64,000 bases of DNA from an uncultured Alphaproteobacteria bacterium (GTDB taxonomy: Bacteria; Pseudomonadota; Alphaproteobacteria; SP197). The notes beneath the pieces were generated by a model that searched no databases, was not told the DNA's origin, and saw only the letters and a list, made by a program, of their open reading frames with translations. The stretch spans positions 67,409-131,408 of the forward strand of contig CALSLK010000003.1 of NCBI GenBank assembly GCA_943787175.1, read 5' to 3'. This document shows positions 1-64,000 of the stretch, piece by piece; positions within the stretch are counted from its first letter, which is position 1; the number at the start of each line of letters is the position of its first letter. A program made the translations under genes and the position numbers.

Positions 1-76
1 CGGTATGCGACAGGCAAAGAAAAAGCCCGGCAGATGCGTCCTGCCGGGCTTTATGTGTCAACCAGACTTGCCTGGT

Positions 77-280
77 TCATGCGGCGCGGCGCAACTTTGC
101 GCCTCTGGGCCGTGCCGCCAGCTCCAAAGCAATGGAGGGGATGCTGGACGGTTCGACGCCGATGTCTTGCAGCGTGCGGGGGTCCATGCGGCCAAGAGCG
201 GCCATGCGGCGATTTGCACGGTTGTAATGGTGAATCTGGCCGATTGTGCGAGCCATTGAATTGAAGGTACGTGAAAACAT
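77..280 (-). CDS. DUF1127-type small protein
   Basis: Small ORF ending with an RRxxLxxLsDRtLqDIGV-like motif (NRANRRMAALGRMDPRTLQDIGVEPSS). Start taken at the internal Met (MFSRTF). Confidence 0.4.
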   Translation of the reverse strand: MFSRTFNSMARTIGQIHHYNRANRRMAALGRMDPRTLQDIGVEPSSIPSIALELAARPRGAKLRRAA

Positions 281-376
281 GATCCTGCTCCTGTTCGTTG
301 TTGCGTCTGAGGAGGAGATTGCCCTTGTCATGTTTCTGTTGAAGGCTGTTTCAGCGCGTTTGACGTTTCAAATGTT

Positions 377-1015
377 TCAGTAGAGTCCGGTTGTCTCATC
401 ATCGGTGAGCGCGTCATCCAGTTTTTGCACGTCCATCTTCAGTTTTGCATGCTGGACGATGGCAGCCGCCAGGCTGGGAACGCCGGTGAGATCGGGCCAC
501 TGGTCCGGGTTCCACAGGTTCGAGCGGACAACACATTTGGCACAGTGGAAAAACGCGCGTTCGACATGCACGACAATGGCAAAGTCCGGGACCTTGCCCT
601 GGACTGCCATGGAATCACGCAGGGTCTGATCGCGGACAATCTGGGCACGCCCGCCGACACGCAGCGTGTCCTTGCGGCCGGGAACCAGGAAGATCATACC
701 AATCTTGGGATCCCGCAGGATGTTGCGGAAGGTGTCTAGCCGGTTGTTGCCGGGGCGGTCGGGGATGGCCAGCGTATGGGCGTCCAGCACTTTCACGAAA
801 CCAGCAGGGTCGCCCTTGGGTGAGAGATCGACATCGCCCGTGCCACCGCCCGAGGCAATCACGGAGAAGGGTGAGCGTTCGATGAACATCTGGCAGATGT
901 CATCGAGATGGTCGATGACCTTGGTATCGGCGCCGGGATAAACGTCTCCCAGGACGGCCCGAATCTCTTCTTCTGAGCTTATGACATCCTGAAAGCGATT
1001 TGGATCCGACGGCAT
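377..1015 (-). CDS. Pyridoxamine 5'-phosphate oxidase-like FMN-binding family protein
   Basis: 212 aa ORF whose overall similarity pattern matches the PNPOx / general stress protein split-barrel family (GDVDLSPKGD..., GRKDTLRVGGRAQIV). Confidence 0.55.
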   Translation of the reverse strand: MPSDPNRFQDVISSEEEIRAVLGDVYPGADTKVIDHLDDICQMFIERSPFSVIASGGGTGDVDLSPKGDPAGFVKVLDAHTLAIPDRPGNNRLDTFRNILRDPKIGMIFLVPGRKDTLRVGGRAQIVRDQTLRDSMAVQGKVPDFAIVVHVERAFFHCAKCVVRSNLWNPDQWPDLTGVPSLAAAIVQHAKLKMDVQKLDDALTDDETTGLY

Positions 1016-1071
1016 GGCGTTCTCCCGCGTTGATGCCGGTTTTGTTTAGTCAAAGTGAGAACGATTCGCAA

Positions 1072-1443
1072 TCATTGCGGTGCTGATGTAGACCCGAACA
1101 TGTCCCATATAAGCGCGGCAACCTCGCCTTCGAGTGGGAAGGAGAGCATGCCAAGAACCGAATATCCCAGGACCCAGGGCACGATGTAGAAGCGGATGAT
1201 GAAGAAGAACCAAGCGACATAGAGCGGGATCAGAGGCGCGACCAGAAAACCCGGCGTGATCGGCTTGAACGCCATAAGGAACGGATCGGTCATCTTCACG
1301 AAGGCTTTCATGAAGAAGAAATCTGATTGGATGGGCAGAAAGAGGTTCATGGCGGCCCGCCCGATCAGGGTCCACATGATGATGCCAAGGAGGTAGTCGA
1401 GGGCGACAATCCACCAGGGTAGAACGCTGGCAAGGCTTTCCAT
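1072..1443 (-). CDS. YggT family membrane protein
   Basis: 123 aa, four hydrophobic segments, YggT/Ycf19-like sequence. Confidence 0.6.
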   Translation of the reverse strand: MESLASVLPWWIVALDYLLGIIMWTLIGRAAMNLFLPIQSDFFFMKAFVKMTDPFLMAFKPITPGFLVAPLIPLYVAWFFFIIRFYIVPWVLGYSVLGMLSFPLEGEVAALIWDMFGSTSAPQ

Positions 1444-1472
1444 GAAACCGGGCTTTCTTTGATCTTTCGTGG

Positions 1473-1515
1473 GTAAAAAAAAAAACGGGGCAGGGCGTTT
1501 CCACCCTGCCCCGAA
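1473..1515 (-). terminator. Rho-independent terminator downstream of actP
   Basis: On the minus strand a GC hairpin (CGGGGCAGGG-TGGAAAC-GCCCTGCCCCG) is followed by an 11-T run. It lies just past the end of the actP reading frames at 1533. Confidence 0.55.
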
Positions 1516-1532
1516 TGTCAGTTTCCGGCCAA

Positions 1533-3381
1533 CTAGTGGTTTTCGGCCAGGATCGTATCGCCTGTCGGGATACGGGTCTCGTCAACCATGGCCTGGATCT
1601 CTGCATCAGGCTCTGGCGTCATGAGCGACACCGCGACCATCGCGACCAGGGCTAACCGGCGCATGCCGATCATGCCGAACCGCAGGTGGTCGATGCCCAT
1701 CCATGAGCGGATCGCCACCGGTGTAGACGTAGTAGAGGTACGCCGAACCGGCGACCAAAGCCGAGCTGCCATGCCGGCTACCGCGCCCGCGTCGGTTCGC
1801 CCGTCTTCCACCAGATCGCCGAGGACCAGCGGGAAGAACAGCCCCGAACATGGCGAAGCAGAACGCCCAGGCCACCGCGCCCAGGATCCCGGTCAGCTTG
1901 CAGGGACTGGCAACCGCGCGCACGCCGCCGCCCCGATCACCAGCAGCAGGATACGGGCCACCATCAAGGCGCTGCTTCGTTTCCGCCTTGCGGGTCGATG
2001 ATCTTGTAGTAGAGATCGTGGCTCAGCGCGTTCGCGATCGCCAGCAGCAGGCCGTCGGCAGTCGACATGGCTGCTGCCATGCCACCGGCGGCGACAAGGC
2101 CGGAAATCACATACGGCAGACCGGCGATCTCTGGGGTCGCCAGCACGACAATGTCGGGCCGCATGAAGAACTCGTTGAGCTGAACCGTTCCGTTGCCGTT
2201 GGAGTCGACAATGCCGACCATCCCGACTTCCATCCAGTTCTGGATCCACTCCAGGCTCAGGACATGTTCGACCGATTGGCCGATGACCGCCGTTGCAAGG
2301 GTGGGATCAAGAAGCTGCAACTTCGTGAGCGTGGCAAGGGCCGGCGCCGTGAAGTACAGCAGGAAGATGAAGAACAGCGAAAAGGCCACCGACTTGCGTG
2401 CTGAACGCACAGACGGTGTCGTGAAGTAGCGCATGAGAATATGCGGCAGCGATGCCGTTCCAGCCATCATGCACAGGGCAAGTGTAACGAACTTCCACGA
2501 ATCAAACCCGCCCTGGGGGTCGAAATGCGGTGTTGTGAGAACCTTCAGGCTGCCCATAGCCTCCTGTGCGGCTGCAGCTGCTGGCTCTAGGCCGTATTCA
2601 GCTTGCAGTTCGGCGATGCGTTGTGCCGCCTCGCCATAAGTAAAATGCGGGACGATACCAAAGCCCTGAGCATTGGACATCCAGATGACCGGCACCAGAT
2701 AGGCGATGATCAGCACGATGTACTGGGCGACCTGGGTCCATGTCACGCCGCGCATACCACCCAGCATGGAGCAGAGCAGGATGCCCAGTAGTCCGAACCA
2801 CACACCAATCTCGAATGGAATGGCCAGAGCACGTGAGGCAATGGTGCCCGTGGCATTGATCTGCGCCGTCACATAGGTGAACGACGCAACCACCAGCACG
2901 ATTACGGCGCAAAGGCGCGCCATGTTGCCGCCATACCGGGTGCCGATGAAGTCCGGCACCGTGTAGCAGCCGAACTTGCGCAGGTACGGGGCCATCAACG
3001 CGTTCACCAGCACGTAACCGCCGGTCCAGCCGACGACGAAGCCCAGATATGCCGTGACCACCGAAATAGATGCCGCCGGCCAGCGCCACAAACGAGGCGC
3101 ACCGGACATCCAGTCCGCCGCCGTCGCCATGCCGTTGATACAGCGGGCGGTACTTCCCGGCCCGCGACGTAGTAGGCGCCCACCTCCATCGTCCGCGACA
3201 GCCAGCCGATGCCCGCGTAGATGACCAGGGTGAACAGCAGGAAGAGGATACCAATCAGACGCGCGCCGGCGCCAAAGGATTCCAGAACTGCCATGAGGGC
3301 GAAAAACGCGAGGAAACCTAGGGTGTACAGCGCATACACCTTACCCAGATTATCGATGAAACTTGAACTTTTGTTACTCAT
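1533..3381 (-). pseudogene. actP: Cation/acetate symporter ActP (sodium:solute symporter family), interrupted by at least two frame changes
   Basis: The N-terminus (MSNKSSSFIDNLGKVYALYTLGFLAFFALMAVLESFGAG...) lies in ORF 3004-3381. The core SSS-family body is in ORF 1964-3130 and the C-terminus in ORF 1533-1811, in three different frames. Either a pseudogene or indel errors. Confidence 0.7.
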
Positions 3382-3436
3382 GACGAGCCCTCCAACGATT
3401 CGCCGGCGTCGTATTCATCATCGATTTTGTCCTGGA

Positions 3437-3655
3437 TCATGTTTGAACAATGATCAGCAGAACAAAAACGATGAGCGAGCCTTGGACGATCATGTAATAG
3501 CCCAGTTCGAATCCAAGGAACGAAAAGGCGTCAAGTTCCTTGGCGAACCAAGGTACGATGAATCCAAAAGTGAACCAGATAGCAAGGACGATGTACGTCA
3601 AGCGTGACGTCTTCTTCCAATGGACTTTCCGCCTTGCGGCGTTGTCTTCCGACAT
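3437..3655 (-). CDS. DUF4212 small membrane protein, the usual partner of ActP-type symporters
   Basis: 72 aa with two TM helices, immediately upstream of and co-directional with actP. This pairing is conserved. Confidence 0.7.
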   Translation of the reverse strand: MSEDNAARRKVHWKKTSRLTYIVLAIWFTFGFIVPWFAKELDAFSFLGFELGYYMIVQGSLIVFVLLIIVQT

Positions 3656-3805
3656 GTCCGTCTCCTCCCCTCATTGATGACGCTGCCACATACTCCCTTT
3701 GCCAATTCTGCTAGGCGCCAGACCCCAGCCGACAGAATTAGATTGTGACAGTTGCAGGAACTATACTCGAAAAATGAAGTGTTTTGAAGCCATCGGAGCC
3801 GCGGG

Positions 3806-4461
3806 ATGATTGCCAGACTGCTCTCACGTCTGCCCGGACCACTTAGCTCTCTTGCTGTGCGGTTCCAGATGCAGCGCATTGACTCCACGGAAGCTCTTGC
3901 CGAGTTTGTGGGAACCCGTTCAGCGTATGTCACGCAAACGGCACTCTACGGCTATCTCAAAACCCGGATGGGCACACAGTTCACGCGCTACTTCGAGGAC
4001 GGCGTGTTCTCCGAAGCAATTCGTGGTGCAGCCGAGAAGCAGTTTCGGTCCGGTCTTTGTGACCTCGCCGTTTTTGCTGCGGCAACGGCAAACACGGGTC
4101 GTAATCTCTCCGATGATCAGGTTTCGGCGCTGGCCATGCATTGTTTCATTGAGGGACATCAGCGTGCTTGCCTGAAGGTGGCTCAACGGTGATCCCTGAA
4201 GATGTTCTGGGCGGATTCCAGACTCGTCTGGCGCATGCCGATTGGATCTGGGAAGCAGAAGGGCGTCACGCTTTTGCCCGTAGCGAGGCTGACTTGATCC
4301 GTAATGCCCCGGTGATCGATCAGTACAAGAAGGAAGATGAAGAGATCGTGACCAACTCCATCCGCTTCCGCTGGCGGGACATCAGGGAACAGCTGCGCAC
4401 CAGGATCGAAAGGGATGCGTTGTGTGAAGACTGGCGGTCTCTCGGCAACAAGACGGGCTGA
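3806..4461 (+). CDS. Hypothetical protein, two overlapping ORFs that may be one frameshifted gene
   Basis: ORFs 3806-4192 and 4168-4461 overlap by 24 nt in different frames. No recognisable family. Confidence 0.3.
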
Positions 4462-4477
4462 TGGAACGGAGTGTCTG

Positions 4478-5882
4478 ATGTCTCAGAGACAGCAACTCAG
4501 ACGATCCAATGCTCTTAAGGGCGTCCTGATCTGCATGGCGCTTGCTGCCCTGGCTTCCGGTATTCTGCTGATCCTGATCGTGGTCTCGTCCACTGCCGGA
4601 AATCGGAGTCATGTAACCGTGATCGCGGGGGGGCTGCATGATCGTTCTGATCGGTGCCTTCTGGTTTGCCATCCATCTTGTGAGAGGCTGGCAGCAAGAC
4701 CTGCAACGTCTCAGGGGAGCATTGTTACTGGCGCACGACCAGCCGGACTCCTTCAACGAACATGTGGTGCGCCTGGTTGAGAGTCAGGACCTGACGATGC
4801 TGGCAGAGACACTCGATCACATTCGGGCCCGCCGGCATGCCCGTCAGGTGGTGGCCGAAGAGCGCCTTGCTGCTGTGTTGGAGGCCATGCCAACCGCCAT
4901 CGTTGTCATCACCGGTCGCGGACTGGTCAGTCTGGTTGATGCCGCTGCAAAGCAGGTGTTGCCGTCCCAAGCCATTGCATCCGGCACGAGCATTTATGCC
5001 GCCTTGCGGCGCGAAAGCCTTGAGGCTGTGCTGCGGGACGCCGGCATGGGTCCTGGGCCGATCAAGGCCACGCTGACGACGACCGATGACCGCAAGCTCT
5101 CCGCGACGATTTCACGGTTGGGTGCAAGCGGTGGTTTTGTCCTGATCTTTGATGGCAACACCCAAGATGGATCTCCGGCAGCGCTCGAATATGACCTCGC
5201 GCTGCATGATGGTGTGCCCGAGGCAGGGCCCGCACATGCAGATACCACCCTCGAAGAGCTCCCGCTTCTTGCCTTGGATTGCGAAACCACCGGGCTTGAT
5301 CCTGCTGTGGATCGTGTGGTCTCGATTGGCGCTGTGCTGGCGCACGGCAGGCGTGTCTTTGTTCATGATAATCGCGACACCCTGGTGAAACCTGATGTTT
5401 CCATCCCGCCCAGTTCAACGGCGATCCACGGGATTGATGATGCCATGGTTGCTGGCGCCGGCGATGTTGCCGAAGAACTCCGGCAACTGGCGCAGATGGC
5501 TGCCGGACGGGTCGTTCTTGGACATAACATCGGCTTCGATCTGGCTGTTATGAGCGCAGAGGCCGCGCGCAACGGTGTTGTCTGGGAAACCCCGCTTGCC
5601 CTCGATACCAGCCAGCTTGTTGCAGCGTTGGAACCTGCCATGCAGCAGCTTGATCTTGACCGGGTGGCAGAACGCTTCGGCGTTGTGATTGCGGGCCGTC
5701 ACACCGCACTTGGTGATGCTCTTGTGGCTGCGGACCTGTTTTCGCGCCTGATACCGCTTCTGCATGACCGGGGTGTCAACACGCTGGGTGAAGCCTGGGC
5801 GTTTTCAGGCAAGGCCAAGGGGTTGCGCATGCGCCAGAAGCAGGCCGGATGGCACAGCGTTGGGGGAAGGGATGACGGCTGA
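4478..5882 (+). CDS. Membrane-anchored PAS-domain protein fused to a DEDDh (DnaQ/Pol III epsilon-like) 3'-5' exonuclease, probably frameshifted at a G7 run near 4628
   Basis: Exonuclease motifs are LALDCETTGLDP (Exo I), HNIGFDLAVM (Exo II) and HTALGDALVAADLF (Exo III). A PAS-like segment precedes them (LEAMPTAIVVITGRGLVSLVDAAAKQVL). Hydrophobic TM segments sit at the N-terminus. The first TM is in ORF 4415-4780 in another frame. Confidence 0.6.
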
Positions 5883-7033
5883 CCTTCTGGCGCGGATCGA
5901 TCCCTATCCCTATCGTCACAGGGTTCGTGAGGTGATGCGCAGCGAGCCGGTGTTCGTAGAAGCCGATATGTCCGTGGGTGAGGCCATTACGGTGATGATG
6001 TCGCGCAACATCTCGTCGGTTCTTGTCGCGTCGGGGCAGGGCACAGACGGCATAGGAATTGTGACCGAGCACGATGCCTTGCGGGCCATCGCTGGAGATG
6101 GCGAAAGCGGCCTTGCACGGCCATGTCGAGAGGTCATGTCGCACCCGCTTTTTCGTGTTTCTGCTGATGACTATCTCCACGTTGCCATCGGACGCATGGC
6201 AAGGCTTGGCCTTCGCCATCTCGTTGTCTGCGATGAAAAGGATGCGGTCTGCGGCATTGTGACCTCCCGCGCGCTGGTCAAACACCGATCGGTCCATGCG
6301 CTGATGATCGGTGATGAGTTACGTGCAGCAGGTTCCGTTGATGCACTAAAGGCTGCGCATGATCGGCTGGTGGGCATGGCTCAGGGCTTGCTTGGCGATC
6401 AGGTAACCGCATCGACCATTGCTGCCGTCATTGCCGGGTTTTATCGCGATCTCACCAGGCGAGCCATGGAGTTGGCCGAACAGGAGTGTGGCGTTAGCCT
6501 GCCGCCTGAATGTTGATATCTTCTTTGATCTGGTGCGGGTGCACGGAGACCGCGAGTTGGTCGATACCTTGCGTCAGCATGCTCTGGACGAGGCTGCCAA
6601 ACCCTTGTTGCCGCGAATGATGGCTGCTGAGGTCATGGATTATCGTCCGCCGTTGAGCCTCTTTGGACGGTTTCAACTTCAGAAGGGGCGTCTTGATCTC
6701 AAGATCGAGGGTCTCTTTCCGCTTGTGGCCGGCGCGCGTGCCATGGCGCTTGCGCATCGTGTGGAAGCTACGGGAACACGCGCAAGGCTGGCTGCCGTCG
6801 CTGAGCTTAGCTTGATGGGCTCAGGCGATCTTGAGCGGTTCGGAAAAGCACACGAACTGTTTCTGGAGTTGATCCTGCGCCAGCAGATCGAAGATATGGC
6901 CGCTGGGAAAACGCCGGGCTCACTGGTTGATGTCAGCGGACTACCGCGTGCAGCCCGACGACACCTGAAAGTGGCCTTGCGTGATATCGCACACCTGCCG
7001 CAGCTGGTGCTTGATGTCGCGGCCCGTGGCTGA
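5872..7033 (+). pseudogene. CBS-pair / DUF294 (putative nucleotidyltransferase) signalling protein, frame change near 6480-6516
   Basis: A CBS pair (VMRSEPVFVEADMSVGEAI..., LRHLVVCDEKDAVCGIVTSRAL) lies in frame 1. A DUF294_C-like C-terminal domain lies in frame 2. The nucleotidyltransferase motif region appears degraded. This is the classic neighbour of actP/exonuclease loci. Confidence 0.55.
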
Positions 7034-7082
7034 CCAGCGTCCTCTGTGGTAGGAGCCGCTGATGAAATCTGGAGATCAGTAG

Positions 7083-8504
7083 ATGTTTATCGATGGTGCC
7101 TGGCAGGAGATGGAACGCCGGTTTGATATCACCAATCCGGCCGATGGGTCCGTGCTGGAAAGTATTGGTGACGGCGGAGCAGAAGAGGCGACGCAGGCAG
7201 TTGAAGCCGCGCATGCGGCATTTGCCGGCTGGGCCGGAACAACGGCCTATGAGCGGGCTGCTATTCTTTCGCGTGCCCACAAGATCATGCTGGAGCGCCG
7301 CGACGAACTTGCCCGCACCATGACGCTCGAGCAGGGCAAGCCCCTGCGCGCGGCAACCCTTGAAGTGGGCTACGGGGCAGATTTTCTGTCGTGGTTTGCC
7401 GAAGAAGCCAAACGCATCGAAGGACGCACCATTCCCTCGGCCCGGCGCGACCAGCGTTTTCTGGCGATCCGTCAGCCGGTCGGTGTGGTCGCTGCCATCA
7501 CGCCGTGGAATTATCCGGTCTCGATGATCACGCGCAAGGTGGCTCCGGCATTGGCGGCAGGCTGTACGGTTGTCCTGAAACCCGCTGAAGCCACGCCGCT
7601 GACGGCCGTGGCGATGATGCGTGTGTTCGAGGATGCGGGGGTGCCCAAGGGTGTTGTGAACCTGGTGACCTGCAGCGATCCCCGCCCGGTGGGTGATGTC
7701 TTTGTGAATCATCCCAAGGTGCGCAAGCTGACGTTCACGGGCTCGACGGCGGTCGGCAAGATGCTGGCCGGCAAGGCTGCGGCCAACATGAAGCGGGTGT
7801 CCTGCGAGCTGGGAGGCCATGCGCCGTTCCTGGTGTTCGAGGATGCCGATCCCGTGCATGCCGCCAAGGGCGCGCAACTGGTGAAATTCCTCAACACGGG
7901 GCAGGCCTGCATCAGCCCAAACCGGATCTTCGTACATCGTGCCAATCTTGAGCCATTTGTGGCGACGCTGACCGAACGTGTCGCCAAACTGAAGGTTGGT
8001 AGTGGACTGGATGAAGGTGTTGCCATTGGCCCGCTGGTCAACGAAGCAGCGGTCGAAAAGATGTCCAGGCAGGTCGAAGACGCACGTGATCGCGGTGCCG
8101 GTGTCGCCTGTGGCGGCAGCCGACTCACTGATGGAGGCCTGGATCGCGGGCACTTTTATGCGCCGACAGTTCTGACCGACGTCACGCCTGACATGCTCAT
8201 CTATCGTGAAGAAACCTTTGGCCCTATCGCGCCAATCATTCCCTTCGAGGATGAATCCGAAGTGATCGCCATGGCCAACGACACCGAATACGGTCTGGCG
8301 GCCTATATCTACACCCGTGATATCGCGCGGGCGTTCCGCACATTCGAGGCACTCGACTTCGGGATCATCGGGATCAACGACATCAATCCGACCTCTGCGG
8401 CGGCACCCTTTGGCGGCATGAAAGATAGTGGGCTAGGGCGCGAAGGCTCCCATGAGGGGCTGGACGAGTATCTCGAAACCAAACTGGGCGGCTTTGCAAT
8501 CTGA
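7083..8504 (+). CDS. gabD: NAD(P)-dependent aldehyde dehydrogenase, succinate-semialdehyde dehydrogenase-like
   Basis: 473 aa with ALDH-family hallmarks: a catalytic Cys region (GQACISPNR) and a Glu region (VSCELGGHAPFLVF). The best fit is GabD-type SSADH. Confidence 0.75.
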   Translation: MFIDGAWQEMERRFDITNPADGSVLESIGDGGAEEATQAVEAAHAAFAGWAGTTAYERAAILSRAHKIMLERRDELARTMTLEQGKPLRAATLEVGYGADFLSWFAEEAKRIEGRTIPSARRDQRFLAIRQPVGVVAAITPWNYPVSMITRKVAPALAAGCTVVLKPAEATPLTAVAMMRVFEDAGVPKGVVNLVTCSDPRPVGDVFVNHPKVRKLTFTGSTAVGKMLAGKAAANMKRVSCELGGHAPFLVFEDADPVHAAKGAQLVKFLNTGQACISPNRIFVHRANLEPFVATLTERVAKLKVGSGLDEGVAIGPLVNEAAVEKMSRQVEDARDRGAGVACGGSRLTDGGLDRGHFYAPTVLTDVTPDMLIYREETFGPIAPIIPFEDESEVIAMANDTEYGLAAYIYTRDIARAFRTFEALDFGIIGINDINPTSAAAPFGGMKDSGLGREGSHEGLDEYLETKLGGFAI

Positions 8505-8926
8505 TGTCTGATCAAACCGTGTTTGTCCTCGACCCCAGATTGGAAGGTGATTCCGTTCCTGTTTGCGACCTTGGCCTCTGTACGGTGCGACTGATGAACG
8601 ATGCACGGTTTCCCTGGGTCATCCTGGTTCCACGCATCGCAGGCCTGGTCGAACTGATCGACCTTTCGGAAGCGGATCGCCGAACGGTGACCGATGAAAT
8701 CGACCGTGTGACACGTGCGTTATCATCGCACACCAGCGCCGAGAAGATGAATGTGGCTGCGTTGGGCAACATGGTCCGTCAGCTTCATGTGCACGTGATT
8801 GCGCGATTTGCTGGTGATGCGGCATGGCCGGGGCCGATCTGGGGTGTGGGAACGGCGCAGGCCTATGTCGAAGGTGACAGAATGGAACGGGTGGATGCTT
8901 TGAAAGCAGCGCTAATCGGCGCGTGA
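8504..8926 (+). CDS. HIT (histidine triad) family protein
   Basis: 140 aa with the HxHxHxx motif (QLHVHVIAR). Confidence 0.7.
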   Translation: MSDQTVFVLDPRLEGDSVPVCDLGLCTVRLMNDARFPWVILVPRIAGLVELIDLSEADRRTVTDEIDRVTRALSSHTSAEKMNVAALGNMVRQLHVHVIARFAGDAAWPGPIWGVGTAQAYVEGDRMERVDALKAALIGA

Positions 8927-8958
8927 TGCCCAGGTTGAATCCGGTTTAGGGTGGCTTC

Positions 8959-10563
8959 ATGAAATCGGAAAACGAATACGACTACATTATTGTCGGTGCG
9001 GGGTCGGCGGGTTGCGTGCTTGCCAATCGATTGTCTGAGGATCCCGATTGTCGCGTCCTGGTTCTTGAGGCCGGGGCAAAAGACTGGAGCCCGATGATCC
9101 GTATGCCAATCGGTGAAATCTTCACCGTGGGCAGCCGCTATGACTGGAAATTCGTGTCAGAGCCGGAACCCATGCTTGATGGTACCCGTGTGGGCCTGCC
9201 CCGTGGGCGTGTGCTGGGTGGGTCTTCGTCCATCAATGGTCAGCTCTACGTGCGTGGCCATGAACGTGATTATGACGAGTGGGCGCAGCTTGGCTGCAGG
9301 GGCTGGTCGTTTGATGATGTCTTGCCCTGCTTCAAGAAGTCAGAGCGCTGGAAGGGGCCTCAGAGCGAGCGGCGCGGCACCGATGGCCCCTTGCGAACGG
9401 CGTTGGGGCGCTATGACAATCCGCTCTACAGCGCCTTTCTGAAAGCCGGTCAGGAGATCGGCTATTCCCTGACGGAAGATTTCAACGGCGATGTGCAGGA
9501 AGGTTTTGGTCTTTCCCAATATACTCATGCGCACTGGTTCCCGCTGCGTCACTCCTCGGCCAACGCCTATCTACGTCCGGCCAAGCGGCGCCGCAATGTC
9601 ACGGTCCTGACGGATGCGCGGGCACTGAAGCTGATTCTGGAGGGTGACACCTGCAAGGGCGTGTTGTGCGATGTGCGCGGGGAGATCAAGACGCTGCGTG
9701 CGACGCGCGAGGTCGTTCTGGCAGCAGGTGCCTATCAGTCACCCCAGCTCCTGATGTTATCGGGGATCGGTGACCCCGATCATCTGCGCGAGCTTGGCAT
9801 TGACGTGACCTGCCCGCTGTCTGGTGTCGGTGCCAACCTTCAGGATCACTTTGGTTCGATGGTGCAGCATCGGTGTACCCAGCCGATTACCTATCATCGC
9901 CTGCGCAATCCCCTGAAATTGGCTGCAGCGGTGCTGCAACTGGGTTTGACACGCAGCGGTCCGCTTGCCGTATTCCCGATGAATGCACAGGCCTATGTGA
10001 AATCCGACCCTGCGCTGGAACGTCCAGATCTGCAGTTCTTCATGTTCCCGGTCGCAGTCCAGCCTGACAGTGATGATCTGCACTACTCTGGCTACAGCGG
10101 GTACAACATCCATTGGGCGATTCTGCGCCCACGGTCCATCGGCTCGGTCAGACTGCGTTCAGCGTCGCCCTATGATGCGCCGGTCATCCGGCACAATTAT
10201 CTGGCTGATCCCGAGGATCGCAGGCTCAACCGTGAGGCCTTCCACATTGCGCGCCGAATTCATGCCGCCAGTGCATTCGATGCATATCGGGGTGAAGAGG
10301 TTGATCCGGGGCCCGAATGCATCAGCGATGCTGACATTGACCGTCATGTCGCCCGGTTCCATTCGACCCATTACCACCCGGCAGGAACCTGCAAGATGGG
10401 GATCGACGACCATGCCGTGGTTGATCCAAAGCTCAAGGTGCGGGGAATCGAAGGACTGCGCGTTGTCGATGCCTCGATCATGCCGCGTCTGGTTGGTGGT
10501 AATACGAATGCACCAACCATGATGATCGGCGAGCGTGCTGCCGAACTGATTGCACAGGGCTGA
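8959..10563 (+). CDS. GMC family oxidoreductase (choline dehydrogenase-like)
   Basis: N-terminal FAD fold DYIIVGAGSAGCVLANRLSE, GMC signatures and a C-terminal HPAGTCKMG motif. 534 aa. Confidence 0.85.
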   Translation: MKSENEYDYIIVGAGSAGCVLANRLSEDPDCRVLVLEAGAKDWSPMIRMPIGEIFTVGSRYDWKFVSEPEPMLDGTRVGLPRGRVLGGSSSINGQLYVRGHERDYDEWAQLGCRGWSFDDVLPCFKKSERWKGPQSERRGTDGPLRTALGRYDNPLYSAFLKAGQEIGYSLTEDFNGDVQEGFGLSQYTHAHWFPLRHSSANAYLRPAKRRRNVTVLTDARALKLILEGDTCKGVLCDVRGEIKTLRATREVVLAAGAYQSPQLLMLSGIGDPDHLRELGIDVTCPLSGVGANLQDHFGSMVQHRCTQPITYHRLRNPLKLAAAVLQLGLTRSGPLAVFPMNAQAYVKSDPALERPDLQFFMFPVAVQPDSDDLHYSGYSGYNIHWAILRPRSIGSVRLRSASPYDAPVIRHNYLADPEDRRLNREAFHIARRIHAASAFDAYRGEEVDPGPECISDADIDRHVARFHSTHYHPAGTCKMGIDDHAVVDPKLKVRGIEGLRVVDASIMPRLVGGNTNAPTMMIGERAAELIAQG

Positions 10564-10630
10564 TACGACCGTTGAACTGGGGTGTGGTTTTGATGCAAAA
10601 AGGCTTCTGGCAGGCAGGTGCGATTCCCAG

Positions 10631-11461
10631 ATGAGTTTGAAAGATCTCAGTTACGTCCGGCATGAATATCCCGCTTTGCAGCGTGTGATGTTCCGCATGC
10701 TGGAGCTGATAAGCGGTCAGGCGCGTTTCCTGCGCACCTATGGTGATCACTTTGATCCCTGGTTGGACGCGATGCGCAGGCGCGAGCCCTGGGCGTGGAA
10801 TGACGGCCTCGACCGTCTGGGCATCGAACGCCGCATTCATGGTGAGGCCTGGCCTGTCGATGTTCCCAAGGGTCAGCCGATCGTGATGGTGGCCAATCAT
10901 CCCTTCGGCGTGCTCGACGGAACCACGATGCTGGCCCTGGCAGAACATCTGGAGCGCCCCATCAAGGTTATGATCGACAAGGCTTTGCTGCGCTTTGAGC
11001 CGCTGCGCGAATACGCCCTGCCGGTTGATTTCACGGAAACACAGGAAGCCAGGCAGACGAATGTGGAGAGCCGGCGCGAAGCCCGCGCTTGCCTCAGTCG
11101 TGGCGAGACCATCATTGTCTTTCCTGCTGCCGGCGTTGCAATAGCGCGCAACCCCTTTGGTCCGTCTGTCGATCAGCCCTGGGGTCCGCTGACGGCCAGC
11201 CTGATTCTCGATACCCAGGCAACCACGGTGCCGGTGTTCTTTCCCGGGCGGTGCAGCACAATGTTTCACCTGTTTGGCCGCATCAAACTCGACCTGCGTC
11301 GAACGCTGATGGCCAGTGAATTTTTCCGGCGCTGTGGCACGCCCATCGACCTTCATGTCGGCAAGCCGATCCCGGCAGGCGAGCTTGAGGCGATGGACGA
11401 TCGAACTGCGATCATGCAGCACCTCCGTGCGGTCGTGCATCAGCTCGGTGGTTTGCGATAA
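10631..11461 (+). CDS. Lysophospholipid / PlsC-family acyltransferase (hemolysin-like)
   Basis: HX4D acyltransferase motif (VANHPFGVLDG) and a PAAG-like motif (VFPAAGVAIA). Confidence 0.6.
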   Translation: MSLKDLSYVRHEYPALQRVMFRMLELISGQARFLRTYGDHFDPWLDAMRRREPWAWNDGLDRLGIERRIHGEAWPVDVPKGQPIVMVANHPFGVLDGTTMLALAEHLERPIKVMIDKALLRFEPLREYALPVDFTETQEARQTNVESRREARACLSRGETIIVFPAAGVAIARNPFGPSVDQPWGPLTASLILDTQATTVPVFFPGRCSTMFHLFGRIKLDLRRTLMASEFFRRCGTPIDLHVGKPIPAGELEAMDDRTAIMQHLRAVVHQLGGLR

Positions 11462-11474
11462 TTCCATCTGCTGG

Positions 11475-11500
11475 CGCTGCATTAATACAGCGCCTGATGC
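11475..11500. repeat. Inverted repeat CTGCAT-N14-ATGCAG in the intergenic region upstream of the sigma-54 promoter
   Basis: A perfect 6-bp inverted repeat seen directly in the sequence. Candidate upstream activator site or weak terminator. Confidence 0.3.
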
Positions 11501-11608
11501 AGAAATTCATCGATCGTTGACGTTCTGAAGCACACACAAATCTGGCGTGTTTTCCTAAGTTGTTGAAACACAAGAGAAATGTGAGTGGTTCCCAAGGGCG
11601 CGGACTCT

Positions 11609-11624
11609 TGGCATGCTGCTTGCT
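11609..11624 (+). promoter_or_regulatory. Sigma-54 (RpoN) -24/-12 promoter TGGCAT-GCTGC-TTGCT
   Basis: Matches the TGGCAC-N5-TTGCW consensus with exact GG-N10-GC spacing, about 65 bp upstream of the first GS-like gene. A GAFTGA-containing enhancer-binding protein is encoded in the same gene string. Confidence 0.6.
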
Positions 11625-11689
11625 GTCTAATTGTACAACAAGCGCTAGCCGGCAATGTATCGGAGCGCAGGGAATGAGGGGCTGAGGGC

Positions 11690-13048
11690 ATGGCAGCGAA
11701 GAAGTCTGCGCGCAAAACGGCGGAAAAAGGTGCGGTCGCACGGCTGCGCAAGCAGGGCGTGAAAACCGTCCACGTTGCGATCCCTGATATGGATGGAAGT
11801 CTGCGTGAACGGCGCCTGGCGCTGGACGACGTGGAAACGGCATTCGGGCCCGGCGGAACCTTCGTCAACGTGATCCACAAGTGGGATACCGGTGAAAGTG
11901 TGATTGGCGAACCACCGTTCATCGGCGAGGCCACGTCGCTCGACTGGAACAGCGTGCGCGACTATCCCTTTGAAGACGATTCAGCCTTTGTCTTTGCAGA
12001 CTTTGCCGGTCCGTCGGCAGCGCTCAGCCCCCGCGAACTTCTCAAAACCCAGATTGCGCGTGCTGCAAAGATGGGTTTTGCAGTCAAGGCTGCCATGGAA
12101 TTCGAGTTTCATGTGTTGGATGAAACAGCCGAAGCCTGTCGCGCCAAGGGCTTCGAGAATGTTGACATGTTTGCCCCCGACAACCGGTGTTGGTCGACAC
12201 AGTCTGCGGCAATCTATGCCGATTATGTGGCCGATCTTGATGCTGTCCTGAAACATGCAGGTGTTGGCCTGTTCGGACTGGGCCTGGAGCTTGGGCCCGG
12301 CTGTTTCGAAGCGACCCTGCGCGCGACCGATCCGCTGCGTGCCGCCGACGATGCGGTGCTGTTCAAGACTTTCACCAAAGCGTTTTCGCGCAGGCTGGGT
12401 CTGACAGCGACCTTCATGGCCCAGCTCAGTGCCAACCATGCCGGTCTTTCCGGCCACGTTCATTTGTCACTGGCTGATGCCAGATCCGGCAAACCGGTTT
12501 TCCACGATGCAAAGGATGCCGATGGCATGAGTGCGACCATGCGTCATGCAGTTGGTGGCATTGTTGAACTGGCACCTGAAGCCCTGGCCATGGCTGCTCA
12601 TACCGCAAATGCTTATCGTCGGCTGACGCCGGGAAACTGGGCGCCCAAGACCGCGACCTGGGCCGTGCAGAACTATGCGGCTGCGGTGCGCGCCGTTCCG
12701 GCCCCTGCCAAGCTGGCGCGCTTGGAATTCCGATTGCCGGCTTCCGATACCAACCCCTATCTGGCATTGGCCCTGACGCTGGGGTCTGCGCTGCATGGTA
12801 TTGAGACCAAGGCCAAACTGCCTGCACCCATCACACGTGGTGGTCCCGATGAAACGCCGGAAGGCGTTCCGGGCCTTCCTCATGACTTGTTGGAAGCTGC
12901 GGACCGCCTGGAGGCCTGTAAGCCCGCACGCGCCATGTTCGGCGACGTGTTCATCGATCATTTTGTCGCCACACGCCGCCACGAAGAAGCGGTCATTCGC
13001 AAACATGTCAGCGCCTTTGAAAGGGCGCGTTACATCGAGGCCGTCTGA
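11690..13048 (+). CDS. Glutamine synthetase family protein (gamma-glutamyl-amine ligase-like), paralog 1
   Basis: 452 aa with a GS catalytic-domain pattern (AMEFEFHVLDE, GLELGPGCFEATL, NAYRRLTPGNWAPK). Lacks the GlnA adenylylation features. Confidence 0.8.
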   Translation: MAAKKSARKTAEKGAVARLRKQGVKTVHVAIPDMDGSLRERRLALDDVETAFGPGGTFVNVIHKWDTGESVIGEPPFIGEATSLDWNSVRDYPFEDDSAFVFADFAGPSAALSPRELLKTQIARAAKMGFAVKAAMEFEFHVLDETAEACRAKGFENVDMFAPDNRCWSTQSAAIYADYVADLDAVLKHAGVGLFGLGLELGPGCFEATLRATDPLRAADDAVLFKTFTKAFSRRLGLTATFMAQLSANHAGLSGHVHLSLADARSGKPVFHDAKDADGMSATMRHAVGGIVELAPEALAMAAHTANAYRRLTPGNWAPKTATWAVQNYAAAVRAVPAPAKLARLEFRLPASDTNPYLALALTLGSALHGIETKAKLPAPITRGGPDETPEGVPGLPHDLLEAADRLEACKPARAMFGDVFIDHFVATRRHEEAVIRKHVSAFERARYIEAV

Positions 13049-13065
13049 CGGTTTCTCGGGGGAGA

Positions 13066-14541
13066 TTGAACTTGACCAAAGATGTTGATGCCTATGCCGA
13101 GGCACCCGGCCGCGCGGATCTGATCAAGCAGGTTCGCGCCAAGATCGATGAGCTGGGAATTGATTTCGTTTACTATCAGTACATCTCGATCACCGGACGC
13201 ATCATGGGCAAGGCGGTGCCTGCGCCCCATTGGGAAACGATTGCCATGAAGGGCATTCAGACCTGGGTCGGTGGCCTCACCAACGTCTTGCCGAACCGTG
13301 CAGGAACCCTGCTCGGGTTTGATTCCAACGCCCATGAACTGGTCGCGCTGCCGGATCCGGAAACGTTCTGTCAGCTTCCCTGGAACAAGCGGACCGCGCG
13401 GGTTTATTGCACCGTCTTCAACGGTCGCGAGGAACCTGAAAACCCCGGCGCGTTCATGGATGAAGATTGCCGAGGCAATTTGCGGCGCGTGAACCAGAAG
13501 TTCATGGACGATCATGACGGTCTGCACATGCGCCACGGTTGCGAGCCCGAGATGGCTTGGCTGTACAAGCCTGAGGACGGGAAGTTGCAGGGTGGGCCGA
13601 CCAAGCCGTTGGCCTATCACATCGATCAGTTCGAAGAGCTTTCCAGCGTCTACATGAAGGTCATCGACTACGGTCAGGCCATGGGGCTCGACATGATCCA
13701 GGGCGATCACGAAGATGCGCCTGGCCAGCTGGAGCTCAACTTCACCTATGACGAAGCCCTGCGCACGGCAGATCGCCTGACGACCTATCGTCAGATCTGC
13801 GCCCAGGTCGCACGTGAAGAAGGCCTGATCGCCTGCTTCATGTCCAAGCCGTTCCTTGGTGTCACGGCCAATGGTTGCCATCACAACATCTCGTTGTGGC
13901 GCGGTGGTGAGGGTGAAGTCGTTTCGCATGTTGATGAGCCACGTCCGGGGATGGATGGCGTATTCGAACATCGTGTGGGCGGCGATAACCTGTTCTACAG
14001 CGGCCCCGACGACTGGATGCCAGGGCCAACCGGGCTCCAGGCCATCGGTGGCATCATGGAGCATCTCCCGGCTCTGACCGCGATTGGGTCATCGACCGTG
14101 AATTCCTATCGCCGCATGCTGGATCTTGGCATGTGGGCGCCGGTCTATGCCGATTGGGGTTTCCAGAACCGCACCACTGCGCTGCGTGTTTCCGCGCCGG
14201 GCCGCCTTGAGTACCGCGCGGTTGATTCCATGGTGAACCCGTACCTGATGGCCGCAACGCTGATCGGTGCCATGGACGATGGGATCAAACGCAACATTGA
14301 TCCCGGTGAACCGGAACAGCGCAACATCTATGACGCCATGGAAGCGGGCAAGGAAGTCAAACGCCTGCCCAAGTACTTTGGTGACGCGCTTGATGCGCTG
14401 GCTGCCGACGAGGTCGTGAAATCTGCGATGCCAGGCGGGCTCTACGATATCTATGACGAGTACAAGCGTGACGAATGGGATCGTTTCAATGCCGAGGTAA
14501 GCAGTTGGGATGTCGAAAAATATCTCGACTGCCTGCCATAA
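13066..14541 (+). CDS. Glutamine synthetase family protein (GlnA-like N-terminal beta-grasp plus catalytic domain), paralog 2
   Basis: 491 aa with GS-family motifs (HGCEPEMAWLY, QLELNFTYDEAL, NSYRRMLDLGMWAPVYADWGFQNR). TTG start with a GGGGGAG Shine-Dalgarno upstream. Confidence 0.8.
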   Translation: MNLTKDVDAYAEAPGRADLIKQVRAKIDELGIDFVYYQYISITGRIMGKAVPAPHWETIAMKGIQTWVGGLTNVLPNRAGTLLGFDSNAHELVALPDPETFCQLPWNKRTARVYCTVFNGREEPENPGAFMDEDCRGNLRRVNQKFMDDHDGLHMRHGCEPEMAWLYKPEDGKLQGGPTKPLAYHIDQFEELSSVYMKVIDYGQAMGLDMIQGDHEDAPGQLELNFTYDEALRTADRLTTYRQICAQVAREEGLIACFMSKPFLGVTANGCHHNISLWRGGEGEVVSHVDEPRPGMDGVFEHRVGGDNLFYSGPDDWMPGPTGLQAIGGIMEHLPALTAIGSSTVNSYRRMLDLGMWAPVYADWGFQNRTTALRVSAPGRLEYRAVDSMVNPYLMAATLIGAMDDGIKRNIDPGEPEQRNIYDAMEAGKEVKRLPKYFGDALDALAADEVVKSAMPGGLYDIYDEYKRDEWDRFNAEVSSWDVEKYLDCLP

Positions 14542-14553
14542 GAGGAGGACCGA

Positions 14554-15420
14554 ATGTTCGAACTGACCAAGGATCAGGTCACCAGTTTTCGGGACGACGG
14601 TTACGTCTTCGCCCAGAACATGGTCGATGAGTCGACCATTGAGACAGCGCACGAGAGCTTTGAGCGCATGTTCCGAGGTGAATTTTCGACCGGGGTTTTA
14701 CCCGATGAGGTGAACTGGCAGGAGGGCAAGAGCGACCCTTCGCTGACACGCCAGATCTGCTGCGGTTGGAGAGGCGATTATGACATTGCGCGCACAGTGC
14801 TTCGCGCTGATATCGGTCGTGCCTGTGCAACGCTTGCAGGCTGGCCGGGCGCCCGTGTCTTTGTCGATAATGTGCTTTGGAAACCGGCGGGAACGCGCTC
14901 ACTGGGTCTCCATCAGGATGCAGCCTATCTGCCCTGGATGAATCCTCAGGAAATGGTGTCCTGTTGGATCGCATTGGATGATACGACCGCCAATGGCGGG
15001 ACCATGGAAGTCGTGAAGGGCTCGCACAAGTGGGCTGTTTCCAAGCCCGAAGGCGAGTTTCATGGCCCCGAGGACTATCAAAAACAGATGCGTCTTGCTG
15101 CTGCCAACGAGGGTGTCGAAGATCCTGAGGTCGTTCCCATTGTGGTGAAGAAGGGTTCGGGATCCTTCCATCATGGTCGTACCTGGCATGGATCGGGCCC
15201 CAACGAGTCTGGAAATCCGCGTCGCTCACTGGTGGTGCACTGCATTTCATCGGAGACTCAGTTCGTTCCCGAACACATCGGTATTGGGGTTGGGCCGGTG
15301 TACGGTCGGTACATGCGCCGGGATGGCAACCCGGTGATGGACGAGGCCTATTTTCCGATCCTGTGGACCCAGGACGGTTATCGTACGCCTTGGGTCGATG
15401 ACTATATGGCTGCTGCCTGA
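14554..15420 (+). CDS. Phytanoyl-CoA dioxygenase (PhyH) family Fe(II)/2-oxoglutarate-dependent oxygenase
   Basis: HxD facial-triad motif (LGLHQDAAY) and distal His (GSFHHGRTWHGSGPN). 288 aa. Confidence 0.8.
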   Translation: MFELTKDQVTSFRDDGYVFAQNMVDESTIETAHESFERMFRGEFSTGVLPDEVNWQEGKSDPSLTRQICCGWRGDYDIARTVLRADIGRACATLAGWPGARVFVDNVLWKPAGTRSLGLHQDAAYLPWMNPQEMVSCWIALDDTTANGGTMEVVKGSHKWAVSKPEGEFHGPEDYQKQMRLAAANEGVEDPEVVPIVVKKGSGSFHHGRTWHGSGPNESGNPRRSLVVHCISSETQFVPEHIGIGVGPVYGRYMRRDGNPVMDEAYFPILWTQDGYRTPWVDDYMAAA

Positions 15421-16295
15421 TGACGAATGCAGGCATCACCGCTGACACCGTGACTCACGCGGGGCATGATGCCCTCGACAAAGCGTCACGTGCCGAGCTT
15501 GATGTTCTGCGCGGCATTCTCGAAACCTCGCGCGATGCCTGCTGGTGTATCGAATACGATGAGCCGGTCGATATGACCGCACCAGAGCCTGAGATTTTGC
15601 GGCAGTTTTTCGAGAACGTATCGTTCTGGCGTCTCTGCAACGACGCGATGGCAAAGCTCTACAAGTTGCCGGCGGGCCTCGATTTCAATGAGCAGTCCGT
15701 GCGGTTCTACTTTCCGCGTAACGGCGACAACGAGAACTTTGTGCGCCAACTGATACGCGCAAAATTCAACATGGATGACGTGCCCTCGGTTGATAAACGC
15801 CACGACGGCAGCGTGATGCATGCTCAAAACGATGTTCGTGCCGACATTCGTGATGGAGACCTGCACAGGCTGTGGGGCACGGTGCGTGATATCAGCGCCT
15901 TCAAACATGCCGAACAGGAGCTGACACGCCAGCTTGGTGCCATGCAGGATGTTCTGACTGCCTTGCCAGATCCGGTGCTGGTGATTGATGGTGAAGGTGT
16001 TGTCGAAGCAGCCAATCCGGCGCTTGAGGCATGCCTTGGGTTCGATCTCGATACGCTCCTTGGGCGTCACCTTGATGACTTGATTGATTCGAATGGAGGC
16101 TTTGCAGGCCTGGCATCGCGGCTGCGTCGGCTGGGAAGCCCGCTGCGCTGCGATGTTTCCATGGTCACGACTGCGGGTCATCGACGGGATGCCGAAATGA
16201 ACCTGGCACGGTCCAGCGATGGGGATGGTGCGGTGCGGTTTGTCGCAAGCCTGCGTTTGCGCGATGACCATCCATCGGTGGCGGCAATGTCATGA
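15420..16295 (+). CDS. PAS-domain sensor protein, possibly the N-terminal part of the downstream enhancer-binding protein
   Basis: PAS-like folds and no output domain. The stop overlaps the next start (ATGA). Confidence 0.55.
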   Translation: MTNAGITADTVTHAGHDALDKASRAELDVLRGILETSRDACWCIEYDEPVDMTAPEPEILRQFFENVSFWRLCNDAMAKLYKLPAGLDFNEQSVRFYFPRNGDNENFVRQLIRAKFNMDDVPSVDKRHDGSVMHAQNDVRADIRDGDLHRLWGTVRDISAFKHAEQELTRQLGAMQDVLTALPDPVLVIDGEGVVEAANPALEACLGFDLDTLLGRHLDDLIDSNGGFAGLASRLRRLGSPLRCDVSMVTTAGHRRDAEMNLARSSDGDGAVRFVASLRLRDDHPSVAAMS

Positions 16296-17707
16296 GATTT
16301 CGCGGGTTCGACGTCAGCCATCACGATGACTCCGTTCCGGCCGCTGATGTCCTGGCTTCCATGGGAAGCGCCGGTCTTGGCGCTATCGCGGAGGCCCTGC
16401 CTGACGGCCTGGTTGCGTTCGATGCTTCCGGCGTTGTGGTGCTCTACAACCAGGCCGCAGAATCGATCCATGATGTCGCACGCGACAGGGCCCTGGATGC
16501 ACGCCTGGAAGAACTGGTCGAGGACAGTTCACTCGATTGTGCCGAACTTTCCGAAGCTGTGTTGGCGAAACGGCGTAGCGACCTTTTTGCGCGAACCAGT
16601 GATGGTCGATCCATTCTGGTTTCGGTGCGGCCCGTGCGCGATCGCCGTCGCGAAGCAATGCTGACGCTGGTGGTTTTGCGCGATCTGGACGTAATCGACC
16701 ATCAACGTGATGCAGGTAACCGCCATGGCGCAGCTGAGACCTTCCGGTTTCGTGCCAGCAGCTCTCTGGGAACAAGCGTTGATCGCGACCTCCTTCTGGA
16801 AGGCGACCTTGAACGTGCTGTTGGATTTGGCATCCGTGCCATGGAAAGACGTGCGCGGGTTTTGATCACGGGCGAAACCGGTGTTGGCAAGACTGCGATT
16901 GCGCGCCACTTGCACGATGCTGTGTGTGGTTCGGCCCGGCCGTTCGTCCAGGTCAATTGCGGCAGCATTCCTGAGACCCTGTTTGAATCCGAGATGTTCG
17001 GCTATGAGCGTGGCGCATTCACCGGTGCATTGCAGGGCGGCAAGAAGGGCCTGATCGAATCTGCGGCAGGTGGCACCCTGTTCCTGGATGAAGTGGGCGA
17101 GATACCGCTGCAATGTCAGGCCAAACTCCTGAAGTTTCTTGAGGATGGATCGGTTCAACGTGTGGGTGGTGCGACGTCGCGTCGTGTCGATGTGCGCATT
17201 CTTGCAGCGACCAACCGTGATCTCGAGACCATGATCGGCGCAGGCTCCTTCCGGCGTGACCTGTTCCATCGCCTGAAGGTGTTGACCATCGATGTTCCTC
17301 CGCTGCGTGAGCAGCCTGAACTCATAGAGCCATTGATTGCCAGGTTGCTCGACCGCGTGAACGCCGGCCGAAAACCGGTACTGCGACTCGATGATGCCTG
17401 CCGCGCCAGGCTGGGGACCTATTCCTATCCCGGAAACATTCGCGAGCTGGCAAACATCCTGGAGCGCCTGTCTGTCATCTGTGATTCGATTGCGACCGTT
17501 GCGGATCTTGAAGAAGGCGCTGTGCCTGTCACCACCGGTTCGTCGATCGATGACACGATGCCGTTGAAAGATCGGGTGCGGGCTTACGAACATGGTCTGA
17601 TTGACGAAGCCGTGAGGCGTCATGGCAGCAAACGCAAGGCCGCAAGAGCGTTGGGAGTCGACATTGGTACGGTGGTTCGCAAGACGCAAGGGGGAAGGCG
17701 GATATGA
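16292..17707 (+). CDS. Sigma-54-dependent transcriptional activator (PAS, AAA+ sigma-54 interaction domain, Fis-type HTH)
   Basis: Walker A GETGVGKT, GAFTGA motif (ERGAFTGA), sigma-54 interaction region and a C-terminal HTH (KRKAARALGVDIGTVVRK). Confidence 0.85.
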   Translation: MRFRGFDVSHHDDSVPAADVLASMGSAGLGAIAEALPDGLVAFDASGVVVLYNQAAESIHDVARDRALDARLEELVEDSSLDCAELSEAVLAKRRSDLFARTSDGRSILVSVRPVRDRRREAMLTLVVLRDLDVIDHQRDAGNRHGAAETFRFRASSSLGTSVDRDLLLEGDLERAVGFGIRAMERRARVLITGETGVGKTAIARHLHDAVCGSARPFVQVNCGSIPETLFESEMFGYERGAFTGALQGGKKGLIESAAGGTLFLDEVGEIPLQCQAKLLKFLEDGSVQRVGGATSRRVDVRILAATNRDLETMIGAGSFRRDLFHRLKVLTIDVPPLREQPELIEPLIARLLDRVNAGRKPVLRLDDACRARLGTYSYPGNIRELANILERLSVICDSIATVADLEEGAVPVTTGSSIDDTMPLKDRVRAYEHGLIDEAVRRHGSKRKAARALGVDIGTVVRKTQGGRRI

Positions 17708-17912
17708 CACGCTTCACTTGCATGTCTGACATGAACAACACCCATGAATTTGTGAATTCGGGTGGCGGCGCCCCGATGGGTCTGATGGCCCGACTAACTG
17801 CGCCGTATCCTATCCCCCCGAACGGCGTTAGAAAGGTTCTCTTGCGCCGCCGGGGTACTTCACCCCACCAAAGAGCGGTGGTAACAATGGGCAATGGAGG
17901 AGGCTTTAAGCC

Positions 17913-18983
17913 ATGAAGACGATTGGTACCAAACTGGGAACGGCAGTTGCTGCCGCGGCCCTCGCTGTCACAGGCTTTGCCGGTGCAGCACATGCCGAAG
18001 GTGAGCTCAATCTGCTTACCTGGGAAGGTTACACCGACGAGAGCTTCGTTTCGGTGTTTGAGGCGAATACCGGCTGCAAGGTCACGCCGACCTATGTTGG
18101 CTCGAACGACGAGTTTCCGGCCAAGCTGGCCGGCGGCGGCGGCGTCTATGATCTAGTCTCGCCTTCGGTCGATACCACGACCATTCTGATGAAGGCTGGC
18201 CTGGTCGAGGAGATCGATGTCAGCCGACTGGAGAACTGGGATCAGGTGTTCCCTCAGTTCAGCAGTCATAGCGGTGTGAACCATGATGGTGGCGTCTATG
18301 GCGTACCCTATACGTGGGGTGCCATTCCGTTCATGTACCGTGCCGACTCGTTCGACGAAGCCCCGACATCGATCATGCAGCTCTGGGAAGATGAATCCCT
18401 CAGCGGCAAGGTCAGCCTGTGGGATGACAAGACCAACATCTATGTTGTTGCGCGCATGATCTATGGCAACGATGTCAACGTCTATGATCTCTCTGATGAT
18501 CAGTTGGCAGCAGTCCGCGACAAGCTCATCGAACTCAAGCCTGCGATCCGCAAGTACTGGTCGACGGCCGGTGAACTTGTGAACCTCTATGCCAATGGCG
18601 AGGTCACGATCTCCAACACCTGGGGCGGCTATCAGTCTGCTCTGTTGGCCGATGAAGGCATCGAGATGATCGAATTCATCCCAGCCGAGAACGCCGATGG
18701 CTGGGCTGATGCCTGGCAGATCGTTGCTGGTTCGCCCAATGAGGATTGTGCCTATCAGTGGCTCAACTTCTCGATCAGCCCTGAAGGTCAGTGTGGCGTT
18801 GTTGGAATCACCGGTTATTCCGGCTCCAACCCGACCGCGCTTGGCACCTGCAAGAGCGATGAAGAAATGATGATGCTGCACATGGACGACTTCGGCTATC
18901 TCGATAGCCTTGTCCTGTGGCAGGAGCCTGCTCGTGTTGATGCCTACATCAACACCTGGAATGCCGTGAAGGCCGCGCAGTAA
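17913..18983 (+). CDS. ABC transporter periplasmic substrate-binding protein, PotD/PotF (polyamine/opine) family
   Basis: Signal peptide (AAALAVTGFAGAAHA) and PotD-like fold signatures. 356 aa. Confidence 0.8.
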   Translation: MKTIGTKLGTAVAAAALAVTGFAGAAHAEGELNLLTWEGYTDESFVSVFEANTGCKVTPTYVGSNDEFPAKLAGGGGVYDLVSPSVDTTTILMKAGLVEEIDVSRLENWDQVFPQFSSHSGVNHDGGVYGVPYTWGAIPFMYRADSFDEAPTSIMQLWEDESLSGKVSLWDDKTNIYVVARMIYGNDVNVYDLSDDQLAAVRDKLIELKPAIRKYWSTAGELVNLYANGEVTISNTWGGYQSALLADEGIEMIEFIPAENADGWADAWQIVAGSPNEDCAYQWLNFSISPEGQCGVVGITGYSGSNPTALGTCKSDEEMMMLHMDDFGYLDSLVLWQEPARVDAYINTWNAVKAAQ

Positions 18984-19073
18984 GCGACCTTCTACCAACG
19001 TTCGGGCCGGTTCGGCTGATCTGAACCGGCCCGTAACGTTCTCTTTCTCTTGGACGAACTGCGGTGTGACGTG

Positions 19074-20207
19074 ATGGCCAACATTCTTGAACTCAGTAAC
19101 CTGACCAAGACGTTTCGCGGTGGCGTGGTCGCTGTCGACAACATCTCGCTCGATATCAGCGAGGGTGAGTTTCTGACCATGCTGGGCCCGTCTGGCTGTG
19201 GCAAAACAACCACACTGCGCATGATCGGCGGCTTCGAGTATCCAGACAGTGGCTCGATCCTGCTCGATGGCCAGGACGTGACCGACAATCCGCCCTATCG
19301 GCGCCCGGTCAACATGATGTTTCAGGATTTCGCGCTGTTCCCTCATATGAATTCTGCCGAGAACATTGGTTATGGACTAAAGATTGCAGGCGTTTCCCGT
19401 GGCGAGATTGACGAGCGCGTCAAACGCATGCTCGACATGATCGAATTGCCTCTGATGGGTGATCGGCTGCCTTCTCAGCTCTCTATCGGCCAGCGCCAGC
19501 GGATCGCTTTGGCGCGCGCGCTGATCAACAATCCTCGTGTTCTCCTTCTGGATGAGCCGATGTCGGCGCTTGACGCCAAGCTGAAAGAGACGATGCAGAT
19601 CGAGTTGCGGCACATTCACGACCGCATTGGCATTACCTTCATCATGGTGACCCATGATCAGACAGAATCCATGATCATGTCGGATCGCATCATTGTCATG
19701 CATGCCGGTAGGATCGAGCAGATCGGTTCGGCTACGGAACTCTATGATCACCCCCACAGCGCCTATGTCGCCGAATTCCTGGGTACCTCCAACATGATTC
19801 CCGCGACGGTCACCAAGGATGGCTCCAGCCTGATGGCACGGGCTGGCGACCTCTCCATTGCGGTTGATGACGATGGCTCGGGAATTGTGGATGGCTCCGT
19901 GCGTTCGCTTTTCATCAGGCCCGAAAAGATCCGACTACTTGGTGATGGCGGTGTCGCCTATGACGGCGCCAGCGTGTTCACCGGGAAGGTGAAAGAACTG
20001 TTTTTCAGCGGTAACGCAGTGCGGATCGACCTTGACGTTGGTGCTGACCGTCCCGTCATGGTGCACCATCAGCTCGACACCGGCCTGGAACAGGCCGGCC
20101 TGCCCACGATTGGTGAAACGGCAACCTGTTCGGTGCGTCCTGAAACTGTGCGTCTGTTTGATATTGCAGAGGTCGCAGCGGTGGAAGCTGAAGGGGTTGG
20201 CGCATGA
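19074..20207 (+). CDS. ABC transporter ATP-binding protein, PotA/PotG-like
   Basis: Walker A GPSGCGKTT, ABC signature LSIGQRQRIALARAL, Walker B LLLDEP and a C-terminal TOBE-like regulatory domain. Confidence 0.85.
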   Translation: MANILELSNLTKTFRGGVVAVDNISLDISEGEFLTMLGPSGCGKTTTLRMIGGFEYPDSGSILLDGQDVTDNPPYRRPVNMMFQDFALFPHMNSAENIGYGLKIAGVSRGEIDERVKRMLDMIELPLMGDRLPSQLSIGQRQRIALARALINNPRVLLLDEPMSALDAKLKETMQIELRHIHDRIGITFIMVTHDQTESMIMSDRIIVMHAGRIEQIGSATELYDHPHSAYVAEFLGTSNMIPATVTKDGSSLMARAGDLSIAVDDDGSGIVDGSVRSLFIRPEKIRLLGDGGVAYDGASVFTGKVKELFFSGNAVRIDLDVGADRPVMVHHQLDTGLEQAGLPTIGETATCSVRPETVRLFDIAEVAAVEAEGVGA

Positions 20208-21073
20208 AGCATAAAACCCGGCGGACCCTGAACTTCTGGGCGCTGTTCTCTGCCCCTGCGTTGTGGTGGGGAACAGTCCTGTTGGTGCCGTATCTGATCA
20301 TGATGTCGATCAGTTTCTACTCGCGCCAGTTCCCGTTTCATGTGCCGGACTTCCAGTTTGGCAACTACGCCATCCTGCTGGAAGACTCACAGTATTATGA
20401 CGTTCTGGTGCGCAGTCTGTGGATTTCGCTGTCTGTCTCGTTGAGCGCATTTGTTCTGAGTTACCCGTTGGCCTACTTCCTGGCATTCAAGGTCCGTTCG
20501 GAACGCATGCGCCTGTTCCTGTATACGGCAACGATTGTTCCGTTGTGGGTGAGTTATCTGCTGCGCGCTTATACGTGGAAGACCATTTTAGGCAGCGAGG
20601 GCATTCTCAATTCATTCCTGATGTGGACCGGGATCATCTCGGAACCTTCGACGATCTTTCTATACAACCAGGGCGCCATGATTGTGACGATGGCTTACAT
20701 CTTCACGCCCTTCATGGTGATGCCGATCTATGCATCGTTGGAAAAGATTCCGGTCAGCTTGATCGAAGCGTCCAAGGACCTGGGCGCCCCAAGGTTCAAG
20801 ACCTTCCTGAAGATCACCTTGCCGCTTTCCATGCCGGGTGTTCTGGCAGGCTTCACCTTCACGTTCGGCCTGTCGATTGGTGACTTCATTTCGCCGATCC
20901 TGGTCGGTGGCCCATACTCGAACATGATTGCCAATGTCGTGGCGACGCAGTTTGGTATGGCGATGAATTGGCCGCTGGGTTCTGCGCTGGGCGTCGTCCT
21001 GCTCTTTATCGTTCTGGGCGTTATCACTGCTTCCGACAAGCTTGAGCGCGTCGGCCGATTGAACATGGGTTAG
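20204..21073 (+). CDS. ABC transporter permease (PotB-like)
   Basis: Six TM segments with an EAA-like loop (IEASKDLGAPRFKTFLKITLP). Overlaps the ATPase stop. Confidence 0.8.
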   Translation: MKHKTRRTLNFWALFSAPALWWGTVLLVPYLIMMSISFYSRQFPFHVPDFQFGNYAILLEDSQYYDVLVRSLWISLSVSLSAFVLSYPLAYFLAFKVRSERMRLFLYTATIVPLWVSYLLRAYTWKTILGSEGILNSFLMWTGIISEPSTIFLYNQGAMIVTMAYIFTPFMVMPIYASLEKIPVSLIEASKDLGAPRFKTFLKITLPLSMPGVLAGFTFTFGLSIGDFISPILVGGPYSNMIANVVATQFGMAMNWPLGSALGVVLLFIVLGVITASDKLERVGRLNMG

Positions 21074-21084
21074 GGGAGAGCATC

Positions 21085-21927
21085 ATGGCTGTTACTAGTA
21101 TGAACGGTGTGGGCTTGCGCAAACGACCCATGGATATGGGAACGACCGGCCTTGGCGTTGCGGCGACGTGTGTGCTGGCGTTCCTTTACCTGCCCATCAT
21201 CACGCTGATCATCTTCAGCTTCAATTCCAGTTCGATCACACGACTGCCGCTCGAGAGTTTCACCCTCGATTGGTATGTGAAGGCGCTTTCCAACAACGAT
21301 CTGATGACCGCTGTCTGGAACTCCGTGCTGGTGGGGTCGGCTGCGGTCGTGATCTGTCTGGCGATCGGTATTCCCACAGCGCTTGCGCTCGACCGATACG
21401 ACTTTCCGGGCAAAACGGTGTTCCGCCGTCTGGTCATTCTTCCGATCACGCTGCCAGGTCTGATTACGGGCGTTTCCATGCTGACCTTCTTCCGGTCAGT
21501 CGATATCCAGCTCACGATCTGGACGGTTATCATTGGTCACGGCACAGCGTTGACTGCCATCGTGGTCACAAATGTCTTTGCGCGCCTGCAACGGTTTGAC
21601 CGGCGTATCGAGGAGGCCTCGGCTGATCTCGGAGCGACACCGCTGAAAACCTTCTGGTTCGTGACGCTGCCCAACATCCGTGCGGCCATCATCGGCTCGG
21701 CCATGATTTCGTTCACGCTGTCGTTCGATGAACTTCCCGTGACGTTTTTCCTGACCGGGCGCGACAATACGTTGCCGATGTATATCTGGTCGGTCATCCG
21801 TCGTGGCATCACCCCGGAGATCAACGCCATTGGCACGATCATCGTGGTCGTCTCGATCCTGTTGATTCTGATTTCGGTGCTGTTGATGCACAGCGATAAC
21901 CAGAAGGCCGGGCCGGTTAAACCCTGA
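21085..21927 (+). CDS. ABC transporter permease (PotC-like)
   Basis: TM-rich with an EAA-like loop (IEEASADLGATPLKTFWFVTLP). Confidence 0.8.
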   Translation: MAVTSMNGVGLRKRPMDMGTTGLGVAATCVLAFLYLPIITLIIFSFNSSSITRLPLESFTLDWYVKALSNNDLMTAVWNSVLVGSAAVVICLAIGIPTALALDRYDFPGKTVFRRLVILPITLPGLITGVSMLTFFRSVDIQLTIWTVIIGHGTALTAIVVTNVFARLQRFDRRIEEASADLGATPLKTFWFVTLPNIRAAIIGSAMISFTLSFDELPVTFFLTGRDNTLPMYIWSVIRRGITPEINAIGTIIVVVSILLILISVLLMHSDNQKAGPVKP

Positions 21928-21930
21928 CGA

Positions 21931-22674
21931 TCAGGGTTTCTGCGCAGCGATCAGGAATTCGCGGTTGCCGCCGGCACCGGTGACGGGGCTGTCGGTGAGT
22001 CCCAGGACGGTCCAGCCCATCTCCCTGGAGAGCCACAGGCTGATCTCTTCGCAAACGGCGTTGTGAACTGCTGAGTCGCGCACGATTCCGCCCTTACCGA
22101 CCTGTTCCTTGCCGGCCTCGAACTGCGGCTTCACGAGCGCGATGAGGTGCGCGCCTGATGCCGCCAGCTTCAGAGCCGGAGGAAGCGCTACTTTCAACGA
22201 GATGAAAGAGAGATCTGCGACGAGCACAGTTGGATTGTCTGGCAATGCGTCGGACTCGAGCGCGCGCACATTGGTCTTTTCCATCACGGTCACACGTTCG
22301 TCCTGGCGCAGACGCCAGGCGAGCTGGCCTTGGCCAACATCAATGGCACAAACATGGCCAGCGCCCCGCGACAGAAGAACATCGGTAAAGCCGCCGGTCG
22401 ATGCGCCAAGATCAAGCGCAGTCTGGCCAGTGACGTCGATGCCGAAGTGTTCCAGTGCCTGGTCAAGTTTGAGGCCACCGCGTGAGACCCAGGGGTGATC
22501 ACGACCGCGTACGGTCAGCTCCGTGTCGGATGGCACTTGATGGCCCGGCTTGTCGATACGGGCTTCGCCCACATAAACCACGCCGGCCATGATCAGTGCC
22601 TGGGCTCTTGTTCGACTCTCTGCTTGCCCGTTCGCTACAAGCAACTGATCGATACGAAGGCGCTTGGGATTTGC
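21931..22674 (-). CDS. tlyA: TlyA family rRNA 2'-O-methyltransferase (hemolysin A)
   Basis: S4-like N-terminus (RLDQLLVANGQAESR) and an FtsJ-like methyltransferase motif (LDLGASTGGFTDVLL). The ORF extends upstream to 22776, but the start is likely the GTG near 22674. Confidence 0.7.
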   Translation of the reverse strand, partial: ANPKRLRIDQLLVANGQAESRTRAQALIMAGVVYVGEARIDKPGHQVPSDTELTVRGRDHPWVSRGGLKLDQALEHFGIDVTGQTALDLGASTGGFTDVLLSRGAGHVCAIDVGQGQLAWRLRQDERVTVMEKTNVRALESDALPDNPTVLVADLSFISLKVALPPALKLAASGAHLIALVKPQFEAGKEQVGKGGIVRDSAVHNAVCEEISLWLSREMGWTVLGLTDSPVTGAGGNREFLIAAQKP

Positions 22675-22681
22675 CACGATG

Positions 22682-23167
22682 CTATCGGTAAAAGATATGT
22701 GCGCCGATCTGCACAGTCTGTTCATACGATGAGGCCCAATAGGGATCGACGTAATCGGCGTGGTACCAGAGCGCATTGCTGGTGGGGTCGTCGTCGCGGC
22801 CTAGCATGACGTTGCGTGCAATGCTGTGTGCTGCCCGCCACATACGCATGTCATAGGGCCAATCGTCCTGGCCATCGCACCACCAGCTGAACTGACAGGC
22901 TCCTCCAGCAGCGTTTTGGCCACCCTGTGCGACGACGTCACAGATCGAGTCAGGAAACAGGCTGCTTTTCACCCGGTTTATGGTGACATGGGCAACGGCG
23001 CGCAGGCCGGTCTCGCCCGTGCCACGTGCTTCCCAGTACATGTTGAGTGTCAGGCAATCGACCTCGGAGAGATTGAAGATGCCGTCTTCGGCGTGGAGTT
23101 TTGCCTGTGTGGCAGAAACAGTCAGCAAGCCGACGATCAGAGCGCCGGCAAGGGAGAACATCCGCAT
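22682..23167 (-). CDS. Cell wall hydrolase SleB family protein
   Basis: Signal peptide followed by a SleB-like hydrolase domain (CLTLNMYWEARGTGETGLRAVAHVTINR). Confidence 0.7.
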   Translation of the reverse strand: MRMFSLAGALIVGLLTVSATQAKLHAEDGIFNLSEVDCLTLNMYWEARGTGETGLRAVAHVTINRVKSSLFPDSICDVVAQGGQNAAGGACQFSWWCDGQDDWPYDMRMWRAAHSIARNVMLGRDDDPTSNALWYHADYVDPYWASSYEQTVQIGAHIFYR

Positions 23168-23180
23168 GGCAATCTCCCGC

Positions 23181-25107
23181 TCAGGCGCGCGCCGGCGTTT
23201 CCGAAGCGTCGCGTCCCAGGGCAGAAAGCGCCGTGGCGACAATATGCGGCGCGTTCAGCTCCGCCTCGTCATACATTTCCTCAGGCTTGGCCTGATTGAT
23301 GAATGTGTCAGGAAGCGTCATAGGCCGGATCTTGATGCCGTTGTCGAGCGCACCGCTGCGTGCCAGGTGGTCCAGAACATGGGCCGAAAACCCGCCGATG
23401 GAACCTTCCTCGATCGTAATCAGCACTTCGTGTTCGCGTGCCAAACGGTCAACCAGGTCGGTGTCCAGCGGCGTGCAGAAACGTGCGTCTGCAACCGTGG
23501 TGGAAAGCCCGCGTGTCGCCAGTTCATCGGCGGCCTTCATGCATTCCTGCAAACGCGCACCAAATGACAACAATGCAATCGTGGTTCCTTCGCGCATAAT
23601 ACGTCCCCTTCCAATCTCGATGGGGGTTCCACGCTCGGGAAGCTCCAACCCTACGCCTTCACCGCGAGGGTAACGCACGGCAGAAGGTCGATCGTCGATC
23701 TGGGCCGCGGTTGCTACCATGTTCATGAGGTCAAGCTCGTCGGCGGCTGCCATGGTGACGAAGCCGGGCAGGGAGGCAAGGTAGGCGACATCAAATGCAC
23801 CCGCATGGGTCGGACCATCTGCACCAACAAGGCCGGCGCGATCAATGCCGAAACGGACCGGCAGGCGCTGGATTGCGACATCGTGCACGATCTGGTCATA
23901 GGCGCGCTGCAGGAAGGTCGAATAGATCGCGGCAAAGGGTCGATAGCCTTCTGATGCAAGGCCTGCTGCAAAGGTGACGCCATGTTGCTCTGCCAGGCCG
24001 ACATCGAAGGCGCGATCGGGGTACTTGTCGGCGAATTTGTCGACACCTGTGCCTGACGGCATGGCTGCCGTGATCGTGCAGATGGTCTCGTCTGCATCAG
24101 CCTCGGCAATCAACGCCTTGGCAAAAACCGACGTGTAGCTCGGCGCCTTTGCAGCAGCTTTGGCTTGTGTTCCGGTGATGACATCGAACTTGCTTACGCC
24201 GTGATACTTGTCGGCGGACTGCTCGGCAGGTTCGTAGCCTTTGCCCTTTTGCGTGACGCAGTGGATCAGAACCGGACGATCCTGATCAGTCTCGCGAAGG
24301 TTTTTCAGGATCGGAATCAGATGCTCAAGATTATGACCATCGATCGGGCCGATGTAATAGAAGCCCAGTTCCTCGAACAACGTGCCGCCGGTCATGATGC
24401 CGCGGGCGTATTCCTCGAAACGTTTGGCGGTGGTTTCCAGGGTTTTTGGGAACCTTGAAGCAATGTCTTTGGCAACATGGCGTGCCGAGCGATAGGTGTC
24501 TGATGACAGCACCCGAGCGAGGTAAGCGCTCATGGCACCAACGGGCGGTGCAATCGACATGTCATTGTCGTTCAGAATGACGATCAGTCGGGTGTCGCGT
24601 GCGCCGGCATTGTTCATGGCCTCATAAGCCATGCCGGCCGACATGGCGCCGTCACCGATAACGCAGATCACCTCGCGTCGTTCTTTCTTCAAATCGCGCG
24701 CTACGGCCATGCCCAGGCCGGCTGAGATCGATGTGGAACTGTGCGCAGCACCAAAGGGATCGTATTCACTTTCTGCACGTTTTGTGAAACCGCTCAGGCC
24801 GTCTTTCTGGCGCAGGGTGCGGATACGGTCACGGCGTCCGGTCAGGATCTTGTGAGGATAGCACTGGTGGCCGACGTCCCAGATCAGGCGGTCATGGGGG
24901 GTGTCGAAGACATGATGGATGGCAACGGTCAGTTCGACGACACCCAGTCCGGCGCCCAGGTGACCGCCGGTCTGGGAGACCGCGTCGATCATTTCATGGC
25001 GGACCTCATCGGCCAGCTGCCGCAACTCCGGGATCGAGAGGTCACGTGTGTCCTCTGGAACGTCGATGCGATCGAGAAGTGGGGTGGCGTTGGAAATGGT
25101 CACGATA
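23181..25107 (-). CDS. dxs: 1-deoxy-D-xylulose-5-phosphate synthase
   Basis: Characteristic Dxs N-terminus ([29 protein letters not shown]), ThDP motif [15 protein letters not shown] and transketolase-like domains. GTG start inferred. The ORF extends further upstream. Confidence 0.9.
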
Positions 25108-25122
25108 ACGTCGCTCCTTGGA

Positions 25123-26034
25123 TCACGTTCGGCGTGTGACGACAAAACGCGCCACGTCACGGAGCGCACCGGCGGAATCACCGAACGCTTCCAGAGATTC
25201 AACGGCACGTTCGGCCAAACGATCCGCTTTCTGGCGTGCTGCATCCTTGCCCAGCACACCGACCAGAGTTGCCTTGCCGGCTGCGGCATCTTTGCCGACA
25301 GCTTTCCCCATGGCAGCCTCATCGCCTTCCTCGTCGAGCAGGTCATCGACAATCTGGAAGGCAAATCCGACATCACGACCATACGCCAGAATGCTCTCGC
25401 GCGCATCCGGGTCTGCCTCACCCAGAATGGCGCCTGCTTCGGCAGAGTAGGTAATCAATGCGCCGGTTTTGAGTGCCTGCAGGCGTTCGACCGTCGCCAC
25501 ATCGACCTGACGGTGTTCCACGGCAAGATCGATCATCTGGCCCGCGACCATGCCATGGGCCCCTGCGGCCTCTGTCAGACCACGCACCAGCTCGATCCGG
25601 ACGGCCGCGTCGTCATGGGTCGCGGGGTCGGCCAGGATGTCGAAGGCAAGCGTAAGCAAGGCATCGCCAGCCAGAATCGCGGTAGCCTCGTCAAAGGCGA
25701 TATGGCAAGTCGGGCGGCCACGGCGCAGTTCGTCATCGTCCATTGCGGGCAGGTCGTCATGGACCAGCGAATAGCAATGAAGCATTTCCACTGCGGCAGC
25801 GGCGCGGAAGGCCTGCTCCTCTGAAACCCCAAACAGGCGTGCGGTTGCAACCGTCAGATAGGGGCGCAGGCGCTTGCCGCCGTTCAGGCAGGCATAACGC
25901 ATGGCATCCAGCAAAGGCTTCTCGGGTCCGCCGCCATCGGGCAGGAGGCGGTCGAGCATGGCTTCGACGCGCGAGGCATTTTCGCCCAGAACCTGTGTGA
26001 TATCGGTCGTCTGGTGGGTCGAAGCGTGATTCAT
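25123..26034 (-). CDS. ispA: Farnesyl diphosphate synthase / polyprenyl synthetase
   Basis: FARM motif [17 protein letters not shown] and second DDxxD motif FQIVDDLLD. Lies in the conserved xseB-ispA-dxs order. Confidence 0.85.
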
Positions 26035-26282
26035 TCGATTTCCGCGGGCTCTGCACTGACGCTGCCGTCAGCGCCCAGGCGGATCTTTTCGACCTTGTCC
26101 TGAGCCTCGCGCAACTTGGTCTCGCAATGCTGTTTCAGGGCGGCGCCGCGTTCATAAGCACCGATGGCGTCATCCAGTTTGGCTTGCCCGCCTTCGAGAC
26201 GTTCCACGATAGTCTCAAGCTCGGCCAGAGCCTCTTCGAAGCTCATCTTCTTGATGTCATCGTGACCTGCTGCCTTGGTCAT
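26031..26282 (-). CDS. xseB: Exodeoxyribonuclease VII small subunit
   Basis: 83 aa XseB-like protein (SFEEALAELETIVERLE...). Confidence 0.85.
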   Translation of the reverse strand: MTKAAGHDDIKKMSFEEALAELETIVERLEGGQAKLDDAIGAYERGAALKQHCETKLREAQDKVEKIRLGADGSVSAEPAEIE

Positions 26283-27226
26283 GTCTTGTCTCCGTTGCCT
26301 GCCGCCATCAAACGTTCGATATGTACTGCAGCGCTGGAGCCCAGCGCCATGAGGTCATAACCGCCTTCGAGCACGGAAACAACGCGCCCGCCGGCGTGAT
26401 CCCGGGCAATTTCCGCAAGCCTGTCGGTTGCCCATGCGTAATCTTCCTCATGAAGATTGATCTGGGCGAGTGGATCACGCTCATGAGCGTCAAAACCCGC
26501 CGAAATGAAGACGATTTCAGGGCGAAAGTCATGAAGAGCGGGCAAAACAATTTCGTCAAAGGCCTTTCGGAAGGTTTCGCTGCCGGTGCCTGGAGCAAGG
26601 GGCGCATTGGCGATGTTGCCATGGCGTCCGGTTTCGTCGGGCCGGCCTGTTCCGGGGTAGTGCGGAAACTGATGTGTGGAGCCATAAAACAGGCCTTCAT
26701 CGTCCCAGAACATCGCTTGTGTGCCATTACCATGGTGAACATCAAAATCAACCACGGCAGCCCGCGCTAACCCATGCGCCTGTCGGGCATGTTCAGCCCC
26801 TATGGCAACCGAATTGAACAGGCAAAAGCCCATGGCCCGTGTTGGTTCAGCATGGTGACCTGGCGGCCGCACGGCACAAAAGGCATTGTCGGCTTTGCCG
26901 GTGACCACAGCGTCCACAGCGTCGACCAAGGCACCTGCGGCACGCAGAGCAGCTTCAGCAGAGCCAGGGGAAACAACGGTGTCAGGATCCAGATGCCTCT
27001 GTCCCTCCTGTGGAACCGCAGCAAGCACCTCCTCAACATGATCTGCCGGGTGCATGAGTTCCAGTCGGTCTCGTGTCGCCCTGGGGGCTTCATGATGCTC
27101 CAGACCGTCGAAAGAACCTGTCTCCACGGCCCTGTTAACCGCGCGCAAACGATCAATGCGTTCAGGGTGCCCGGCACCGGTATCGTGGTCCAGACAGGCA
27201 TTGTGGGTGTAGAAGCGGGTGGTCAT
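26279..27226 (-). CDS. Histone deacetylase / acetoin utilization AcuC-family protein
   Basis: HDAC zinc-site motifs (FCAVRPPGHHA, DFDVHHGNGTQ, ISAGFDAH). Confidence 0.8.
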   Translation of the reverse strand: MTTRFYTHNACLDHDTGAGHPERIDRLRAVNRAVETGSFDGLEHHEAPRATRDRLELMHPADHVEEVLAAVPQEGQRHLDPDTVVSPGSAEAALRAAGALVDAVDAVVTGKADNAFCAVRPPGHHAEPTRAMGFCLFNSVAIGAEHARQAHGLARAAVVDFDVHHGNGTQAMFWDDEGLFYGSTHQFPHYPGTGRPDETGRHGNIANAPLAPGTGSETFRKAFDEIVLPALHDFRPEIVFISAGFDAHERDPLAQINLHEEDYAWATDRLAEIARDHAGGRVVSVLEGGYDLMALGSSAAVHIERLMAAGNGDKT

Positions 27227-27352
27227 GGATGCTGAGAGCCTGATTTTTTTGCGAACCCGGCGTAGGGTTCGTCAGATTGGAACGTTTAACGTAGTGGCCC
27301 GTCAGGTTTGATGGGCCACTTTTCTTGCATCAGAGTGTACACCGACACCTCC

Positions 27353-28471
27353 ATGAATCTACGACATCTCGGCTTTCTCGTGGCCTTTCTGGCCCTGTTT
27401 GCACCAGCAAATGCATTGGCGCAGGACGATGCCATTGCAGTTGGTGTCGATGCCGTGTCTGCCGAACCAATCAGCGAAACCGCGGCAGTGATCGGGCGCT
27501 TTGTCTCCCGTCAGGCCGGCGAAGTTGCTGCCCAGACTGAAGGAGCGGTGGCTGATGTTCTGGTGGAAGTGGGTGACCGGGTCTCGACCGGGCAGGTTAT
27601 GGTCCAACTGGTGACGGACCGCCTGGAACTTGCCGGAGATCTGAAGCGCGCGGAAGTGCGCAGCGCTGAAGCTCTTTTGGGCGTCGCCAGGGCCCAGCAG
27701 ACGCTCGCAGAGCAGGAACTGACGCGAATGAGCAGTTTGAGCGAATCTGCGGCCTTCTCCCAGGCTCGATTCGAAGACAGTCAACAAATGGTCGCCATTG
27801 CTGAAGCGGGTGTGGCCGCAGCGAGGGCCAGATTGTTGAGCGCCGAGGCAGAACTTGCCCTGGTAGACGATGAATTGGCTGATGCGGCGATCCTGGCGCC
27901 CTATGACGGCGTTGTCGTGCTTCGCCACACTGAAGTCGGCTCCTACCTCAATGTCGGCGAGCCGGTAATCAACCTGTTGAACGACGCGTGGGTCGAGGTC
28001 GAGGCTGATGTTCCATCCAATCGAATCGCTGGCCTCACAGAAGGCACAGCTATTCAGGTCACGCTGGATAATGGTCTGTCCCGCGAGGTTTTCGTGCGCG
28101 CGGTTGGCGTTTCGGAAGACCCCCAGGCCCGAACCCGCCCCGTGCGTTTCACGCCTGCCTGGGAAGTGGTTGCCGGTGAACTGGCCCAGGGACAGTCGGT
28201 AACATTGAGAATTCCTTCGGGGCCACAAACAGACGTGATCACGGTGCACAAGGATGCCGTGATACGCTCCGGGCTCGAGACGACGGTATTTGTCGTGGCG
28301 GAGGCGGATGTGACAGCTGGTGTTGGAATGGCCGAGGAACGCGCGGTGACTCTTGGTGGTGCCATCGGCAACCGGTTAGTGGTCCTGAATGGTCTTGGAG
28401 TCGGCGAACTGACCGTCGTTCGCGGCAACGAAGGCCTTAGTGAGGGCAGCAGCTTGAGCTATACGCCATGA
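27353..28471 (+). CDS. RND efflux periplasmic adaptor (membrane fusion protein)
   Basis: Signal peptide, coiled-coil and beta-barrel HlyD-family features. Immediately precedes an RND permease. Confidence 0.8.
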   Translation: MNLRHLGFLVAFLALFAPANALAQDDAIAVGVDAVSAEPISETAAVIGRFVSRQAGEVAAQTEGAVADVLVEVGDRVSTGQVMVQLVTDRLELAGDLKRAEVRSAEALLGVARAQQTLAEQELTRMSSLSESAAFSQARFEDSQQMVAIAEAGVAAARARLLSAEAELALVDDELADAAILAPYDGVVVLRHTEVGSYLNVGEPVINLLNDAWVEVEADVPSNRIAGLTEGTAIQVTLDNGLSREVFVRAVGVSEDPQARTRPVRFTPAWEVVAGELAQGQSVTLRIPSGPQTDVITVHKDAVIRSGLETTVFVVAEADVTAGVGMAEERAVTLGGAIGNRLVVLNGLGVGELTVVRGNEGLSEGSSLSYTP

Positions 28472-31400
28472 AGGGTTTGATCAGCCTGGCGATCAATCGT
28501 CCGGTTGCGGTGATTGCAGCCGTGCTGATGATTTTGCTGTTTGGCCTGATTGCACTCAACACCATTCCGATTCAGCTTACGCCCAACGTCAATCGTCCGA
28601 TCATCACGATCAAGACCGGTGGCCGGGTGCTTCACCATCGGAAGTTGAACGCGAAATCATTCTGCCCCAGGAGGAGGTTCTGGCGGGCATTGAGGGCATG
28701 ACCCAGATGCTTGCTCGCGCCAAATCCGGAGCGGGCGCGGTTACGCTGGAGTTCCAGGTCGGAACCGACATGGACAAGGCCTTCCTGCTGGTTTCCAACC
28801 GCCTCGACAGGGTTTCGGGATACCCTGAAGAAGTCGATGAGCCAGAGCTGGATACAGCCACCAGTGAAGATACGCCAATTGCGTGGTTCAACATCATCGC
28901 CACGCCCGACAACACGCGTCCGATGTATGAATATGCCGACTTCATCGATGATGTGGTCGCAGACCGCTTGAAACGTGTGCCCGGTGTGGCCGACGCCGTG
29001 CGATGGGGCGGAGCCGAGCGTGAAGTGCGGGTGGAAGTGGATCCCGAAACCCTGGCGCGCTTCGGCCTGACTATACCTGATGTGATCGATGCGCTCCGTG
29101 CTGCCGACAGCACCGCAACAGCCGGTTACGTGGATGAAGGTAAACGCCGCTATACCGTGCGGGCTGAGGGTCAGTTTGCGTCATTAGACGACATTCGTGA
29201 CGTTGTGGTGGTCAGTACTGAGGACGCCCTCAGCGGACGTTTGGCGCGTGTCACGGTCGGCGATATTGCCACGATTGAATACGCCTATAAGGATTTGCAG
29301 ATCCTGTTCCGTTTCAATGGTGCTGAAGCAATCAGCATGCGCGCGATGCGGGAGCCCGGCGCTAATGTCATCACGACGATGGATGGTATCCGGGAAGCGG
29401 TAGACGAATTGAATGCCTTCGACTTGCCCAATGCCGGCCTGGAACTGGTGCAGGTCTATGATGAAACAACCTACATCAACGCCTCCATCGACCTTGTCAC
29501 CAACAACATCTGGGTAGGTGGTGTTCTGGCTGCGCTGGTTTTGCTCGCCTTCCTGCGTTCGCCGCGCGCAACGCTGATCATCTCGATTGCCATTCCTGTC
29601 TCGGTGATCGGCAGCTTTGTCGCCATGGCTGCGCTGGGCCGTTCGATCAACGTGATCTCTCTGGCAGGTCTGGCTTTCGCTGTTGGCATGGTGGTCGATG
29701 CCGCGATTGTCGTGCTGGAGAACATCTATCGGCTCCGCGAACAGGGGATGCCTGCCCGGAAGGCGGCCTATGAGGGCGCGCGCCAGGTCTGGGGTGCGAT
29801 CATGGTCTCGGCCCTGACGACCGTCATGGTTTTCATCCCCATCCTGGTCATGGAGATGGAAGCTGGTCAGGTCTTCGCGATATCGCGGTCGCCATTTCTG
29901 TTTCGGTCGTGCTGTCGCTGCTGGTCGCCATCACGCTGATTCCGGCCATGTGTGCGCGCCTGTTTGCCAAGATCGACGATACGAGCCGCTACCGGCTAGC
30001 AGCGCTGGACAATCTGGCTTCAACGACTTCTTCATGGATCCAGAATTTTACGCGTTATGTCGCACGCAGCAGCACGGGTTCTCTGGTAACGGTGGCGGGT
30101 ATTACAGGAACGGCTTTGCTGGTTGCCGCCATGTTCCTGCCCCAGCTTGAGTATTTGCCAGACGGCAACCGCAACTTCCTGTCGGGTTATGTAACACCGC
30201 CGTCCGGCTACAATCTTGGCACGATGGATGAAATTGCGACCCGTGTTGAAGATGCTACCCGTCCCTACTGGAAATCGGAGAACGAGGAAGGCCTGCCCGT
30301 TCACGAAGACGGTACACCGATCTTTGACCGGTTCTACTTCGGCTCTGGTGCTGGGTGGACCTGGATTGGAGCGGCCCGCTGTGGACGGCGATGATATCCA
30401 GGGTTTGAAGGCTGTTATGAGTGCTCCTGTTCTTCTGGAACCTGGGGCGTCGGTCTACTTTTCTCAGCCGAGCATCTTTGGTCGGGGACTTGGTGGCAAT
30501 CGCGCTGTGGACTTCAACATATCCGGTCCGCAGCTTGAAACGCTGATGGCCGTTGCGATCGACGCGCAACGGCGTGTCTATGCGTTGCTGCCTTCCGATG
30601 AAACTCAGGTGCGTGCGCAGCCGTCCATTACCGGCAGCGTGCCTGAGGTCAGAGTCATTCCAGACCGGATGCGTCTGGCCGATAACGGGTTGTCGGCGCA
30701 GGAATTGGCCATTGGGATTGATGCCTTCAATTCGGGCCTGCGTGTGAAGGAAATTTCCCTCGATGGCCAGGAAATCGACCTCACATTGACAGGCCCCTAC
30801 AAACATATCGTTGAAACCCAGGGCATTGGTGAGCTTCCGGTTGTGACACGTGATGGTCTGATCGTGCCGGTCTCCTCGTTGGCAGATATTATTGTGACCA
30901 ACGGGCCGATCGAGATTCGCCGGCTGGAGCAGAACCGCACGATCACGCTGGTCGTGAATCTTCCTTCAGACGTACCGCTCGAAACCGGCATTGACCTGAT
31001 TCAGACCGAGGTCATCGACATCATGCGCGATGCCGGGTTGCCGCCCGGTGTGCAACTCCGCCTTTCTGGTACAGCTGACAAGTTGACCGAGACCTGGGAT
31101 GCCATGGTCATCAACCTCCTGGTGTCGCTCGTCATTGTCTATCTGGTGATGGCCGTGTTGTTTGAGAGTTTCCTGCACCCGTTGATCGTGATGATCTCCG
31201 TGCCGGTTGCTGCTGCAGGCGGTGTTCTGGGCTTGCTGGCACTTAACGTCTTCCAGCATCAGCCACTCGATATGCTGACCATGTTGGGCTTCGTCATTCT
31301 GATCGGCATTGTCGTCAACAACGCGATTCTTCTGGTCCATCAGACCCTGCATCACATCCGTGAGGATGGCATGAGCTCTGAGGCTGCGATTGAGGAAGCG

Positions 31401-31664
31401 GTGCGCAATCGAATTCGTCCGATCTTCATGTCGACGCTGACCAGTGTGTTTGGCATGCTGCCGCTGGTCGTTTTCCCAGGGGCCGGTTCCGAACTCTATC
31501 GTGGTCTGGGTTCGGTGGTGGTTGGCGGTCTGTCGCTCTCGGCAGTTCTGACGCTTACCCTGGTGCCGCCTTTGCTTGGCCTGGTCCTGAAACTTCAGGA
31601 TGCCTTGCCCAAGGTTGGAGAGACGATTGCTACGGATCGTCCGGCACAGGAGCCGGCAGAGTAA
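28468..31664 (+). pseudogene. RND (AcrB/HAE1-type) efflux permease, interrupted by three frame changes
   Basis: Four consecutive ORFs (28468-28701, 28698-29939, 29909-30394, 30216-31664) carry contiguous AcrB-like sequence in different frames. Total length is about 1065 codons, typical for RND permeases. Junctions are near 28600, 29880 and 30350. Confidence 0.75.
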
Positions 31665-31700
31665 TAGGGGTTACGGCCTCGCAAGACACAGGGGCAGGAA

Positions 31701-32822
31701 ATGCAGGAATTTGACGTCATTATCGTGGGTGCCGGCGCAGTCGGTGCATCACTGGCTTATCGTCTGGCGCCACACAAAAAGGTGCTGATGGTCGAGCGGG
31801 AAGAACAGCCCGGCTATCACAGCACCGGCCGCTCTGCCGCCCACTACACAGATGTCATCGGCGGCACGGTGGTGCAGGTCCTGTCAGAAGAAACGCGGCG
31901 TTTCATCGATGCACCGCCTGACGGTTTTGCCGACGCGCCTCTGCTCAAACACAGACCTGTCCTGCTTCTGATGGGCAAGGATGCCGATCACGTGCGTCAC
32001 TATGAGGCGGAGCTGGACCACGTCATGGGACGTATTCTTCACCGCATTGATGTCGATGCCTGTCTTCAGCACTGCCCGGTTGTGCGGCCCGACAAGATCA
32101 GTCACGGGCTCTGGGAGCCGACTGCTGGGGATATCGATGTCCATGCCATCCACGGTGGTTACCTCCGCGGCGCGCGCCTGGATGGCGCCGAACTTGTCTG
32201 TGATGCAGAGGTCCGTTCTCTTGAGCGCCGCGATGGTGTCTGGAAAGTGCAAACGAAAGCCGGAATCTTTCAAGCCCCCCTGGTGGTCAACTGTGCCGGC
32301 GCATGGGGCGACGAATTGGGTAGAATTGCAGGTGCCAGACCGGTCGGTCTGCAGCCCATGCGGCGAACGGCTTTTACGTTCAAAGGACCCGAAGGTGTCG
32401 ATTGTTCGGCCTGGCCGCTGACGGCTGATGATACTGGGACTTTCTATTTCAAGCCGGAATCTGGCCTGATCATGGGCTCTCTCTCTGATGAAGCGCCCAG
32501 TGACCCCTGTGATGCGCAACCCGAAGAACTCGATCTGGCACAGGCCGCCCACAACATCATGGAATGGACCACGCTGGAGATTACGCGCCTGGAAAGTCGC
32601 TGGGCGGGGCTGCGAAGCTTCGTACCGGACCATCTTCCTGTCACCGGGTTCGATCCGGTCACGGATGGTTTTTTCTGGAACATTGGTCAGGGTGGTGCTG
32701 GTATCCAGACCTCGGCTGGCCTTTCGGCCTATGCGGCAGCGGTGATTCTGGAAACCGAGATTCCTGAAGCGCTGGCCGCCACAGGCATGACGAAAGAAAC
32801 GCTTTCGCCGGCCAGGCTCTGA
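31701..32822 (+). CDS. FAD-dependent oxidoreductase (DAO family; D-amino acid / amine oxidase-like)
   Basis: N-terminal GxGxxG FAD motif (DVIIVGAGAVGASLAYRL), DAO-family length and a C-terminal motif. Confidence 0.75.
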   Translation: MQEFDVIIVGAGAVGASLAYRLAPHKKVLMVEREEQPGYHSTGRSAAHYTDVIGGTVVQVLSEETRRFIDAPPDGFADAPLLKHRPVLLLMGKDADHVRHYEAELDHVMGRILHRIDVDACLQHCPVVRPDKISHGLWEPTAGDIDVHAIHGGYLRGARLDGAELVCDAEVRSLERRDGVWKVQTKAGIFQAPLVVNCAGAWGDELGRIAGARPVGLQPMRRTAFTFKGPEGVDCSAWPLTADDTGTFYFKPESGLIMGSLSDEAPSDPCDAQPEELDLAQAAHNIMEWTTLEITRLESRWAGLRSFVPDHLPVTGFDPVTDGFFWNIGQGGAGIQTSAGLSAYAAAVILETEIPEALAATGMTKETLSPARL

Positions 32823-32825
32823 GGA

Positions 32826-33977
32826 TCAGTTTCGGCTCGGTTGCATGCGATCTGCATACCAGCGATGAAAGTGCCAGATGGCGCGCTCCTTGTCGGAGTA
32901 ACGTCCCGGTATCCATGCGCCGCTTTCCATGCCGGCCTGCACGCCGCGGCAGGCCATTTCGTCTTCAGACTGGATGATGTCGATTCGTTCGGCGACATGA
33001 TCACGCCATGATGCGAAGTTCGGGGCGTCGATGCGCTCAGCTGGCACCATGACGCGCCAGACAAAGCGGTGGCGGCCCGGCCCCACGGGCTCGACGATGT
33101 AGGAGGTAACCTTCTCCGGGTTCACGTAGAATCCGAAACACGGCCAGACGTGGAAGAAAACCATCTCGCTGGACGCGAAGTCGGGAAGGTCTTTCAGCGG
33201 TTCAGGCCAGTCGGGTGAGGCGGGTGTTTGCATCGTCTCCGCGAAAGGGTGATGCAGGTCCGACCATGCCCCGCCGTCGCGGTCCAGGCTGACCCAGGAG
33301 AGCGAGGTCGGAATGGAATCCCCTGCACTGGTGCGGTGGAGCGCCGAGGTATGGTATCCCTCGATGGCGTTTTCCCACATGACTTTCCAGTCCCAGGTGA
33401 TCGGATAGGCCTTTTCATGGACCGTGACCATGTTGGACATGCGCCATGGGGCGACAATCGATTTGAGTGCCTCCAGGTTTTTGCCGAATGGCTCTGCATC
33501 CTGGTCCAGATTGATGGCGATGAAACCTTCCCAGTCCTCGCAGCGAACCGGGGGCAGTTTGATTTCGGATAAATCGAAGCCGGCCGTACGCTCCATCTCG
33601 GGCGCCGCGATTAACCGGCCTTTCAGGTCATAGGTCCACAGGTGATAGGGGCAGGCGAAACTCGCCTGGCGACCGCAGCCTTGCGCCACCCACATGCCGC
33701 GATGACGGCAGACGTTGTGGAAGGCGCGGACGACACCATCCTGGCCGCGGACCAGGAGCAATCGGGCTCCGGCAATCTCGATCGTTCGGTAGTCGCCCGT
33801 TTGCCGGAACTGATCACTGCGCGCGACCACCAGCCATGAACGCTGGAAGATGCGATCGTTTTCGGCCGGCCAGATGGCGGGATCGGTATAGGCGTGTGCC
33901 GGCAACCAGGACGCCTCTTCGAGAGGACGTCGTACTCCGGCCAGGTCGGCTTCGGTGAGCAAGTCTCTATCTGTCAT
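32826..33977 (-). CDS. Rieske [2Fe-2S] non-heme iron oxygenase alpha subunit (GbcA/CntA-like)
   Basis: Rieske motif CRHRG...CPYHLW and mononuclear iron motif WENAIEGYHTSALH. Start placed at a Met with a GGAG Shine-Dalgarno. Confidence 0.75.
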   Translation of the reverse strand: MTDRDLLTEADLAGVRRPLEEASWLPAHAYTDPAIWPAENDRIFQRSWLVVARSDQFRQTGDYRTIEIAGARLLLVRGQDGVVRAFHNVCRHRGMWVAQGCGRQASFACPYHLWTYDLKGRLIAAPEMERTAGFDLSEIKLPPVRCEDWEGFIAINLDQDAEPFGKNLEALKSIVAPWRMSNMVTVHEKAYPITWDWKVMWENAIEGYHTSALHRTSAGDSIPTSLSWVSLDRDGGAWSDLHHPFAETMQTPASPDWPEPLKDLPDFASSEMVFFHVWPCFGFYVNPEKVTSYIVEPVGPGRHRFVWRVMVPAERIDAPNFASWRDHVAERIDIIQSEDEMACRGVQAGMESGAWIPGRYSDKERAIWHFHRWYADRMQPSRN

Positions 33978-34063
33978 GCTCCAGTCCATCACACGTGGTG
34001 GTTGAAATGCAAACCGCCGGACCCTTGCGAGCCCGGCGGTTCCGGTAACCTCTGCGTGACGCC

Positions 34064-35454
34064 TTACTCGGCGGCGGCCAGCATGTTTTCCTTCTGGACG
34101 TAATCCCAGGTGTCGTCGAGCGCCAGCTTGAAGCGGTCGAAGAGTGCGTGGATTTCGTCTTCGGTGATGATCAGCGGCGGGCAGGCGGCAACCGAGGTGC
34201 CGGCTGCTGCGCGCAGGATGAGGCCGTGATCGAGGCAGCGGTCTCCGCAATAGGCTGCGACCGAGGCATCAAAGTTCTCACGGGTTTCCTTGTCCTTGAC
34301 CAGTTCCAGGGCACCGATCAGGCCTTCGCCACGGGCTTCACCCACGATGGGGTGATCGGCCAGGGCATGCAGACGCTCCTGCATGACCGGTGCGATCTTG
34401 TTGACGTGGCCGGCAATATCCAGCTCGTCATAGATCTTCAGGGTTTCGACCGCGACGGCGGCAGGAACCGGATGGCCCGAATAGGTAAAGCCAGTGGCCA
34501 GAACGCCGTTCTCGTCGGAGAAATCGCGGATCGGGCCATAGACCTTCTCGTTGATGATGACGGCACTGATCGGCAGGTAGGCCGATGAGAGCTGCTTGGC
34601 ACAACCATAATGTCAGGCTGAATTCCGTACTTGGTGCAGCCGAAGACTTCACCGGTACGGTGGAAACCACAGATGACTTCATCGGCGATCATCAGCACGT
34701 CGTATTTCTTGAGAACCGCCTGGACCTTCTCGAAATAGCCCTTGGGAGGCAGGATCACGCCGCCGGCACCCATGATGGGCTCAGCAACGAAACCGGCGAC
34801 CGTGTCGGGGCCTTCGTCCAGGATGAGCTGCTCGAGCTCGTTGGCGCGGCGGGTTGCGAACTGCTCCTCGGTCTCACCGTCTTCACCGAAGTGATAGAAG
34901 TGCGGCGAGCCTGTGTGGAGGATGTTCTTGATGGGCAGATCAAAGCCTGCATGCATCAGGGGCATACCGGTCAGGCTGCCTGACGAAACGGCGATGCCGT
35001 GATAGCCGCCCATACGCGCGATCAGTTTCTTCTTTTCGGGCTTGCCGCGGGCGTTGTTGTAGTACCAGACGAACTTGATCATGTGATCGTTCGCTTCGGA
35101 ACCTGAATTGGCGAACCAGACCTTTGACATCGGCGAAGGCGACATCTCGATCAGGCGCTCGGCCAGATCGATCGACGGCATCGAGGAGCGATGGAAGAAG
35201 GCGTGGTAGTAGGGAAGCTTGCGCATCTGATTGGCAGCAGCTTCGACCAGGCGCTCGTTGTTGAAGCCCAGGGAGGTGCACCAGAGACCCGCAAGGCCTT
35301 CGATGTACTTGTTGCCCTCCAGATCCTCGACATAGATGCCGTCACCCTTTTCGATGATCAGCGGCCCGCGCTCTTCATGCTTTTTCAGGTTGGAGTAGGG
35401 ATGCAGATAGTTTTTGATATCCCGCGCATGGGGGGAGTTTGGAAGCACGGTCAT
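34064..35454 (-). pseudogene. Class III (omega) aminotransferase, single frame change near 34600
   Basis: PLP fold-type I class III motifs (ADEVICGFHRTGEVFGCTKYGIQPDIM...). The C-terminal 106 aa continue in another frame. One base in GTGGCC seems missing. Confidence 0.75.
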
Positions 35455-35742
35455 GGGCTTTTTCCTCATTGAGTCGCTTGGATCAAAGAAAGGCCGCTCA
35501 AGGCGGCATGGCAGGTACTGCGGGCACTGCTGTCACGGCCATTAAAGGCCTGAATGGGCTTGATGGCAAGCCATCGCAGCCCACAATTGCGAAACCCGCC
35601 ACCGATGGTTCGGTGACGGTTTTTGCTGGTCGTGGGTATGGCCGGGACGCGGCCTTGGACGAAGAAAGAGGAGGTTTAAGGTTTCTTCGCCCCGTTTACC
35701 CGAAAGCATGAAAGCCGTTGGAAGTGCCAGTGTGGCGGCCTC

Positions 35743-36399
35743 TCAGGCCCGCTTTCCGATCCAGATGACCCGGCCGACCAAATCAAGATTGGCCAGACTG
35801 ATCGGCTCAAGGTCGAGATAAGCCGGATTATCGCTGGCAATGGCGACGCGCTGGCGCATCGGATCGACCGACAGACGTTTGATCAGGATGCCGCCGTTGT
35901 GGCGCATAACATAGATGCCATCGGAGCCTGGCGACCATTGGGTCAGGTCGATCAGCAGGCTGTCACCTGCATTGATCGTGGGCGTCATGGCATCACCGTC
36001 CATGGTGATCATGGCGAGCTGGTTGACGGGGGTTGTCGTGATCCGAGCCAGCCAAGTCGCCTGGAACGCCATTTCCGAAGCCGTGCCACCAGGGCTCGTC
36101 ATCGACGCGGTGCCCTTGTCGGTTTCGGGATCGAAACGCGAGATGATCAGAAAGGCGTCTGCATCGTCACCTGTACGTGCAGAAGGGCCGCTGCGTTCGT
36201 CAATCAGGTCGACGACGGTGCATTCAAGCGCGTTTGCCAGTTTCTGCAAGGTGTCATGACGAGGGTGTTGAGAACGACCGGTGACGATGTCGCGCACGGC
36301 CGTCTCGTTGAGCCCAGCCATCAGAGCCAGCCGTTTCTGGGATAGGCGTGCCAGCGTCATGCGACGCTGCAATTCACGAACCAGATGGGTGTCGTTCAT
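35743..36399 (-). CDS. XRE-family HTH regulator with a C-terminal S24 (LexA-like) peptidase domain
   Basis: HTH (LSQKRLALMAGLNETAVRDIVTG) and an S24 Ser/Lys dyad region (MTPTINAGDSLLID...ILIKRL). Confidence 0.7.
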   Translation of the reverse strand: MNDTHLVRELQRRMTLARLSQKRLALMAGLNETAVRDIVTGRSQHPRHDTLQKLANALECTVVDLIDERSGPSARTGDDADAFLIISRFDPETDKGTASMTSPGGTASEMAFQATWLARITTTPVNQLAMITMDGDAMTPTINAGDSLLIDLTQWSPGSDGIYVMRHNGGILIKRLSVDPMRQRVAIASDNPAYLDLEPISLANLDLVGRVIWIGKRA

Positions 36400-36475
36400 G
36401 GCGCTATCGTGCATGAGCACAGCATGGAACCCAAGCAGGAATTGCCGAATTCATGTCGTGCTTTGCACCGAACAC

Positions 36476-36721
36476 TCAAGGCATGCCGATTGCGGTTTTG
36501 TAGGATTCGAGCAGGGCTTCAAGTTCCTGGCGATCATCGGCTTCCATCTTCCGCAGCTTGATCAGCTGGCGAATGATCTTGGTGTCGAATCCGGTGCCTT
36601 TGGCTTCGCGATACACTTCGCGGATATCCTCGCCTATATTGGTGCGGTCTTCTTCCAGATTTTCGATGCGCTGAATCAGCGAGAGAAGTTTCTCGCCTGC
36701 AATACCTTCAACATTAATCAT
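36476..36721 (-). CDS. DUF2312 (GapR-like nucleoid-associated) protein
   Basis: 81 aa with the conserved alphaproteobacterial DUF2312 sequence pattern (LLSLIQRIENLEEDRTNIGEDIREVY). Confidence 0.7.
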   Translation of the reverse strand: MINVEGIAGEKLLSLIQRIENLEEDRTNIGEDIREVYREAKGTGFDTKIIRQLIKLRKMEADDRQELEALLESYKTAIGMP

Positions 36722-36730
36722 GGTTGGTCC

Positions 36731-37558
36731 CTAACTGCCGTCGTTTTCTTTTCCATAGCCGAACATTCTTGTGATGTTCGGGCACATCTTCAGAACGGTC
36801 TCTGCTTCGTCCTCTGTCAGCACCTTACGCCATCCACCGATGCGTTCATCGGTTACGGCCTTGCCCCAGAGGTCAGAGACATAATTGCCCCCAAGTTTGT
36901 TTGCCTCGACCCGGCCATCGTCCCAGCCAGGCCAGGCACCTTCCGGGTCGTAGCCAGAGAGGTCCAGCCCGGTAAAACCGGCCACTTGCTGGGCGACTCC
37001 GACGGGATCGCGCACCAGCCGTTCGTATTGAATCCAGGCCAGCCGGCCGTTCCATATCTGGCGTTTGGCCCGGAACAGGATGGCATAGGACTGCTCGATC
37101 CGTTTGCCGAGCAATTCCATGTCGCGGGGATAGGCGTTGCCCATGCCGGCCTTGTCGAGTTTCCTGCCGATCGCCAGCAATGACACTGCGATATCACGGG
37201 GGTCGCGGGCCAAAACGACAAAGCGGGCATCGTTCAGCAGCCGTGCCAGGGTCGGGAAATGAAAGGTAAGTTCCGGTTGCTTGATGATGACGTGGTGGCT
37301 GCCGGGCCAGCGTTCAAGCAAATGGTCCAGGTACTGGCGGATCTGGTTTTCGCTGAACCGGGCAAGATCTTCGGTGTCATGGAACTGATGACGCCCATGA
37401 CGATCCCACCAGCGCAGCGAATCTTCATAGGCCATGGCCAGAAACCGCAGATAGCGGTCTTCAGGAATAGCGGGATGGCTGCCCGGTGCGCCGCACAGAA
37501 TGCTGCGCATCAGCGTTGTGCCGCTTCGATGGGTGCCGCCAATGAAGACAATGCTCAT
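36731..37558 (-). CDS. Sulfotransferase family protein
   Basis: PAPS-binding 5'-PSB loop (GGTHRSGTTLM) and 3'-PB region (RDPRDIAVS). Confidence 0.65.
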   Translation of the reverse strand: MSIVFIGGTHRSGTTLMRSILCGAPGSHPAIPEDRYLRFLAMAYEDSLRWWDRHGRHQFHDTEDLARFSENQIRQYLDHLLERWPGSHHVIIKQPELTFHFPTLARLLNDARFVVLARDPRDIAVSLLAIGRKLDKAGMGNAYPRDMELLGKRIEQSYAILFRAKRQIWNGRLAWIQYERLVRDPVGVAQQVAGFTGLDLSGYDPEGAWPGWDDGRVEANKLGGNYVSDLWGKAVTDERIGGWRKVLTEDEAETVLKMCPNITRMFGYGKENDGS

Positions 37559-37567
37559 GGAAGCGAC

Positions 37568-38743
37568 CTAGACCGCAGCGAGCGCCTGTTCCAGTTCACG
37601 GATCAGATCATCGCAGTCTTCGACGCCAACGGAGAGGCGCACAAGGGCATCGGAAATGCCAATTTCCTCGCGAATTTCCTTGGGAATCGAGGCATGAGTC
37701 ATGATCGCGGGGTGTTCGATCAGGCTTTCGACGCCGCCCAGGCTTTCGGCCAGGGCAAAGAGTTCGCAACGTTCGAGAAAGCGGCGCGCGCCTTCGATGT
37801 CGCTGTCGAGCACCGCCGTGACCATGCCGCCGCCACCTTTCATTTGCCGTTGGGCGAGTGCGTGCTGTGGGTGGCTGGAGATTCCCGGGTAGTAGACCCG
37901 GGCAACCTTGTCGTGTGCTTCAAGGAAGTCGGCGATTGCCAGGGCGTTCTCGTTGTGGCGTTCCATACGCAGATGCAGGGTCTTGAGCCCGCGCATGGCA
38001 AGAAAGCTGTCGAAGGGACCGGCAACGGCGCCAACGGCGTTCTGGAGATAACCCATCTTATCTGCGATCTCGGTGTTATCACCCACGACCACCATGCCGC
38101 CGACCATGTCGGAATGGCCGTTTAGATACTTGGTGACCGAATGCACAACCAGATCAAAACCATGTTCCAGCGGGCGCTGGGTCCAGGGTGTCGCAAAGGT
38201 GTTGTCACAAACGGTGATTGCGCCGACTTCACGGGCCAGACGTGTGACCAGCGAAAGGTCAACGATGGTCAGCAGCGGGTTGGTCGGTGTCTCGATCCAG
38301 ACCATATCTGTGCCTGGCGTGATTGCCGCGCGCATGGCGTCCTCGTCAGACATATCGGTAAAGGCAAAGGAATGGCCGGCGCTCTTCTCGCGGACATCAG
38401 CAAACAGGCGATAGGTGCCGCCATAAAGGTCATTGCCGGCAACAATACGGCTACCCGAATCCAGCATGTCCAGAATGGTGGCCGAGGCTGCCAAGCCTGA
38501 GGCAAAGGCATAGCCGCGATTGCCGCCTTCCAGATCAGCAACGCAGGCTTCAAACGCCATGCGCGTGGGGTTCTGCGAACGGGAATACTCATAACCCTTG
38601 TGGACGCCGGGGCTTTCCTGGACATAGGTCGAGGTCGCATAGATCGGTGTCATGATAGCGCCGGTCGTGGGGTCCGGCTGCTGCCCGGCATGGATGGCGC
38701 GCGTGGCAAAGCCAGGGCGGTTAGGTCGTGATGTGTCGGTCAT
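37568..38743 (-). CDS. Cys/Met-metabolism PLP enzyme (cystathionine gamma-lyase / gamma-synthase family)
   Basis: PLP-lysine motif SVTKYLNGHSDMVGG and full-length MetB/MetC/CGL-family similarity. Confidence 0.8.
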   Translation of the reverse strand: MTDTSRPNRPGFATRAIHAGQQPDPTTGAIMTPIYATSTYVQESPGVHKGYEYSRSQNPTRMAFEACVADLEGGNRGYAFASGLAASATILDMLDSGSRIVAGNDLYGGTYRLFADVREKSAGHSFAFTDMSDEDAMRAAITPGTDMVWIETPTNPLLTIVDLSLVTRLAREVGAITVCDNTFATPWTQRPLEHGFDLVVHSVTKYLNGHSDMVGGMVVVGDNTEIADKMGYLQNAVGAVAGPFDSFLAMRGLKTLHLRMERHNENALAIADFLEAHDKVARVYYPGISSHPQHALAQRQMKGGGGMVTAVLDSDIEGARRFLERCELFALAESLGGVESLIEHPAIMTHASIPKEIREEIGISDALVRLSVGVEDCDDLIRELEQALAAV

Positions 38744-38867
38744 GCTTCGTTTCCCGTTGGATGCCCTTCCATGGGCCGCAACGCAGGTGTTCGTCAAGCC
38801 AAGAGCCGTTGATATCGGGTTGTTTCGTCAAGTTTGCTGTGCAGACTGCCCACTCCCGGAGGTGACC

Positions 38868-40295
38868 ATGTCTGACGACGATCTCAATTATCTATCTGCC
38901 CGTGAAGCCGCACGGCGGTTTCGTGACCGCTCTCTTTCACCGGTTGAACTGCTGGATGCAATGATCGCCCGCGCAGAAGCGATCAAAGAGAGCGTGAACC
39001 CGTTTGGGGATTGTTACTTCGACGAGGCGCGGGACCGGGCCAGGGAGTCAGAAAAGGTCTTTGCCGGGAAGGGGGGCGATGCCGGTCCTTTGGAAGGGCT
39101 GCCGCTTGTCGTGAAGGATACCAGTGCTATCGCTGGAAAGCGCACGGCCAAGGGCTCGATGATCTATCGCGATCACGTCGATACCGAGACCGATCCTGAC
39201 ATCGACCGTCTGTGCAGTGCCGGCGCAAACCTCTTCGCGCGCACCACCACACCGGAGTTCGGCTGGCTCTATACGACGCAGTCACGAATCTGGGGTGTGA
39301 CTCACAATCCCTGGCGTCACGGCATTTCACCAGGTGGCTCGTCGGGCGGTTCGGCTTCGGCGCTGGCAGCCGGAGCCACTGTCCTGGCAACCGGCGGCGA
39401 CAGCACGGGTTCGATCCGGCAGCCGGCCAGCCAATGCGGCGTGGTGGGTTATCAGGCACCGTTCGGTCGTATACCCATGCCTGGCTCCAGCAGCTTTGGC
39501 TACTACCTCCACCATGGTCCAATGACGCGCACGGTGGCTGATGCAGCGTTGATGGCCAACGTCATGTCAGGCCCTGATATCAGGGATCATAACTGTCTCC
39601 AGGAGCGCGTTCTGATCCCTGACGAACTGGATGGCATCAAGGGCATGCGTATCGCAGTTTCCATTGATCTGGGATTCTACGAGATGCTCGATGATGTCGT
39701 GCGCGAAACCATGGTGTCGCTGGATGCCCTGCGAGACGCCGGCGCGATTGTCGATCTGATCGAGGTCGACTGGGCCGAGGAACTTGTGCGTCTGGGGCAT
39801 GGCGGACAGGAATTCCTGTATGCCGATGGCATCAATGCTGCCCTGGAAGAACACGGCGACATTGTCAGTGATTATTTTCCGCAACTAGCCGAAACCGCGA
39901 ACAGTTACACGGCAAATGATTATCGCCGCGCCCTCACCATGGCCGGAGAGGTCTGGAAGGATCATCTGGGTCCGATGTTCGGCAAGTACGATGCCTTCAT
40001 CACTCCAACCGTGTCATCCCCGGAAATTCCGGCGACCGGCTGGCAAAAGGACACGATCACGGTGAACGGCAAGGAGGTCACCGATACCCAGACTGCCATG
40101 ACTGTGCTTTGGAATATGTACGGGTATTGCCCCGTTCTCTCCGTACCTTCGGGGATGACCGATGCCCGATTACCGACTGGCCTACAGGTCATCGGCCGAC
40201 CCTGTGACGACATTACGGTGTTCCAGATTGCCGCGGCCCTGGAACAACGTCGCCCCTGGCTGGATACGCCTGAGCGTAGGCCCGTGCTTAGCTGA
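38868..40295 (+). CDS. Amidase (amidase-signature family)
   Basis: AS-family Gly/Ser-rich signature (GGSSGGSASALAAGATVLATGGDSTGSIRQPAS) and a Ser-cisSer-Lys triad context. Confidence 0.8.
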   Translation: MSDDDLNYLSAREAARRFRDRSLSPVELLDAMIARAEAIKESVNPFGDCYFDEARDRARESEKVFAGKGGDAGPLEGLPLVVKDTSAIAGKRTAKGSMIYRDHVDTETDPDIDRLCSAGANLFARTTTPEFGWLYTTQSRIWGVTHNPWRHGISPGGSSGGSASALAAGATVLATGGDSTGSIRQPASQCGVVGYQAPFGRIPMPGSSSFGYYLHHGPMTRTVADAALMANVMSGPDIRDHNCLQERVLIPDELDGIKGMRIAVSIDLGFYEMLDDVVRETMVSLDALRDAGAIVDLIEVDWAEELVRLGHGGQEFLYADGINAALEEHGDIVSDYFPQLAETANSYTANDYRRALTMAGEVWKDHLGPMFGKYDAFITPTVSSPEIPATGWQKDTITVNGKEVTDTQTAMTVLWNMYGYCPVLSVPSGMTDARLPTGLQVIGRPCDDITVFQIAAALEQRRPWLDTPERRPVLS

Positions 40296-40313
40296 GGCGG
40301 ACCGCCTGCGCGA

Positions 40314-41678
40314 TCAGAGGCCTCGGCGTAGGTGATTGAGAAGGTCGATGCGTGTGATGACACCAAGGAAGGTGTCGCCGTCGACCACGATGGCTGTGAG
40401 GTCGCGCCGGAAGATCGGCATCAGATCTTCGATGCTGGCTGAACGCTCGACCGTTTCCAGATCAGACGTCATGGCAGACGAAACCGAATCCTGAAAACTT
40501 TCCCGCTTCTGATGGATCGCCAGCAGAACATCCGACTCATCGATGATTCCTACTGCCCTGTTCTGGTCGAGCACAGGCAGCTGGCTGACGTCATAGAGTT
40601 TCATGCGTGAAAGCGCGGTGGCCAGCGTGTCGTCCGATTTGACCGTGACAGATGCCTTGTTGTCATGCGGGCGCGCAATCAGGTCGCGCAGATCGCCATG
40701 CTGTTCACGTTCGATAAAGCCCTGATCGAGCATCCAGTAATCATTGTACATCTTGGAGAGGTACTTGTTGCCGCTGTCACACACGAAGGTGACGACATTC
40801 TTGGGCTCGGTCTGGTCGCGACAATAGGCCAGTGCAGCAGCGATCAGGGTGCCCGATGACGATCCCGCCAGGATCCCTTCGTCTTCCAGAAGCTTGCGTG
40901 CGGTGAGGAACGCCTCCTTGTCGGGAACGGTATAGGCGCTCGAGACCAGCGAAAGGTCACTCACGTCGGGAATAAAATCCTCGCCGATGCCCTCAACCAG
41001 CCAGGAGCCGAGATCGCCGATCTCCCCTTTGTTGACGTAATCGGCCAGAATCGACCCTTCAGGGTCTGCCAGAACCATCTCGAGATCAGGTGCAACTTTT
41101 TTGAAGAAGCGCCCCAGGCCGGTGATCGTACCGCCGGAGCCCACACCACAGACCATGGCATCCATGCGATGGGACATCTGGGCCCAGATCTCGGGACCGG
41201 TGCTGGTTTCATGGGCCAACGGGTTGGCCAGATTGCCGAACTGGTTGATGAAGACGCTGTTCTCGATCTCTCCGTTCAGGCGCAATGCCATGTCCTGGTA
41301 ATACTCGGGGTGCCCTTTGCCCACGTCCGAGCGGGTCAGCAGAACTTCCGCGCCCATGGCCTGAAGATTGAAGATCTTCTCCTGGCTCATCTTGTCGGGG
41401 ATCACCAGGATCAGGCGATATCCTTTCTGGCGCGCGACCAGGGCCAGACCCAGGCCGGTGTTTCCCGCGGTTGCCTCGATCAGTGTGCCGCCGGGCTTGA
41501 TGGCGCCGGATTTCTCGGCTGCCTCGATCATGCTGAGCGCCGGGCGATCCTTGATGGACCCGCCTGGGTTCTGGTTTTCCAGCTTCAGGAACAAACGGCA
41601 CTTGCCGGTGTCGAACTTGGTAACCTCGACCATCGGCGTATTGCCGATCATGTCGAGAACGTTGGTGTGGTAGGTCAT
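40314..41678 (-). CDS. Cystathionine beta-synthase (CysK-like PLP domain plus C-terminal CBS pair)
   Basis: PLP-lysine motif (PGGSIKDRPA), GTGGT loop (GVGSGGTITG) and a C-terminal CBS tandem. Confidence 0.8.
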   Translation of the reverse strand: MTYHTNVLDMIGNTPMVEVTKFDTGKCRLFLKLENQNPGGSIKDRPALSMIEAAEKSGAIKPGGTLIEATAGNTGLGLALVARQKGYRLILVIPDKMSQEKIFNLQAMGAEVLLTRSDVGKGHPEYYQDMALRLNGEIENSVFINQFGNLANPLAHETSTGPEIWAQMSHRMDAMVCGVGSGGTITGLGRFFKKVAPDLEMVLADPEGSILADYVNKGEIGDLGSWLVEGIGEDFIPDVSDLSLVSSAYTVPDKEAFLTARKLLEDEGILAGSSSGTLIAAALAYCRDQTEPKNVVTFVCDSGNKYLSKMYNDYWMLDQGFIEREQHGDLRDLIARPHDNKASVTVKSDDTLATALSRMKLYDVSQLPVLDQNRAVGIIDESDVLLAIHQKRESFQDSVSSAMTSDLETVERSASIEDLMPIFRRDLTAIVVDGDTFLGVITRIDLLNHLRRGL

Positions 41679-41765
41679 GGCGGCTCCGGCGACAGAGTTT
41701 ACGTTGGATTTCGGCTACCATAAGCCAAGTCGCCTGACACAACACCCGATGGAACCGGCATCAAC

Positions 41766-42167
41766 ATGGCCCATCCCCAGAATTATCGTGCCTATGGTGT
41801 GCTGCTTCGCGCTGGAAAGGTGCTGATCTCTGCCGAATGGATCGGCCCTGTCTTTGCCTGGAAGTTTCCCGGCGGTGGTGTCTGGCCCGAAGAAAGTGCG
41901 GAAGACGCTGTGCGCAGGGAGTTGATTGAGGAAGCAAGCCTTGAGGTAACCATCATAAGCGAACTCCATGATCCCGGCACGCGGGTAAGCCCCTGGACCC
42001 GGGCTCCCTACACGCCGATCTACTTTCTGATTGCAGCAAACGGCGAGCCGTTGGTGCCAGATGGCGAGACAGTGGAACTTTCCTTCATGGACCCCCAGCA
42101 GGTGCTGGCAAGCGAGCTTGTGGCTGACCCTGAGAAGGTCGCACTACATAAAGCGCTCGGTATCTAG
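41766..42167 (+). CDS. NUDIX hydrolase
   Basis: Nudix box GGGVWPEESAEDAVRRELIEEASL. Confidence 0.75.
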   Translation: MAHPQNYRAYGVLLRAGKVLISAEWIGPVFAWKFPGGGVWPEESAEDAVRRELIEEASLEVTIISELHDPGTRVSPWTRAPYTPIYFLIAANGEPLVPDGETVELSFMDPQQVLASELVADPEKVALHKALGI

Positions 42168-43318
42168 GCGTTCACCGGCATGTCTCGCGGCGCATGGCTG
42201 ATGACCTCGCAGGCTCCATCGGTCACGATTGCCTGCTCGCCCAGGGTCATCATCAGGCCTTTGTTGCGATTGACCATCAGCATGTGCATGAAAAAGACCA
42301 TGCCCGGCTCCAACACCAGGGGATCGGCTTCGCGGATCAGTGGATCTTCCATCCAGGTCGGCGGATAGACTGCACCCATGGTGTAGCCGCAGACGTTGAG
42401 GAAGCTGTCGCCAAAGCCGCCATCGACAAAGGCCTTTTTGTGGGCGTCAAACACCTCTCCAACCGTATTGCCTGGGCGCAGGGTCGCCTCGCATGCCTCC
42501 AGCCCGTCGCGGCAGGCGTCAAACATGGGCTGATGCAAGGGGTCAGGCTTGCCGGTGACCACGGTCAGCGTCATGGCTGCGTGATAGTGCCGGTAGGAAG
42601 CAGCAAACTCGTGGAACATCTGATCGTTTTCGCCGATGTGACCGCCTCCGGCCTTGTAGCGGACCAGCAGGGCAGAAGGCCCGCTTCCCATGGGCCAGAC
42701 ATGAGACGGTGTGTCGCCATCACGTGACCAGTTGATCGACTGCATGGCGCCGCGAATATCGCCTTCAAAGGCTCCTGGTACGGAAAGCCGGATGCCTTCG
42801 TCGCGCATGGCATCACAAATTTCGCCTGATTTGCGCATGTAGTCGAGTTCCGCCGGGCTTTTGACGATGCGCTGCAAGCGCACGATGTCGGATGCGTCTT
42901 CGAGTTTGCAGAACGTGTCCAACTCAGCTTCCAGCATTTTGCCGCGCGCTGCCGAGAGACCATAAGCGTCGTACTCCACGCCGATGCGTTTGCCTGCCAC
43001 GCCATGGCTCTCGAGCATTTCGCGGACATCGCGAGCCGGGTTCTGGTTGCCGGAATCAACCCAGATGCGGATGTCTTCAATGGTGGAAGTATAGGCCGCT
43101 TGCACCCGATCGGCCGACCTTGTGACGAGTGTGAGCTCACCGTTCGTGCCAAAGAACAGGCTTTGGAACAGGACGAAGCCGTCGGTGTCGTAGCCGGTCA
43201 GGTAATACATGCTCTCCTGACGGAAGAGCAGAATACCGTCGAGCCCCTTGTCAGCAAGCGTTTGACGCAACCTGGCCTGACGGGCTTCGAACTCGGCGAT
43301 TGAGAAATGCAGATTCAT
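42164..43318 (-). CDS. M24 family metallopeptidase (Xaa-Pro peptidase / creatinase-like)
   Basis: Creatinase/prolidase N-terminal domain plus a pita-bread fold with metal-ligand His/Asp/Glu pattern. 384 aa. Confidence 0.7.
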   Translation of the reverse strand: MNLHFSIAEFEARQARLRQTLADKGLDGILLFRQESMYYLTGYDTDGFVLFQSLFFGTNGELTLVTRSADRVQAAYTSTIEDIRIWVDSGNQNPARDVREMLESHGVAGKRIGVEYDAYGLSAARGKMLEAELDTFCKLEDASDIVRLQRIVKSPAELDYMRKSGEICDAMRDEGIRLSVPGAFEGDIRGAMQSINWSRDGDTPSHVWPMGSGPSALLVRYKAGGGHIGENDQMFHEFAASYRHYHAAMTLTVVTGKPDPLHQPMFDACRDGLEACEATLRPGNTVGEVFDAHKKAFVDGGFGDSFLNVCGYTMGAVYPPTWMEDPLIREADPLVLEPGMVFFMHMLMVNRNKGLMMTLGEQAIVTDGACEVISHAPRDMPVNA

Positions 43319-43621
43319 GGCTGGCTCCGGTGTTTGTTTTCAGACCTTGACCGCGTCACTGCTGGAAATCTCGGTTTCGCCGGTGATGAAGCGATTGGTT
43401 GGTGATGAAAAGGATGCGACGACCTTTGCAATGTTTTCGGGTTCTGCGGCCCGCTGTGCGCGTCACCGGCATGTAGGTTACTTGCAATGGCAAATCCAAT
43501 GCCTTGCGCAGCTCAGGTCGCCACGGCGACCTGTCGGTCAAGTTTTGGTCCAATCATACCTAGCTCACTTGTATGTCAGCGAAACCTTGCAGTGTTGCGC
43601 AACCAGCGGCAAGTCGCTGGT

Positions 43622-44347
43622 TCAGACGCCCAGATATTCCGCCAGTGCAGGGACGTCGGGGTTGTCGAGCAGTGATGCTGTGGGGCCGAAATCTGCAATG
43701 CCGCCATCATGCAGGAAGGCCGTGCAATCTGCGACACGTCGCGCGTCTGCCGGGTCATGACTCACCATGACGACGGTCATGCCGGTGTCGCGGCGCAGGG
43801 CGTTGACCAGATCCAGCATGTCGCGGCGCAGGGCGGGGCCAAGTGCGGCAAATGGTTCATCAAGCAGCAGAAGAGGGCGCTGACGCACCAGACTGCGCGC
43901 GATGGCGACCCGTTGGCGCTCGCCGCCAGAGAGTTCGCGCGGCAGACGTGCCTCCATGCCGGCTAGCCCGACACGTTCCAACGCGGCTGAAATGTCGGAC
44001 TTCTGCGTGCTCGTGAGCCGCAGGCTGGGGTCGATGCCAAGGCCGATGTTCTGCAAAGCGGTCAGGTGCGGGAAGAGATTGTGCTCCTGAAACAGCGTCG
44101 TTACCGGTCGTTCCGCAGGAGCAAGGTTGGTCACATCCTTGCCCTGCACTCCGATTGCACCTGCAGTCGGACGCTCGAAACCAGCGACCAGGGAGAGCAG
44201 GGTACTCTTGCCCGCTCCGCTGGCCCCCAACAATGCGGCAAACGAACCTGAAGGAACGGCGAGGTCGTATGTGACCTGCCAATCACCATAGCCAAACCGT
44301 ACGCCGCTGAGTTCAAGTCCGGTTACGTCCACCGATCCCTCCTTCAA
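43622..44347 (-). CDS. thiQ: Thiamine ABC transporter ATP-binding protein
   Basis: Walker A GASGAGKST, signature LSGGERQRVAIAR and Walker B LLLDEP. Last gene of the thiBPQ order. Confidence 0.8.
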   Translation of the reverse strand: MKEGSVDVTGLELSGVRFGYGDWQVTYDLAVPSGSFAALLGASGAGKSTLLSLVAGFERPTAGAIGVQGKDVTNLAPAERPVTTLFQEHNLFPHLTALQNIGLGIDPSLRLTSTQKSDISAALERVGLAGMEARLPRELSGGERQRVAIARSLVRQRPLLLLDEPFAALGPALRRDMLDLVNALRRDTGMTVVMVSHDPADARRVADCTAFLHDGGIADFGPTASLLDNPDVPALAEYLGV

Positions 44348-45914
44348 TCACAACAAAAACGACAAGACATAGCCCGACAAGAAGAAGCGCCAGCACGGCG
44401 GCTTCGTCCATCCGGTAACTTCCCAGGGCGCGGTAAAGCATGAGGGAAAGCGTGGCGTCACGCTGGGTTCCAAACAGCGCGATTGCCGTCAGGTCACCAG
44501 TTGCCAATGCGGAGGCCAGGGCCCAGGCCGTTGCGATACCGCGCCGCGACGCCGGCCATTCCAGGTGACGGATGCGGGCCCAGCCACGCAGACCCAGGCT
44601 GGCACACAGACGGTCATGGTGCTCTGCCGTGCGTCTCAAGGTGGGTGCCAGAATGCGCAGGACATAGGGTACGGCAACAATGCCGTTGACCAGGGCGGCA
44701 AGGGGCAGGGCCCAGTCGAAGACCGGCACGAGCGGTAGCAGGAGCACAAACAGGCCGGCGCCAAGTACGATGGGTGAGATCACCAGAGTCAGGCTTCCTG
44801 CAAGCTCCATTCGGTCTGCCAGCCTTGTGCGTCCTGCGCGTACGGCAAGGTCACGCGTGGTTGCGAGCAGGGCGATGCCCAGAACAAGAGCTAAAAGCCC
44901 TGCACCAACGCCTACCGACACGCTGCGCAGAGCCGCGGCCCAAACCTCCCGGCGCGAAAGAACATCGATAACGGGACCTGAAAGGCCTGCGATCACGATC
45001 GCGATAAGAGGCCCAAGGACCCAGAGACTGCCTGTCACAAGCGCCAGTGTGTCGATGACACGTCCAGGCAAATGGTCCGTGTCGGGCCGCGCAATCAGGC
45101 GCTCCTCGGTGGCCTGACTTTCGGGTGTTTTTGCAAATCGGAAGAAGATCACAGCCATGACGGCGCAGGCAGCAACCTGCACCAGGGCCAGCCCGACGGC
45201 CCTGGCAATGTCAAAATCCAGACGCAGCGCCTGATAGATCGCGACTTCCAGCGTGGTGTTTCTTGGGCCGCCGCCCAAGGCCAGAACGACGGCAAAGCTG
45301 GTGAAACACAGCAGAAAAACAAGCATGGCAACGCCGGGAATCACGGCGATCAGGCGTGGTAGCTCGATGAGCCGGAAAATTGCCCAGGGGCCCATGCCGA
45401 GCTGGCCGGCCAGACGCCAGCTTTCCCCGGGAATGGTTTGCCACGCGCCAAGCAGCAAGCGCACGGCAAGCGGCATGTTGAAGAAGACATGGGCAATCAG
45501 AATGCCCGAGAGGCCATATAGAGGTGACAGACCTGGCAGGCCGCTTGCCTCCATTGCGTTGCTGATGGCGCCGTTCTGGCCCCAGATGGCGGCAATGCCG
45601 AAGACTGCGACAATCACGGGCAGGACCAGCGGCAGGCCCATCACACGCAGCAGAAACGTGCGGCCGGGAAAGCTGGTCCTGCGTGCAAATGCACGTGCAA
45701 CCGGCAGTGCAAACGCCAACGACAGGGCCGTTGACAACAACGCCTGGATGACCGTGAAGCGCAGGACACGCAGGGTGTAGCTGTCCCAAACCGCAGCCAT
45801 CGATAACTCCGGCGCAGCATGGAGCAGTGCTCCAAGAGCGACTGCTGCCAGACCCAGTGTGCTCAGGAGAGCAAGACCGCCGGGCCAGAGAAGTGGCCGG
45901 TAGCCCGTCATCAT
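44313..45914 (-). CDS. thiP: Thiamine ABC transporter permease (duplicated permease domains)
   Basis: 533 aa with two tandem six-TM permease halves, typical of ThiP. Confidence 0.8.
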   Translation of the reverse strand: MMTGYRPLLWPGGLALLSTLGLAAVALGALLHAAPELSMAAVWDSYTLRVLRFTVIQALLSTALSLAFALPVARAFARRTSFPGRTFLLRVMGLPLVLPVIVAVFGIAAIWGQNGAISNAMEASGLPGLSPLYGLSGILIAHVFFNMPLAVRLLLGAWQTIPGESWRLAGQLGMGPWAIFRLIELPRLIAVIPGVAMLVFLLCFTSFAVVLALGGGPRNTTLEVAIYQALRLDFDIARAVGLALVQVAACAVMAVIFFRFAKTPESQATEERLIARPDTDHLPGRVIDTLALVTGSLWVLGPLIAIVIAGLSGPVIDVLSRREVWAAALRSVSVGVGAGLLALVLGIALLATTRDLAVRAGRTRLADRMELAGSLTLVISPIVLGAGLFVLLLPLVPVFDWALPLAALVNGIVAVPYVLRILAPTLRRTAEHHDRLCASLGLRGWARIRHLEWPASRRGIATAWALASALATGDLTAIALFGTQRDATLSLMLYRALGSYRMDEAAVLALLLVGLCLVVFVVIEGGIGGRNRT

Positions 45915-45915
45915 G

Positions 45916-46908
45916 TCACTGGCTCATGGCGTCCAGCCATTCCTTGGTCCACTGATGCCGCTCGCGGCTGACTTCCATGGGCCCCAGCAGGAGGGAAATT
46001 TCAGGTTCGGGGAGGTCGAGGAATTCCTGGGGCAGGGCATCACCGATGTTGATGACAGGGAACATCCAGTTACCGGTGGGAACAATCTCCTGGAATGCCG
46101 GTGTGATCATGAAGGACAGGAATTCCCGCGCCAGATCGGCGTGCTGAGATCCGGCAACGAGTGCTGCGACCTCAATTTGAAGGTAATGGCCTTCGGGGAA
46201 GATGATCGCCTTATAGCGGTCGCTGCCCTCAACGATCTGGTGATAGGCCGGAGAGGTCGTGTAGCTCAACACCATGGGTGCTTCGCCTTCCAGGAACAGG
46301 CCATAGGCTTCGCTCCAGCCTTTGGTCACGGTCAGGACACGCTCCGACAGGCGCTCCCAGTTTTCTCCAGCGTCGGGGCCATACACTGCCTTCATCCAGA
46401 GCAGCAGGCCCAGACCTGGCGTACTGGTGCGTGGATCCTGGATGATGATCTGGGGTTCGGGCGCACCGCTCACCAGATCATGGAGTGAGGCTGGAGGAAT
46501 GGGCCAGGCCTCGCTGTCATAAATGACAGCGAAATAGCCATAGTCGAAGGGAACAAAGACCGGATCATTCCATTCCAACGGCAGATCGAGGCCTTCCAGG
46601 CTGATCCCGTGTGCCTGCACCAGACCTTCGATTTGCGCCTCGGCCATCAGGTTGTTGTCGAGGCCCAGCACAATGTCGGCACGGGTTTGATCACCCTCAA
46701 GGCGAAGCCGTGACAGCAGCGTGGCGGCATCTTCAACAGCGGTCCATTCGATGGCGCAATCGCATTGTGCTTCAAACGCCTCTTGGATGGCGGGACCAGG
46801 TCCCCATTCGCTGATGAAGGAGTCATAGGTGTAGATGGTCAGCACTTCCGCGCGTGCGGCAGTGGCCATCAGAAGGGCAGAGATCGCCAGGGTAGACAGA
46901 CGCAACAT
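45916..46908 (-). CDS. thiB: Thiamine ABC transporter substrate-binding protein
   Basis: Signal peptide and ThiB/TbpA-like sequence. Directly downstream of a TPP riboswitch. Confidence 0.8.
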   Translation of the reverse strand: MLRLSTLAISALLMATAARAEVLTIYTYDSFISEWGPGPAIQEAFEAQCDCAIEWTAVEDAATLLSRLRLEGDQTRADIVLGLDNNLMAEAQIEGLVQAHGISLEGLDLPLEWNDPVFVPFDYGYFAVIYDSEAWPIPPASLHDLVSGAPEPQIIIQDPRTSTPGLGLLLWMKAVYGPDAGENWERLSERVLTVTKGWSEAYGLFLEGEAPMVLSYTTSPAYHQIVEGSDRYKAIIFPEGHYLQIEVAALVAGSQHADLAREFLSFMITPAFQEIVPTGNWMFPVINIGDALPQEFLDLPEPEISLLLGPMEVSRERHQWTKEWLDAMSQ

Positions 46909-46945
46909 CAAACATTCCTCTGTTCGCCGGGCGAAGAGGAAGGGG

Positions 46946-47041
46946 ATGCGGTTCTGCAGGAAAAACCGTCGCCTCAATCCCTACGCCGGCATGATCCGGA
47001 TCAGGTTCGACGGGTCGGTGCGCTGGCACCTCTCAGCCCGA
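46946..47041 (-). promoter_or_regulatory. TPP (thiamine pyrophosphate) riboswitch, THI element, in the thiBPQ leader
   Basis: Minus-strand sequence GGGGAGCCC...GGGCTGAGAGG...ACCC...GAACCTGATCCGGATCATGCCGGCGTAGGGA contains the invariant CUGAGA and ACCUGAUC(C/U)GGAUAAUGCCGGCGUAGGGA THI-box elements. Confidence 0.85.
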
Positions 47042-47105
47042 ACTGGGCTCCCCGTGAGTGACAGGACAACAGATAGGTGTTCCGTGCTGCGTTGGCAAGG
47101 GTGCG

Positions 47106-47327
47106 TCAGGCGCGACGCAGCTCGAAGGTGTAGACGCCCTCGTCTTCCGTGCTGGAAAGCAGGGCATGCCCGGTGAGTTCGCTGAAGGCTGCAAAATCCT
47201 TCACGGCACTGGGGTCGGTGGCGTGAACGGTCAGCACATCGCCTGCTGCCATGGCCTTCAGGCGCTTCTTGGCCTTGAGTACGGGCAGCGGGCAGGCCAG
47301 TCCCTTGACGTCGAGTTCTTCGTTCAT
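47106..47327 (-). CDS. TusA-family sulfurtransferase (SirA/YedF/YeeD-like)
   Basis: CPxP motif near the N-terminus (LDVKGLACPLPVLKAKK). About 74 aa. Confidence 0.65.
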   Translation of the reverse strand: MNEELDVKGLACPLPVLKAKKRLKAMAAGDVLTVHATDPSAVKDFAAFSELTGHALLSSTEDEGVYTFELRRA

Positions 47328-47352
47328 GACGCCTTCATAACCCAATCAGGCG

Positions 47353-48381
47353 TCACAGAACACGCTTGCCATAGGCGAAAAGCGCGGGCGTGCCGCCGGT
47401 ATGGATGAACACCAGATTTGCCTCGGGTCCTTGTTCTTTGGCCCGGTTCAGGAAACTTGCCATCGCCTTGCCAGAATAGACGGGATCCAGGATCAGTCCT
47501 TCCTGGCTTGCACCAGCATGTATGGCAGCACGGGTGGGTTCGTTAAGCAGGCCGTAGCCCGGCGCCAGCGCGTCATCCACCAGAAGGACGTCTTCCGCAC
47601 AGACCGGTGAGGACATCTCGAGAAGTGCAGCAATTTGATCACAGCGATCGGCAATGCGACCGGTCTGCTCTGGTGCGCTCCGTCGGACGCAGGCCCCCAC
47701 TACAGGCGTTGTCACACCAAGTGCGCGGAGTCCGAAAAGGAGACCTGCATGGGTGTTGCCGCTGCCCGAGGGAACAATGATTTCGTCAGGCGTTACGTTC
47801 ATCTCCTGGAATTGCGCTACCAACTCCATGGCAGCAACAATGTACCCCAAAGCGCCAAGGGGTTTGTGCGCAGGTGAAAGCGGGATGATGTAAGGCGACC
47901 TGCCTTCACCACGCAGTGAACTGGCAATCAGATCCAGATTGGCGTCCGCGCCTGCTTCGTCCTCGCCGCGAGGGTAGGTATGAATGACCGCGCCCAGCAG
48001 TTGATCAAGCAACACATTGCCGGATGTCCGATAGAGATCATCAACATCGGCAACCCGTTCCTCAAGCTGGATATGGCAGGCCAGACCCAGCTTTGCTGCT
48101 GCAGCGGCCGCAAGGCGCACAAAGTTCGACTGCACCGCGCCGGTGATCAGGATGGTGTCGCAGTGTTGTGCCAGAGCCTCGCCCAGATAGAACTCCAGCT
48201 GGCGCACCTTGCTGCCACCCATGGCAAGGCCTGTGCAGTCATCACGCTTGATGAGGAGCCGTCCGACGCCCGTGAGAATCGCAAGGCGCGGCATGTCCTC
48301 CAACGGCGTGTGTGGGGTACAGAGCCTCGTGCGCGGGAATGCTTCCAGGCGCTGATGCAGTTGGCTGGTGGTGGCTGACAT
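47353..48381 (-). CDS. PLP-dependent D-cysteine desulfhydrase / ACC deaminase family protein
   Basis: Fold-type II PLP enzyme pattern of the DcyD/ACC-deaminase family (KRDDCTGLAMGGSKVRQLEF). 342 aa. Confidence 0.7.
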   Translation of the reverse strand: MSATTSQLHQRLEAFPRTRLCTPHTPLEDMPRLAILTGVGRLLIKRDDCTGLAMGGSKVRQLEFYLGEALAQHCDTILITGAVQSNFVRLAAAAAAKLGLACHIQLEERVADVDDLYRTSGNVLLDQLLGAVIHTYPRGEDEAGADANLDLIASSLRGEGRSPYIIPLSPAHKPLGALGYIVAAMELVAQFQEMNVTPDEIIVPSGSGNTHAGLLFGLRALGVTTPVVGACVRRSAPEQTGRIADRCDQIAALLEMSSPVCAEDVLLVDDALAPGYGLLNEPTRAAIHAGASQEGLILDPVYSGKAMASFLNRAKEQGPEANLVFIHTGGTPALFAYGKRVL

Positions 48382-48472
48382 GCGTCTTCATCCAGAACAG
48401 GTCTGAAGACAGACTTAGCACGTCTAGGTCACACTTCGTCTGCTCGTGCGGCCGACGAAAAAAGCAGGGAAA

Positions 48473-48547
<75 letters not shown>

Positions 48548-48848
48548 TTTGAAACCGGGCCGGAACCTGCCCACAGTGGAAGGGGTGAAGCAAGTATGTC
48601 CGAGGGCAAAGGTGGTGAGCGATAGCAAGGCCGATAAGTCGGCTGATTCAGGGGGCTGACAATCCGACTGACCTGAAGGCTCAGCGGCTGGCAGAAGCCC
48701 TGCGTGCAAACCTGAAACGGCGCAAATCCCAGGCGCGGTGATCGCACGCAACCAGATGACGGCGATCAACAGGGCCAAGACTAGATTTCTGGCCTGGTTT
48801 TTGCTTGTCTAAAGCTGATGTCCAAGCGGTTTTCGCCAGTTTGTTACG

Positions 48849-49241
48849 ATGAGTGTGTTACTTTGGGTCGCGGCTGTTTCACAACAGGCCGCAGCCGAGG
48901 TGCTGGATTTTTACGTTCTGCGTGAAACGCTGATCGAGGAAACCCAGTTCGGCAAAGACAGCCAGGAATACATCAACGGAATGGCGGTCATCGGCACCTG
49001 GGCGCGATGGCGTGGTGTGGTTGATCGTGTCATCGAGTCACAGGACGGTCTGTGGCTGATCCTTGTCGAGATGGATGAGCCGGAGTTTCCAGGGCCCAGT
49101 CACGATCTTGAAGTCTGGACCGATGACCCTGCCGCCGCCCTTCTAGAACAGGGTCATGCGATCACGATCAAGGGCAACATTGTCGACTTTCGGCGTCTTC
49201 CCGGCGCCGTCGTGCGGATCGTGATTGACGCGCGCATCTGA
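48849..49241 (+). CDS. Hypothetical protein
   Basis: 130 aa ORF between tRNA-Thr and murA. No recognisable motifs. Confidence 0.3.
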   Translation: MSVLLWVAAVSQQAAAEVLDFYVLRETLIEETQFGKDSQEYINGMAVIGTWARWRGVVDRVIESQDGLWLILVEMDEPEFPGPSHDLEVWTDDPAAALLEQGHAITIKGNIVDFRRLPGAVVRIVIDARI

Positions 49242-49341
49242 TTTGTCCACGCCTCAAACGCGCCGCAGCACCGCCTTAGTTTTGCACCCGCACTGCTCCA
49301 GTGTATGAGGGGGGCGCGCCTGAAACCCGGGAGCTGAAAGC

Positions 49342-50610
49342 GTGGACAGGATTGGTGTGGTTGGCGGTGTGGCGCTGCAAGGCGAGATCGCCATTGCAGG
49401 CGCAAAGAATGCAGCTTTGAAATTGATGGTGGCGTCGCTGTTGAGCGATGCGCCTCTGGTGCTTGAGAACATGCCTAGCGTGGCTGATGTCGGTGCCTTG
49501 ACCAGCGTGCTTGAGGAACTGGGCGTTCGTGTTACCAGGGATGCCGACGTGCCTGGCCGCATGTGTTTGCATGCCGAATCCATTACATCGACCACTGCCC
49601 CCTATGATCTGGTCCGCAAAATGCGCGCCTCGGTCCTGGTCTTTGGTCCGCTGCTGGCGCGCTGTGGCAAGGCAAAAGTATCGCTGCCCGGCGGCTGTGC
49701 AATCGGAACACGCCCGGTTGACCTGCATATTCTGGGACTTGAGGCGCTGGGTGCCAGAATTCATCTCGAAGAGGGTTACCTGCTGGGCGAGGCACCAGGA
49801 GGGCTGAAAGGCGCCAGGATCGACTTTCCCATGGTTTCGGTCGGTGCGACTGAACACGTGATGATGGCCGCAACGCTGGCACAGGGCACAACGGAACTTC
49901 ACAACGTGGCGCAGGAGCCGGAGATTCTTGATCTCGCGGAATGCCTCAATGCCATGGGTGCCCGGATTACTGGCGCGGGCGGTCCGGTCATTCGTATCGA
50001 CGGCATCGAGGGTCTTGGTGCGGCAACGCATCGTGTTGTTCCAGATCGTATCGAAACCGGCACCTACATCATGGCCGCGGCGGCGACGGATGGTGAGATC
50101 GAACTGCTCGAAACCAACCTGGATCATCTGGGTGCTGAGGTCTGCGCGCTCACCAAGGCCGGCGTCGAGATTGCAGAAACCAATCGCGGCATCCTGGCCA
50201 AACGCGCCAATGGCCGGCTTTCTGCCGTCGATCTGGAAACCCAACCGTTCCCAGGCTTTGCCACTGACCTTCAGGCTCAGTTCATGGCACTGATGGCCAT
50301 GGCGCAAGGTGAGTCGCATATTGATGAGACGATCTTCGAGAATCGCTTTATGCACGTGCCCGAACTGATGCGCATGGGTGCTGACATCCAGGTCCATGGC
50401 GGCTCGGCGATTGTGAAGGGTGTTGAGCGTTTGCATGGCGCACCGGTCATGGCGACGGATCTGCGTGCTTCGGTTTGTCTGGTTTTGGCCGCCCTGGCCG
50501 CAGAAGGTGAGACGATCGTCAATCGCGTGTACCATCTGGACCGCGGCTACGAGCGGCTGGTAGACAAGCTTGCCGCGTGTGGCGCAAGAATCGAACGTTT
50601 GGCGGATTAA
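49342..50610 (+). CDS. murA: UDP-N-acetylglucosamine 1-carboxyvinyltransferase
   Basis: 422 aa with a typical MurA N-terminus ([28 protein letters not shown]) and an active-site Cys region ([13 protein letters not shown]). Confidence 0.9.
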
Positions 50611-51066
50611 ATGCAGGACAGTGGACTGAAACTCAAAGCAACGGATGATGACGATCTGGAAGTCTTTTCGACTGTTCTCCAGGACGCATCCATGCCCTTG
50701 TCCGAAGTGACCTTCTTGAAGGAAGAGAAGCAGTTCGCTGCGCTGTTCCGCCGCTTTTGCTATGAGCAGATGCAGGACATGGTTACGGGCCATGGCTTGA
50801 TGCAGGTCGAATGTGCACTTGTGTTCGATGAAGTCAGCGACGCCAGTGCATGGGATCTTGGTGGGCTTGGAGGCGGTGGCATGGCCGAACTCATGACCAT
50901 CGTCAGTGATAAAGCATCCGACGACGGCGTGGCCATCACGTTGGTGTTTCACGGGGGCGGGCATATCAAGGTTGATGCCGCACGGGTCACCGGTCGTCTT
51001 GCCGACATCGGCGAAGCGCAGCCAGCGGATCGCAGGCCCCGCCACGCTCCAACGTTCGATAGCTGA
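50611..51066 (+). CDS. DUF2948-like conserved hypothetical protein
   Basis: 151 aa acidic protein immediately after murA, as in many alphaproteobacteria. Confidence 0.45.
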   Translation: MQDSGLKLKATDDDDLEVFSTVLQDASMPLSEVTFLKEEKQFAALFRRFCYEQMQDMVTGHGLMQVECALVFDEVSDASAWDLGGLGGGGMAELMTIVSDKASDDGVAITLVFHGGGHIKVDAARVTGRLADIGEAQPADRRPRHAPTFDS

Positions 51067-51093
51067 TACGCGGTTCCGGCCCGCAATTTCTGG

Positions 51094-51597
51094 ATGGAAA
51101 TGGTGATGGCCGACAACGATCAGGACCCCAACGCCAGAATTGTCGACATCCAACTCGACGATAAACTTGTGGTGCGCCGCAGTGCCGAGGTTGAGCACGA
51201 GATGGGTGTCGCCATCTTTGATCTTCTTGAAGCCAACCTTTTTGCACCTGTCGATGCACCAGCAGGGCCCTATAGGGTCCGGCTGGCCATTCGCGATGGA
51301 CGCAGTCTGATATTCGAGATCAGCGACAACGATGGCAAGGAACTGACCAACGAGGTCGTGCCTCTCAATCTGTTCCGCCGCATCGTAAAGGACTACTTCA
51401 CAGTCTGCGAAAGCTACTTCGATGCCATCAAGAATGCGCCCGCCTCACGCATCGAGGCACTCGATATGGGTCGCCGTGGCTTGCACAATGAAGGGGCGGT
51501 ACTGCTGCGCGAAAACCTGGAAGGCCGCATCACGATTGATGATGAAACCGCACGGCGTCTGTTCACGCTGATCTGCGTGCTCCACATTCGGGGCTGA
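51094..51597 (+). CDS. UPF0262 family protein
   Basis: 167 aa with conserved alphaproteobacterial UPF0262-like sequence (VRLAIRDGRSLIFEISDNDGKEL). Confidence 0.5.
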   Translation: MEMVMADNDQDPNARIVDIQLDDKLVVRRSAEVEHEMGVAIFDLLEANLFAPVDAPAGPYRVRLAIRDGRSLIFEISDNDGKELTNEVVPLNLFRRIVKDYFTVCESYFDAIKNAPASRIEALDMGRRGLHNEGAVLLRENLEGRITIDDETARRLFTLICVLHIRG

Positions 51598-51602
51598 GGT
51601 TC

Positions 51603-52055
51603 ATGGCCGATCTTCCTGGCGCGGTTCTGTTCGTGTGCAACTTCAATGCCGTGCGTTCTCCCATGGCGGAAGGCCTCATGAAGAGCCTCTATGGGCAGCA
51701 GGTCTTCATCGATTCAGTCGGCGTGCGTCCCTATGAGGAACCTGATTCTTTCATGATCGCTGTCATGGAGGAGATTGGGGTAGATATGTCTCGCCACAAA
51801 CCTAAGACCTTTGATGACCTGGAAGACGAGGCCGAAAGTTATGACCTCGTCATTACCTTGTCACCGGAAGCGCATCATCGCGCGATCGAGCTGACCCATT
51901 ACGCGTCGCTGGATATCGAGTACTGGATTACCTTCGACCCGACTTCGACTGAAGGCAGCCGGGAGGTGCGACTGGATGCCTACCGGCAGGTGCGCGATCA
52001 TCTTCGCCAACGCATCGAGGAGCGCTTTCCCAAGGGCTCGGTTTCGGCGATCTGA
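51603..52055 (+). CDS. Low-molecular-weight protein tyrosine phosphatase / ArsC-type arsenate reductase family
   Basis: CX5R P-loop LFVCNFNAVRSPMAEG. Confidence 0.7.
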   Translation: MADLPGAVLFVCNFNAVRSPMAEGLMKSLYGQQVFIDSVGVRPYEEPDSFMIAVMEEIGVDMSRHKPKTFDDLEDEAESYDLVITLSPEAHHRAIELTHYASLDIEYWITFDPTSTEGSREVRLDAYRQVRDHLRQRIEERFPKGSVSAI

Positions 52056-52128
52056 GGTTCCTGGAAATTGTGCTAAGAAACGATCCTGTGACGATGGGTC
52101 ACGGATCCAGGATGGATGAGCAGATTTC

Positions 52129-53482
52129 ATGGCCACGAAAACCCCGCAAAATGAGCAGGCTTTGGAGCAACAACGCCAGCAGGCGCGTGCGGCGGCGGCC
52201 AACGGTGATCATCAAACTGCATTGAAGTTGTTTCGTGCCGCTGTAGAAGCGGCATCTGGGGACTGGACCTGCCATGTTGATCTGGCGCGTGAATTGCGTT
52301 TGCTGGGATACCTGCAAGACACGATCAACAGTTTGAGGCAGGCGATTGCTCTGGCGCCCCGGCCAGATCGAGTTACGCTGTGAGCTCATCGATGTTCTGG
52401 GCAAACTCGGCCGTGAACGTGTGATTGCAGCCGAATGCGAAGAACTCCTCAAGCTGGTTCACAACCATCCCGGCGTTCTGCTCCAGGTTGCCCTGGCGTT
52501 CGAGGAGTCGGACCAGATCGACGCCAGCCTGATGGCCCTGCGGCGCCTGATCGCGTTGCAGCCCGACCATTTCGATGCCCTGCAACATTTGCGGCGGCTG
52601 CAGACCAAACGCATTCCGCCGTGGCATTTCGCCATGATGAATGATGAACCGCGCAACCGCGCCTATGAAGCAGCCCTGCGGCGGGCCGTTACTCCCGACA
52701 CCCACGTATTCGAAATCGGTACCGGTTCGAGCATTCTTTCCATGATGGCGGCAAGGGCCGGCGCAGCGCGCGTTACGACCTGTGAGGCCAATACCCAGAT
52801 CGCCGCGGTCGCGCAGCAGATCGTCAAGGACAACGGCTATGACGACATCATTACCGTCATTCCACGCCCCAGTTGGAAAATCGACGTTGAGAAAGACCTT
52901 GGCGGCAAGGCCGATCTTTTTGTTGCCGAGATCCTGAGCGATACCCTGCTTGACGAAGGTATCCTGCGCATCACCGACCAGGCACGCTGTGACTTGCTGA
53001 AGCCTGGCGCGCAGCTCATTCCCCACGGCGTGTCGGCAATGGCATGTCTGGTCGGGGGAGAAGCGCTAGCCTCCACCACGAAGGTTACGGAAGCGGCCGG
53101 TTTCAATCTGTCTGCGTTCAACCGCTATATTCCGGCCTCGCTGTCCATCAACTCCGATAGCCGTGAGCTCCTGACCCTGAGCGACGATATCGAAGTGTTC
53201 CGGTTCGACCTGGACCAGGAACTGCCCAAGCCCGAGCAGCGGGATATCACATGTCAGGCACGCGAGGACGGGCTATGCATCGGCGTCCTGCAATGGGTTC
53301 GCCTCTATATGGATGAAGAAACCATCTTCGAGAACCGACCGGCTGATCGGTTTGCGCCTTCGGCATGGCGTCAGCGCCTGTTTCCGTTTGCCGAGCCGAT
53401 CACCGTCAAAAAGGGTGAACAGGTCGATTTTCGCGCTTCGCACAACATCGCCAGCCTTGCTTTTGATCGGAGAGTGGTTTGA
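52129..53482 (+). pseudogene. TPR-repeat N-terminus fused to a class I SAM-dependent (protein arginine methyltransferase-like) methyltransferase, frame change at a C4/G run near 52350
   Basis: TPR-like N-terminus in frame 1. SAM motif I (VFEIGTGSSILSMMAARAGA) in frame 2. The overlap of 52346-52383 suggests a single-base indel. Confidence 0.55.
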
Positions 53483-54057
53483 GCGATGTCCGGCCACTGA
53501 TTCTGGCTTCCCAATCGCCGCGTCGCCTCGACTTGCTGGCCCAGATTGGCATCACACCGGATTCTGTTGTGCCTGCCGAGCTGGATGAATCACCGCTGAA
53601 AAACGAGGCGCCCGGTCAGCTTGCTCGACGCCTGGCACAGGCCAAGGCGCAAGCCGTCGCGGTAAGTCGCACCGATGCCGCGGTCATCGGCGCCGACACC
53701 GTGGTGGCCTGTGGCAGACGGATTCTCGCCAAACCCGCCGACGCTGCAGAGGCCAGACGGTTTCTGACATTGCTGTCGGGAAGGCGTCATGTCGTGCACG
53801 GCGGATTGTGTGTGATTGTGGATGGTCGTGCTCACGTGCGTCATGTCGCGACGCGCGTGGGCGTGAAGCGTCTGTCGGATCAGGAAATCGACTGGTACCT
53901 CGACAGCGGTGAATGGCATGGCAAGGCAGGCGGTTACGCCATCCAGGGCCGCGCCGCTGCCTTCGTGGACCTCGTCAACGGCTCCTACAGCAATGTCGTG
54001 GGCCTGCCGCTTCACGAGACCGCGCAACTGCTTGGCGGGCTGGGTCTGCTGCGATGA
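53479..54057 (+). CDS. maf: Maf-like nucleoside triphosphate pyrophosphatase (septum formation protein Maf)
   Basis: Maf-family motifs (LILASQSPRR, GADTVV, SNVVGLPL). Followed by an rng-like gene, as in the E. coli yhdE-rng order. Confidence 0.85.
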   Translation: MSDVRPLILASQSPRRLDLLAQIGITPDSVVPAELDESPLKNEAPGQLARRLAQAKAQAVAVSRTDAAVIGADTVVACGRRILAKPADAAEARRFLTLLSGRRHVVHGGLCVIVDGRAHVRHVATRVGVKRLSDQEIDWYLDSGEWHGKAGGYAIQGRAAAFVDLVNGSYSNVVGLPLHETAQLLGGLGLLR

Positions 54058-55194
54058 GCGTCGATGCCATTCTTGCCGAGACGACCCCGCGTGCCATGCG
54101 CATTGCCCTGATGGAAGGCGATCGGCTTGTATCACTGCATGTTGATCGGCCAGGTAAGGGCCACAGACGAGATGACGTCTTTGCCGGCAGGGTTACACGG
54201 GTCGTGCCAGGCCTGAATGCGGCCTTTGTCGATCTTGGTGAAGGTGTGACGGGATTTCTGCGTGCCCGGGAAGCCGATGTTGATGGCTCCGGTCTGGGAA
54301 TCGCCAAACTGGTGCAGGAAGGCGGCAAGGTCACCGTTGCGATCAAGACCGATGCCCATGATGAAAAAGGCCCCGTCCTGACCCGCAAGTTCAAGGATTC
54401 TGACGGCGTGATTTCGGCTGCAGGTGTGCGGGCACAGCCGCCGCGCCTTATCAGCCGGTCCGAACAGATGCTGGTGCATCTGGCTGGGCTCTGGCCACAG
54501 GCCCGTGTCGTGGCAGACAGCCCCGCTGACCTGGTGGCGCTACGGCGCATCGAACGGGCTGGGGCGGTAACCCTGCATCAGGGCATGCAATCGTTGTTTG
54601 AAGGCGCTGGCGTCGAAGATCAGCTTGAAGAAGCGCTTGCGCCGGAGGTTCGGTTGCATTCGGGTTCCGTTTTGCGGTTTTGAACCGACCCGCACCCTGG
54701 CTGCCATTGATGTCGACAGCGCCGGGGCCAGTGAATCTGCCGGCGATGCTGTTGCCATCAATCTGGAAGCCGTGCCGGTGCTGGCCCGCCAGATCCGCTT
54801 GCGCAATCTGGGCGGTCTGATTGTCATCGACTTTCTCAAGATGCAGGACGCTTCAGCAGGCAAACGCCTGATGGGGAATCTGAGCGAGCACCTCGTGTCT
54901 GATCCCGCTGAAACGGCGCTGGATGGCCCTTCGCGTTTCGGCCTTGTGGAGATTGCCCGCCAGCGAGCCGGACCGACTCTGGCCCAGTCAACGGGAACGC
55001 CTGTTGTGGCGGCAACCGAGCGACTGATCCGTCGCTTGCGTCAGGAGTCACGTGCGCAGGGCGGGGCAGCGCTCGAGATCAGGGCGTCACCAGACGTTGC
55101 TGCTGCATTTCAGGGCGATGACGGCGGCGCATCCATTGCGCGCTGGTTGGGAAGGCGCCTGGATCTGATTGCTGAACCGGGTCCGTTCGTATGA
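54054..55194 (+). pseudogene. rng: Ribonuclease E/G family protein (RNase G-like), frame change near 54600-54680
   Basis: S1 domain plus RNase E/G catalytic-region similarity (AIDVDSAG..., GLIVIDF). The N-terminal 210 aa and C-terminal 198 aa are in different frames. Confidence 0.65.
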
Positions 55195-55262
55195 CGGGTT
55201 TGACATCATGGCCGCTCTGTAGTTTTCAGTTACATGGATGATCGCTGAGAAGAGACCGGAAC

Positions 55263-55547
55263 GTGGCAACAAAATCCTCCAGGCAGGGCAAACCCTGCCC
55301 GATCTGTGGAGAGGCGGTTTCTCCCCGCTACAAGCCTTTTTGCTCGGATCGCTGCAGAATGCGCGATCTTGCCCACTGGATCGGTGGCGATGAGCCCTAT
55401 GTCATTGCCGGGCCGTCCATTGGCACCCGAGGGCATGGAGATGAGCGAGGAAGACCTTGCGATCCTGACCGAGGAACTGGGAGAAAGCGTGCTGCCTGGC
55501 GGCAACGTCATCCGCCCCGACTTTGGCCAACGCAAACGCCGCAGTGA
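55263..55547 (+). CDS. yacG: DNA gyrase inhibitor YacG-like zinc-finger protein
   Basis: CPICG...PFCSDRC...DL..W zinc ribbon. The C-terminus is longer than usual and an acidic tail lies in another frame (55306-55566), so there may be another indel. Confidence 0.45.
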   Translation: MATKSSRQGKPCPICGEAVSPRYKPFCSDRCRMRDLAHWIGGDEPYVIAGPSIGTRGHGDERGRPCDPDRGTGRKRAAWRQRHPPRLWPTQTPQ

Positions 55548-55633
55548 TGAAGACAGCGATCCTTGAGACCGTTGTTCGGGGTGCTGGACAAGCACCCGCG
55601 AATTCCTAAACAAGCCGCGCTGTTATGGCATGT

Positions 55634-55671
55634 GCCCGGGTAGCTCAGTTGGTAGAGCAGCGGATTGAAAA
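55634..55671 (+). repeat. Partial copy of the tRNA-Phe 5' half (positions 1-38), a putative att junction of an integrated element
   Basis: 38 nt identical to the 5' half of the intact tRNA-Phe at 58733-58808, diverging exactly after the anticodon loop. Confidence 0.7.
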
Positions 55672-55804
55672 CCCGATTTAGGGCAATTTCGTACATATAC
55701 ATAGCTGACCATTTCTACCGCTAATCGGTTGATATAGCGTAATGATTCTGGACATGGCGATACTCTCCAGCACATGCAATTGATGTGACTATGAGGAGAC
55801 TAAG

Positions 55805-56341
55805 ATGCCACCGCTCGCGCTCACCGACCTATCGGTGAAGGGCCTGTCCGCACCCGAGGCGGGACAGAAAACCTATTGGGATTCGACGCTCAAGGGCTTT
55901 GGTGCTCGTGTCTCTCAAGGGGGCACCAAAAGCTTCGTCGTTATGCACGGGCGCAACCGCGAACTCACGACTTTGGGGCGATATCCCACAATCCGGTTGA
56001 AGGATGCACGAAGCGCGGCGAAAACCGTTCTGGCGGAAAGAGCGTTAGGGAAACATCGGTCCACAGCAGTCAAATTTTCTGACGCTCTGGATCGTTTTCT
56101 AAAGGAGAAAGAACGCACCGTTCGCTCAAAGACGTACCGCGACTACAAGCGACTTCTCGAACTCCATTGGAAGCCAAGGTTCGGTCTGCTCGATCTTGAA
56201 GTACACCCTAATTCCCTAGACCGTGATCTGGCCGAAGTCGTGTTCGCGGCGAGTGTCGTTGTGCGTAAGATGAACCGGGCACATTGCAGTGAGGTGGAAT
56301 ACCTCGCGTTTCCGTTCCGCGCAGGGTGTGGATCAAGCTGA
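55805..56341 (+). pseudogene. Truncated P4-type tyrosine integrase (arm-binding DUF4102 N-terminus only)
   Basis: N-terminus LTDLSVKGLSAPEAGQKTYWDSTLKGFGARVSQGGTKSFVV is typical of the arm-binding domain of tRNA-associated integrases. Only 178 aa, and the catalytic domain is absent. Confidence 0.7.
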
Positions 56342-56713
56342 CAGGTGAGATGCGCTGCGCGTCTGCAACAAGCCATAAATGAGCAGAACCTTTCAAAGCC
56401 GGAGAGACTGGGGAATTCCGCCCCTCTCTGTTCCGGCCAGGGGGTTTGCTGTGGAGAGAGATGCGAACCGGTGTTCGGCGCCTCAGTAAAACAATCTTCG
56501 ACAATGTGAGAGTGCCGCTCTGAGCCTAGGTCAACCCCACTATCACCACCTACATTAATGCCCGATACGCCGACCCAAAACCATGTTCGCAAGGCTAGAT
56601 CAAGGTAACCATTGTCTGCCGTCAGCGCCTTTGGGACAGATTGAGTGGTTTTCATAAGGGAGTTTTCTGGCTCATCGTAGTGACCGTAGGGAACGAAGAT
56701 GAGGCAGAAAACC

Positions 56714-57073
56714 ATGAGCAAGAGCGACCCGGCAGAACAGGCCATCCGCGACATTCGGCGCAAGACGCGCAAGCGTTATTCGGCTGAGGAGAAGATCCGG
56801 ATTGTGTTATCGGGCCTGCGCGGCGAGGAGAGCATCGCGGCTTTATGTCGCCATGAAGGCATCGCCGAGGGTCTTTATTACAGTTGGTCCAAGGAGTTCC
56901 TGGAGGCTGGCAAGAAGCGCCTTGCCGGCGACACGGCGCGTCAGGCCAGCAGTCCCGAGGTTAAGACACTGCGTGTCGAAGCCCGCGATCTCAAGGAGGC
57001 GCTGGCCGAACAGATACTGGAGAACCGGTTACTCAAAAAAAGCATGATCGGGGATGGGGGAGACGAGGAATGA
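56714..57073 (+). CDS. IS3-family transposase OrfA (HTH plus leucine zipper)
   Basis: IS3 OrfA-like sequence RYSAEEKIRIVLSGLRGEESIAALCRHEGIAEGLYYSWSKEFLEAGKKRL. Confidence 0.8.
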   Translation: MSKSDPAEQAIRDIRRKTRKRYSAEEKIRIVLSGLRGEESIAALCRHEGIAEGLYYSWSKEFLEAGKKRLAGDTARQASSPEVKTLRVEARDLKEALAEQILENRLLKKSMIGDGGDEE

Positions 57074-58044
57074 GATATCCCGCATCTGAGAAACTGGAAA
57101 TCATCAGGCTGGTCGAAGGCTCTCATCTACCGGTCCGGCGGACGTTGGATAAGCTGGGCATCCCGAGCACGACGTTTTACCGGTGGTACGACCGGTATCG
57201 AGGTGGAGGCGGCCTTGATGACCGCACCAGTGGCCCCGGTCGGGTGTGGAACCGCATCCCCGACGATGTGCGCCAGCAGATCGTGGAGATGGCCCTGGAT
57301 GAGCCGGAACTATCGTCCAGGGAACTGGCCGTGAGGTTCACTGACACGAGACGCTATTTTGTCTCAGAAGCGTCTGTCTACCGGCTGCTCAAGGCCCACG
57401 ACCTGATCACCAGCCCGGCCTTCATCGTCATCAAGGCAGCGAATGAGTTCAAGGACAAGACCTCAGCTCCGAACCAGCTCTGGCAGACCGACTTCACCTA
57501 CTTCAAGGTCATCGGATGGGGATGGTTCTATCTGTCGACCATTCTCGACGACTACTCGCGCTACATCATCGCCTGGAAGCTGTGCACCACCATGAAGGCG
57601 GGCGATGTGACCCAGACACTGGAACTCGCGTTGGAAGCATCAGGCTGCGACCAGGCCGAGGTCATCCATAAACCCCGGCTGCTCAGCGATAATGGTTCGT
57701 CCTATATATCCGGCGATCTGGCCGAATGGCTTGAAGGCCAGGGTATGGAGCACGTTCGCGGTGCACCCTATCACCCGCAGACCCAGGGTAAGATCGAGCG
57801 TTGGCATCAGACGCTCAAGAACCGGATCTTGCTGGAAAACTACTATCTGCAGGGCGATCTCGAAAACCAGATCGGCACCTTCGTGGATTATTACAACAAC
57901 CATCGCTACCACGAGAGCATTGGCAACGTCACACCATCGGATGCTTACTTCGGGCGCCACACAGCCATCATCGAAAAGAGGGAAAAGATCAAAAAACTCA
58001 CCATCCAAACCCGCCGCTTGAACCATCAACAACAAGCGGCTTAA
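57070..58044 (+). CDS. IS3-family transposase OrfB (DDE rve integrase core)
   Basis: DDE region: WQTDFTYF, LSDNGSSY, YHPQTQGKIERWHQTLK. Confidence 0.85.
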   Translation: MRYPASEKLEIIRLVEGSHLPVRRTLDKLGIPSTTFYRWYDRYRGGGGLDDRTSGPGRVWNRIPDDVRQQIVEMALDEPELSSRELAVRFTDTRRYFVSEASVYRLLKAHDLITSPAFIVIKAANEFKDKTSAPNQLWQTDFTYFKVIGWGWFYLSTILDDYSRYIIAWKLCTTMKAGDVTQTLELALEASGCDQAEVIHKPRLLSDNGSSYISGDLAEWLEGQGMEHVRGAPYHPQTQGKIERWHQTLKNRILLENYYLQGDLENQIGTFVDYYNNHRYHESIGNVTPSDAYFGRHTAIIEKREKIKKLTIQTRRLNHQQQAA

Positions 58045-58073
58045 CATCAAATCAAGATGAGCCAGATACTCAA

Positions 58074-58421
58074 TTAGAAAACGAGCTCACGCGTCCCAAA
58101 TGTTCTGACGACGGACAGGGCGACCATCGGATAGTCGGACGGCAATTCCCATTTGTCGCAGTACTCCTTTGGCGTCAGATTGTGCTCGGAATACAGATGC
58201 CGTTTGAGTGTCTTGAACTGCTTGCCGTCCTCCAGGCACACCAGATAGTCCGGCCTCACGGACTTCTTGATGGAGACAGCGGGCACCTGATCCTTGGCAG
58301 TTGTTGTATTGTCATCTGCCGAGATCTGGTCGAGTGACTGGAAATTGGCCTGCATGAACTCGGGAAGTGTCTCTGCAGACATCTGATTGTTGGCGCCGAA
58401 GGCAGCGACGATCTTTGTCAT
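58074..58421 (-). CDS. MucR/Ros-family zinc-finger transcriptional regulator; the C-terminus is probably altered by the IS insertion
   Basis: Ros/MucR C2H2-like motif (VCLEDGKQFKTLKRHLYSEHNLTPKEYCDKWELPSDYPMVA). The sequence after PMVA does not follow the family pattern and its last codons lie within the IS right inverted repeat. Confidence 0.7.
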   Translation of the reverse strand: MTKIVAAFGANNQMSAETLPEFMQANFQSLDQISADDNTTTAKDQVPAVSIKKSVRPDYLVCLEDGKQFKTLKRHLYSEHNLTPKEYCDKWELPSDYPMVALSVVRTFGTRELVF

Positions 58422-58732
58422 GCATAGGAGTAGCTCTTGGCGCGTTCGGCTCCGCTGAGCCAGCATCTTAGCCTCTTTTCAAATGTGACTAAGGCGATTT
58501 CTGGAATCCGGTGTCTGCTCTGATGGGATGGGATTCCATCTGGATTGGGAACATGAGCCAGATCGTCCAAATTGCTTGCAAACTTGGGCTCGATCCTCTT
58601 TTCGTTTCAGTAACGATGTGTTAGCAAACCGCTCCCGTCGAGGGAGTTAGCCACATGCCGAGTCAAATCATGTGACTATGAAGTGACTAAGAAATTGTTG
58701 ATATCTTCTAAGTGGTTGATTTTAAACAGTTT

Positions 58733-58808
58733 GCCCGGGTAGCTCAGTTGGTAGAGCAGCGGATTGAAAATCCGCGTGTCGGTGGTTCAAATCCGCCCCC
58801 GGGCACCA
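58733..58808 (+). tRNA. tRNA-Phe (anticodon GAA)
   Basis: GCCCGGGTAGCTCAGTTGGTAGAGCAGCGGATTGAAAATCCGCGTGTCGGTGGTTCAAATCCGCCCCCGGGCACCA. Forms a cloverleaf with anticodon loop TTGAAAA and an encoded CCA. Confidence 0.9.
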
Positions 58809-59017
58809 CTTCCCCCCAGTTCGCATTGATGGCGTCCGAAACGTATTGGTATCGCGTGATAACCGTCCTTACGAGTCATCGGCCCGCTTGCGCTGTGTGG
58901 ACTATAAGACCGTTGCAGAAATGCTGATCTTCACCCCGGCCCTATCGGTCGTCCGATTCCGCTGCCATGGTGGTGAGCGCTTTATCCTCAACCAGCCGCA
59001 CATGGAGGCGGCAGATC

Positions 59018-59407
59018 ATGAAACATGTTCCCGGACTGTCGCTTGCCGCAATCCTGATCCTTGCTGCTACGTCCTGGGTGCAGGCCCAAGAGCTGATGGC
59101 TGAGTTCCATGATCGTGACGTTGAGGTCCATAATTACTCGGATTACAGCATGGACACGCTCACGGCCACGCCGAGTTCAGGCCAGACCGAGTCTGTCAAC
59201 CTGTTGCACTTTGCACTACCAGGCAACCAAGGCGTCGAAGTCTTCATCAGCAATACCGAGCCCGAAACTTGCGAATTTGACCTTCGTGCATCCTTCTCTG
59301 ACGGCAGCCACCAATGCAGGAAAGCTGTCGATCTGTGCTGGACTGAAAGGGTCACGTTCTTTGATCTGAACACGGATGAATTGGAAGCTGAATTTGCCTG
59401 CGACTAG
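59018..59407 (+). CDS. Secreted hypothetical protein
   Basis: Signal peptide (MKHVPGLSLAAILILAATSWVQAQ) and four Cys residues. No recognisable family. Confidence 0.4.
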   Translation: MKHVPGLSLAAILILAATSWVQAQELMAEFHDRDVEVHNYSDYSMDTLTATPSSGQTESVNLLHFALPGNQGVEVFISNTEPETCEFDLRASFSDGSHQCRKAVDLCWTERVTFFDLNTDELEAEFACD

Positions 59408-59530
59408 CGTTGGGTGTCTGTTGCATAGTGTCGAGATCAAATCAACGATTAACGCACTCAAACCACTAGGCTGACGTCGGCACCAACGCTCCCCCTGCGG
59501 GCTCTGCGTCACGCTGATTGACTTACCCGC

Positions 59531-60496
59531 ATGGTGAACGACAAGATTGGCACTATGACGAACAGCATGGTGGGCCAGGACGCGATGACTTCCCTGATAT
59601 CGACCGACGATTCCTACAGGATCAGCCCGCCCAGCAGCGCTGATGGTGTGATGCCGCCGGCTTATGATGTCGAGGGCGGAAGATCGGTGTCGGAAGCTGC
59701 GGTCGAACAGTTCGAGAGCGATGGCGTGATCTGTCTGCGCAACGTGATCGATGAAAGAACAATCGACCTGCTGCGCGCAGAAGCTGACGATGCCGTTGCC
59801 AATCCCAGCGAAGACGCCAGGTTTGTGCGCACGCCAGGTAATGACGCGATCTTCTATTACGAGTTTAACTTGTGGCGTCGCCATGCCGAGCTCAGGAGAG
59901 TCCTCCACGAGAGTCCGATTGCTGATCTGGGTGCTGCCCTGATGCGCTCAAACGGCGTGGCGTTGCATTATACCAACACGTTCGTGAAAGATGCCGGTGC
60001 ATCCGACAAGCCCACGCCCTGGCATGAGGATGCCTCCTATCATCGCATGATGGGCAGCAACGCCCTGGCGATGTTCCTGGCCTATGACCACATGCCGGCC
60101 GAGACGACGCTTAAATACAAGCAGGCGTCGCACCTGAAGGACGATCCGATCTATATGGCATCAACCTTCCTGAAAGGAGAGGAGTATGGGGAATGGATGG
60201 AAGACCATGTTCCCATGCCGCCCCAGGCCGAACTGGATGCACGGTTCCGCACGATCTATTGGGAAGTCGACCCTGGCGACGTGCTCGTGTTCACGCAACG
60301 CACCTTGCACGCAGGGCCGCCCAACACACTACCAACACGCCGCCATGCCACGTCGTTCAACATGATCGGTGATGGCATCCGCTATGACGGCAGGCCCGGG
60401 CCCGTGGATGCGCCGGGCGGGCTTGATCCAAAGCTCGAGCATGGTGCCATTCCGGTTTCGGATGCCTATCCGATTCTGCGAGGCAAGCTCAGCTAA
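59531..60496 (+). CDS. PhyH-family Fe(II)/2OG dioxygenase, paralog 2
   Basis: HxD (TPWHEDASY) and distal His (RTLHAGPPN). N-terminal FESDGVICLRNVIDERTIDLL resembles that of the paralog at 61991. Confidence 0.75.
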   Translation: MVNDKIGTMTNSMVGQDAMTSLISTDDSYRISPPSSADGVMPPAYDVEGGRSVSEAAVEQFESDGVICLRNVIDERTIDLLRAEADDAVANPSEDARFVRTPGNDAIFYYEFNLWRRHAELRRVLHESPIADLGAALMRSNGVALHYTNTFVKDAGASDKPTPWHEDASYHRMMGSNALAMFLAYDHMPAETTLKYKQASHLKDDPIYMASTFLKGEEYGEWMEDHVPMPPQAELDARFRTIYWEVDPGDVLVFTQRTLHAGPPNTLPTRRHATSFNMIGDGIRYDGRPGPVDAPGGLDPKLEHGAIPVSDAYPILRGKLS

Positions 60497-60502
60497 CCGG
60501 GC

Positions 60503-61216
60503 TCACCAGGCAAGTGGCGCGCGGTCCCGGAAAAACCCTCCGGTGGGACCGCCGTCGGGCAGGGTTGCCAGATAGATCGCCGTATCGGCCCCTTCTTCGG
60601 GTGTTCGGTCGGGTACGCTGCCGCTGGGATCCCAGGGCGCGCTGTCCTCACCCATGCGCGTCTGCACCCAGCCTGGGCAAAGCGCATTGATCAGGATCTC
60701 GGGGCCGGCTTCGCGTGCCAGATGCACGGTCATTGCGTTCAGTGCGGCCTTGGTGATGGCATAGGACGGCGTGCCTTCAAGACCCTCGGCGAAGGAGCCC
60801 CAGGCCGAAGAGACGTTGACCACCCGACCCCAGCCGCGCTCCATCATGTCGGGCACGAAGGCTCGGGCCGTATTGAGCGGCCCCAGAAAGTTGATGGCAA
60901 TTGACTGGCCCATGGGGTCAGGATCCCTGAGCAGAGAGCCTGGCACAAAGACCCCGGCATTGTTCACCAGCACATCCACCGCGATGCCCCGGGCCTTGAG
61001 TTCCTTGGCGCAATGCAGGGCAGATTGCGGGTCGGCGACATCCAGAACGACTGAGGTGGCATCAAATCCTTCGCCTTTGAGGACATCTGCCGCTTTGAGG
61101 CCGAGAGCTTCGTCGCGGGCAGCCAGAATGATGCGATGACCGGAAAGTGCCAGGCCCCTGCAGATGGCAAAACCAATGCCACGGTTGCCGCCGGTAACCA
61201 GAGCCGTGCGCATCAT
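60503..61216 (-). CDS. SDR family oxidoreductase
   Basis: TGGNRGIG cofactor motif, NNAG, and a catalytic YxxxK (YAITKAALN). Confidence 0.85.
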   Translation of the reverse strand: MMRTALVTGGNRGIGFAICRGLALSGHRIILAARDEALGLKAADVLKGEGFDATSVVLDVADPQSALHCAKELKARGIAVDVLVNNAGVFVPGSLLRDPDPMGQSIAINFLGPLNTARAFVPDMMERGWGRVVNVSSAWGSFAEGLEGTPSYAITKAALNAMTVHLAREAGPEILINALCPGWVQTRMGEDSAPWDPSGSVPDRTPEEGADTAIYLATLPDGGPTGGFFRDRAPLAW

Positions 61217-61372
61217 GCCTCTCCCTTCAGGTTCACAATCGGGACCAGTGTGCCCAATTGCCGGGTCGTCTGCCAGCCCGGCAGATTGTCAGTCCATCAC
61301 CATGGCCACCAACGTCTTTGGCGTTATGATTGTTGTCCGGTTATCACCAGTATCATCACCAAGAGAGAGCCA

Positions 61373-61972
61373 ATGACCCTGACGGTTTACGAAGTTTCAT
61401 CGACCCGCTCGGACCGGGTGCTCTGGGCCTTGCAGGAACTGGGTGTGGATTATGAAAGCCGCAACGATCGCAGCCTGTTCGGCTCCGATGAACTCAAAGC
61501 CGTGCATCCGCAAGGCAAGCTGCCCGCGATCACGGATGATGGCAGGCCTCTGTTTGAATCGGCTGCGATCTGCACCTGGCTTGCCGACAAACATGCCGAC
61601 AAGGGACTGAGTTTTGCCTCAGGAACCTGGGAGAGGGCCCTGCATGACCAGTGGACCGCCTTTGTCCTGTCGGAGCTTGAAGCGCATTTATGGATCCATG
61701 CCCGCAATGCCATCATCTATGAGAAAGAAGATCGCCTGGAAGCAGTTTTCGTGCAGGCAGACAAGGAAGCCGTGGCAAGTCTTGCGGTGCTTGATACGCA
61801 TCTCTCGGCCAACGACTACATGGTCGCTGGCCATTTTTCCGTCACGGACATTATCACGGGGTTTGCCACGAATTGGGCCCAAAGCACCGGACTCACCAGC
61901 AATGCTCCCCATGTCGAAGCCTACAATGCGCGCCTGCGCGAGCGCTCGCATTGCCCTCTTGATAACGCCTGA
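61373..61972 (+). CDS. Glutathione S-transferase family protein
   Basis: Thioredoxin-like N-terminal domain (LTVYEVSSTRSDRVLWALQELGV..., KLPAITDDGRPLFESAAICTWL) followed by a helical C-terminal domain. Confidence 0.7.
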   Translation: MTLTVYEVSSTRSDRVLWALQELGVDYESRNDRSLFGSDELKAVHPQGKLPAITDDGRPLFESAAICTWLADKHADKGLSFASGTWERALHDQWTAFVLSELEAHLWIHARNAIIYEKEDRLEAVFVQADKEAVASLAVLDTHLSANDYMVAGHFSVTDIITGFATNWAQSTGLTSNAPHVEAYNARLRERSHCPLDNA

Positions 61973-61990
61973 CGCGAGCCTGACGGCAAT

Positions 61991-62830
61991 ATGAGCGATC
62001 AAACCCTTTCCCAGGAAGATCTGGAGACATTCAGGCGTGACGGCGCGGTTTGTCTGCGCGGTGTGATCGACCAACCCTGGCGCGACCTGCTTGCGCACGG
62101 CATCGCGCGGTCCATGGAAACACCCACCATCCATGCGCAAACCTATGCGCGCGATGATCAAGGTGCCCGCTACTTCATGGATACAGTCCATTGGGGCCAT
62201 ATCCCCGAATTCATGACCTATGCAAACGATGGCCCGGCATCTGCGTTGGCAGCACAGGCGTTGGGTGCGTCGACCATGGTTTTTCTGGAACAGGACTGGT
62301 TCTACCAGGATGCGGGGTCAAGCGGGCGCACACCATGGCATCACGATCTGCCCTACTACGACCTCGAAGGCACCTTTGCGACGGTTTGGGTGCCCCTTGA
62401 TCCGGCGCCTGATCAGGTACGCCTTGAACTGATCGCAGGTTCGCATCTCTGGCCGGACCTCTATGTTCCCAACAGTTTCGACGGCAAGGGCGCAAAGGCC
62501 GATGTCGGGGTTGTTCGGGGCAAGCACTTTAAGTCGATGCCTGCCTTCGACGACGAACGCGACCGCTATCATATTCTGGGCTGGGACATGGAGCCGGGTG
62601 ATTGCGTTCTGTTTCATTGCCGGACCATCCACAGCGGCGCGCCGTCCCAAACGCAGGGGCAATTTCGCCGTGCTGCGACACGGTTCGCTGTTGCGGATGA
62701 TTGCCGCATTGCCCGAAAGGGCGTGTCCTGGTCGGATTTTTACGAAAATCTGCCGCTGAACCTTGACGACGGAGCGCTGGTTTCCAGCAACCCTGACTAT
62801 TTCCCCCAAGTCTGGCCCAGAACGCCATGA
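61991..62830 (+). CDS. PhyH-family Fe(II)/2OG dioxygenase, paralog 3
   Basis: HxD (TPWHHDLPY) and distal His (RTIHSGAP). Confidence 0.75.
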   Translation: MSDQTLSQEDLETFRRDGAVCLRGVIDQPWRDLLAHGIARSMETPTIHAQTYARDDQGARYFMDTVHWGHIPEFMTYANDGPASALAAQALGASTMVFLEQDWFYQDAGSSGRTPWHHDLPYYDLEGTFATVWVPLDPAPDQVRLELIAGSHLWPDLYVPNSFDGKGAKADVGVVRGKHFKSMPAFDDERDRYHILGWDMEPGDCVLFHCRTIHSGAPSQTQGQFRRAATRFAVADDCRIARKGVSWSDFYENLPLNLDDGALVSSNPDYFPQVWPRTP

Positions 62831-62849
62831 CCAATCAGGATGCCCCCTC

Positions 62850-63278
62850 ATGAAATTTGCCATCGTTTCGATTACGGCCTTGATGCTGTTGTTTGCAAGC
62901 AGCAAGACCCAGGCGCAAACCATCGACCTGGAGCCGTTCTCCGGCGAAGCTTTCTGCTACGGCACTGAGCCGTTCTGGTCGCTTGACTATGCAGACGGGC
63001 AGGGGCGCTGGTCGAACTATGGCAGCGATGGCTGGTTGGAGTTTTCGCTTTCCGGCACGTTCCGTGTTGCCGGGGCTGCCTATGGCCCAATTGCGGTGTG
63101 GCGCGGAAACACGGGTGAACCCGATGCTGGCGACTATGTCATCGTTGCAGAACCTGCAGAAATCGAGGTTTCCGAACAGGATGACTTCCTGCCGACCCAT
63201 GCAGCGGTGGTTGTGACGCCCAAAGGCGAATTGTTGCGCGGCACCTGTTCGTTGCCCGCCCGTGCTATTGGCTGGTAG
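62850..63278 (+). CDS. Secreted hypothetical protein
   Basis: Signal peptide MKFAIVSITALMLLFASSKTQAQ. 143 aa. Confidence 0.4.
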   Translation: MKFAIVSITALMLLFASSKTQAQTIDLEPFSGEAFCYGTEPFWSLDYADGQGRWSNYGSDGWLEFSLSGTFRVAGAAYGPIAVWRGNTGEPDAGDYVIVAEPAEIEVSEQDDFLPTHAAVVVTPKGELLRGTCSLPARAIGW

Positions 63279-63359
63279 GTCCCTGCAACTGGCGGCTTCC
63301 TTTCGACGGCGACATGCCTGTATGATGTCGCCAACAGGTTCTAAGGAACCGTTTCAGGA

Positions 63360-63569
63360 ATGACGTGGAGATTGCCGATGTTCGCTTTGACCCGACATGT
63401 ATTGCGGACACTTGCCGCGTTTTCCAGCCACGAAGAGGGCCTGGTCAAGGCCGAGCGCTCGCTTCTGACGGGTTGCTTCGTCATGCTGGTGATCACGATC
63501 CTGGTGCTTCTGGGCACGGACATTGCCGGATGGTTCGGCATTGAGCCTCCGGTCGAAGAAGACGCATAA
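63360..63569 (+). CDS. Small hypothetical membrane protein
   Basis: One hydrophobic helix (LLTGCFVMLVITILVLLG). Weak call. Confidence 0.2.
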   Translation: MTWRLPMFALTRHVLRTLAAFSSHEEGLVKAERSLLTGCFVMLVITILVLLGTDIAGWFGIEPPVEEDA

Positions 63570-63598
63570 GCCTCTGGCTGTCGGTTTGCGTTGACGGC

Positions 63599-64000
63599 TC
63601 AGCGCGAGCTCTCCTGAACACCTTCCAAAATCTCGACCCGAATTGGTGTCGGTTCCCCGTCATTGCAGGGATTGTTCATTTGTGGACAGTTCGAGATGAC
63701 CGCGAGTGTGCGCATCTCGGCACGCAGTTCCACGTGATCTCCGGCATGTGAACCGCCGCCGGGAATAGGAACAAAGGAACGTTCGGCAAGCTGGCCGTCG
63801 TTCACGACGGGAACATTGCAGAAAAAATTGACGTTGGGGACGATGTCGCGCCGCCCCAGGTTGTGATCCGACAGCGCGGTCAGGAAGTTCTCGCGGCAGC
63901 CCGGGCAATCCTTAACGCCATAAAGCATCTCGTTGCTGTGGGCGCTGCAACAACCCCCAATGGTGTCATGGAAGCCGCCCACGCTATCGGCGACCATGGT
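63599..64000 (-). CDS. Hypothetical protein, 3' part only (the gene continues beyond the window edge); possibly DUF1989 / urea-carboxylase-associated family
   Basis: ORF runs off the window. The NVNFFCNVPV segment resembles the NFFMNVP motif of DUF1989 proteins. Low certainty. Confidence 0.3.
   Translation of the reverse strand, partial: TMVADSVGGFHDTIGGCCSAHSNEMLYGVKDCPGCRENFLTALSDHNLGRRDIVPNVNFFCNVPVVNDGQLAERSFVPIPGGGSHAGDHVELRAEMRTLAVISNCPQMNNPCNDGEPTPIRVEILEGVQESSR

Follow-up and report, generated by a model that had tools for sequence, protein, structure and literature searches.

Positions 1473-7033 of the 64,000-nucleotide stretch of DNA analysed here (the window) probably hold a species-typical, ordinary copy of a widespread symporter-regulator module, mostly damaged in assembly; this grading covers the explanation as a whole, including the regulatory role proposed for the module. 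The locus comprises two divergent operons. The symporter operon, on the minus strand, encodes a two-subunit Na+/solute symporter made up of a VC_2705-family large subunit and a DUF4212 small subunit. The regulator operon, on the plus strand, encodes in order a 218-aa all-alpha protein, a 3′-5′ exonuclease with two transmembrane (TM) segments, a PAS domain and a DEDDh domain, and a protein joining a CBS pair to a GlnD/GlnE-like nucleotidyltransferase (NTase; DUF294 plus DUF294_C). Intact genes for proteins of 607, 87-92, 190-219, 465-467 and 475 aa are present in the relatives L001 and L004 and in same-species contigs, among which L086 covers the whole module and L088-L090 and L092-L094 each cover only the genes they span. 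The genes flanking the module in the window are also intact (PNPOx and a 123-aa gene on the left; Aldedh, HIT and a GMC oxidoreductase on the right).

Conservation of the module

The exonuclease and DUF294 genes are tightly linked, to the point of single-chain fusions in other genomes. Among 80 loci from GTDB species representatives, the distance between exonuclease and DUF294 is at most 8 kb in 66; in 21 of these it is directly downstream, and four of the 21 encode exonuclease, CBS pair and DUF294 as one chain. An SSF symporter is found near the exonuclease in 47 of the 80 loci, 23 of which also carry DUF4212.

The symporter operon

The large-subunit gene (1536-3381, minus strand) encodes 607 aa in same-species contigs and occupies at least three frames in the window, where tblastn places residues 1-79, 82-467 and 470-607 of the L001 orthologue in three separate frames. 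A first-pass annotation of this DNA had described a conserved acetate-permease context with a broken actP. The layout it described, a symporter and small subunit divergent from an exonuclease and CBS-DUF294 protein, is correct, but the families are not ActP and YjcH. The intact symporter of L086 scores 676.7 bits on TIGR03648, the VC_2705 family model (cut-off 321), and falls far below both ActP cut-offs (117 against 1099 and 149 against 750), and an ActP identity was rejected. YjcH was likewise rejected for the small subunit, which belongs to DUF4212/TIGR03647. The split into three frames exists in this assembly but, judging from the intact gene in other contigs, is very probably not a trait of the organism. 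The symporter's substrate is probably a small organic acid; DUF4212 and its symporter are required for the use of lactate or D-alanine (Price et al., bioRxiv 10.1101/072470).

The small-subunit gene (3402-3655, minus strand; PF13937, E 9e-18) encodes 92 aa when intact and is frameshifted in the window by the absence of a T at 3442 (T3 versus T4). Downstream of the large-subunit gene, an intrinsic terminator (1486-1513, minus strand) has a 12-bp stem with 10 GC pairs and a T10 tail, seen on the plus strand as a poly-A run at ∼1475-1485 that differs by one base between the window and L085/L086. The divergent intergenic region (3656-3805, no strand assigned) contains the symporter leader and, at 3788-3760 on the minus strand, a candidate sigma-70-like promoter recognised purely by its match to the consensus. 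Rfam scans of this region and the leader matched no family, and the search for a regulatory RNA in the leader was negative.

The 218-aa protein and the membrane-anchored exonuclease

The first gene of the regulator operon (3806-4461, plus strand) encodes a conserved 218-aa protein with 310 homologues; a missing C at 4167 shifts its frame in the window. No Pfam or NCBIfam family matched the protein, and its all-alpha AlphaFold model (pLDDT 87.7) found no PDB fold match. The gene is absent from the gene list of the first-pass annotation.

The exonuclease gene (4478-5882, plus strand) is frameshifted in the window because of a G7 run; with G6, translation begins at 4478 and yields 467 aa. The window ORF at 4638-5882 (plus strand; 414 aa) is the portion downstream of the frameshift. 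The repaired product is 100% identical to P0001/P0124. In the hydropathy profile, two TM segments have their centres at residues 20-33 and 53-62. In the AlphaFold model (pLDDT 86.9), a long signalling helix precedes a PAS-like domain (4896-5150, plus strand) made of a five-stranded sheet with flanking helices, its strands lying at 161-245 in 488-aa numbering. The window protein gave no direct Pfam PAS match; among 25 homologues, PF00989 matches 12 and PF13188 four. The DnaQ/RNase T-type 3′-5′ exonuclease domain (5262-5843, plus strand; PF00929, RNase_T, E 5.4e-27) has a complete DEDDh set, consisting of the D and E of DCETTGL, the D of NIGFD, and the H and D of GRHTALGD, all invariant across the 25 homologues. 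Foldseek ranked the PolC and DinG exonuclease domains highest, followed by DnaQ, RNase T and TREX1, with a TM-score relative to target of ∼0.85 for stand-alone DnaQ domains. Pfam, hydropathy and AlphaFold thus bear out the previously described N-terminal extension, with its TM helices and PAS-like fold, in front of a complete exonuclease module.

This architecture had been called unusual. However, the TM-PAS-DEDDh fusion is the standard exonuclease form in this alphaproteobacterial clade, a finding that the first-pass annotation itself had named as grounds for refuting its view. The best 120 homologues are 417-510 aa long and cover most of the query, bar three shorter entries (279-402 aa); the N-terminal module alone retrieved 123 representatives of 50%-identity clusters, ∼95 of them 430-500 aa; and the syntenic relatives L001 and L004 carry the same fusion. 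By a generous estimate of ORF length, exonucleases of ∼700-800 aa occur in most of the 80 loci, betaproteobacterial ones included, and in the two that were read (L015 and L044) the N-terminal ∼500 aa are a real sensor-like region.

The CBS-DUF294 partner and a segregating deletion

The first 11 nt of the CBS-DUF294 gene overlap the end of the exonuclease gene, and the two genes are translationally coupled. The N-terminal part (5872-6505, plus strand) comprises the CBS pair (∼5923-6290) and the first ∼40 NTase positions; of the 138 positions in the DUF294 profile, the window retains just 5-45. The C-terminal part (6506-7033, plus strand), out of frame with it, is the helical substrate-binding domain DUF294_C (PF10335, E 2.2e-34 on the ORF at 6419-7033), and tblastn places orthologue residues 289-475 there. 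At the junction between them (6505/6506, plus strand), 266 bp are deleted: residues 212-300, including GSAGRGE...DQD, are lost and the frame is shifted. The missing sequence is L086 12028-12293; from there on, window 6506-15616 matches L086 12294-21404 at 100% identity. All retrieved loci conserve the motif GSxGRxE...DQDN. The NTase domain is damaged, as was first reported, but by a clean deletion rather than degradation of its motif. The NTase-core deletion is a real allele and segregates in the population, because the independent JGI contig L085 shares the identical junction and three contigs from other samples (L002, L087 and L096) end exactly there.

Absence of the cNMP-binding domain was confirmed by profile search but does not reflect decay, as intact 475-aa orthologues also lack it. 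It is very improbable that, as the first-pass annotation had it, an unusual sensor-fused exonuclease stands here in place of the usual soluble form of ∼210 aa, beside a partner whose cNMP domain has decayed. Short exonucleases (∼245-290 aa) do adjoin DUF294, for example in Ferrovibrio (L010, L013 and L018), and DUF294 proteins of 606-683 aa with a cNMP domain do exist. Nonetheless, the long exonuclease is the norm in the clade and beyond, and the gene directly after the exonuclease regularly encodes a cNMP-less CBS-DUF294 protein of 475-510 aa, in other lineages too.

Origin of the remaining lesions

Most single-base frameshifts in the module are almost certainly technical, as judged from sequence comparison with 15 same-species contigs, each spanning part of the locus. 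Nearly all frame disruptions can be read in this way because they are private to this assembly and of the same kind as errors elsewhere in the window. The frameshifts in the symporter, DUF4212, 218-aa and exonuclease genes are absent from every other same-species contig that covers the site. The window differs from L002 by two indels and no substitutions over 2.7 kb. At 47473-56612, it differs from L098 by nine single-base insertions and no substitutions; neither L098 nor L099 has any of the nine, and L101 and L103 lack the four that they cover. These distal insertions break rng (RNase G) and a PrmA-like gene, among others, 45 kb from the module. Across the compared regions, 37 alignment columns hold a single-base indel, and in 35 of them it is the window that has the extra base; the typical error is a homopolymer longer or shorter by one base, biased towards insertion.

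The clustering of the lesions counts against a technical origin: every module gene is affected and none in the next 9 kb, the same picture that real co-decay would give. Pseudogenisation of the whole module, with all five genes inactivated and decay following the regulator deletion, would also fit the intact flanking genes, the reality of the deletion itself, and the 414-aa product identical to the window's that is recorded for an NCBI/ENA contig (P0127). We nevertheless regard it as quite unlikely. Time-dependent decay is incompatible with the complete lack of substitutions, outside two patches, relative to same-strain contigs, and insertions make up 26 of 28 single-base indel columns in the module (excluding the terminator-tail change), opposite to the usual bacterial deletion bias. 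Private insertions of the same type strike rng and the PrmA-like gene 45 kb away, and L085 carries the same deletion yet has all other genes intact.

The two patches lie within the symporter gene. Relative to L085/L086, patch A (1644-1991, minus strand) has ∼33 substitutions and 20 single-base insertions and patch B (2936-3214, minus strand) ∼34 substitutions and five; the 944 bp between them are 100% identical to L085/L086. Simple read error does not explain the patches, a further point against a technical origin: their substitutions show third-codon periodicity, and they derive from a real divergent allele. Third codon positions take 51 of the 67 substitutions, amino-acid changes are mostly conservative (18/608 after removal of the insertions), and the changes are mostly AT-to-GC, raising local GC to 0.656 against ∼0.59 elsewhere. 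These features would suit real import: a higher-GC relative or a decayed paralogue would have donated the patches through gene conversion or recombination. Import is nonetheless unlikely compared with an assembly chimera: 25 single-base insertions, not expected from a functional donor, coincide with the patches, the patch allele was found in no other contig of this or the sister species, and the assembly demonstrably produces insertion errors. A consensus switch to low-coverage reads of a related organism would account for substitutions and insertions together.

The poly-G tract of the exonuclease gene (4627-4633, plus strand; codons Ala-Gly-Gly between TM1 and TM2) is G7, out of frame, in the window, G6 in 11 same-species contigs, G10 in L088 and L090, and G11 in L089; L091 starts inside it with at least G10. 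The length variation represented by G10-G11 is a real feature. The tract is doubtful, however, as a phase-variation switch (contingency locus), one state of which would give the full two-TM exonuclease and the other a 414-aa one-TM form or no protein at all. Five records of length (6, 7, 10, 11 and at least 10) among assemblies of one species argue for switching, the start of L091 within the tract suggests within-sample heterogeneity, and an in-frame ATG four bases past the tract could start the 414-aa form, with the G run acting as a Shine-Dalgarno-like element. Against this, the window's G7 is probably a homopolymer miscall like nine other insertions. The G10/G11 contigs form one strain cluster, ∼98-99% identical to the window, and come partly from neighbouring ENA analyses at ∼4x coverage; one expansion event plus length miscalls would account for them. 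The in-frame expanded alleles G9 and G12 were not seen among the contigs, and sister species lack the tract (P0002 reads AGI and P0004 SGL there).

Related systems and proposed function

The closest known relatives are the COG2905-type proteins, which combine cNMP-binding, CBS-pair, DUF294 NTase and DUF294_C domains, with a DnaQ-like exonuclease adjacent and SSF symporters nearby (Price et al. 2016, bioRxiv 10.1101/072470); the COG2905 sentence in that paper is ambiguous as to which of two genes it means. Shared with the present locus are the CBS pair, DUF294/DUF294_C, the adjacent DEDDh exonuclease and the neighbourhood of DUF4212 and a VC_2705-family symporter. In contrast, the partner in this clade (475 aa) has no cNMP-binding domain, the exonuclease has two TM helices and a PAS domain, the additional 218-aa gene heads the operon, and the NTase core is deleted in the window. 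E. coli acs-yjcH-actP resembles the locus in pairing an SSF monocarboxylate-type symporter with a small membrane protein gene immediately upstream, but here the subunits fit TIGR03648, not the ActP models, and DUF4212/TIGR03647; the inspected flanks contain no acs gene. The exonuclease has the same fold as DnaQ, the PolC and DinG exonuclease domains, RNase T and TREX1 (Foldseek E 1e-9 to 1e-12), and its five catalytic residues all match theirs. Unlike them, it is membrane-anchored and PAS-fused, lacks a partner domain of polymerase or helicase type, and is paired in the genome with an NTase.

DUF294_C is grouped with GlnD_UR_UTase in a table of Anantharaman et al. 2013 (PMC3710099). As in GlnD and GlnE, a Pol-beta-type NTase is followed by a helical substrate-binding domain (KNTase_C clan). 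The targets nucleotidylylated by GlnD and GlnE are PII and glutamine synthetase, and both enzymes can also remove the modification themselves, whereas the putative removing activity here would be a separate DEDDh exonuclease.

We infer, as the best reading of the locus, that the exonuclease/CBS-DUF294 pair regulates the adjacent symporter. The two enzymes would act antagonistically on one nucleotide-bearing substrate. By analogy with CCA-adding enzyme and RNase T, the preferred candidate for it is the 3′ terminus of an RNA from the symporter operon, either a leader or a regulatory RNA. GlnD/GlnE-type NTases act on proteins, not RNA, which counts against an RNA substrate. Both the substrate and this writer/eraser mechanism are purely conjectural. 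A riboswitch candidate, TIGR03647, lies immediately upstream of DUF4212 genes and has been proposed to control translation (Stav et al. 2019, PMC6429828). Speculatively, this RNA would lend itself as a target of the pair; Rfam scans did not detect it in the window or in eight related loci. Gating of the two activities may come from the CBS pair, responding to adenylate or ligand status, and from the cytoplasmic PAS domain tethered to the membrane, responding to membrane or transporter status; exonuclease and NTase would jointly set symporter expression. If this proposal is true, the deletion allele would be a natural loss-of-function variant of the regulator.

Gene content and identity of the transporter

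The layout of the locus was drawn from ORF listings, Pfam/NCBIfam scans and tblastn guided by orthologues. Reading on the minus strand are intact genes for a PNPOx-like protein (377-1015) and a 123-aa membrane protein (1072-1443), a strong intrinsic terminator (1513-1486), an SSF symporter spread over three or more frames (about 1536-3381) and a frameshifted DUF4212 small subunit (3402-3655). A 150-nt divergent intergenic region (3656-3805) separates these from the plus-strand genes. The plus strand begins with a conserved 218-aa gene (3806-4461), itself frameshifted and absent from the first-pass annotation, and continues with the exonuclease gene (4478-5882), which is frameshifted at a G7 run (4627-4633) and open only in an ORF of 414 aa (4638-5882). 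The CBS-DUF294 gene (5872-7033) overlaps the exonuclease stop by 11 nt and lies in two frames, split at 6505/6506. Intact Aldedh, HIT and GMC oxidoreductase genes follow on the same strand from 7083. In the syntenic relative L001 (10860-12521), Aldedh and the GMC oxidoreductase are called as small fragments of 71, 89 and 95 aa, and in the same-species contig L092 (6332-7883) the GMC oxidoreductase is called in two pieces of 427 and 55 aa; such calls could reflect additional pseudogenes or faults in the assembly of those records.

Overall, this is an unremarkable copy of a module that is catalogued but whose function is uncharacterised, read through an error-prone assembly and carrying one real loss-of-function deletion allele. 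The first-pass observation was borne out in part; its readings of an 'unusual' exonuclease, a 'decayed' partner and an 'actP' transporter found little support. TIGR03648 (VC_2705 family; cut-off 320.75) gives the intact large subunit of this species 676.7 bits, and TIGR03647 (cut-off 26.05) gives the small subunit 81.6 bits. The two genes are adjacent and overlap by 4 nt in L086, an ENA contig that covers the whole module. The ActP models TIGR02711 and NF006903 give the intact large subunit only 117.4 bits against 1099 and 149.2 against 750, and the small subunit matches DUF4212 (PF13937) and TIGR03647 alone, which removes YjcH (DUF485) as an identity. The transporter is thus a VC_2705-family symporter with its TIGR03647/DUF4212 small subunit.

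Frameshifts, patches and the quality of the assembly

Fifteen contigs of the same species (L002, L003 and L085-L097), drawn from JGI, ENA and Logan assemblies, were reached via cluster members of P0001, a database protein. Window positions 6506-15616 are 100.000% identical to L086 (149 kb). To the left of 6506 the two sequences differ at two patches in the symporter, at three isolated homopolymers (T3/T4 at 3442, C/CC at 4167, G7/G6 at 4627) and in the length of the terminator T-tail. Over 2.7 kb, a second contig, L002, differs from the window by exactly two indels and no substitutions, and the 1-bp lesions of the window occur in none of the other contigs.

A distant control region was provided by same-strain sequence fetched via a Maf protein. 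Window positions 47473-56612 differ from the control contig L098 by no substitutions and nine single-base insertions, mostly homopolymer +1 (48570, 48614, 48651, 48737, 48830, 52357, 54678, 55182 and 55420). All nine are absent from L098 and from a second control contig, L099, and the four covered by L101 and L103 are absent there too. They split RNase G (388 aa elsewhere) into 53913-54683 and 54598-55194, and shorten a PrmA-like gene (52346-53482). Private homopolymer errors that cluster, favour insertion and come with no substitutions mark this assembly as error-prone. The alignment to L098 stops at window position 56612, which may mark the edge of a strain-specific island; an integrase-like fragment (Arm-DNA-bind_3; L098 8324-8860) lies just before this end, and hemP, a TonB receptor and HemS lie past it in L098.

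The frameshifts of the module are of the same kind as the control-region insertions, and most of the 'decay', being private to this assembly, appears technical. Real pseudogenisation of the whole module draws its best argument from the fact that every module gene carries lesions while the next 9 kb carries none. It is nevertheless improbable, as private homopolymer insertions of the same kind break RNase G and the PrmA-like gene, and the module's 1-bp lesions are unique to the window assembly. The earlier description of a transporter gene in broken frames holds for the window as assembled, but very probably not for the organism.

The two symporter patches (1644-1991 and 2936-3214) are more complex. 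The sequence between and around both is 100% identical to the other contigs; within them, about 10% of positions carry substitutions, GC-enriching and at third codon positions, together with 25 one-base insertions. Once the window insertions are stripped, third codon positions account for 51 of the symporter gene's 67 substitutions, and 18 of 608 residues are altered, mostly conservatively. The changes run predominantly from AT to GC, raising local GC to 0.656 (organism GC is about 59%). This third-codon bias, the conservative residue changes and the GC enrichment show that the patches derive from a real, functional, higher-GC allele. A search for the donor in L001, in L004 (a second syntenic relative) and in all same-species contigs gave a best match of 85-87%, and the 64-kb window holds no second copy of the symporter. 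Real recombination imports are considered unlikely; most simply, a few noisy reads from a related organism took over the consensus within this conserved gene.

The exonuclease and its putative membrane-bound sensor region

The window exonuclease matches PF00929 (RNase_T) at 95.8 bits (cut-off 24; E 5.4e-27) over profile positions 2-164 of 164. All 25 aligned homologues share the DEDDh residues D288, E290, D375, H429 and D434 (488-aa numbering) without exception, and the window ORF retains them, giving the full catalytic signature: D-x-E in Exo I, D in Exo II and H-x4-D in Exo III. The AlphaFold model has an RNase H-like exonuclease fold, with pLDDT above 90 across the exonuclease domain, and its Foldseek matches are led by the PolC and DinG exonuclease domains, followed by DnaQ, RNase T and TREX1. 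By profile, residues and predicted fold, the protein belongs to the DEDDh (DnaQ-like) exonuclease family, with a predicted 3'-5' activity.

The N-terminal half is conserved as well. The hydropathy profile shows two TM segments and no more, with centres at residues 20-33 and 53-62. The short loop between them and the basic flanks on both sides would, by the positive-inside rule, place the PAS and exonuclease domains in the cytoplasm. AlphaFold2 on the alignment of 25 homologues (pLDDT 86.9) predicts a pair of long helices and a signalling helix, a PAS-type sheet of five strands, and the DEDDh domain. The sheet is modelled as antiparallel with flanking helices (strands 161-165, 170-174, 216-222, 227-234 and 241-245; helices 176-211) at a pLDDT of about 84-95, as in a PAS fold. 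PAS Pfam models give no match to the window protein at E ≤ 0.01; PF00989 matches 12 of the 25 aligned homologues (best E 7.6e-6) and PF13188 four, on the segment homologous to the PAS-like region of the window protein. The Foldseek list for the full model is dominated by the exonuclease domain and hence is not PAS-specific. Hydropathy, the model, PF00929 and the catalytic residues together bear out the earlier description of TM helices and a PAS-like fold ahead of a complete DEDDh module.

That this arrangement is unusual, as also proposed, is not borne out. Setting the G run to G6 yields a repaired exonuclease of 467 aa, which served as the query for a database search. P0001 is 100% identical to it at full coverage, and 841 of 8000 scored candidates are homologues at E ≤ 1e-3. 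The best 120 are 417-510 aa long, save three shorter proteins, and most cover over 80% of the query. Conserved throughout the alignment of 25 homologues are two N-terminal hydrophobic helices, a helix containing RLRG, an 'LALHD' linker, the block 'VVVT..GLVSLVN..A......GTS.FAAL.R' and the DEDDh residues. As a query on its own, the N-terminal module (window 4638-5240) retrieved representatives of 123 clusters at 50% identity; some 95 are 430-500 aa long, with the match at residues of about 50-250. Gene order and architecture are the same in L001 (58% identity, from a 3.75-Mb genome) and L004 (63%). The TM-PAS form also occurs in the culturable genus Magnetospirillum (L007 and L009). The first-pass annotation had itself named a common fusion as evidence against its reading. 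Homologue lengths, the alignment, the N-terminal search and the synteny of L001 and L004 establish TM-PAS-DEDDh as the common form in this clade, and the window exonuclease is an ordinary representative of a large family.

The poly-G tract near the start of the gene varies across 16 sequences: G7 in the window, G6 in 11 contigs, G10 in L088 and L090, G11 in L089 and at least G10 in L091, where it lies at the very start of the contig. Its length in coding sequence thus varies among assemblies and alters the frame, as at a contingency locus. The expanded G10/G11 alleles are out of frame and yield 414-aa gene calls (P0125); an ATG four bases downstream of the tract could start this form, which would keep one TM helix. 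Phase variation at the tract is a possibility rather than a finding, and not a likely one. The only hint of reversible switching is that L091 begins inside the tract, but the expanded alleles all belong to a single strain cluster, about 98-99% identical to the window and in part assembled at about 4x coverage, and the G7 of the window is probably an error.

The CBS-DUF294 partner and a deletion allele

The window retains the CBS pair (PF00571 in two stretches, E 1.1e-22) and the DUF294_C helical domain (PF10335, 118.8 bits, E 2.2e-34) of the partner protein. Its DUF294 nucleotidyltransferase (NTase) domain matches only profile positions 5-45, at 18.5 bits and below the cut-off of 21. Neither the window fragments nor the intact orthologues, which are 475-509 aa long, have a cNMP-binding domain; it is present in the 606-683-aa DUF294 forms of three other loci (L008, L017 and L057). 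The intact partner in this species, L001 and L004 is a 475-aa protein of CBS pair, DUF294 and DUF294_C, and in Rhodospirillaceae, Ferrovibrio and betaproteobacterial loci the gene that directly follows the exonuclease encodes a cNMP-less form of about 480-510 aa. The cNMP domain had been taken as lost by decay; the form without it is also found in intact orthologues and in other lineages, and its absence is no sign of decay.

The NTase domain is indeed damaged, though its motif is removed whole rather than degraded. The GSxGRxE...DQDN motif is conserved in every DUF294 gene found in 80+ loci. In the window, GSxGRxE...DQD is missing and falls within a 266-bp deletion. Residues 212-300 are lost with it, LGSAGRGETLLSGDQ(D)NAI among them, and the reading frame changes. 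The deletion is flanked by no direct repeats beyond 0-1 nt. The window shares its exact junction string with L085 (JGI 3300028844), a contig in which all other module genes are intact. Contigs from three other samples (L002, L087 and L096) end exactly at the last base shared before the junction; such a graph branch argues that both alleles coexist. On this evidence the deletion is a real loss-of-function allele.

L086, the sole full-length DUF294 allele on the strain background of the window, reads DQG in place of DQD (around 12090-12100), unlike every other DUF294 gene examined; L088-L094 read DQD. This would be a second, independent lesion of the catalytic motif in the population. The suggestion that every same-species haplotype has one partner inactivated was rejected, as L092-L094 carry G6 and a full-length DUF294 with DQD.

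A conserved third gene

The 218-aa protein, encoded by the first gene of the exonuclease operon (window 3806-4461; intact in L086 at 9328-9984), has 310 homologues at 42-77% identity, several of which share contigs with exonuclease homologues. Two motifs, TRSAYVAQTSLYGYLKTRMGT and NSIRFRWRDVREQLRKRI, are strongly conserved, and no Pfam or NCBIfam family covers the protein. Its AlphaFold model is all-alpha (pLDDT 87.7, pTM 0.84), and a PDB fold search with this model gave no match (best E 1.1). Among the fetched loci the gene occurs only in L001, L004 and L060. The protein is confined to this clade, where it is likely a third component of the system.

Linkage and proposed function

Exonuclease motifs were used to retrieve 80 loci from GTDB species representatives. 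DUF294 lies within 8 kb of the exonuclease in 66 of them and directly downstream in 21, four of the latter encoding a single polypeptide. An SSF symporter is nearby in 47 loci, 23 of these with DUF4212. The single-chain exonuclease-CBS-DUF294 fusions of about 700 aa (L014, 4064-6211; L028; L041; L060, 7959-10088) provide Rosetta-stone evidence that the two proteins act as one unit. Exonucleases occur in four architectures: short soluble forms, TM-PAS forms, forms of about 715 aa whose sensor region is larger, and fusions to DUF294. The third kind includes betaproteobacterial proteins of ~709-721 aa with an N-terminal region of ~500 aa (L015, 6501-8648; L044, 6501-8666; L058, 6657-8786). In L015 and L044 this region begins with hydrophobic segments that, by eye, are TM-like and contains a stretch resembling the PAS-like block; Pfam recognised nothing in that of L044.

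Literature searches on DUF294, COG2905, DUF4212 with exonuclease, and the family accessions returned only a cofitness note by Price et al., a HEPN survey and a riboswitch-candidate paper. DUF4212 and its symporter are required for D,L-lactate or D-alanine use (Price et al., bioRxiv 10.1101/072470), the COG2905 statement of that paper being ambiguous as to which of two genes is meant. DUF294_C has been classed with the helical domains of GlnD/GlnE, which follow Pol-beta-type NTases on the C-terminal side (Anantharaman et al. 2013, PMC3710099).

The exonuclease and DUF294 probably form a sensor-gated regulator of the adjacent symporter, which would take its inputs from the CBS pair and the membrane-tethered PAS domain. 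As outputs, the NTase and the 3'-5' exonuclease would act in opposition on one nucleotide-bearing substrate. The favoured substrate is an RNA 3' end, on the paradigm of the CCA-adding enzyme versus RNase T; protein nucleotidylylation of the GlnD/GlnE kind or turnover of a nucleotide messenger would be alternatives. The RNA-3'-end version of this antagonism is drawn by analogy and is advanced tentatively, with somewhat under even confidence; more confidence goes to the broader view of the pair as a regulator of the symporter. Rfam scans of the window leader and of eight related loci found no relevant regulatory RNA, the published TIGR03647 riboswitch candidate included. Among the symporter leaders (window 3656-3760, minus strand; upstream of DUF4212 in L004, L001, L010 and L018), several relatives carry a GC-rich hairpin that lies 10-30 nt ahead of a strong ribosome-binding site of the GGGGAG type, and a U run follows the hairpin in L004.

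Outlook

An apparent 'pseudogene' cluster in one module dissolved here on comparison with independent same-strain assemblies. Given the error-prone assembly, any 'pseudogene' in the window needs independent confirmation. A more speculative picture, and something of a long shot, is that a membrane-coupled writer/eraser pair and an all-alpha third protein tune symporter expression, the pair adding and removing nucleotides at an RNA 3' end or producing and destroying a nucleotide signal, with PAS reading transporter or membrane status. Wild populations would then keep loss-of-function alleles of either partner (the 266-bp deletion, DQD-to-DQG, poly-G expansions) as standing or phase variation in the regulation of nutrient uptake. 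With four architectures, single-chain fusions, a third conserved partner and natural loss-of-function alleles to exploit, a widespread uncharacterised pair is now more testable.

Follow-up and report, generated by a model that had tools for sequence, protein, structure and literature searches.

What does the accumulation of broken reading frames in this stretch of an uncultured alphaproteobacterial chromosome record: decay of genes in the organism, or errors made while its sequence was assembled? The window, meaning the whole stretch of 64 000 nucleotides analysed here (GenBank contig CALSLK010000003.1), had been described in an initial annotation as unusually dense in single-base frame disruptions, with homopolymer miscalling and recent pseudogenisation left open as alternatives. 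Comparison with other assemblies favours the artefact branch for all 1-base indels, although simple miscalling of homopolymers is not the whole story. With a probability of roughly 0.85, the 1-base frame breaks arose as consensus errors in the window's assembly and not as mutations of the organism; this reading is favoured because the window's indels are private and clustered, indifferent to coding sequence and, actP aside, unaccompanied by substitutions in the genes that they break.

Reference contigs of the same population came from JGI, ENA and Logan and represent 23 independent samples or assemblies, all of them samples other than the source DNA of the window. The ENA contigs bear k141_ and NODE_ names, which we take to be of MEGAHIT and SPAdes style. 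Identity to the window was ∼99.9 % or better, except for two contigs that represent a ∼2 % divergent strain; coverage extended over positions 1–56612 and 57976–64000, that is, everything but the insertion sequence. For the gene test, 65 gene calls of near-identical reference contigs were mapped onto the window. Direct comparison with other assemblies was adopted because GC3 and codon-position frame plots, which were dropped for the mapping of shifts, did not separate the frames well enough (coding and non-coding frames are poorly separated at 59 % GC). No conspecific genome was found among the GTDB representative genomes, the nearest being MAG CALIUG010000115 (∼83 % nucleotide identity), which served as outgroup for the substitutions in the actP patches. 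Exact-protein look-ups with the DUF4212, RND fragment, 533-aa permease and PALP-CBS queries were without match because the query proteins are themselves hit by indels or private amino-acid changes, and a literature search on the sample accessions returned nothing.

Frames were broken in 12 of the 65 genes (18 %), whereas 52 were intact with 0–1 amino-acid differences and one (MucR) was cut by the IS junction (Table 1). The claimed density is thus real, with breaks present where they had been placed, and a share of 18 % is far above expectation for a free-living bacterium. All broken genes are full length in the references, with the sole exception of CBS-DUF294 in one JGI contig (L002). The breaks reported in a PAS-exonuclease at a G7 run (the RNase_T gene), at three places in the RND permease, near 34600 in an omega-transaminase (Aminotran_3), near 52350 in a TPR-methyltransferase and near 54650 in an RNase G-like gene (RNase E/G, in fact at two sites) were all recovered, as was the one suspected in yacG. 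Two descriptions had to be amended: actP is broken, not in two or three places, but by at least 14 indel events that together add 25 bases, and the break near 6480 in CBS-DUF294 is a 266-bp deletion and not a single-base change. The PAS/activator pair, listed as a possible split gene, consists of two separate intact genes with the lengths of the reference calls. Four further broken genes were added, namely DUF4212 and three hypotheticals (218, 61 and 140 aa). A tRNA-like translation of an ORF had hinted at a tRNA at ∼55.6 kb beside an integrase fragment; it was rejected, as neither ARAGORN nor Rfam detects one.

Table 1. Features of the window and their state relative to the reference contigs.
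Feature	Position	Strand	State in the window
Intergenic A11 run	1475..1485		4/4 covering references have A5-C-A4; window has C -> A plus one extra A
actP/SSF symporter	1533..3381	-	607 aa, intact in references; window copy 25 nt longer, many breaks
actP mosaic patch 1, C-terminal conserved segment	1644..1991	-	20 inserted bases and ∼35 substitutions, most of them at third codon positions and toward G/C
actP mosaic patch 2, N-terminal conserved segment	2936..3214	-	5 inserted bases and ∼40 substitutions
DUF4212 small subunit	3378..3655	-	92 aa in references; T4 -> T3 at 3441, stop at codon 73
218-aa hypothetical protein	3806..4461	+	CC -> C at 4166, one C lost
RNase_T exonuclease	4478..5882	+	467 aa in references; G6 -> G7 at 4627-4633
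CBS-DUF294	5872..7033	+	475 aa in references; 266-bp deletion at 6505|6506, nucleotidyltransferase core lost
PAS (291 aa)	15420-16295	+	intact; length as in reference call, 0-1 amino-acid differences
PAS-sigma54 activator (471 aa)	16292-17707	+	intact; length as in reference call, 0-1 amino-acid differences
RND permease ACR_tran	28468..31664	+	1065 aa in references; private: G deleted 28617, C deleted 29875, C inserted 30375
Aminotran_3	34064..35454	-	463 aa in references; one base lost at 34600
61-aa and 140-aa hypotheticals beside tRNA-Thr	48570..48830	+	five 1-base insertions in 260 bp, both genes broken
TPR-PrmA-like methyltransferase	52129..53482	+	450 aa in references; C3 -> C4 at 52357, contradicted by 10/10 references
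RNase E/G family protein	54054..55222	+	388 aa in references; T inserted 54678 (T3 -> T4) and 55182
YacG	55263..55566	+	T inserted 55420, C-terminal tail shifted; Pfam YacG domain in 100-aa reference ORF
IS3-family element, orfA/orfB	56613..58117	+	imperfect TG...CA terminal inverted repeats; every short-read contig breaks here
Intergenic C insertion	59463		private; missing from 6/7 references

Outside actP the window carries 18 private 1-base indels, 15 of them in coding sequence. The proposed association with homopolymers was confirmed for this set: 17 of the 18 change a mononucleotide run, and seven (39 %) fall in runs of four or more bases, against 3.2 % expected (P = 7e-7); the actP patches lie outside this pattern and show no such association. 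At each site, the indel was absent from all covering references (4/4 to 10/10), the exception being 59463, where one of seven carries it, and none of the indels showed the reproducibility in independent data of the same lineage that marks a genuine pseudogene. Insertions outnumber deletions (13 versus 5), and actP adds a further 25 inserted bases. Placement is far from uniform: a 17.4-kb stretch is free of any private difference (P ∼0.001 under uniform placement), while one span of 260 bp has five insertions and one of 3.2 kb has 29 indel bases. Substitutions did not pile up alongside the indels in the broken genes, actP aside, as relaxed selection would have it: private indels and substitutions numbered three and none in the RND permease, two and none in RNase E/G and three and none in the 61-aa gene, and the methyltransferase and aminotransferase likewise have a private indel and no private substitution. 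In the aminotransferase, the references are divided at position 34600 into four with A and four with G, and the missing base thus falls on a population SNP, which points towards a consensus drawn from mixed sequences.

Private substitutions outside actP are fewer than the indels (12 versus 18), and none of them lies in a broken gene. Nine of the 11 coding ones are synonymous (P = 6e-4), and all 12 run from AT to GC, nine being A:T to G:C transitions. Because 9/11 are synonymous while 15/18 indels are coding, selection acts visibly on substitutions and not on indels. Random platform error is ruled out as their origin by the mostly synonymous character and the uniform AT-to-GC direction; some real source of alleles must lie behind the private substitutions. 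That the window is simply ancestral to the other samples is unlikely, since at 23904, the one polarisable site, the 2 % divergent strain sides with the references; a ratio of 12 to 0 is also too asymmetric for two clock-like branches.

The changes in actP are of another kind. All 25 indel bases of its two patches are insertions, with no deletion among them. Among the 85 patch substitutions, 56 are at codon position 3, and the changed codons comprise 47 synonymous and 27 non-synonymous ones. Over the first 540 nt of the gene, a three-way alignment shows that 23 of 35 substitutions between window and reference match the base of a foreign actP homologue, and the residues IGW, MEVG, GH and VV of the patches are present in natural ActP proteins. 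Seven of nine single-base insertions put a pair of synonymous third-position alleles next to each other, a count that is only suggestive against roughly half expected by chance; in most of these pairs, judged by eye, one member is the reference base. The allele changes within a few bases, for example, in CAC GGC + A + TATCTG. The species of CALIUG010000115 is ruled out as donor, as the outgroup agrees with the reference at 60/85 of the substitutions and with the window at 13/85. Exact 26-mers and 30-mers from the patches had no match in JGI metagenome contigs, and a protein search with the patch peptide gave a best match of 93 % and no exact donor. Taken together, the patches point to the population allele having been blended at fine scale with a foreign homologue, in a consensus built on mixed sequences.

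Two structural changes stand apart from the 1-base errors. The CBS-DUF294 deletion is probably real and inactivating because the same junction occurs in the independent JGI 3300028844 contig L002; the contigs of that sample (L002, L006, L034 and L124) share the deletion junction with the window, yet none of its 1-base indels. The IS3-family element, multicopy and ∼1.5 kb long, was assembled across in the window, where it stands in place of 9.7 kb carrying a heme-uptake cluster. The absence of this cluster is likely to be biology, although it could still be a misjoin. An A7 run (57035–57041) at the orfA/orfB junction of the element is the window's only plausible programmed frameshift site, and it is outside the set of broken genes.

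Under the assembly-error reading, the window would have been built from long, error-prone reads or by another indel-prone consensus step, as its passage across a multicopy IS suggests; to cross an element at which short-read contigs end implies long reads or long-range links. Errors of two kinds are discerned. Miscounting of short mononucleotide runs would give the 18 isolated ±1 events. Where the consensus was called on a mixture of sequences, the variable base could be dropped at a polymorphic site, as at 34600, and conserved gene segments could recruit reads of a GC-richer homologue, so that both alleles would be written in succession, as in the actP patches. What we infer in this explanation is which read technology was used and how the sequences came to be mixed. 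Several observations weigh against it, among them that insertions outnumber deletions, whereas nanopore consensus is usually deletion-biased, that replication slippage also yields 1-base indels in homopolymers, and that some structural changes specific to the window's lineage are real (the 266-bp deletion, together with the IS and its 9.7-kb deletion), by which the window is a distinct lineage with some genuine gene loss. The non-random private substitutions, the absence of exact patch k-mers from the JGI contigs and the only suggestive count of adjacent allele pairs in actP also tell against it.

These structural changes also speak for genuine recent pseudogenisation in a decaying or hypermutator strain, for example, one deficient in mismatch repair, in which the frameshifts, IS activity and deletions would all be real. 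The location of the isolated indels in mononucleotide runs would fit, as would the substitution spectrum, since an AT-to-GC, transition-rich spectrum resembles mismatch-repair deficiency. We nevertheless consider this very unlikely. The 1-base indels (59463 aside) occur in none of the 23 other near-clonal samples, the deletion-sharing contig included; up to three frameshifts stand in a broken gene with no private substitution (actP aside); and strong purifying selection on substitutions is inconsistent with 15 tolerated coding frameshifts. The 25 insertions without a deletion in two allele-blend patches, and a deletion exactly on a population SNP, would be left unexplained. The narrower proposal, that the sub-lineage marked by the 266-bp deletion and the IS3-linked loss of heme uptake is itself a hypermutator or in rapid decay, with the homopolymer frameshifts and AT-to-GC substitutions genuine, is judged highly improbable; if true, acetate uptake, the RND pump, RNase G and others would have been lost by this sub-lineage of a near-clonal marine population that is widely sampled.

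For actP alone, the patches might be a genuine recombinant allele from a divergent relative, the gene being intact in the cell and only the patch indels erroneous, left in place because divergent tracts lay beyond polishing with short reads from the dominant allele. The mark of purifying selection on the patch substitutions, the natural ActP residues and the agreement with foreign homologue DNA accord with this, and an unpolished tract would predict the observed co-occurrence of substitutions and indels. Insertions, however, make up 25 of 25 indel bases, and many of them lie at third codon positions beside the alternative synonymous base, which resembles merged alleles and not random error; the allele switches are too fine for recombination tracts, and exact patch k-mers are absent from the JGI metagenomes. 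A recombinant allele is therefore held to be unlikely. Programmed recoding, with the frames restored by ribosomal frameshifting or by slippage during transcription, has a negligible chance of being correct: some sites are homopolymeric (the G7 at 4627 and the T4 and C4 runs), but most are runs of just 1–3 bases, and the frameshifts are not a conserved feature because conspecific contigs of ∼99.9 % identity have the same genes as single uninterrupted ORFs.

The assembly-error reading has precedents. Homopolymer indels left in long-read assemblies without short-read polishing are well documented (PMC9262707). Such indels, which split genes in nanopore and PacBio CLR assemblies of bacteria and metagenomes, are, like those of the window, ±1 changes in runs, confined to one assembly, blind to coding sequence and apt to inflate pseudogene counts. 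As in long-read assemblies, an IS repeat impassable to short-read contigs is spanned in the window. The window differs from them in its excess of insertions, its mostly short runs (2–4 bases) and its patchiness, with error-free stretches of 17–24 kb, which suggests partial polishing. Consensus chimeras from collapsed haplotypes or cross-recruited reads share with the window the base-scale blend, restricted in actP to its two most conserved segments, alleles sometimes in tandem and a base lost at a population SNP; in the window, by contrast, the mechanism is read back from its product, the second allele being unmatched by exact k-mers in JGI contigs and 93 % the best patch protein match. The pseudogene-rich genomes of bacteria in decay or recently restricted to a host, such as Mycobacterium leprae, Sodalis and Shigella, also combine many frame-broken genes with IS activity and deletions, but their pseudogenes recur from isolate to isolate and gather substitutions under relaxed selection, whereas the window's breaks are missing from all other samples, its broken genes (actP aside) lack private substitutions and purifying selection on the flanking genes is clear.

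In metagenome-derived assemblies, errors gather at polymorphic sites and at conserved segments that recruit reads of other taxa; as a result, the density of frameshifts can vary strongly along a sequence and in places mimic gene decay. Worth keeping as biology are the 266-bp deletion in CBS-DUF294 and the IS3-linked absence of 9.7 kb, the latter likely, with a misjoin possible. The remaining apparent gene loss is a quality problem of one assembly and gives no ground for deducing that acetate uptake or efflux has been lost; the acetate symporter, RND efflux pump, RNase G, aminotransferase, methyltransferase and YacG should be treated as functional genes of this organism.

Near-identical public contigs were retrieved by exact-protein look-ups with intact genes of the window (G+C about 59%), namely those for an aldehyde dehydrogenase, a solute-binding protein, a creatinase-like peptidase, a DAO oxidase, LMWPc and a PhyH protein. 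The reference contigs were obtained from JGI metagenomes 3300028829 and 3300028844, an ENA assembly (k141_ contig, a name that we take to be MEGAHIT style), a NODE_ contig (presumably SPAdes style) and many Logan assemblies of SRA runs. These references represented 23 samples or assemblies and covered positions 1–56612 and 57976–64000 at about 99.9% identity or better, two samples carrying a strain of about 2% divergence. Several projects (JGI, ENA, SRA runs) contributed to these 23 samples, in all of which the same population recurred; in 21 of them differences numbered no more than a few per 10 kb. The GTDB species representatives included no conspecific genome; the nearest was an uncultured alphaproteobacterial MAG, CALIUG010000115 (about 83% nucleotide identity), followed by Rhodospirillaceae MAGs, with Minwuia MAGs lower in the list.

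Domains were assigned to the reference proteins with Pfam and 65 reference gene calls were mapped onto the window. Fifty-two were intact with 0–1 amino-acid differences, 12 were broken, and one (MucR) was cut by the junction of an insertion sequence (IS). The high density of frame breaks described in the initial annotation was thus borne out and had even been undercounted; at the places named there, many same-strand ORFs abut or overlap in different frames. The two to three breaks counted in actP proved to be many more events, with 25 inserted bases in two patches. CBS-DUF294 was indeed broken, but by a 266-bp deletion instead of a single base, and the suspected split of a PAS/activator pair was not upheld: every assembly has them as two distinct genes, and neither is broken in the window (0–1 amino-acid differences).

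Genes broken in the window relative to the references, with private substitutions outside actP and the IS3-family element (window positions)
Feature	Length in references	Change in window	Position or details
SSF/actP	607 aa	+25 nt	
DUF4212	92 aa	−1	3441
Hypothetical	218 aa	−1	4166
RNase_T exonuclease	467 aa	G6 to G7	4627
CBS-DUF294	475 aa	−266 nt	
RND permease	1065 aa	−1, −1, +1	28617, 29875, 30375
Aminotran_3	463 aa	−1	34600
Two hypothetical genes	61 and 140 aa	five insertions	48570–48830
TPR-PrmA methyltransferase	450 aa	+1	52357
RNase E/G	388 aa	+1, +1	54678, 55182
YacG	100-aa ORF	+1	55420
Private substitutions		n=12	23904, 25591, 38984, 41270, 44415, 45347, 45635, 46899, 47234–47235, 47336, 58385
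IS3-family element			56613–58117; orfA 56699–57073, orfB 57070–58044; A7 run 57035–57041; imperfect TG...CA terminal inverted repeats

At each site of a single-base indel, the covering references disagreed with the window (4/4 to 10/10 per site; 6/7 at 59463). A contig from JGI 3300028844, which belongs to the same sub-lineage because it has the rare 266-bp deletion down to the same junction, carries none of these indels. Outside actP, 18 private indels were counted against 12 private substitutions, a ratio that is wrong for evolution. Coding sequence holds 15 of the 18 indels, and the genes broken by isolated indels carry no private substitutions, even those with two or three indels, while nine of 11 private coding substitutions outside actP are synonymous (P = 6e-4). 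Purifying selection is therefore visible for substitutions and absent for frameshifts, as is expected of errors and is senseless for real mutations. The private differences were unevenly placed: positions 6506–23903 (17.4 kb) are free of them (P about 0.001 under uniform placement), whereas five insertions are packed into 260 bp at 48.6–48.8 kb. All but one of the 18 isolated indels altered a mononucleotide run, and runs of at least three and of at least four bases were strongly over-represented; this association fits miscounting, and alone would equally fit slippage mutation. At 34600 the references are divided four against four (GGCAACAAC vs GGCGACAAC) and the window reads GGC-ACAAC; the base that it lacks is the polymorphic one itself, which points to a consensus on mixed sequences. 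Two pairs of compensating single-base indels (17538/17546 and 17723/17729, 6–8 nt apart) distinguish the contigs of the divergent strain (L009, L012) from the window where the sigma54-activator gene ends and a 70-aa gene begins; these are natural in-frame micro-variants, in contrast to the uncompensated private indels of the window.

In actP, differences were limited to positions 1644–1991 and 2936–3214 (− strand), which code for the transporter's most conserved segments; the intervening 944 bp are identical to the references. Of the 85 substitutions in the patches, 56 fall at codon position 3, and the codon changes (47 synonymous, 27 non-synonymous) run strongly towards G/C. Being rich in third positions and mostly synonymous, the substitutions therefore stem from a real, selected allele and not from random error. 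The residues IGW, MEVG, GH and VV in the patches are those of natural ActP homologues in other taxa, and within the first 540 nt of the gene 23 of 35 window-versus-reference substitutions match the base of one foreign ActP homologue; at 60 of the 85 sites the nearest sequenced relative (83% identity) agrees with the references and differs from the window. All 25 length differences in the patches are inserted bases, with no deletions. Seven of nine single-base insertions set two synonymous third-position bases side by side (TAT+C, GCC+A, GGC+G, CTT+G), one of which, as judged by eye, is the reference base in most cases, and the allele switches within a few bases. We read these patches as places where the two genes were alignable and the reads or sequence of a GC-richer homologue were merged into the consensus.

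Outside actP, all 12 private substitutions change AT to GC (TTG to CTG three times), a spectrum that is neither that of random error nor the usual GC-to-AT mutational bias; these isolated substitutions may be weaker leaks from a GC-richer homologue. Seven of them lie at 44.4–47.3 kb, in riboswitch-linked ABC transporter genes and TusA. The TPP riboswitch (46960–47064, − strand; 75.7 bits) is located upstream of genes for a solute-binding protein (330 aa), a permease (533 aa) and an ABC ATPase (236 aa), which presumably form a thiamine ABC transporter.

Real pseudogenisation or a mutator lineage would account for the homopolymer bias and for the A:T to G:C transitions, but is very improbable given single-base indels private to the window, broken genes devoid of substitutions, selection acting on substitutions and not on frameshifts, an indel that falls exactly on an SNP, and insertion-only blends in actP. 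For actP only, a genuine recombinant allele left unpolished would explain the selected-looking substitutions; it leaves the side-by-side alleles and the switching at base scale unexplained and is considered unlikely. Programmed recoding is excluded by the uninterrupted conspecific genes. The high density of frame breaks is a correct observation of an assembly-quality problem.

The route of assembly was considered from the IS3 element. Its transposase recurs in many other contexts and short-read contigs stop or start at its borders; the window therefore comes from an assembly able to bridge a 1.5-kb multicopy repeat. Insertions outnumber deletions in the window, which departs from the classic nanopore pattern. 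Homopolymer indels remaining in long-read assemblies without short-read polishing are well known (PMC9262707). The window is probably the product of an indel-prone consensus on mixed data, a proposal that names no technology. The same transposase was also found in other contexts in three ENA contigs (L022–L024; ERZ10646505, ERZ10645735), whose contig_N record names presumably reflect a long-read assembler; genes there are called in pieces (gamma-glutamyltranspeptidase in three, PAPS reductase and epimerase in two each), possibly through frameshift artefacts of the same sort.

Compared with the ENA k141_ contig, the IS3 element stands in place of 9,675 bp with a heme-uptake cluster (hemP, TonB-dependent receptor, HemS, ABC transporter, ExbBD-TonB). 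No target-site duplication was found at its flanks (56612/58118). JGI contigs break at both borders, and in one (L125) this IS end lies 312 bp farther out, so the population does have IS activity at this locus; the absence of the cluster from the window is probably an IS-mediated deletion, possibly a misjoin between two IS copies. The ROS/MucR gene (58074–58466, − strand) has lost its last ~77 nt at the junction and reads on into the IS, giving an ORF of 130 aa versus 113 aa in the reference call, for which another start was chosen. A truncated integrase gene (55560–56341; 178 aa, Arm DNA-binding domain match) lies 3′ of YacG. The stretch ahead of it translates like a tRNA remnant, no tRNA being detected there by ARAGORN or Rfam, and the region is possibly the decayed margin of an integrated element.

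The deletion in CBS-DUF294 (6505|6506) removes the nucleotidyltransferase core and shows no microhomology at its breakpoints. JGI 3300028844 contig Ga0309838_1000199 has exactly this junction, which four other assemblies lack, so that the deletion is probably a real segregating loss-of-function variant, as judged from the contigs compared. Both structural variants and the unusual spectrum of the substitutions are minor, incidental observations. For functional inference, the intact versions of the broken genes should be taken.

Follow-up and report, generated by a model that had tools for sequence, protein, structure and literature searches.

Several described systems start by joining an amine to glutamate with a glutamine synthetase (GS)-like ligase. 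The isopropylamine (Ipu) pathway comprises the ligase IpuC, a P450 hydroxylase and the hydrolase IpuF, and the AtdA/TdnQ aniline system glutamylates its substrate first and oxygenates it afterwards. The same logic appears in the NpaA1 system for 1-naphthylamine, where, according to PMC11335346, gamma-glutamylation precedes the oxygenase that breaks the C-N link. For the N-methylglutamate (NMG) pathway of methylamine use (GmaS, MgsABC, MgdABCD), a gmaS-mgsABC operon has been documented (PMC4543880). Moreover, Fe(II)/2-oxoglutarate (Fe/2OG) enzymes can demethylate N-methyl groups via hydroxymethyl intermediates with release of formaldehyde (PMC12508155; PHYHD1, PMC12709175).

The locus analysed here belongs to a stretch of 64,000 nucleotides (the window) from an uncultured Alphaproteobacteria bacterium. 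An earlier note had reported in it nine genes, a GAFTGA activator and a -24/-12 site, and ORF and domain searches agree with it, also on their positions. The features are as follows:

7083-8504, ALDH gene, 5' of the promoter
8959-10563, GMC oxidoreductase gene, 5' of the promoter
11475-11492 and 11495-11512, + strand, two adjacent putative UAS for the PAS-EBP, CGCTGCATTAATACAGCG and TGATGCAGAAATTCATCG, palindrome matches
11609-11624, + strand, sigma-54 -24/-12 promoter TGGCATgctgcTTGCT, 66 nt before the GS1 ATG
11690-13048, + strand, GS1, GS-like ATP-dependent ligase, 452 aa, Gln-synt_C 268 bits
13066-14541, + strand, GS2, probable GmaS-type ligase, 491 aa, Gln-synt_C 262 bits
14554-15420, + strand, PhyH-family Fe(II)/2-oxoglutarate oxygenase, 288 aa, PF05721 99.6 bits
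15420-16295, + strand, PAS-only protein, 291 aa, PAS_4/PAS_9 matches
16292-17707, + strand, sigma-54 enhancer-binding protein (EBP) with PAS, Sigma54_activat (203 bits) and HTH_50
17766-17834, + strand, conserved block of the EBP-SBP gap, a hairpin and then a sigma-70-like promoter
17913-18983, + strand, substrate-binding protein (SBP), PotD/YdcS-family, periplasmic, SBP_bac_8
19050-20207, + strand, ABC transporter ATPase, PotA-like, ABC_tran and TOBE_2, syntenic in orthologous loci
20204-21073, + strand, ABC permease 1, BPD_transp_1, syntenic, 59-98% identity
21085-21927, + strand, ABC permease 2, BPD_transp_1, syntenic, final gene of the unit

The gap between the EBP and SBP genes measures 205 bp, and the next gene after permease 2 is a convergent FtsJ/TlyA-like one. 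Upstream, a HIT gene and an acyltransferase gene were found besides those for the ALDH and the GMC oxidoreductase. The latter two had been noted as neighbours of the locus and are indeed present, but they do not seem to be part of it: the ALDH, HIT and GMC genes probably lie outside the operon unit because all three are located 5' of the sigma-54 promoter and their synteny is limited to the closest relatives.

Concerning conservation, GS1-GS2-PhyH constitutes the core, found in approximately 32 non-redundant genome loci, and distantly related MAGs (Rhodospirillales, Hyphomicrobiales and unclassified Pseudomonadota) also have the full nine-gene layout. The neighbourhood is widely conserved, but its nearest relatives are marine Alphaproteobacteria/Rhodospirillaceae MAGs and not Rhodobacterales, the order named in the earlier note. 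Either ligase can stand alone with PhyH and the transporter (GS1 in L086, GS2 in L014), and in L062 the transporter and PhyH have no ligase nearby. The PhyH gene is often translationally coupled to GS2, with a 4-bp overlap in L084. None of the locus proteins reached an equivalog cut-off in profile searches, and full-text literature searches returned no description of this system, which agrees with the claim that its layout is not that of the Puu, methylamine (NMG) or Ipu systems. Comparison of the loci also supports the proposed combination, in which GS-like ligases that gamma-glutamylate an amine occur with an Fe/2OG oxygenase, a PotD-type importer and a sigma-54 activator encoded in the locus itself. 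Hence, it is apparently an undescribed conserved gene cluster of uncultured marine bacteria.

Expression would be driven by the sigma-54 promoter, with the PAS-AAA+-HTH activator bound to the palindromic UAS; the PAS-only protein probably takes part in this activation. The -24/-12 pattern by itself is not above chance (13 one-mismatch matches in the window versus 7.4 expected) and becomes significant through the comparison across loci. In each of the 14 non-redundant EBP-carrying loci, TGGCA[CT]-N5-[TCG]TGC was found 36-112 nt 5' of GS1, and it is missing from the EBP-less loci with the exceptions of L007, which retained the promoter and lost PAS/EBP, and L070, whose contig terminates within the PAS gene; the comparison thereby supports the RpoN promoter predicted from the window. 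Similarly, 15 of the 16 orthologous loci compared have the palindrome TG[CA]TGCA-N4-TGCA[GT]CA 5' of GS1, against a background of 0.03 per 350 bp. Its short form is TGCTGCA-N4-TGCAGCA, and the putative UAS pair of the window is located around 100-135 bp 5' of the -24 element, with a third, weaker match at 11404-11421. Promoter and palindrome co-vary with the EBP: both are present wherever the EBP is, and almost all EBP-less loci lack them. In the EBP, residues 241-246 form the GAFTGA motif and Walker A begins the AAA+ signature at 194; the PAS-only protein always occurs with the EBP across orthologous loci and is likely a co-sensor.

The conserved gap block is common to 9 related loci, some of them without EBP, and has no Rfam match. 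In its hairpin, 17766-17771 pairs with 17800-17805, with compensatory changes, and the sigma-70-like sequence that follows is TATCCT-N17-TAGAAA in the window and TTGACC/TTTCAT-N16/17-TACAAN in relatives. In the window's clade, the transporter genes probably have this additional promoter of their own.

Regarding the ligases, GS2 retains Tyr147, Gln175, Asp177, Glu179, Glu186 and Asn188 of RhGmaS (motif DHEDA), that is, all the residues that Wang et al. assigned to the methylamine pocket and catalysis. Among 110 loci, GS2 relatives (64-67% identical to the window GS2, and 74-85% to the query P0225) lie immediately 5' of mgsABC in 56 and are followed by PhyH as the next gene in 43, a split that describes a biased sample, obtained via PhyH or via GS2, and not an unbiased frequency. 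The Mgs-linked relatives are flanked by a divergent GntR gene and by the GATase/GXGXG/Glu_synthase genes (mgsABC), often with Amt and SoxBDAG-like (Mgd-type) genes near them. Owing to the conserved pocket and this position directly 5' of mgsABC, GS2 is probably a GmaS-type glutamate-methylamine ligase. It should be noted that it carries Trp where the GS flap has Glu, as well as an insertion of about 40 aa, and that it scores 300.6 with TIGR03105 (cut-off 469.6).

GS1 matches Gln-synt_C, yet stays under the GlnA, GlnT and PuuA cut-offs; its nearest solved structure is 5dm3, within a 5dm3/PuuA-like branch. It belongs to a small, MAG-only family (641 matches), and the metal/ATP motifs ExE, LELGPGCFE, HxH, NxYRR and RxExR are kept across 33 orthologues. 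Its sequence suggests that the catalytic site is intact, and GS1 would thus be a second active ligase, of a lineage other than that of GS2.

The PhyH protein shows H120-x-D122, H206/H212 and R223/R224 as invariant residues. No Mgs genes were found in the available flanking sequence of the 43 GS2-PhyH pairs. In an NJ tree, which lacks support, the PhyH-linked GS2 clades enclose the Mgs-linked one. The ligases that cluster with PhyH represent four GS-like lineages, namely GS1 and GS2, one gammaproteobacterial type and a canonical TIGR03105 GlnT/GmaS (594.8 bits, in Gloeocapsopsis). In six loci of one clade, frmA-like ADH3 and fghA-like esterase D genes directly precede GS1-GS2-PhyH, with zero bases between the esterase gene and GS1 in L084. 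A trimethylamine-dehydrogenase (TMADH)-family gene (844 bits to PDB 1djn) comes right after PhyH in a single locus, L172. SoxBDAG-like (heterotetrameric sarcosine-oxidase-type) genes appear alongside in L001 and L137, and GbcA-like Rieske and BHMT-like genes in other PhyH loci.

Our tentative reading, to which we give a little under an even chance, is that the PotD/YdcS-family ABC importer takes up a methylated amine and that the ligase acts before the oxygenase. In an ATP-dependent reaction, GS2 would couple monomethylamine with the gamma-carboxyl group of glutamate, yielding gamma-glutamylmethylamide (N5-methylglutamine), the PhyH enzyme would hydroxylate the N-methyl group, and the carbinolamide would decay to glutamine and formaldehyde. 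PhyH is thus proposed as a gamma-glutamylmethylamide N-demethylase, and GS1 presumably serves this enzyme with a second amine, either dimethylamine or some other small alkylamine. The hydroxylation step of the earlier note would hold as an Fe/2OG step, best read as oxidative N-demethylation with loss of formaldehyde. Since the amine nitrogen would directly become the amide nitrogen of glutamine, N-methylglutamate synthase and dehydrogenase would not be needed. If so, this would be a self-contained system that offers a short nitrogen route around the known methylamine pathway.

The GmaS-like character of GS2, the occupation of the mgsABC slot by PhyH, the pairing of PhyH with several ligase lineages, the formaldehyde, TMADH, SoxBDAG-like, GbcA-like and BHMT-like neighbours and the precedent of Fe/2OG demethylation count for N-demethylation of the ligase product. 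The restriction of the formaldehyde link to one clade and of the TMADH link to one locus counts against it, as does the assignment of the PhyH substrate from gene neighbourhood only. N-hydroxymethyl intermediates may also need a lyase, another point against, and none is evident in the locus; the MgdH product has a half-life above 1 h without the lyase MgdL (PMC12508155).

Furthermore, four NMG clusters also present a PhyH homologue (49-51% identity). There it belongs to a GntR-EamA-PhyH operon that runs divergently from a complete set of gmaS-mgsABC genes; this counts against our reading, since an accessory or upstream role fits it at least equally. PhyH could then act first, converting an imported N-methyl compound, be it free dimethylamine or a different one, into monomethylamine and formaldehyde. 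GS2 would trap the methylamine as gamma-glutamylmethylamide, to be processed by an NMG pathway encoded elsewhere in the genome. Beside a complete cluster, an upstream demethylase adds a step with no duplication; the ligase-free L062 and the TMADH-family gene of L172 would also suit this order, and dmmDABC is often missing in marine bacteria (PMC5520151). We regard it as unlikely: no Mgs or Mgd genes occur in the examined sequence of the window or of the 43 GS2-PhyH loci, which would leave the ligase product without a local pathway to enter, and PhyH consistently accompanies ligases of four lineages, often coupled to GS2. In addition, Fe/2OG enzymes usually require a substrate binding handle, and a free C1-C2 amine has none.

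The importer bears on the substrate class. The nearest characterised relatives of the SBP are YdcS, PotF and PotD, but its scores (94-140 bits) fall far short of their cut-offs (582-725). Compared with PotF, W37, Y40, W244, D278 and Y314 are kept, F276 is replaced by W, and E185 and D247 are lost; 25 orthologues share the motifs TWEGY, LWDDK, NTWGGY and GWADAW without change. As the PotF aromatics are kept but one acidic anchor only, the predicted pocket is a better fit for a small mono-cation than for a diamine. To our knowledge there is no precedent for a PotD-type importer for methylamine, and the Mgs-linked and cyanobacterial GS2 loci have Amt rather than such an importer, which counts against our reading.

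These SBP relatives could instead indicate import of a polyamine or primary amine, with glutamylation by GS1/GS2 and hydroxylation by PhyH of the carbon beside the amide nitrogen, to give glutamine and an (amino)aldehyde for the upstream ALDH. The position of GS1 nearest the 5dm3/PuuA-like branch, the SSADH/aminobutyraldehyde-DH-like character of the ALDH and a histone-deacetylase-family gene in the L086 cluster, which we infer to be acetylpolyamine-amidohydrolase-like, point the same way. Nevertheless, this seems doubtful given the low SBP scores and the lost PotF residues, the PuuA scores of GS1 and GS2 (163 and 231, cut-off 650), and domain searches in which the locus yielded neither a PuuB- nor a PuuD-type gene. 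The ALDH gene, moreover, lies 5' of the promoter with synteny in the closest relatives only, and the links to GmaS, Mgs, formaldehyde and TMADH all indicate C1 amines. Thus, of the amine or polyamine route that the note had suggested, the amine part is supported, with small methylated amines as the most likely substrate class, and the polyamine part is not favoured.

The Gloeocapsopsis cluster contains a PuuD-like C26 gamma-glutamyl hydrolase beside its GlnT-type ligase and PhyH, which suggests a hydrolytic step in at least some versions and counts against our reading. A small alkylamine could be glutamylated and hydroxylated by PhyH at a remote carbon, as in the Ipu pathway, and an unlinked gamma-glutamyl hydrolase would free the hydroxylated amine or amino alcohol; the GMC alcohol oxidase and ALDH genes upstream in the window would suit it. 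We consider it improbable, because the proteobacterial loci have no hydrolase, and the formaldehyde-detoxification fusion and the PhyH in mgsABC position would be left unexplained.

The PhyH AF2 model (pLDDT 90) resembles folds of the PhyH family with identities that do not exceed 24%, and these matches are uninformative on substrate. The best matches, SnoK, SnoN, MysH and EvdO2, recall that the family is common in natural-product pathways, so the module might be biosynthetic, its product being a hydroxylated metabolite or osmolyte of the N5-alkylglutamine type, with no amine breakdown. This is very improbable, considering that the module comes with an ABC importer and its own sigma-54 activator, that catabolic and C1 genes adjoin it in other genomes and that further biosynthetic genes are lacking.

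Among the known systems, NMG probably shares an identical first step, given the GmaS signature of GS2. However, PhyH takes the place of mgsABC, neither MgsABC nor MgdABCD is present in the locus or the 64-kb window (where Mgs, Sox and Amt homologues are all absent), and GS1 is present as an additional ligase. An ABC importer stands in for Amt and sigma-54/EBP for GntR control, and GS2 carries an insertion and misses the TIGR03105 cut-off. The AtdA/TdnQ and NpaA1 systems resemble it in that a GS-like ligase glutamylates before an oxygenase acts, but theirs is a multi-component Rieske dioxygenase working on an aromatic ring, whereas here a single PhyH-family Fe/2OG enzyme would act, probably on C1-C2 alkylamine derivatives; regulation and transport also differ.

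The Puu/Pau systems (PuuA/PauA, PuuB, PuuC, PuuD, PotFGHI-type importer) likewise combine GS-like ligases with a PotD/PotF-family ABC importer; the locus misses the PuuA, PotD and PotF cut-offs widely, has no FAD oxidase or gamma-glutamyl hydrolase, and its SBP lacks two of the PotF acidic ligand anchors. With methylguanidine hydroxylase MgdH and its lyase MgdL, and with PHYHD1-type enzymes, it would share hydroxylation of a heteroatom-bound methyl group with loss of formaldehyde (PMC12508155; PMC12709175), a likeness that for MgdH concerns the chemistry (PMC12508155 does not use the term PhyH); substrate and context differ, and no MgdL-like lyase is evident in the locus. Finally, in the Ipu pathway a small alkylamine is also gamma-glutamylated and the gamma-glutamyl amide then hydroxylated. 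Domain searches found no P450 system or gamma-glutamyl hydrolase in the locus, and hydroxylation is proposed here on the N-bound carbon, so that the product would split into glutamine and an aldehyde.

All the genes listed in the earlier note are present in the window, on the plus strand throughout, and the unit is closed by an FtsJ/TlyA-like gene in convergent orientation. The features are as follows, GS1 and GS2 being the two GS-like ligases, PhyH the Fe(II)/2-oxoglutarate (2OG) oxygenase, EBP the sigma-54 activator, UAS the palindromic upstream activator site and SBP the binding protein of the ABC importer:

7083-11461, 5' of the UAS: ALDH (SSADH/BADH-like), HIT, GMC oxidoreductase and OlsF/GlsA-like acyltransferase genes
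11404-11421: weaker copy of the UAS palindrome
11475-11492 and 11495-11512: UAS palindromes
11690-13048, plus strand: GS1, 452 aa
13066-14541, plus strand: GS2, 491 aa
14554-15420, plus strand: PhyH-family oxygenase
15420-16295, plus strand: PAS-only protein
16292-17707, plus strand: EBP, a PAS-AAA+-HTH sigma-54 activator with GAFTGA at residues 241-246 and the Walker A motif GETGVGKT at 194
17708-17912: gap between the EBP and SBP genes, 205 bp
17913-18983, plus strand: SBP
19050-20207, plus strand: ABC ATPase
20204-21073 and 21085-21927, plus strand: two ABC permeases

The EBP matches PF00158 (203 bits), HTH_50 and PAS_4, the composition of an enhancer-binding protein. None of the locus proteins reaches a curated equivalog cut-off. 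Upstream, the ALDH-HIT-GMC trio looks like an alcohol-to-acid module, and the GMC protein clears the cut-off of the "choline dehydrogenase" subfamily (614.8 vs 605). These three genes were rejected as core members of the pathway, since they lie 5' of the promoter and UAS with the acyltransferase gene in between and their synteny is limited to the four closest relatives (L004-L007; L numbers denote homologous loci from scans seeded with PhyH or the GS2 family).

The GS2 protein scores below the curated cut-offs for GlnA (TIGR00653, 244.9 vs 429.15 bits), GlnT/GmaS (TIGR03105, 300.6 vs 469.6 bits) and the PuuA equivalog (NF045547, 231 vs 650). It carries Trp in place of the catalytic flap Glu of GS, and DHEDA where a true GS has HHEVA. 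When aligned with the Rhodovulum GmaS (PDB 7cql), Tyr147, Gln175, Asp177, Glu179, Glu186 and Asn188 are all identical in GS2, and Trp300, which replaces the flap Glu in that enzyme, is also matched. The DHEDAPG motif and the pocket and catalytic residues are unvarying in 34 GS2 orthologues. The protein presents an insertion of about 40 residues, and its family reaches 300-315 bits on TIGR03105. A search of this family returned relatives 64-67% identical, some of them from cultured cyanobacteria. One relative, in L091 (9001-13674), lies between GntR and Amt genes on one side and GATase_6/7, GXGXG and Glu_synthase genes on the other; this trio is the N-methylglutamate synthase MgsABC, and the ligase linked to it is also below the TIGR03105 cut-off (315 bits). 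A gmaS-mgsABC operon has been documented (PMC4543880).

In a metagenome scan of the GS2 family, 110 non-redundant loci had room downstream, and the first gene 3' of GS2 on the same strand was MgsA-like in 56, PhyH in 43, SoxB in 1 and another gene in 10, frequencies that are biased because the locus sets were gathered through PhyH or GS2, with flanks covered up to 10 kb. The window GS2 gene is not in an mgsABC operon; 64-67%-identical relatives are, in 56 loci, and many mgsABC clusters seem to have a member of this family of about 490 aa as their ligase. In a neighbour-joining tree (built without support values) the PhyH-linked GS2 proteins form two basal clades, and the clade of the window GS2 is sister to the cyanobacterial and Mgs-linked clade. 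Four lines of evidence support the prediction that GS2 is a GmaS-type ligase. The GS2-type ligases beside mgsABC are annotated merely as "glutamine synthetase". As the family falls below the curated GlnT/GmaS cut-off, annotation-based counts of gmaS may miss these ligases and methylamine users may be underestimated.

GS1 also scores below the cut-offs for GlnA (172.4 vs 429.15), TIGR03105 (181.9 vs 469.6) and PuuA (163.3 vs 650). Its flap position is occupied by Trp and its motif is LELGPGCFE, so that the flap Glu and HHEVA of a true GS are missing. Its family is small and found only in MAGs (641 matches), and the nearest solved relative is an uncharacterised Chromohalobacter protein (5dm3). 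The metal, ATP and glutamate motifs are retained over 33 orthologues, but Asp177 and Asn188 of GmaS are missing, so GS1 is predicted to be a working ligase whose amine pocket differs.

Concerning the oxygenase, PhyH matches PF05721 with 99.6 bits (cut-off 22), and H120, D122, H206/H212 and R223/R224 are unvarying, corresponding to the HxD...H triad and the 2OG-binding Arg. Its model (pLDDT 90) matches SnoN, SnoK, MysH and PhyH structures at probability 1.0. The best structural matches are at most 24% identical and act on unrelated substrates, so the substrate is not readable from the structure; that the locus serves biosynthesis is considered highly improbable. The JGI label "ectoine hydroxylase-related" is generic, and the candidate assignment as the ectoine hydroxylase EctD was rejected (TIGR02408, 25.2 bits vs a cut-off of 336.5).

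Over 2000 relatives of PhyH were found, and metagenomes and MAGs are the source of almost all of them. A genome scan seeded with PhyH returned 80 loci, on which the window proteins were then mapped by tblastn. GS1-GS2-PhyH occurs in the same order in about 32 non-redundant loci, and the full layout (GS1-GS2-PhyH-PAS-EBP-SBP-ATPase-permease-permease) in at least 12, among them L173 and 7-Mb Rhodospirillales MAG genomes where protein identity is only 48-64%. Variants include GS2-PhyH-ABC (L014), a GS1-like ligase with PhyH and ABC genes (L086), and ABC-PhyH alone (L062). An origin in Rhodobacterales is not supported, the nearest loci being labelled as marine Alphaproteobacteria or Rhodospirillaceae MAGs. 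Cultured carriers are Rhodospirillaceae bacterium N.6G and Gloeocapsopsis sp. IPPAS B-1203; a protein search of plasmids from cultured strains gave no close PhyH homologue, every match being below 33%. In several Rhodospirillales loci (L003/L040, L041, L046, L052 and L023) an AMP-binding, acyl-CoA-synthetase-like gene follows the nine-gene unit, and in L003 (17655-20873) this gene is in turn followed by ureE, ureF and ureG, which encode urease accessory proteins, a hint that the surroundings serve nitrogen scavenging.

In L084, GS2 and PhyH share 4 bp. Four GS-like lineages are represented among the ligases that cluster with PhyH, and in Gloeocapsopsis sp. IPPAS B-1203 the partner is a canonical TIGR03105 ligase (594.8 bits). 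There, L088 (697-10503) carries a PuuD-like C26 hydrolase adjacent to the canonical GlnT/GmaS ligase and a PhyH that is 45.5% identical to that of the window; a GS2 orthologue (66.7%) lies close by, as does an SBP_bac_3 gene, with apparently mobile genes (Uma2, AAA ATPase) between. In six loci from one alphaproteobacterial clade, a class-III ADH and an esterase D lie directly 5' of GS1-GS2-PhyH, with zero bases between the esterase gene and GS1 in L084. We take these enzymes to be of the S-hydroxymethylglutathione-dehydrogenase and S-formylglutathione-hydrolase types, respectively, and presumably devoted to formaldehyde detoxification, judging from Pfam domains, protein lengths and sequence motifs.

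Furthermore, the gene 3' of PhyH in L172 encodes a full-length protein of the trimethylamine dehydrogenase (TMADH) family (844 bits, E 6e-253 to PDB 1djn), and this cluster appears to be devoted to methylated amines. The gene order in L172 (4405-18500) is AsnC, GbcA-like Rieske, a third GS-like ligase, MetX-like hydrolase, GS1, GS2, PhyH, TMADH and a Peripla_BP_6-type ABC system. SoxBDAG-like genes neighbour the PhyH cluster in L001 and L137, and other PhyH loci contain GbcA-like Rieske, BHMT-like, DAO, carnitine-dehydrogenase-like (3HCDH) and BKACE genes. Homologues of Mgs, Sox, Amt and ADH3 were not found in the 64-kb window (tblastn for Mgs and Sox), nor were the Pfam domains of Mgs and Sox proteins at the locus.

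A GntR-EamA-PhyH operon is divergent from complete DAO-gmaS-mgsABC clusters in L113, L118, L126 (3855-6428) and L128, so that PhyH homologues recur as an accessory of clusters for the N-methylglutamate (NMG) pathway (GmaS, MgsABC, MgdABCD). These copies speak for a reading in which PhyH would be an upstream demethylase, converting dimethylamine (DMA) into monomethylamine (MMA) to feed GmaS, with the NMG genes elsewhere in the genome. Nevertheless, the ligase product would then be left with no onward route in the sequence examined (flanks up to 10 kb), and we give this reading about one chance in five.

Regarding regulation, the -24/-12 motif reported in the earlier note, TGGCATgctgcTTGCT at 11609-11624 and 66 nt 5' of GS1, was confirmed. 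This pattern alone is not rarer than chance across the window (13 matches vs 7.4 expected). TGGCA[CT]-N5-[TCG]TGC is found 36-112 nt 5' of GS1 in all 14 non-redundant EBP-carrying loci with upstream sequence, and it is absent from EBP-less loci, except for L007, which kept the promoter and lost PAS and EBP, and L070, which ends within the PAS gene. In addition, the palindrome TG[CA]TGCA-N4-TGCA[GT]CA is located about 100-140 bp 5' of the -24/-12 site in 15 of 16 loci (background 0.03 per 350 bp), and both elements together are, as predicted sites, in the classic UAS-promoter geometry of sigma-54 activators. The site shows GG at -24, GC at -12, canonical spacing, a UAS and conservation in orthologous loci; its co-variation with the EBP is good comparative evidence that the predicted sigma-54 promoter is real.

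A second sigma-54 site 5' of the SBP gene was not found in any locus scanned. The gap between EBP and SBP is just 15-47 bp in many loci, so the transporter is probably co-transcribed in them. In the clade of the window, the gap of about 205 bp contains a conserved hairpin (17766-17771 pairing with 17800-17805) with compensatory changes from G-C to A-U and, 3' of it, a sigma-70-like -35/-10 pair (17806-17834; TTGACC/TTTCAT-N16/17-TACAAN in relatives). This block is common to 9 related loci, some without EBP, and it may provide the transporter with a basal promoter of its own. Terminator and sigma-70 consensus scans gave nothing above chance, and neither did Rfam over 6-24 kb, which found no known riboswitch in the gap. 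A novel leader RNA or riboswitch was set aside, since the conserved blocks fit the hairpin and the -35/-10 pair.

The SBP, distantly related to YdcS, PotF and PotD, belongs to the SBP_bac_8 fold family and is below the cut-offs for PotD (98.4 vs 582), PotF (93.9 vs 636) and YdcS (139.9 vs 725). When the SBP is aligned pairwise to an engineered variant of PotF, W37, Y40, W244, D278 and Y314 are kept, Trp occupies the F276 position, E185 is replaced by N, and D247 falls in a gap. The motifs TWEGY, LWDDK, NTWGGY and GWADAW are unvarying in 25 orthologues. This Trp-rich cage with a single acidic anchor is weak evidence that the putative ligand could be a small mono-cation rather than a diamine. 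The earlier proposal was uptake and catabolism of polyamines or amines in general. The locus has a transporter family in common with Puu/Pot systems, yet the PuuA, PotD and PotF scores are sub-cut-off, PuuB and PuuD are missing and the associations are with C1 metabolism; for this reason the proposal seems improbable, somewhat more so than the upstream demethylase.

The preferred reading is that a methylated amine would be imported by the ABC system and converted by GS2 into gamma-glutamylmethylamide. PhyH would then hydroxylate the N-methyl group, giving a carbinolamide that would break down into glutamine and formaldehyde. GS1 may produce a second gamma-glutamyl amide for PhyH, possibly the dimethylamide, and the PAS-EBP with sigma-54 would control the operon. 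Taken as a whole, with its substrates, products and step order drawn from gene content and comparison, this scheme is given slightly less than an even chance. It would explain the pairing of ligase and PhyH, and it would also account for the alternation of PhyH and mgsABC 3' of GS2, the fusion with formaldehyde detoxification and the stand-alone module. N-demethylation by Fe/2OG enzymes through hydroxymethyl intermediates has precedent (PMC12508155; PMC12709175), although these intermediates are sometimes stable and need a lyase (PMC12508155), and none is evident at the locus. A more specific version is rather doubtful, at less than one chance in three: a two-enzyme route, GS2 and then PhyH as a gamma-glutamylmethylamide demethylase, would take MMA to glutamine without N-methylglutamate, GS1 would glutamylate DMA, PhyH would remove both methyls in turn, and the locus would hold the first methylamine-dedicated ABC importer and a dedicated sigma-54 activator.

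Other genes of the window deserve mention. A second gene set of amine/betaine-catabolic type lies about 10 kb downstream (31701-41678), with a DAO FAD oxidase (31701-32822), a Rieske oxygenase (32826-34250, minus strand) distantly related to the GbcA-like Rieskes of other PhyH loci, a class-III aminotransferase, an amidase and a PALP-CBS enzyme. A histone-deacetylase-family gene (26279-27226, minus strand), probably acetylpolyamine-amidohydrolase-like judging from its family, has homologues with 60-77% identity in L007, L008, L014 and L033 and with 36% inside the L086/L039 cluster; either synteny alone or some distant connection in function may lie behind this. Probable frameshifts (assembly errors or pseudogenes) affect an AcrB-type gene in two ORFs (28698-29939 and 30216-31664), a split or overlapping CBS/DUF294 nucleotidyltransferase gene (5764-6516 and 6419-7033), and the truncated-looking SSF symporter (1964-3130) and class-III aminotransferase (34438-35469), which suggests assembly errors.

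Methylated amines are a sizeable share of marine dissolved organic nitrogen and precursors of climate-active aerosols. Their breakdown is modelled on tmm, tdm, dmmDABC, gmaS, mgs and mgd, with gmaS as the survey marker. The rarity of dmmDABC has been interpreted as a metabolic bottleneck (PMC5520151). If the two-enzyme version were true, uncultured marine Alpha- and Gammaproteobacteria would bypass this "DMA bottleneck" without DmmDABC. If PhyH makes glutamine and formaldehyde directly from gamma-glutamyl(methyl)amides, this would be an unrecognised O2- and 2OG-dependent branch of the cycle in uncultured marine bacteria, and a type of reaction new to the PhyH family.

The description of the locus as new is in line with a full-text literature search, which gave no paper that connects PhyH oxygenases with GS-like ligases or with gmaS. 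The locus falls outside the NMG, aniline/1-naphthylamine, isopropylamine and Puu/Pot systems as they are defined. With respect to Puu/Pau, there is no DAO or Peptidase_C26 domain (PuuB and PuuD types) at 11.4-22 kb, and the upstream ALDH scores 290.8 against a PuuC cut-off of 850. The NMG pathway probably has its first step in common with the locus, but the MgsABC and MgdABCD that it requires are not found in the window. The aniline/1-naphthylamine and isopropylamine pathways follow the same logic of glutamylation and then oxygenation, and an Ipu-like scheme with remote hydroxylation and an unlinked hydrolase is rated at roughly one chance in ten. The locus is best placed with gamma-glutamylation-dependent amine catabolism.
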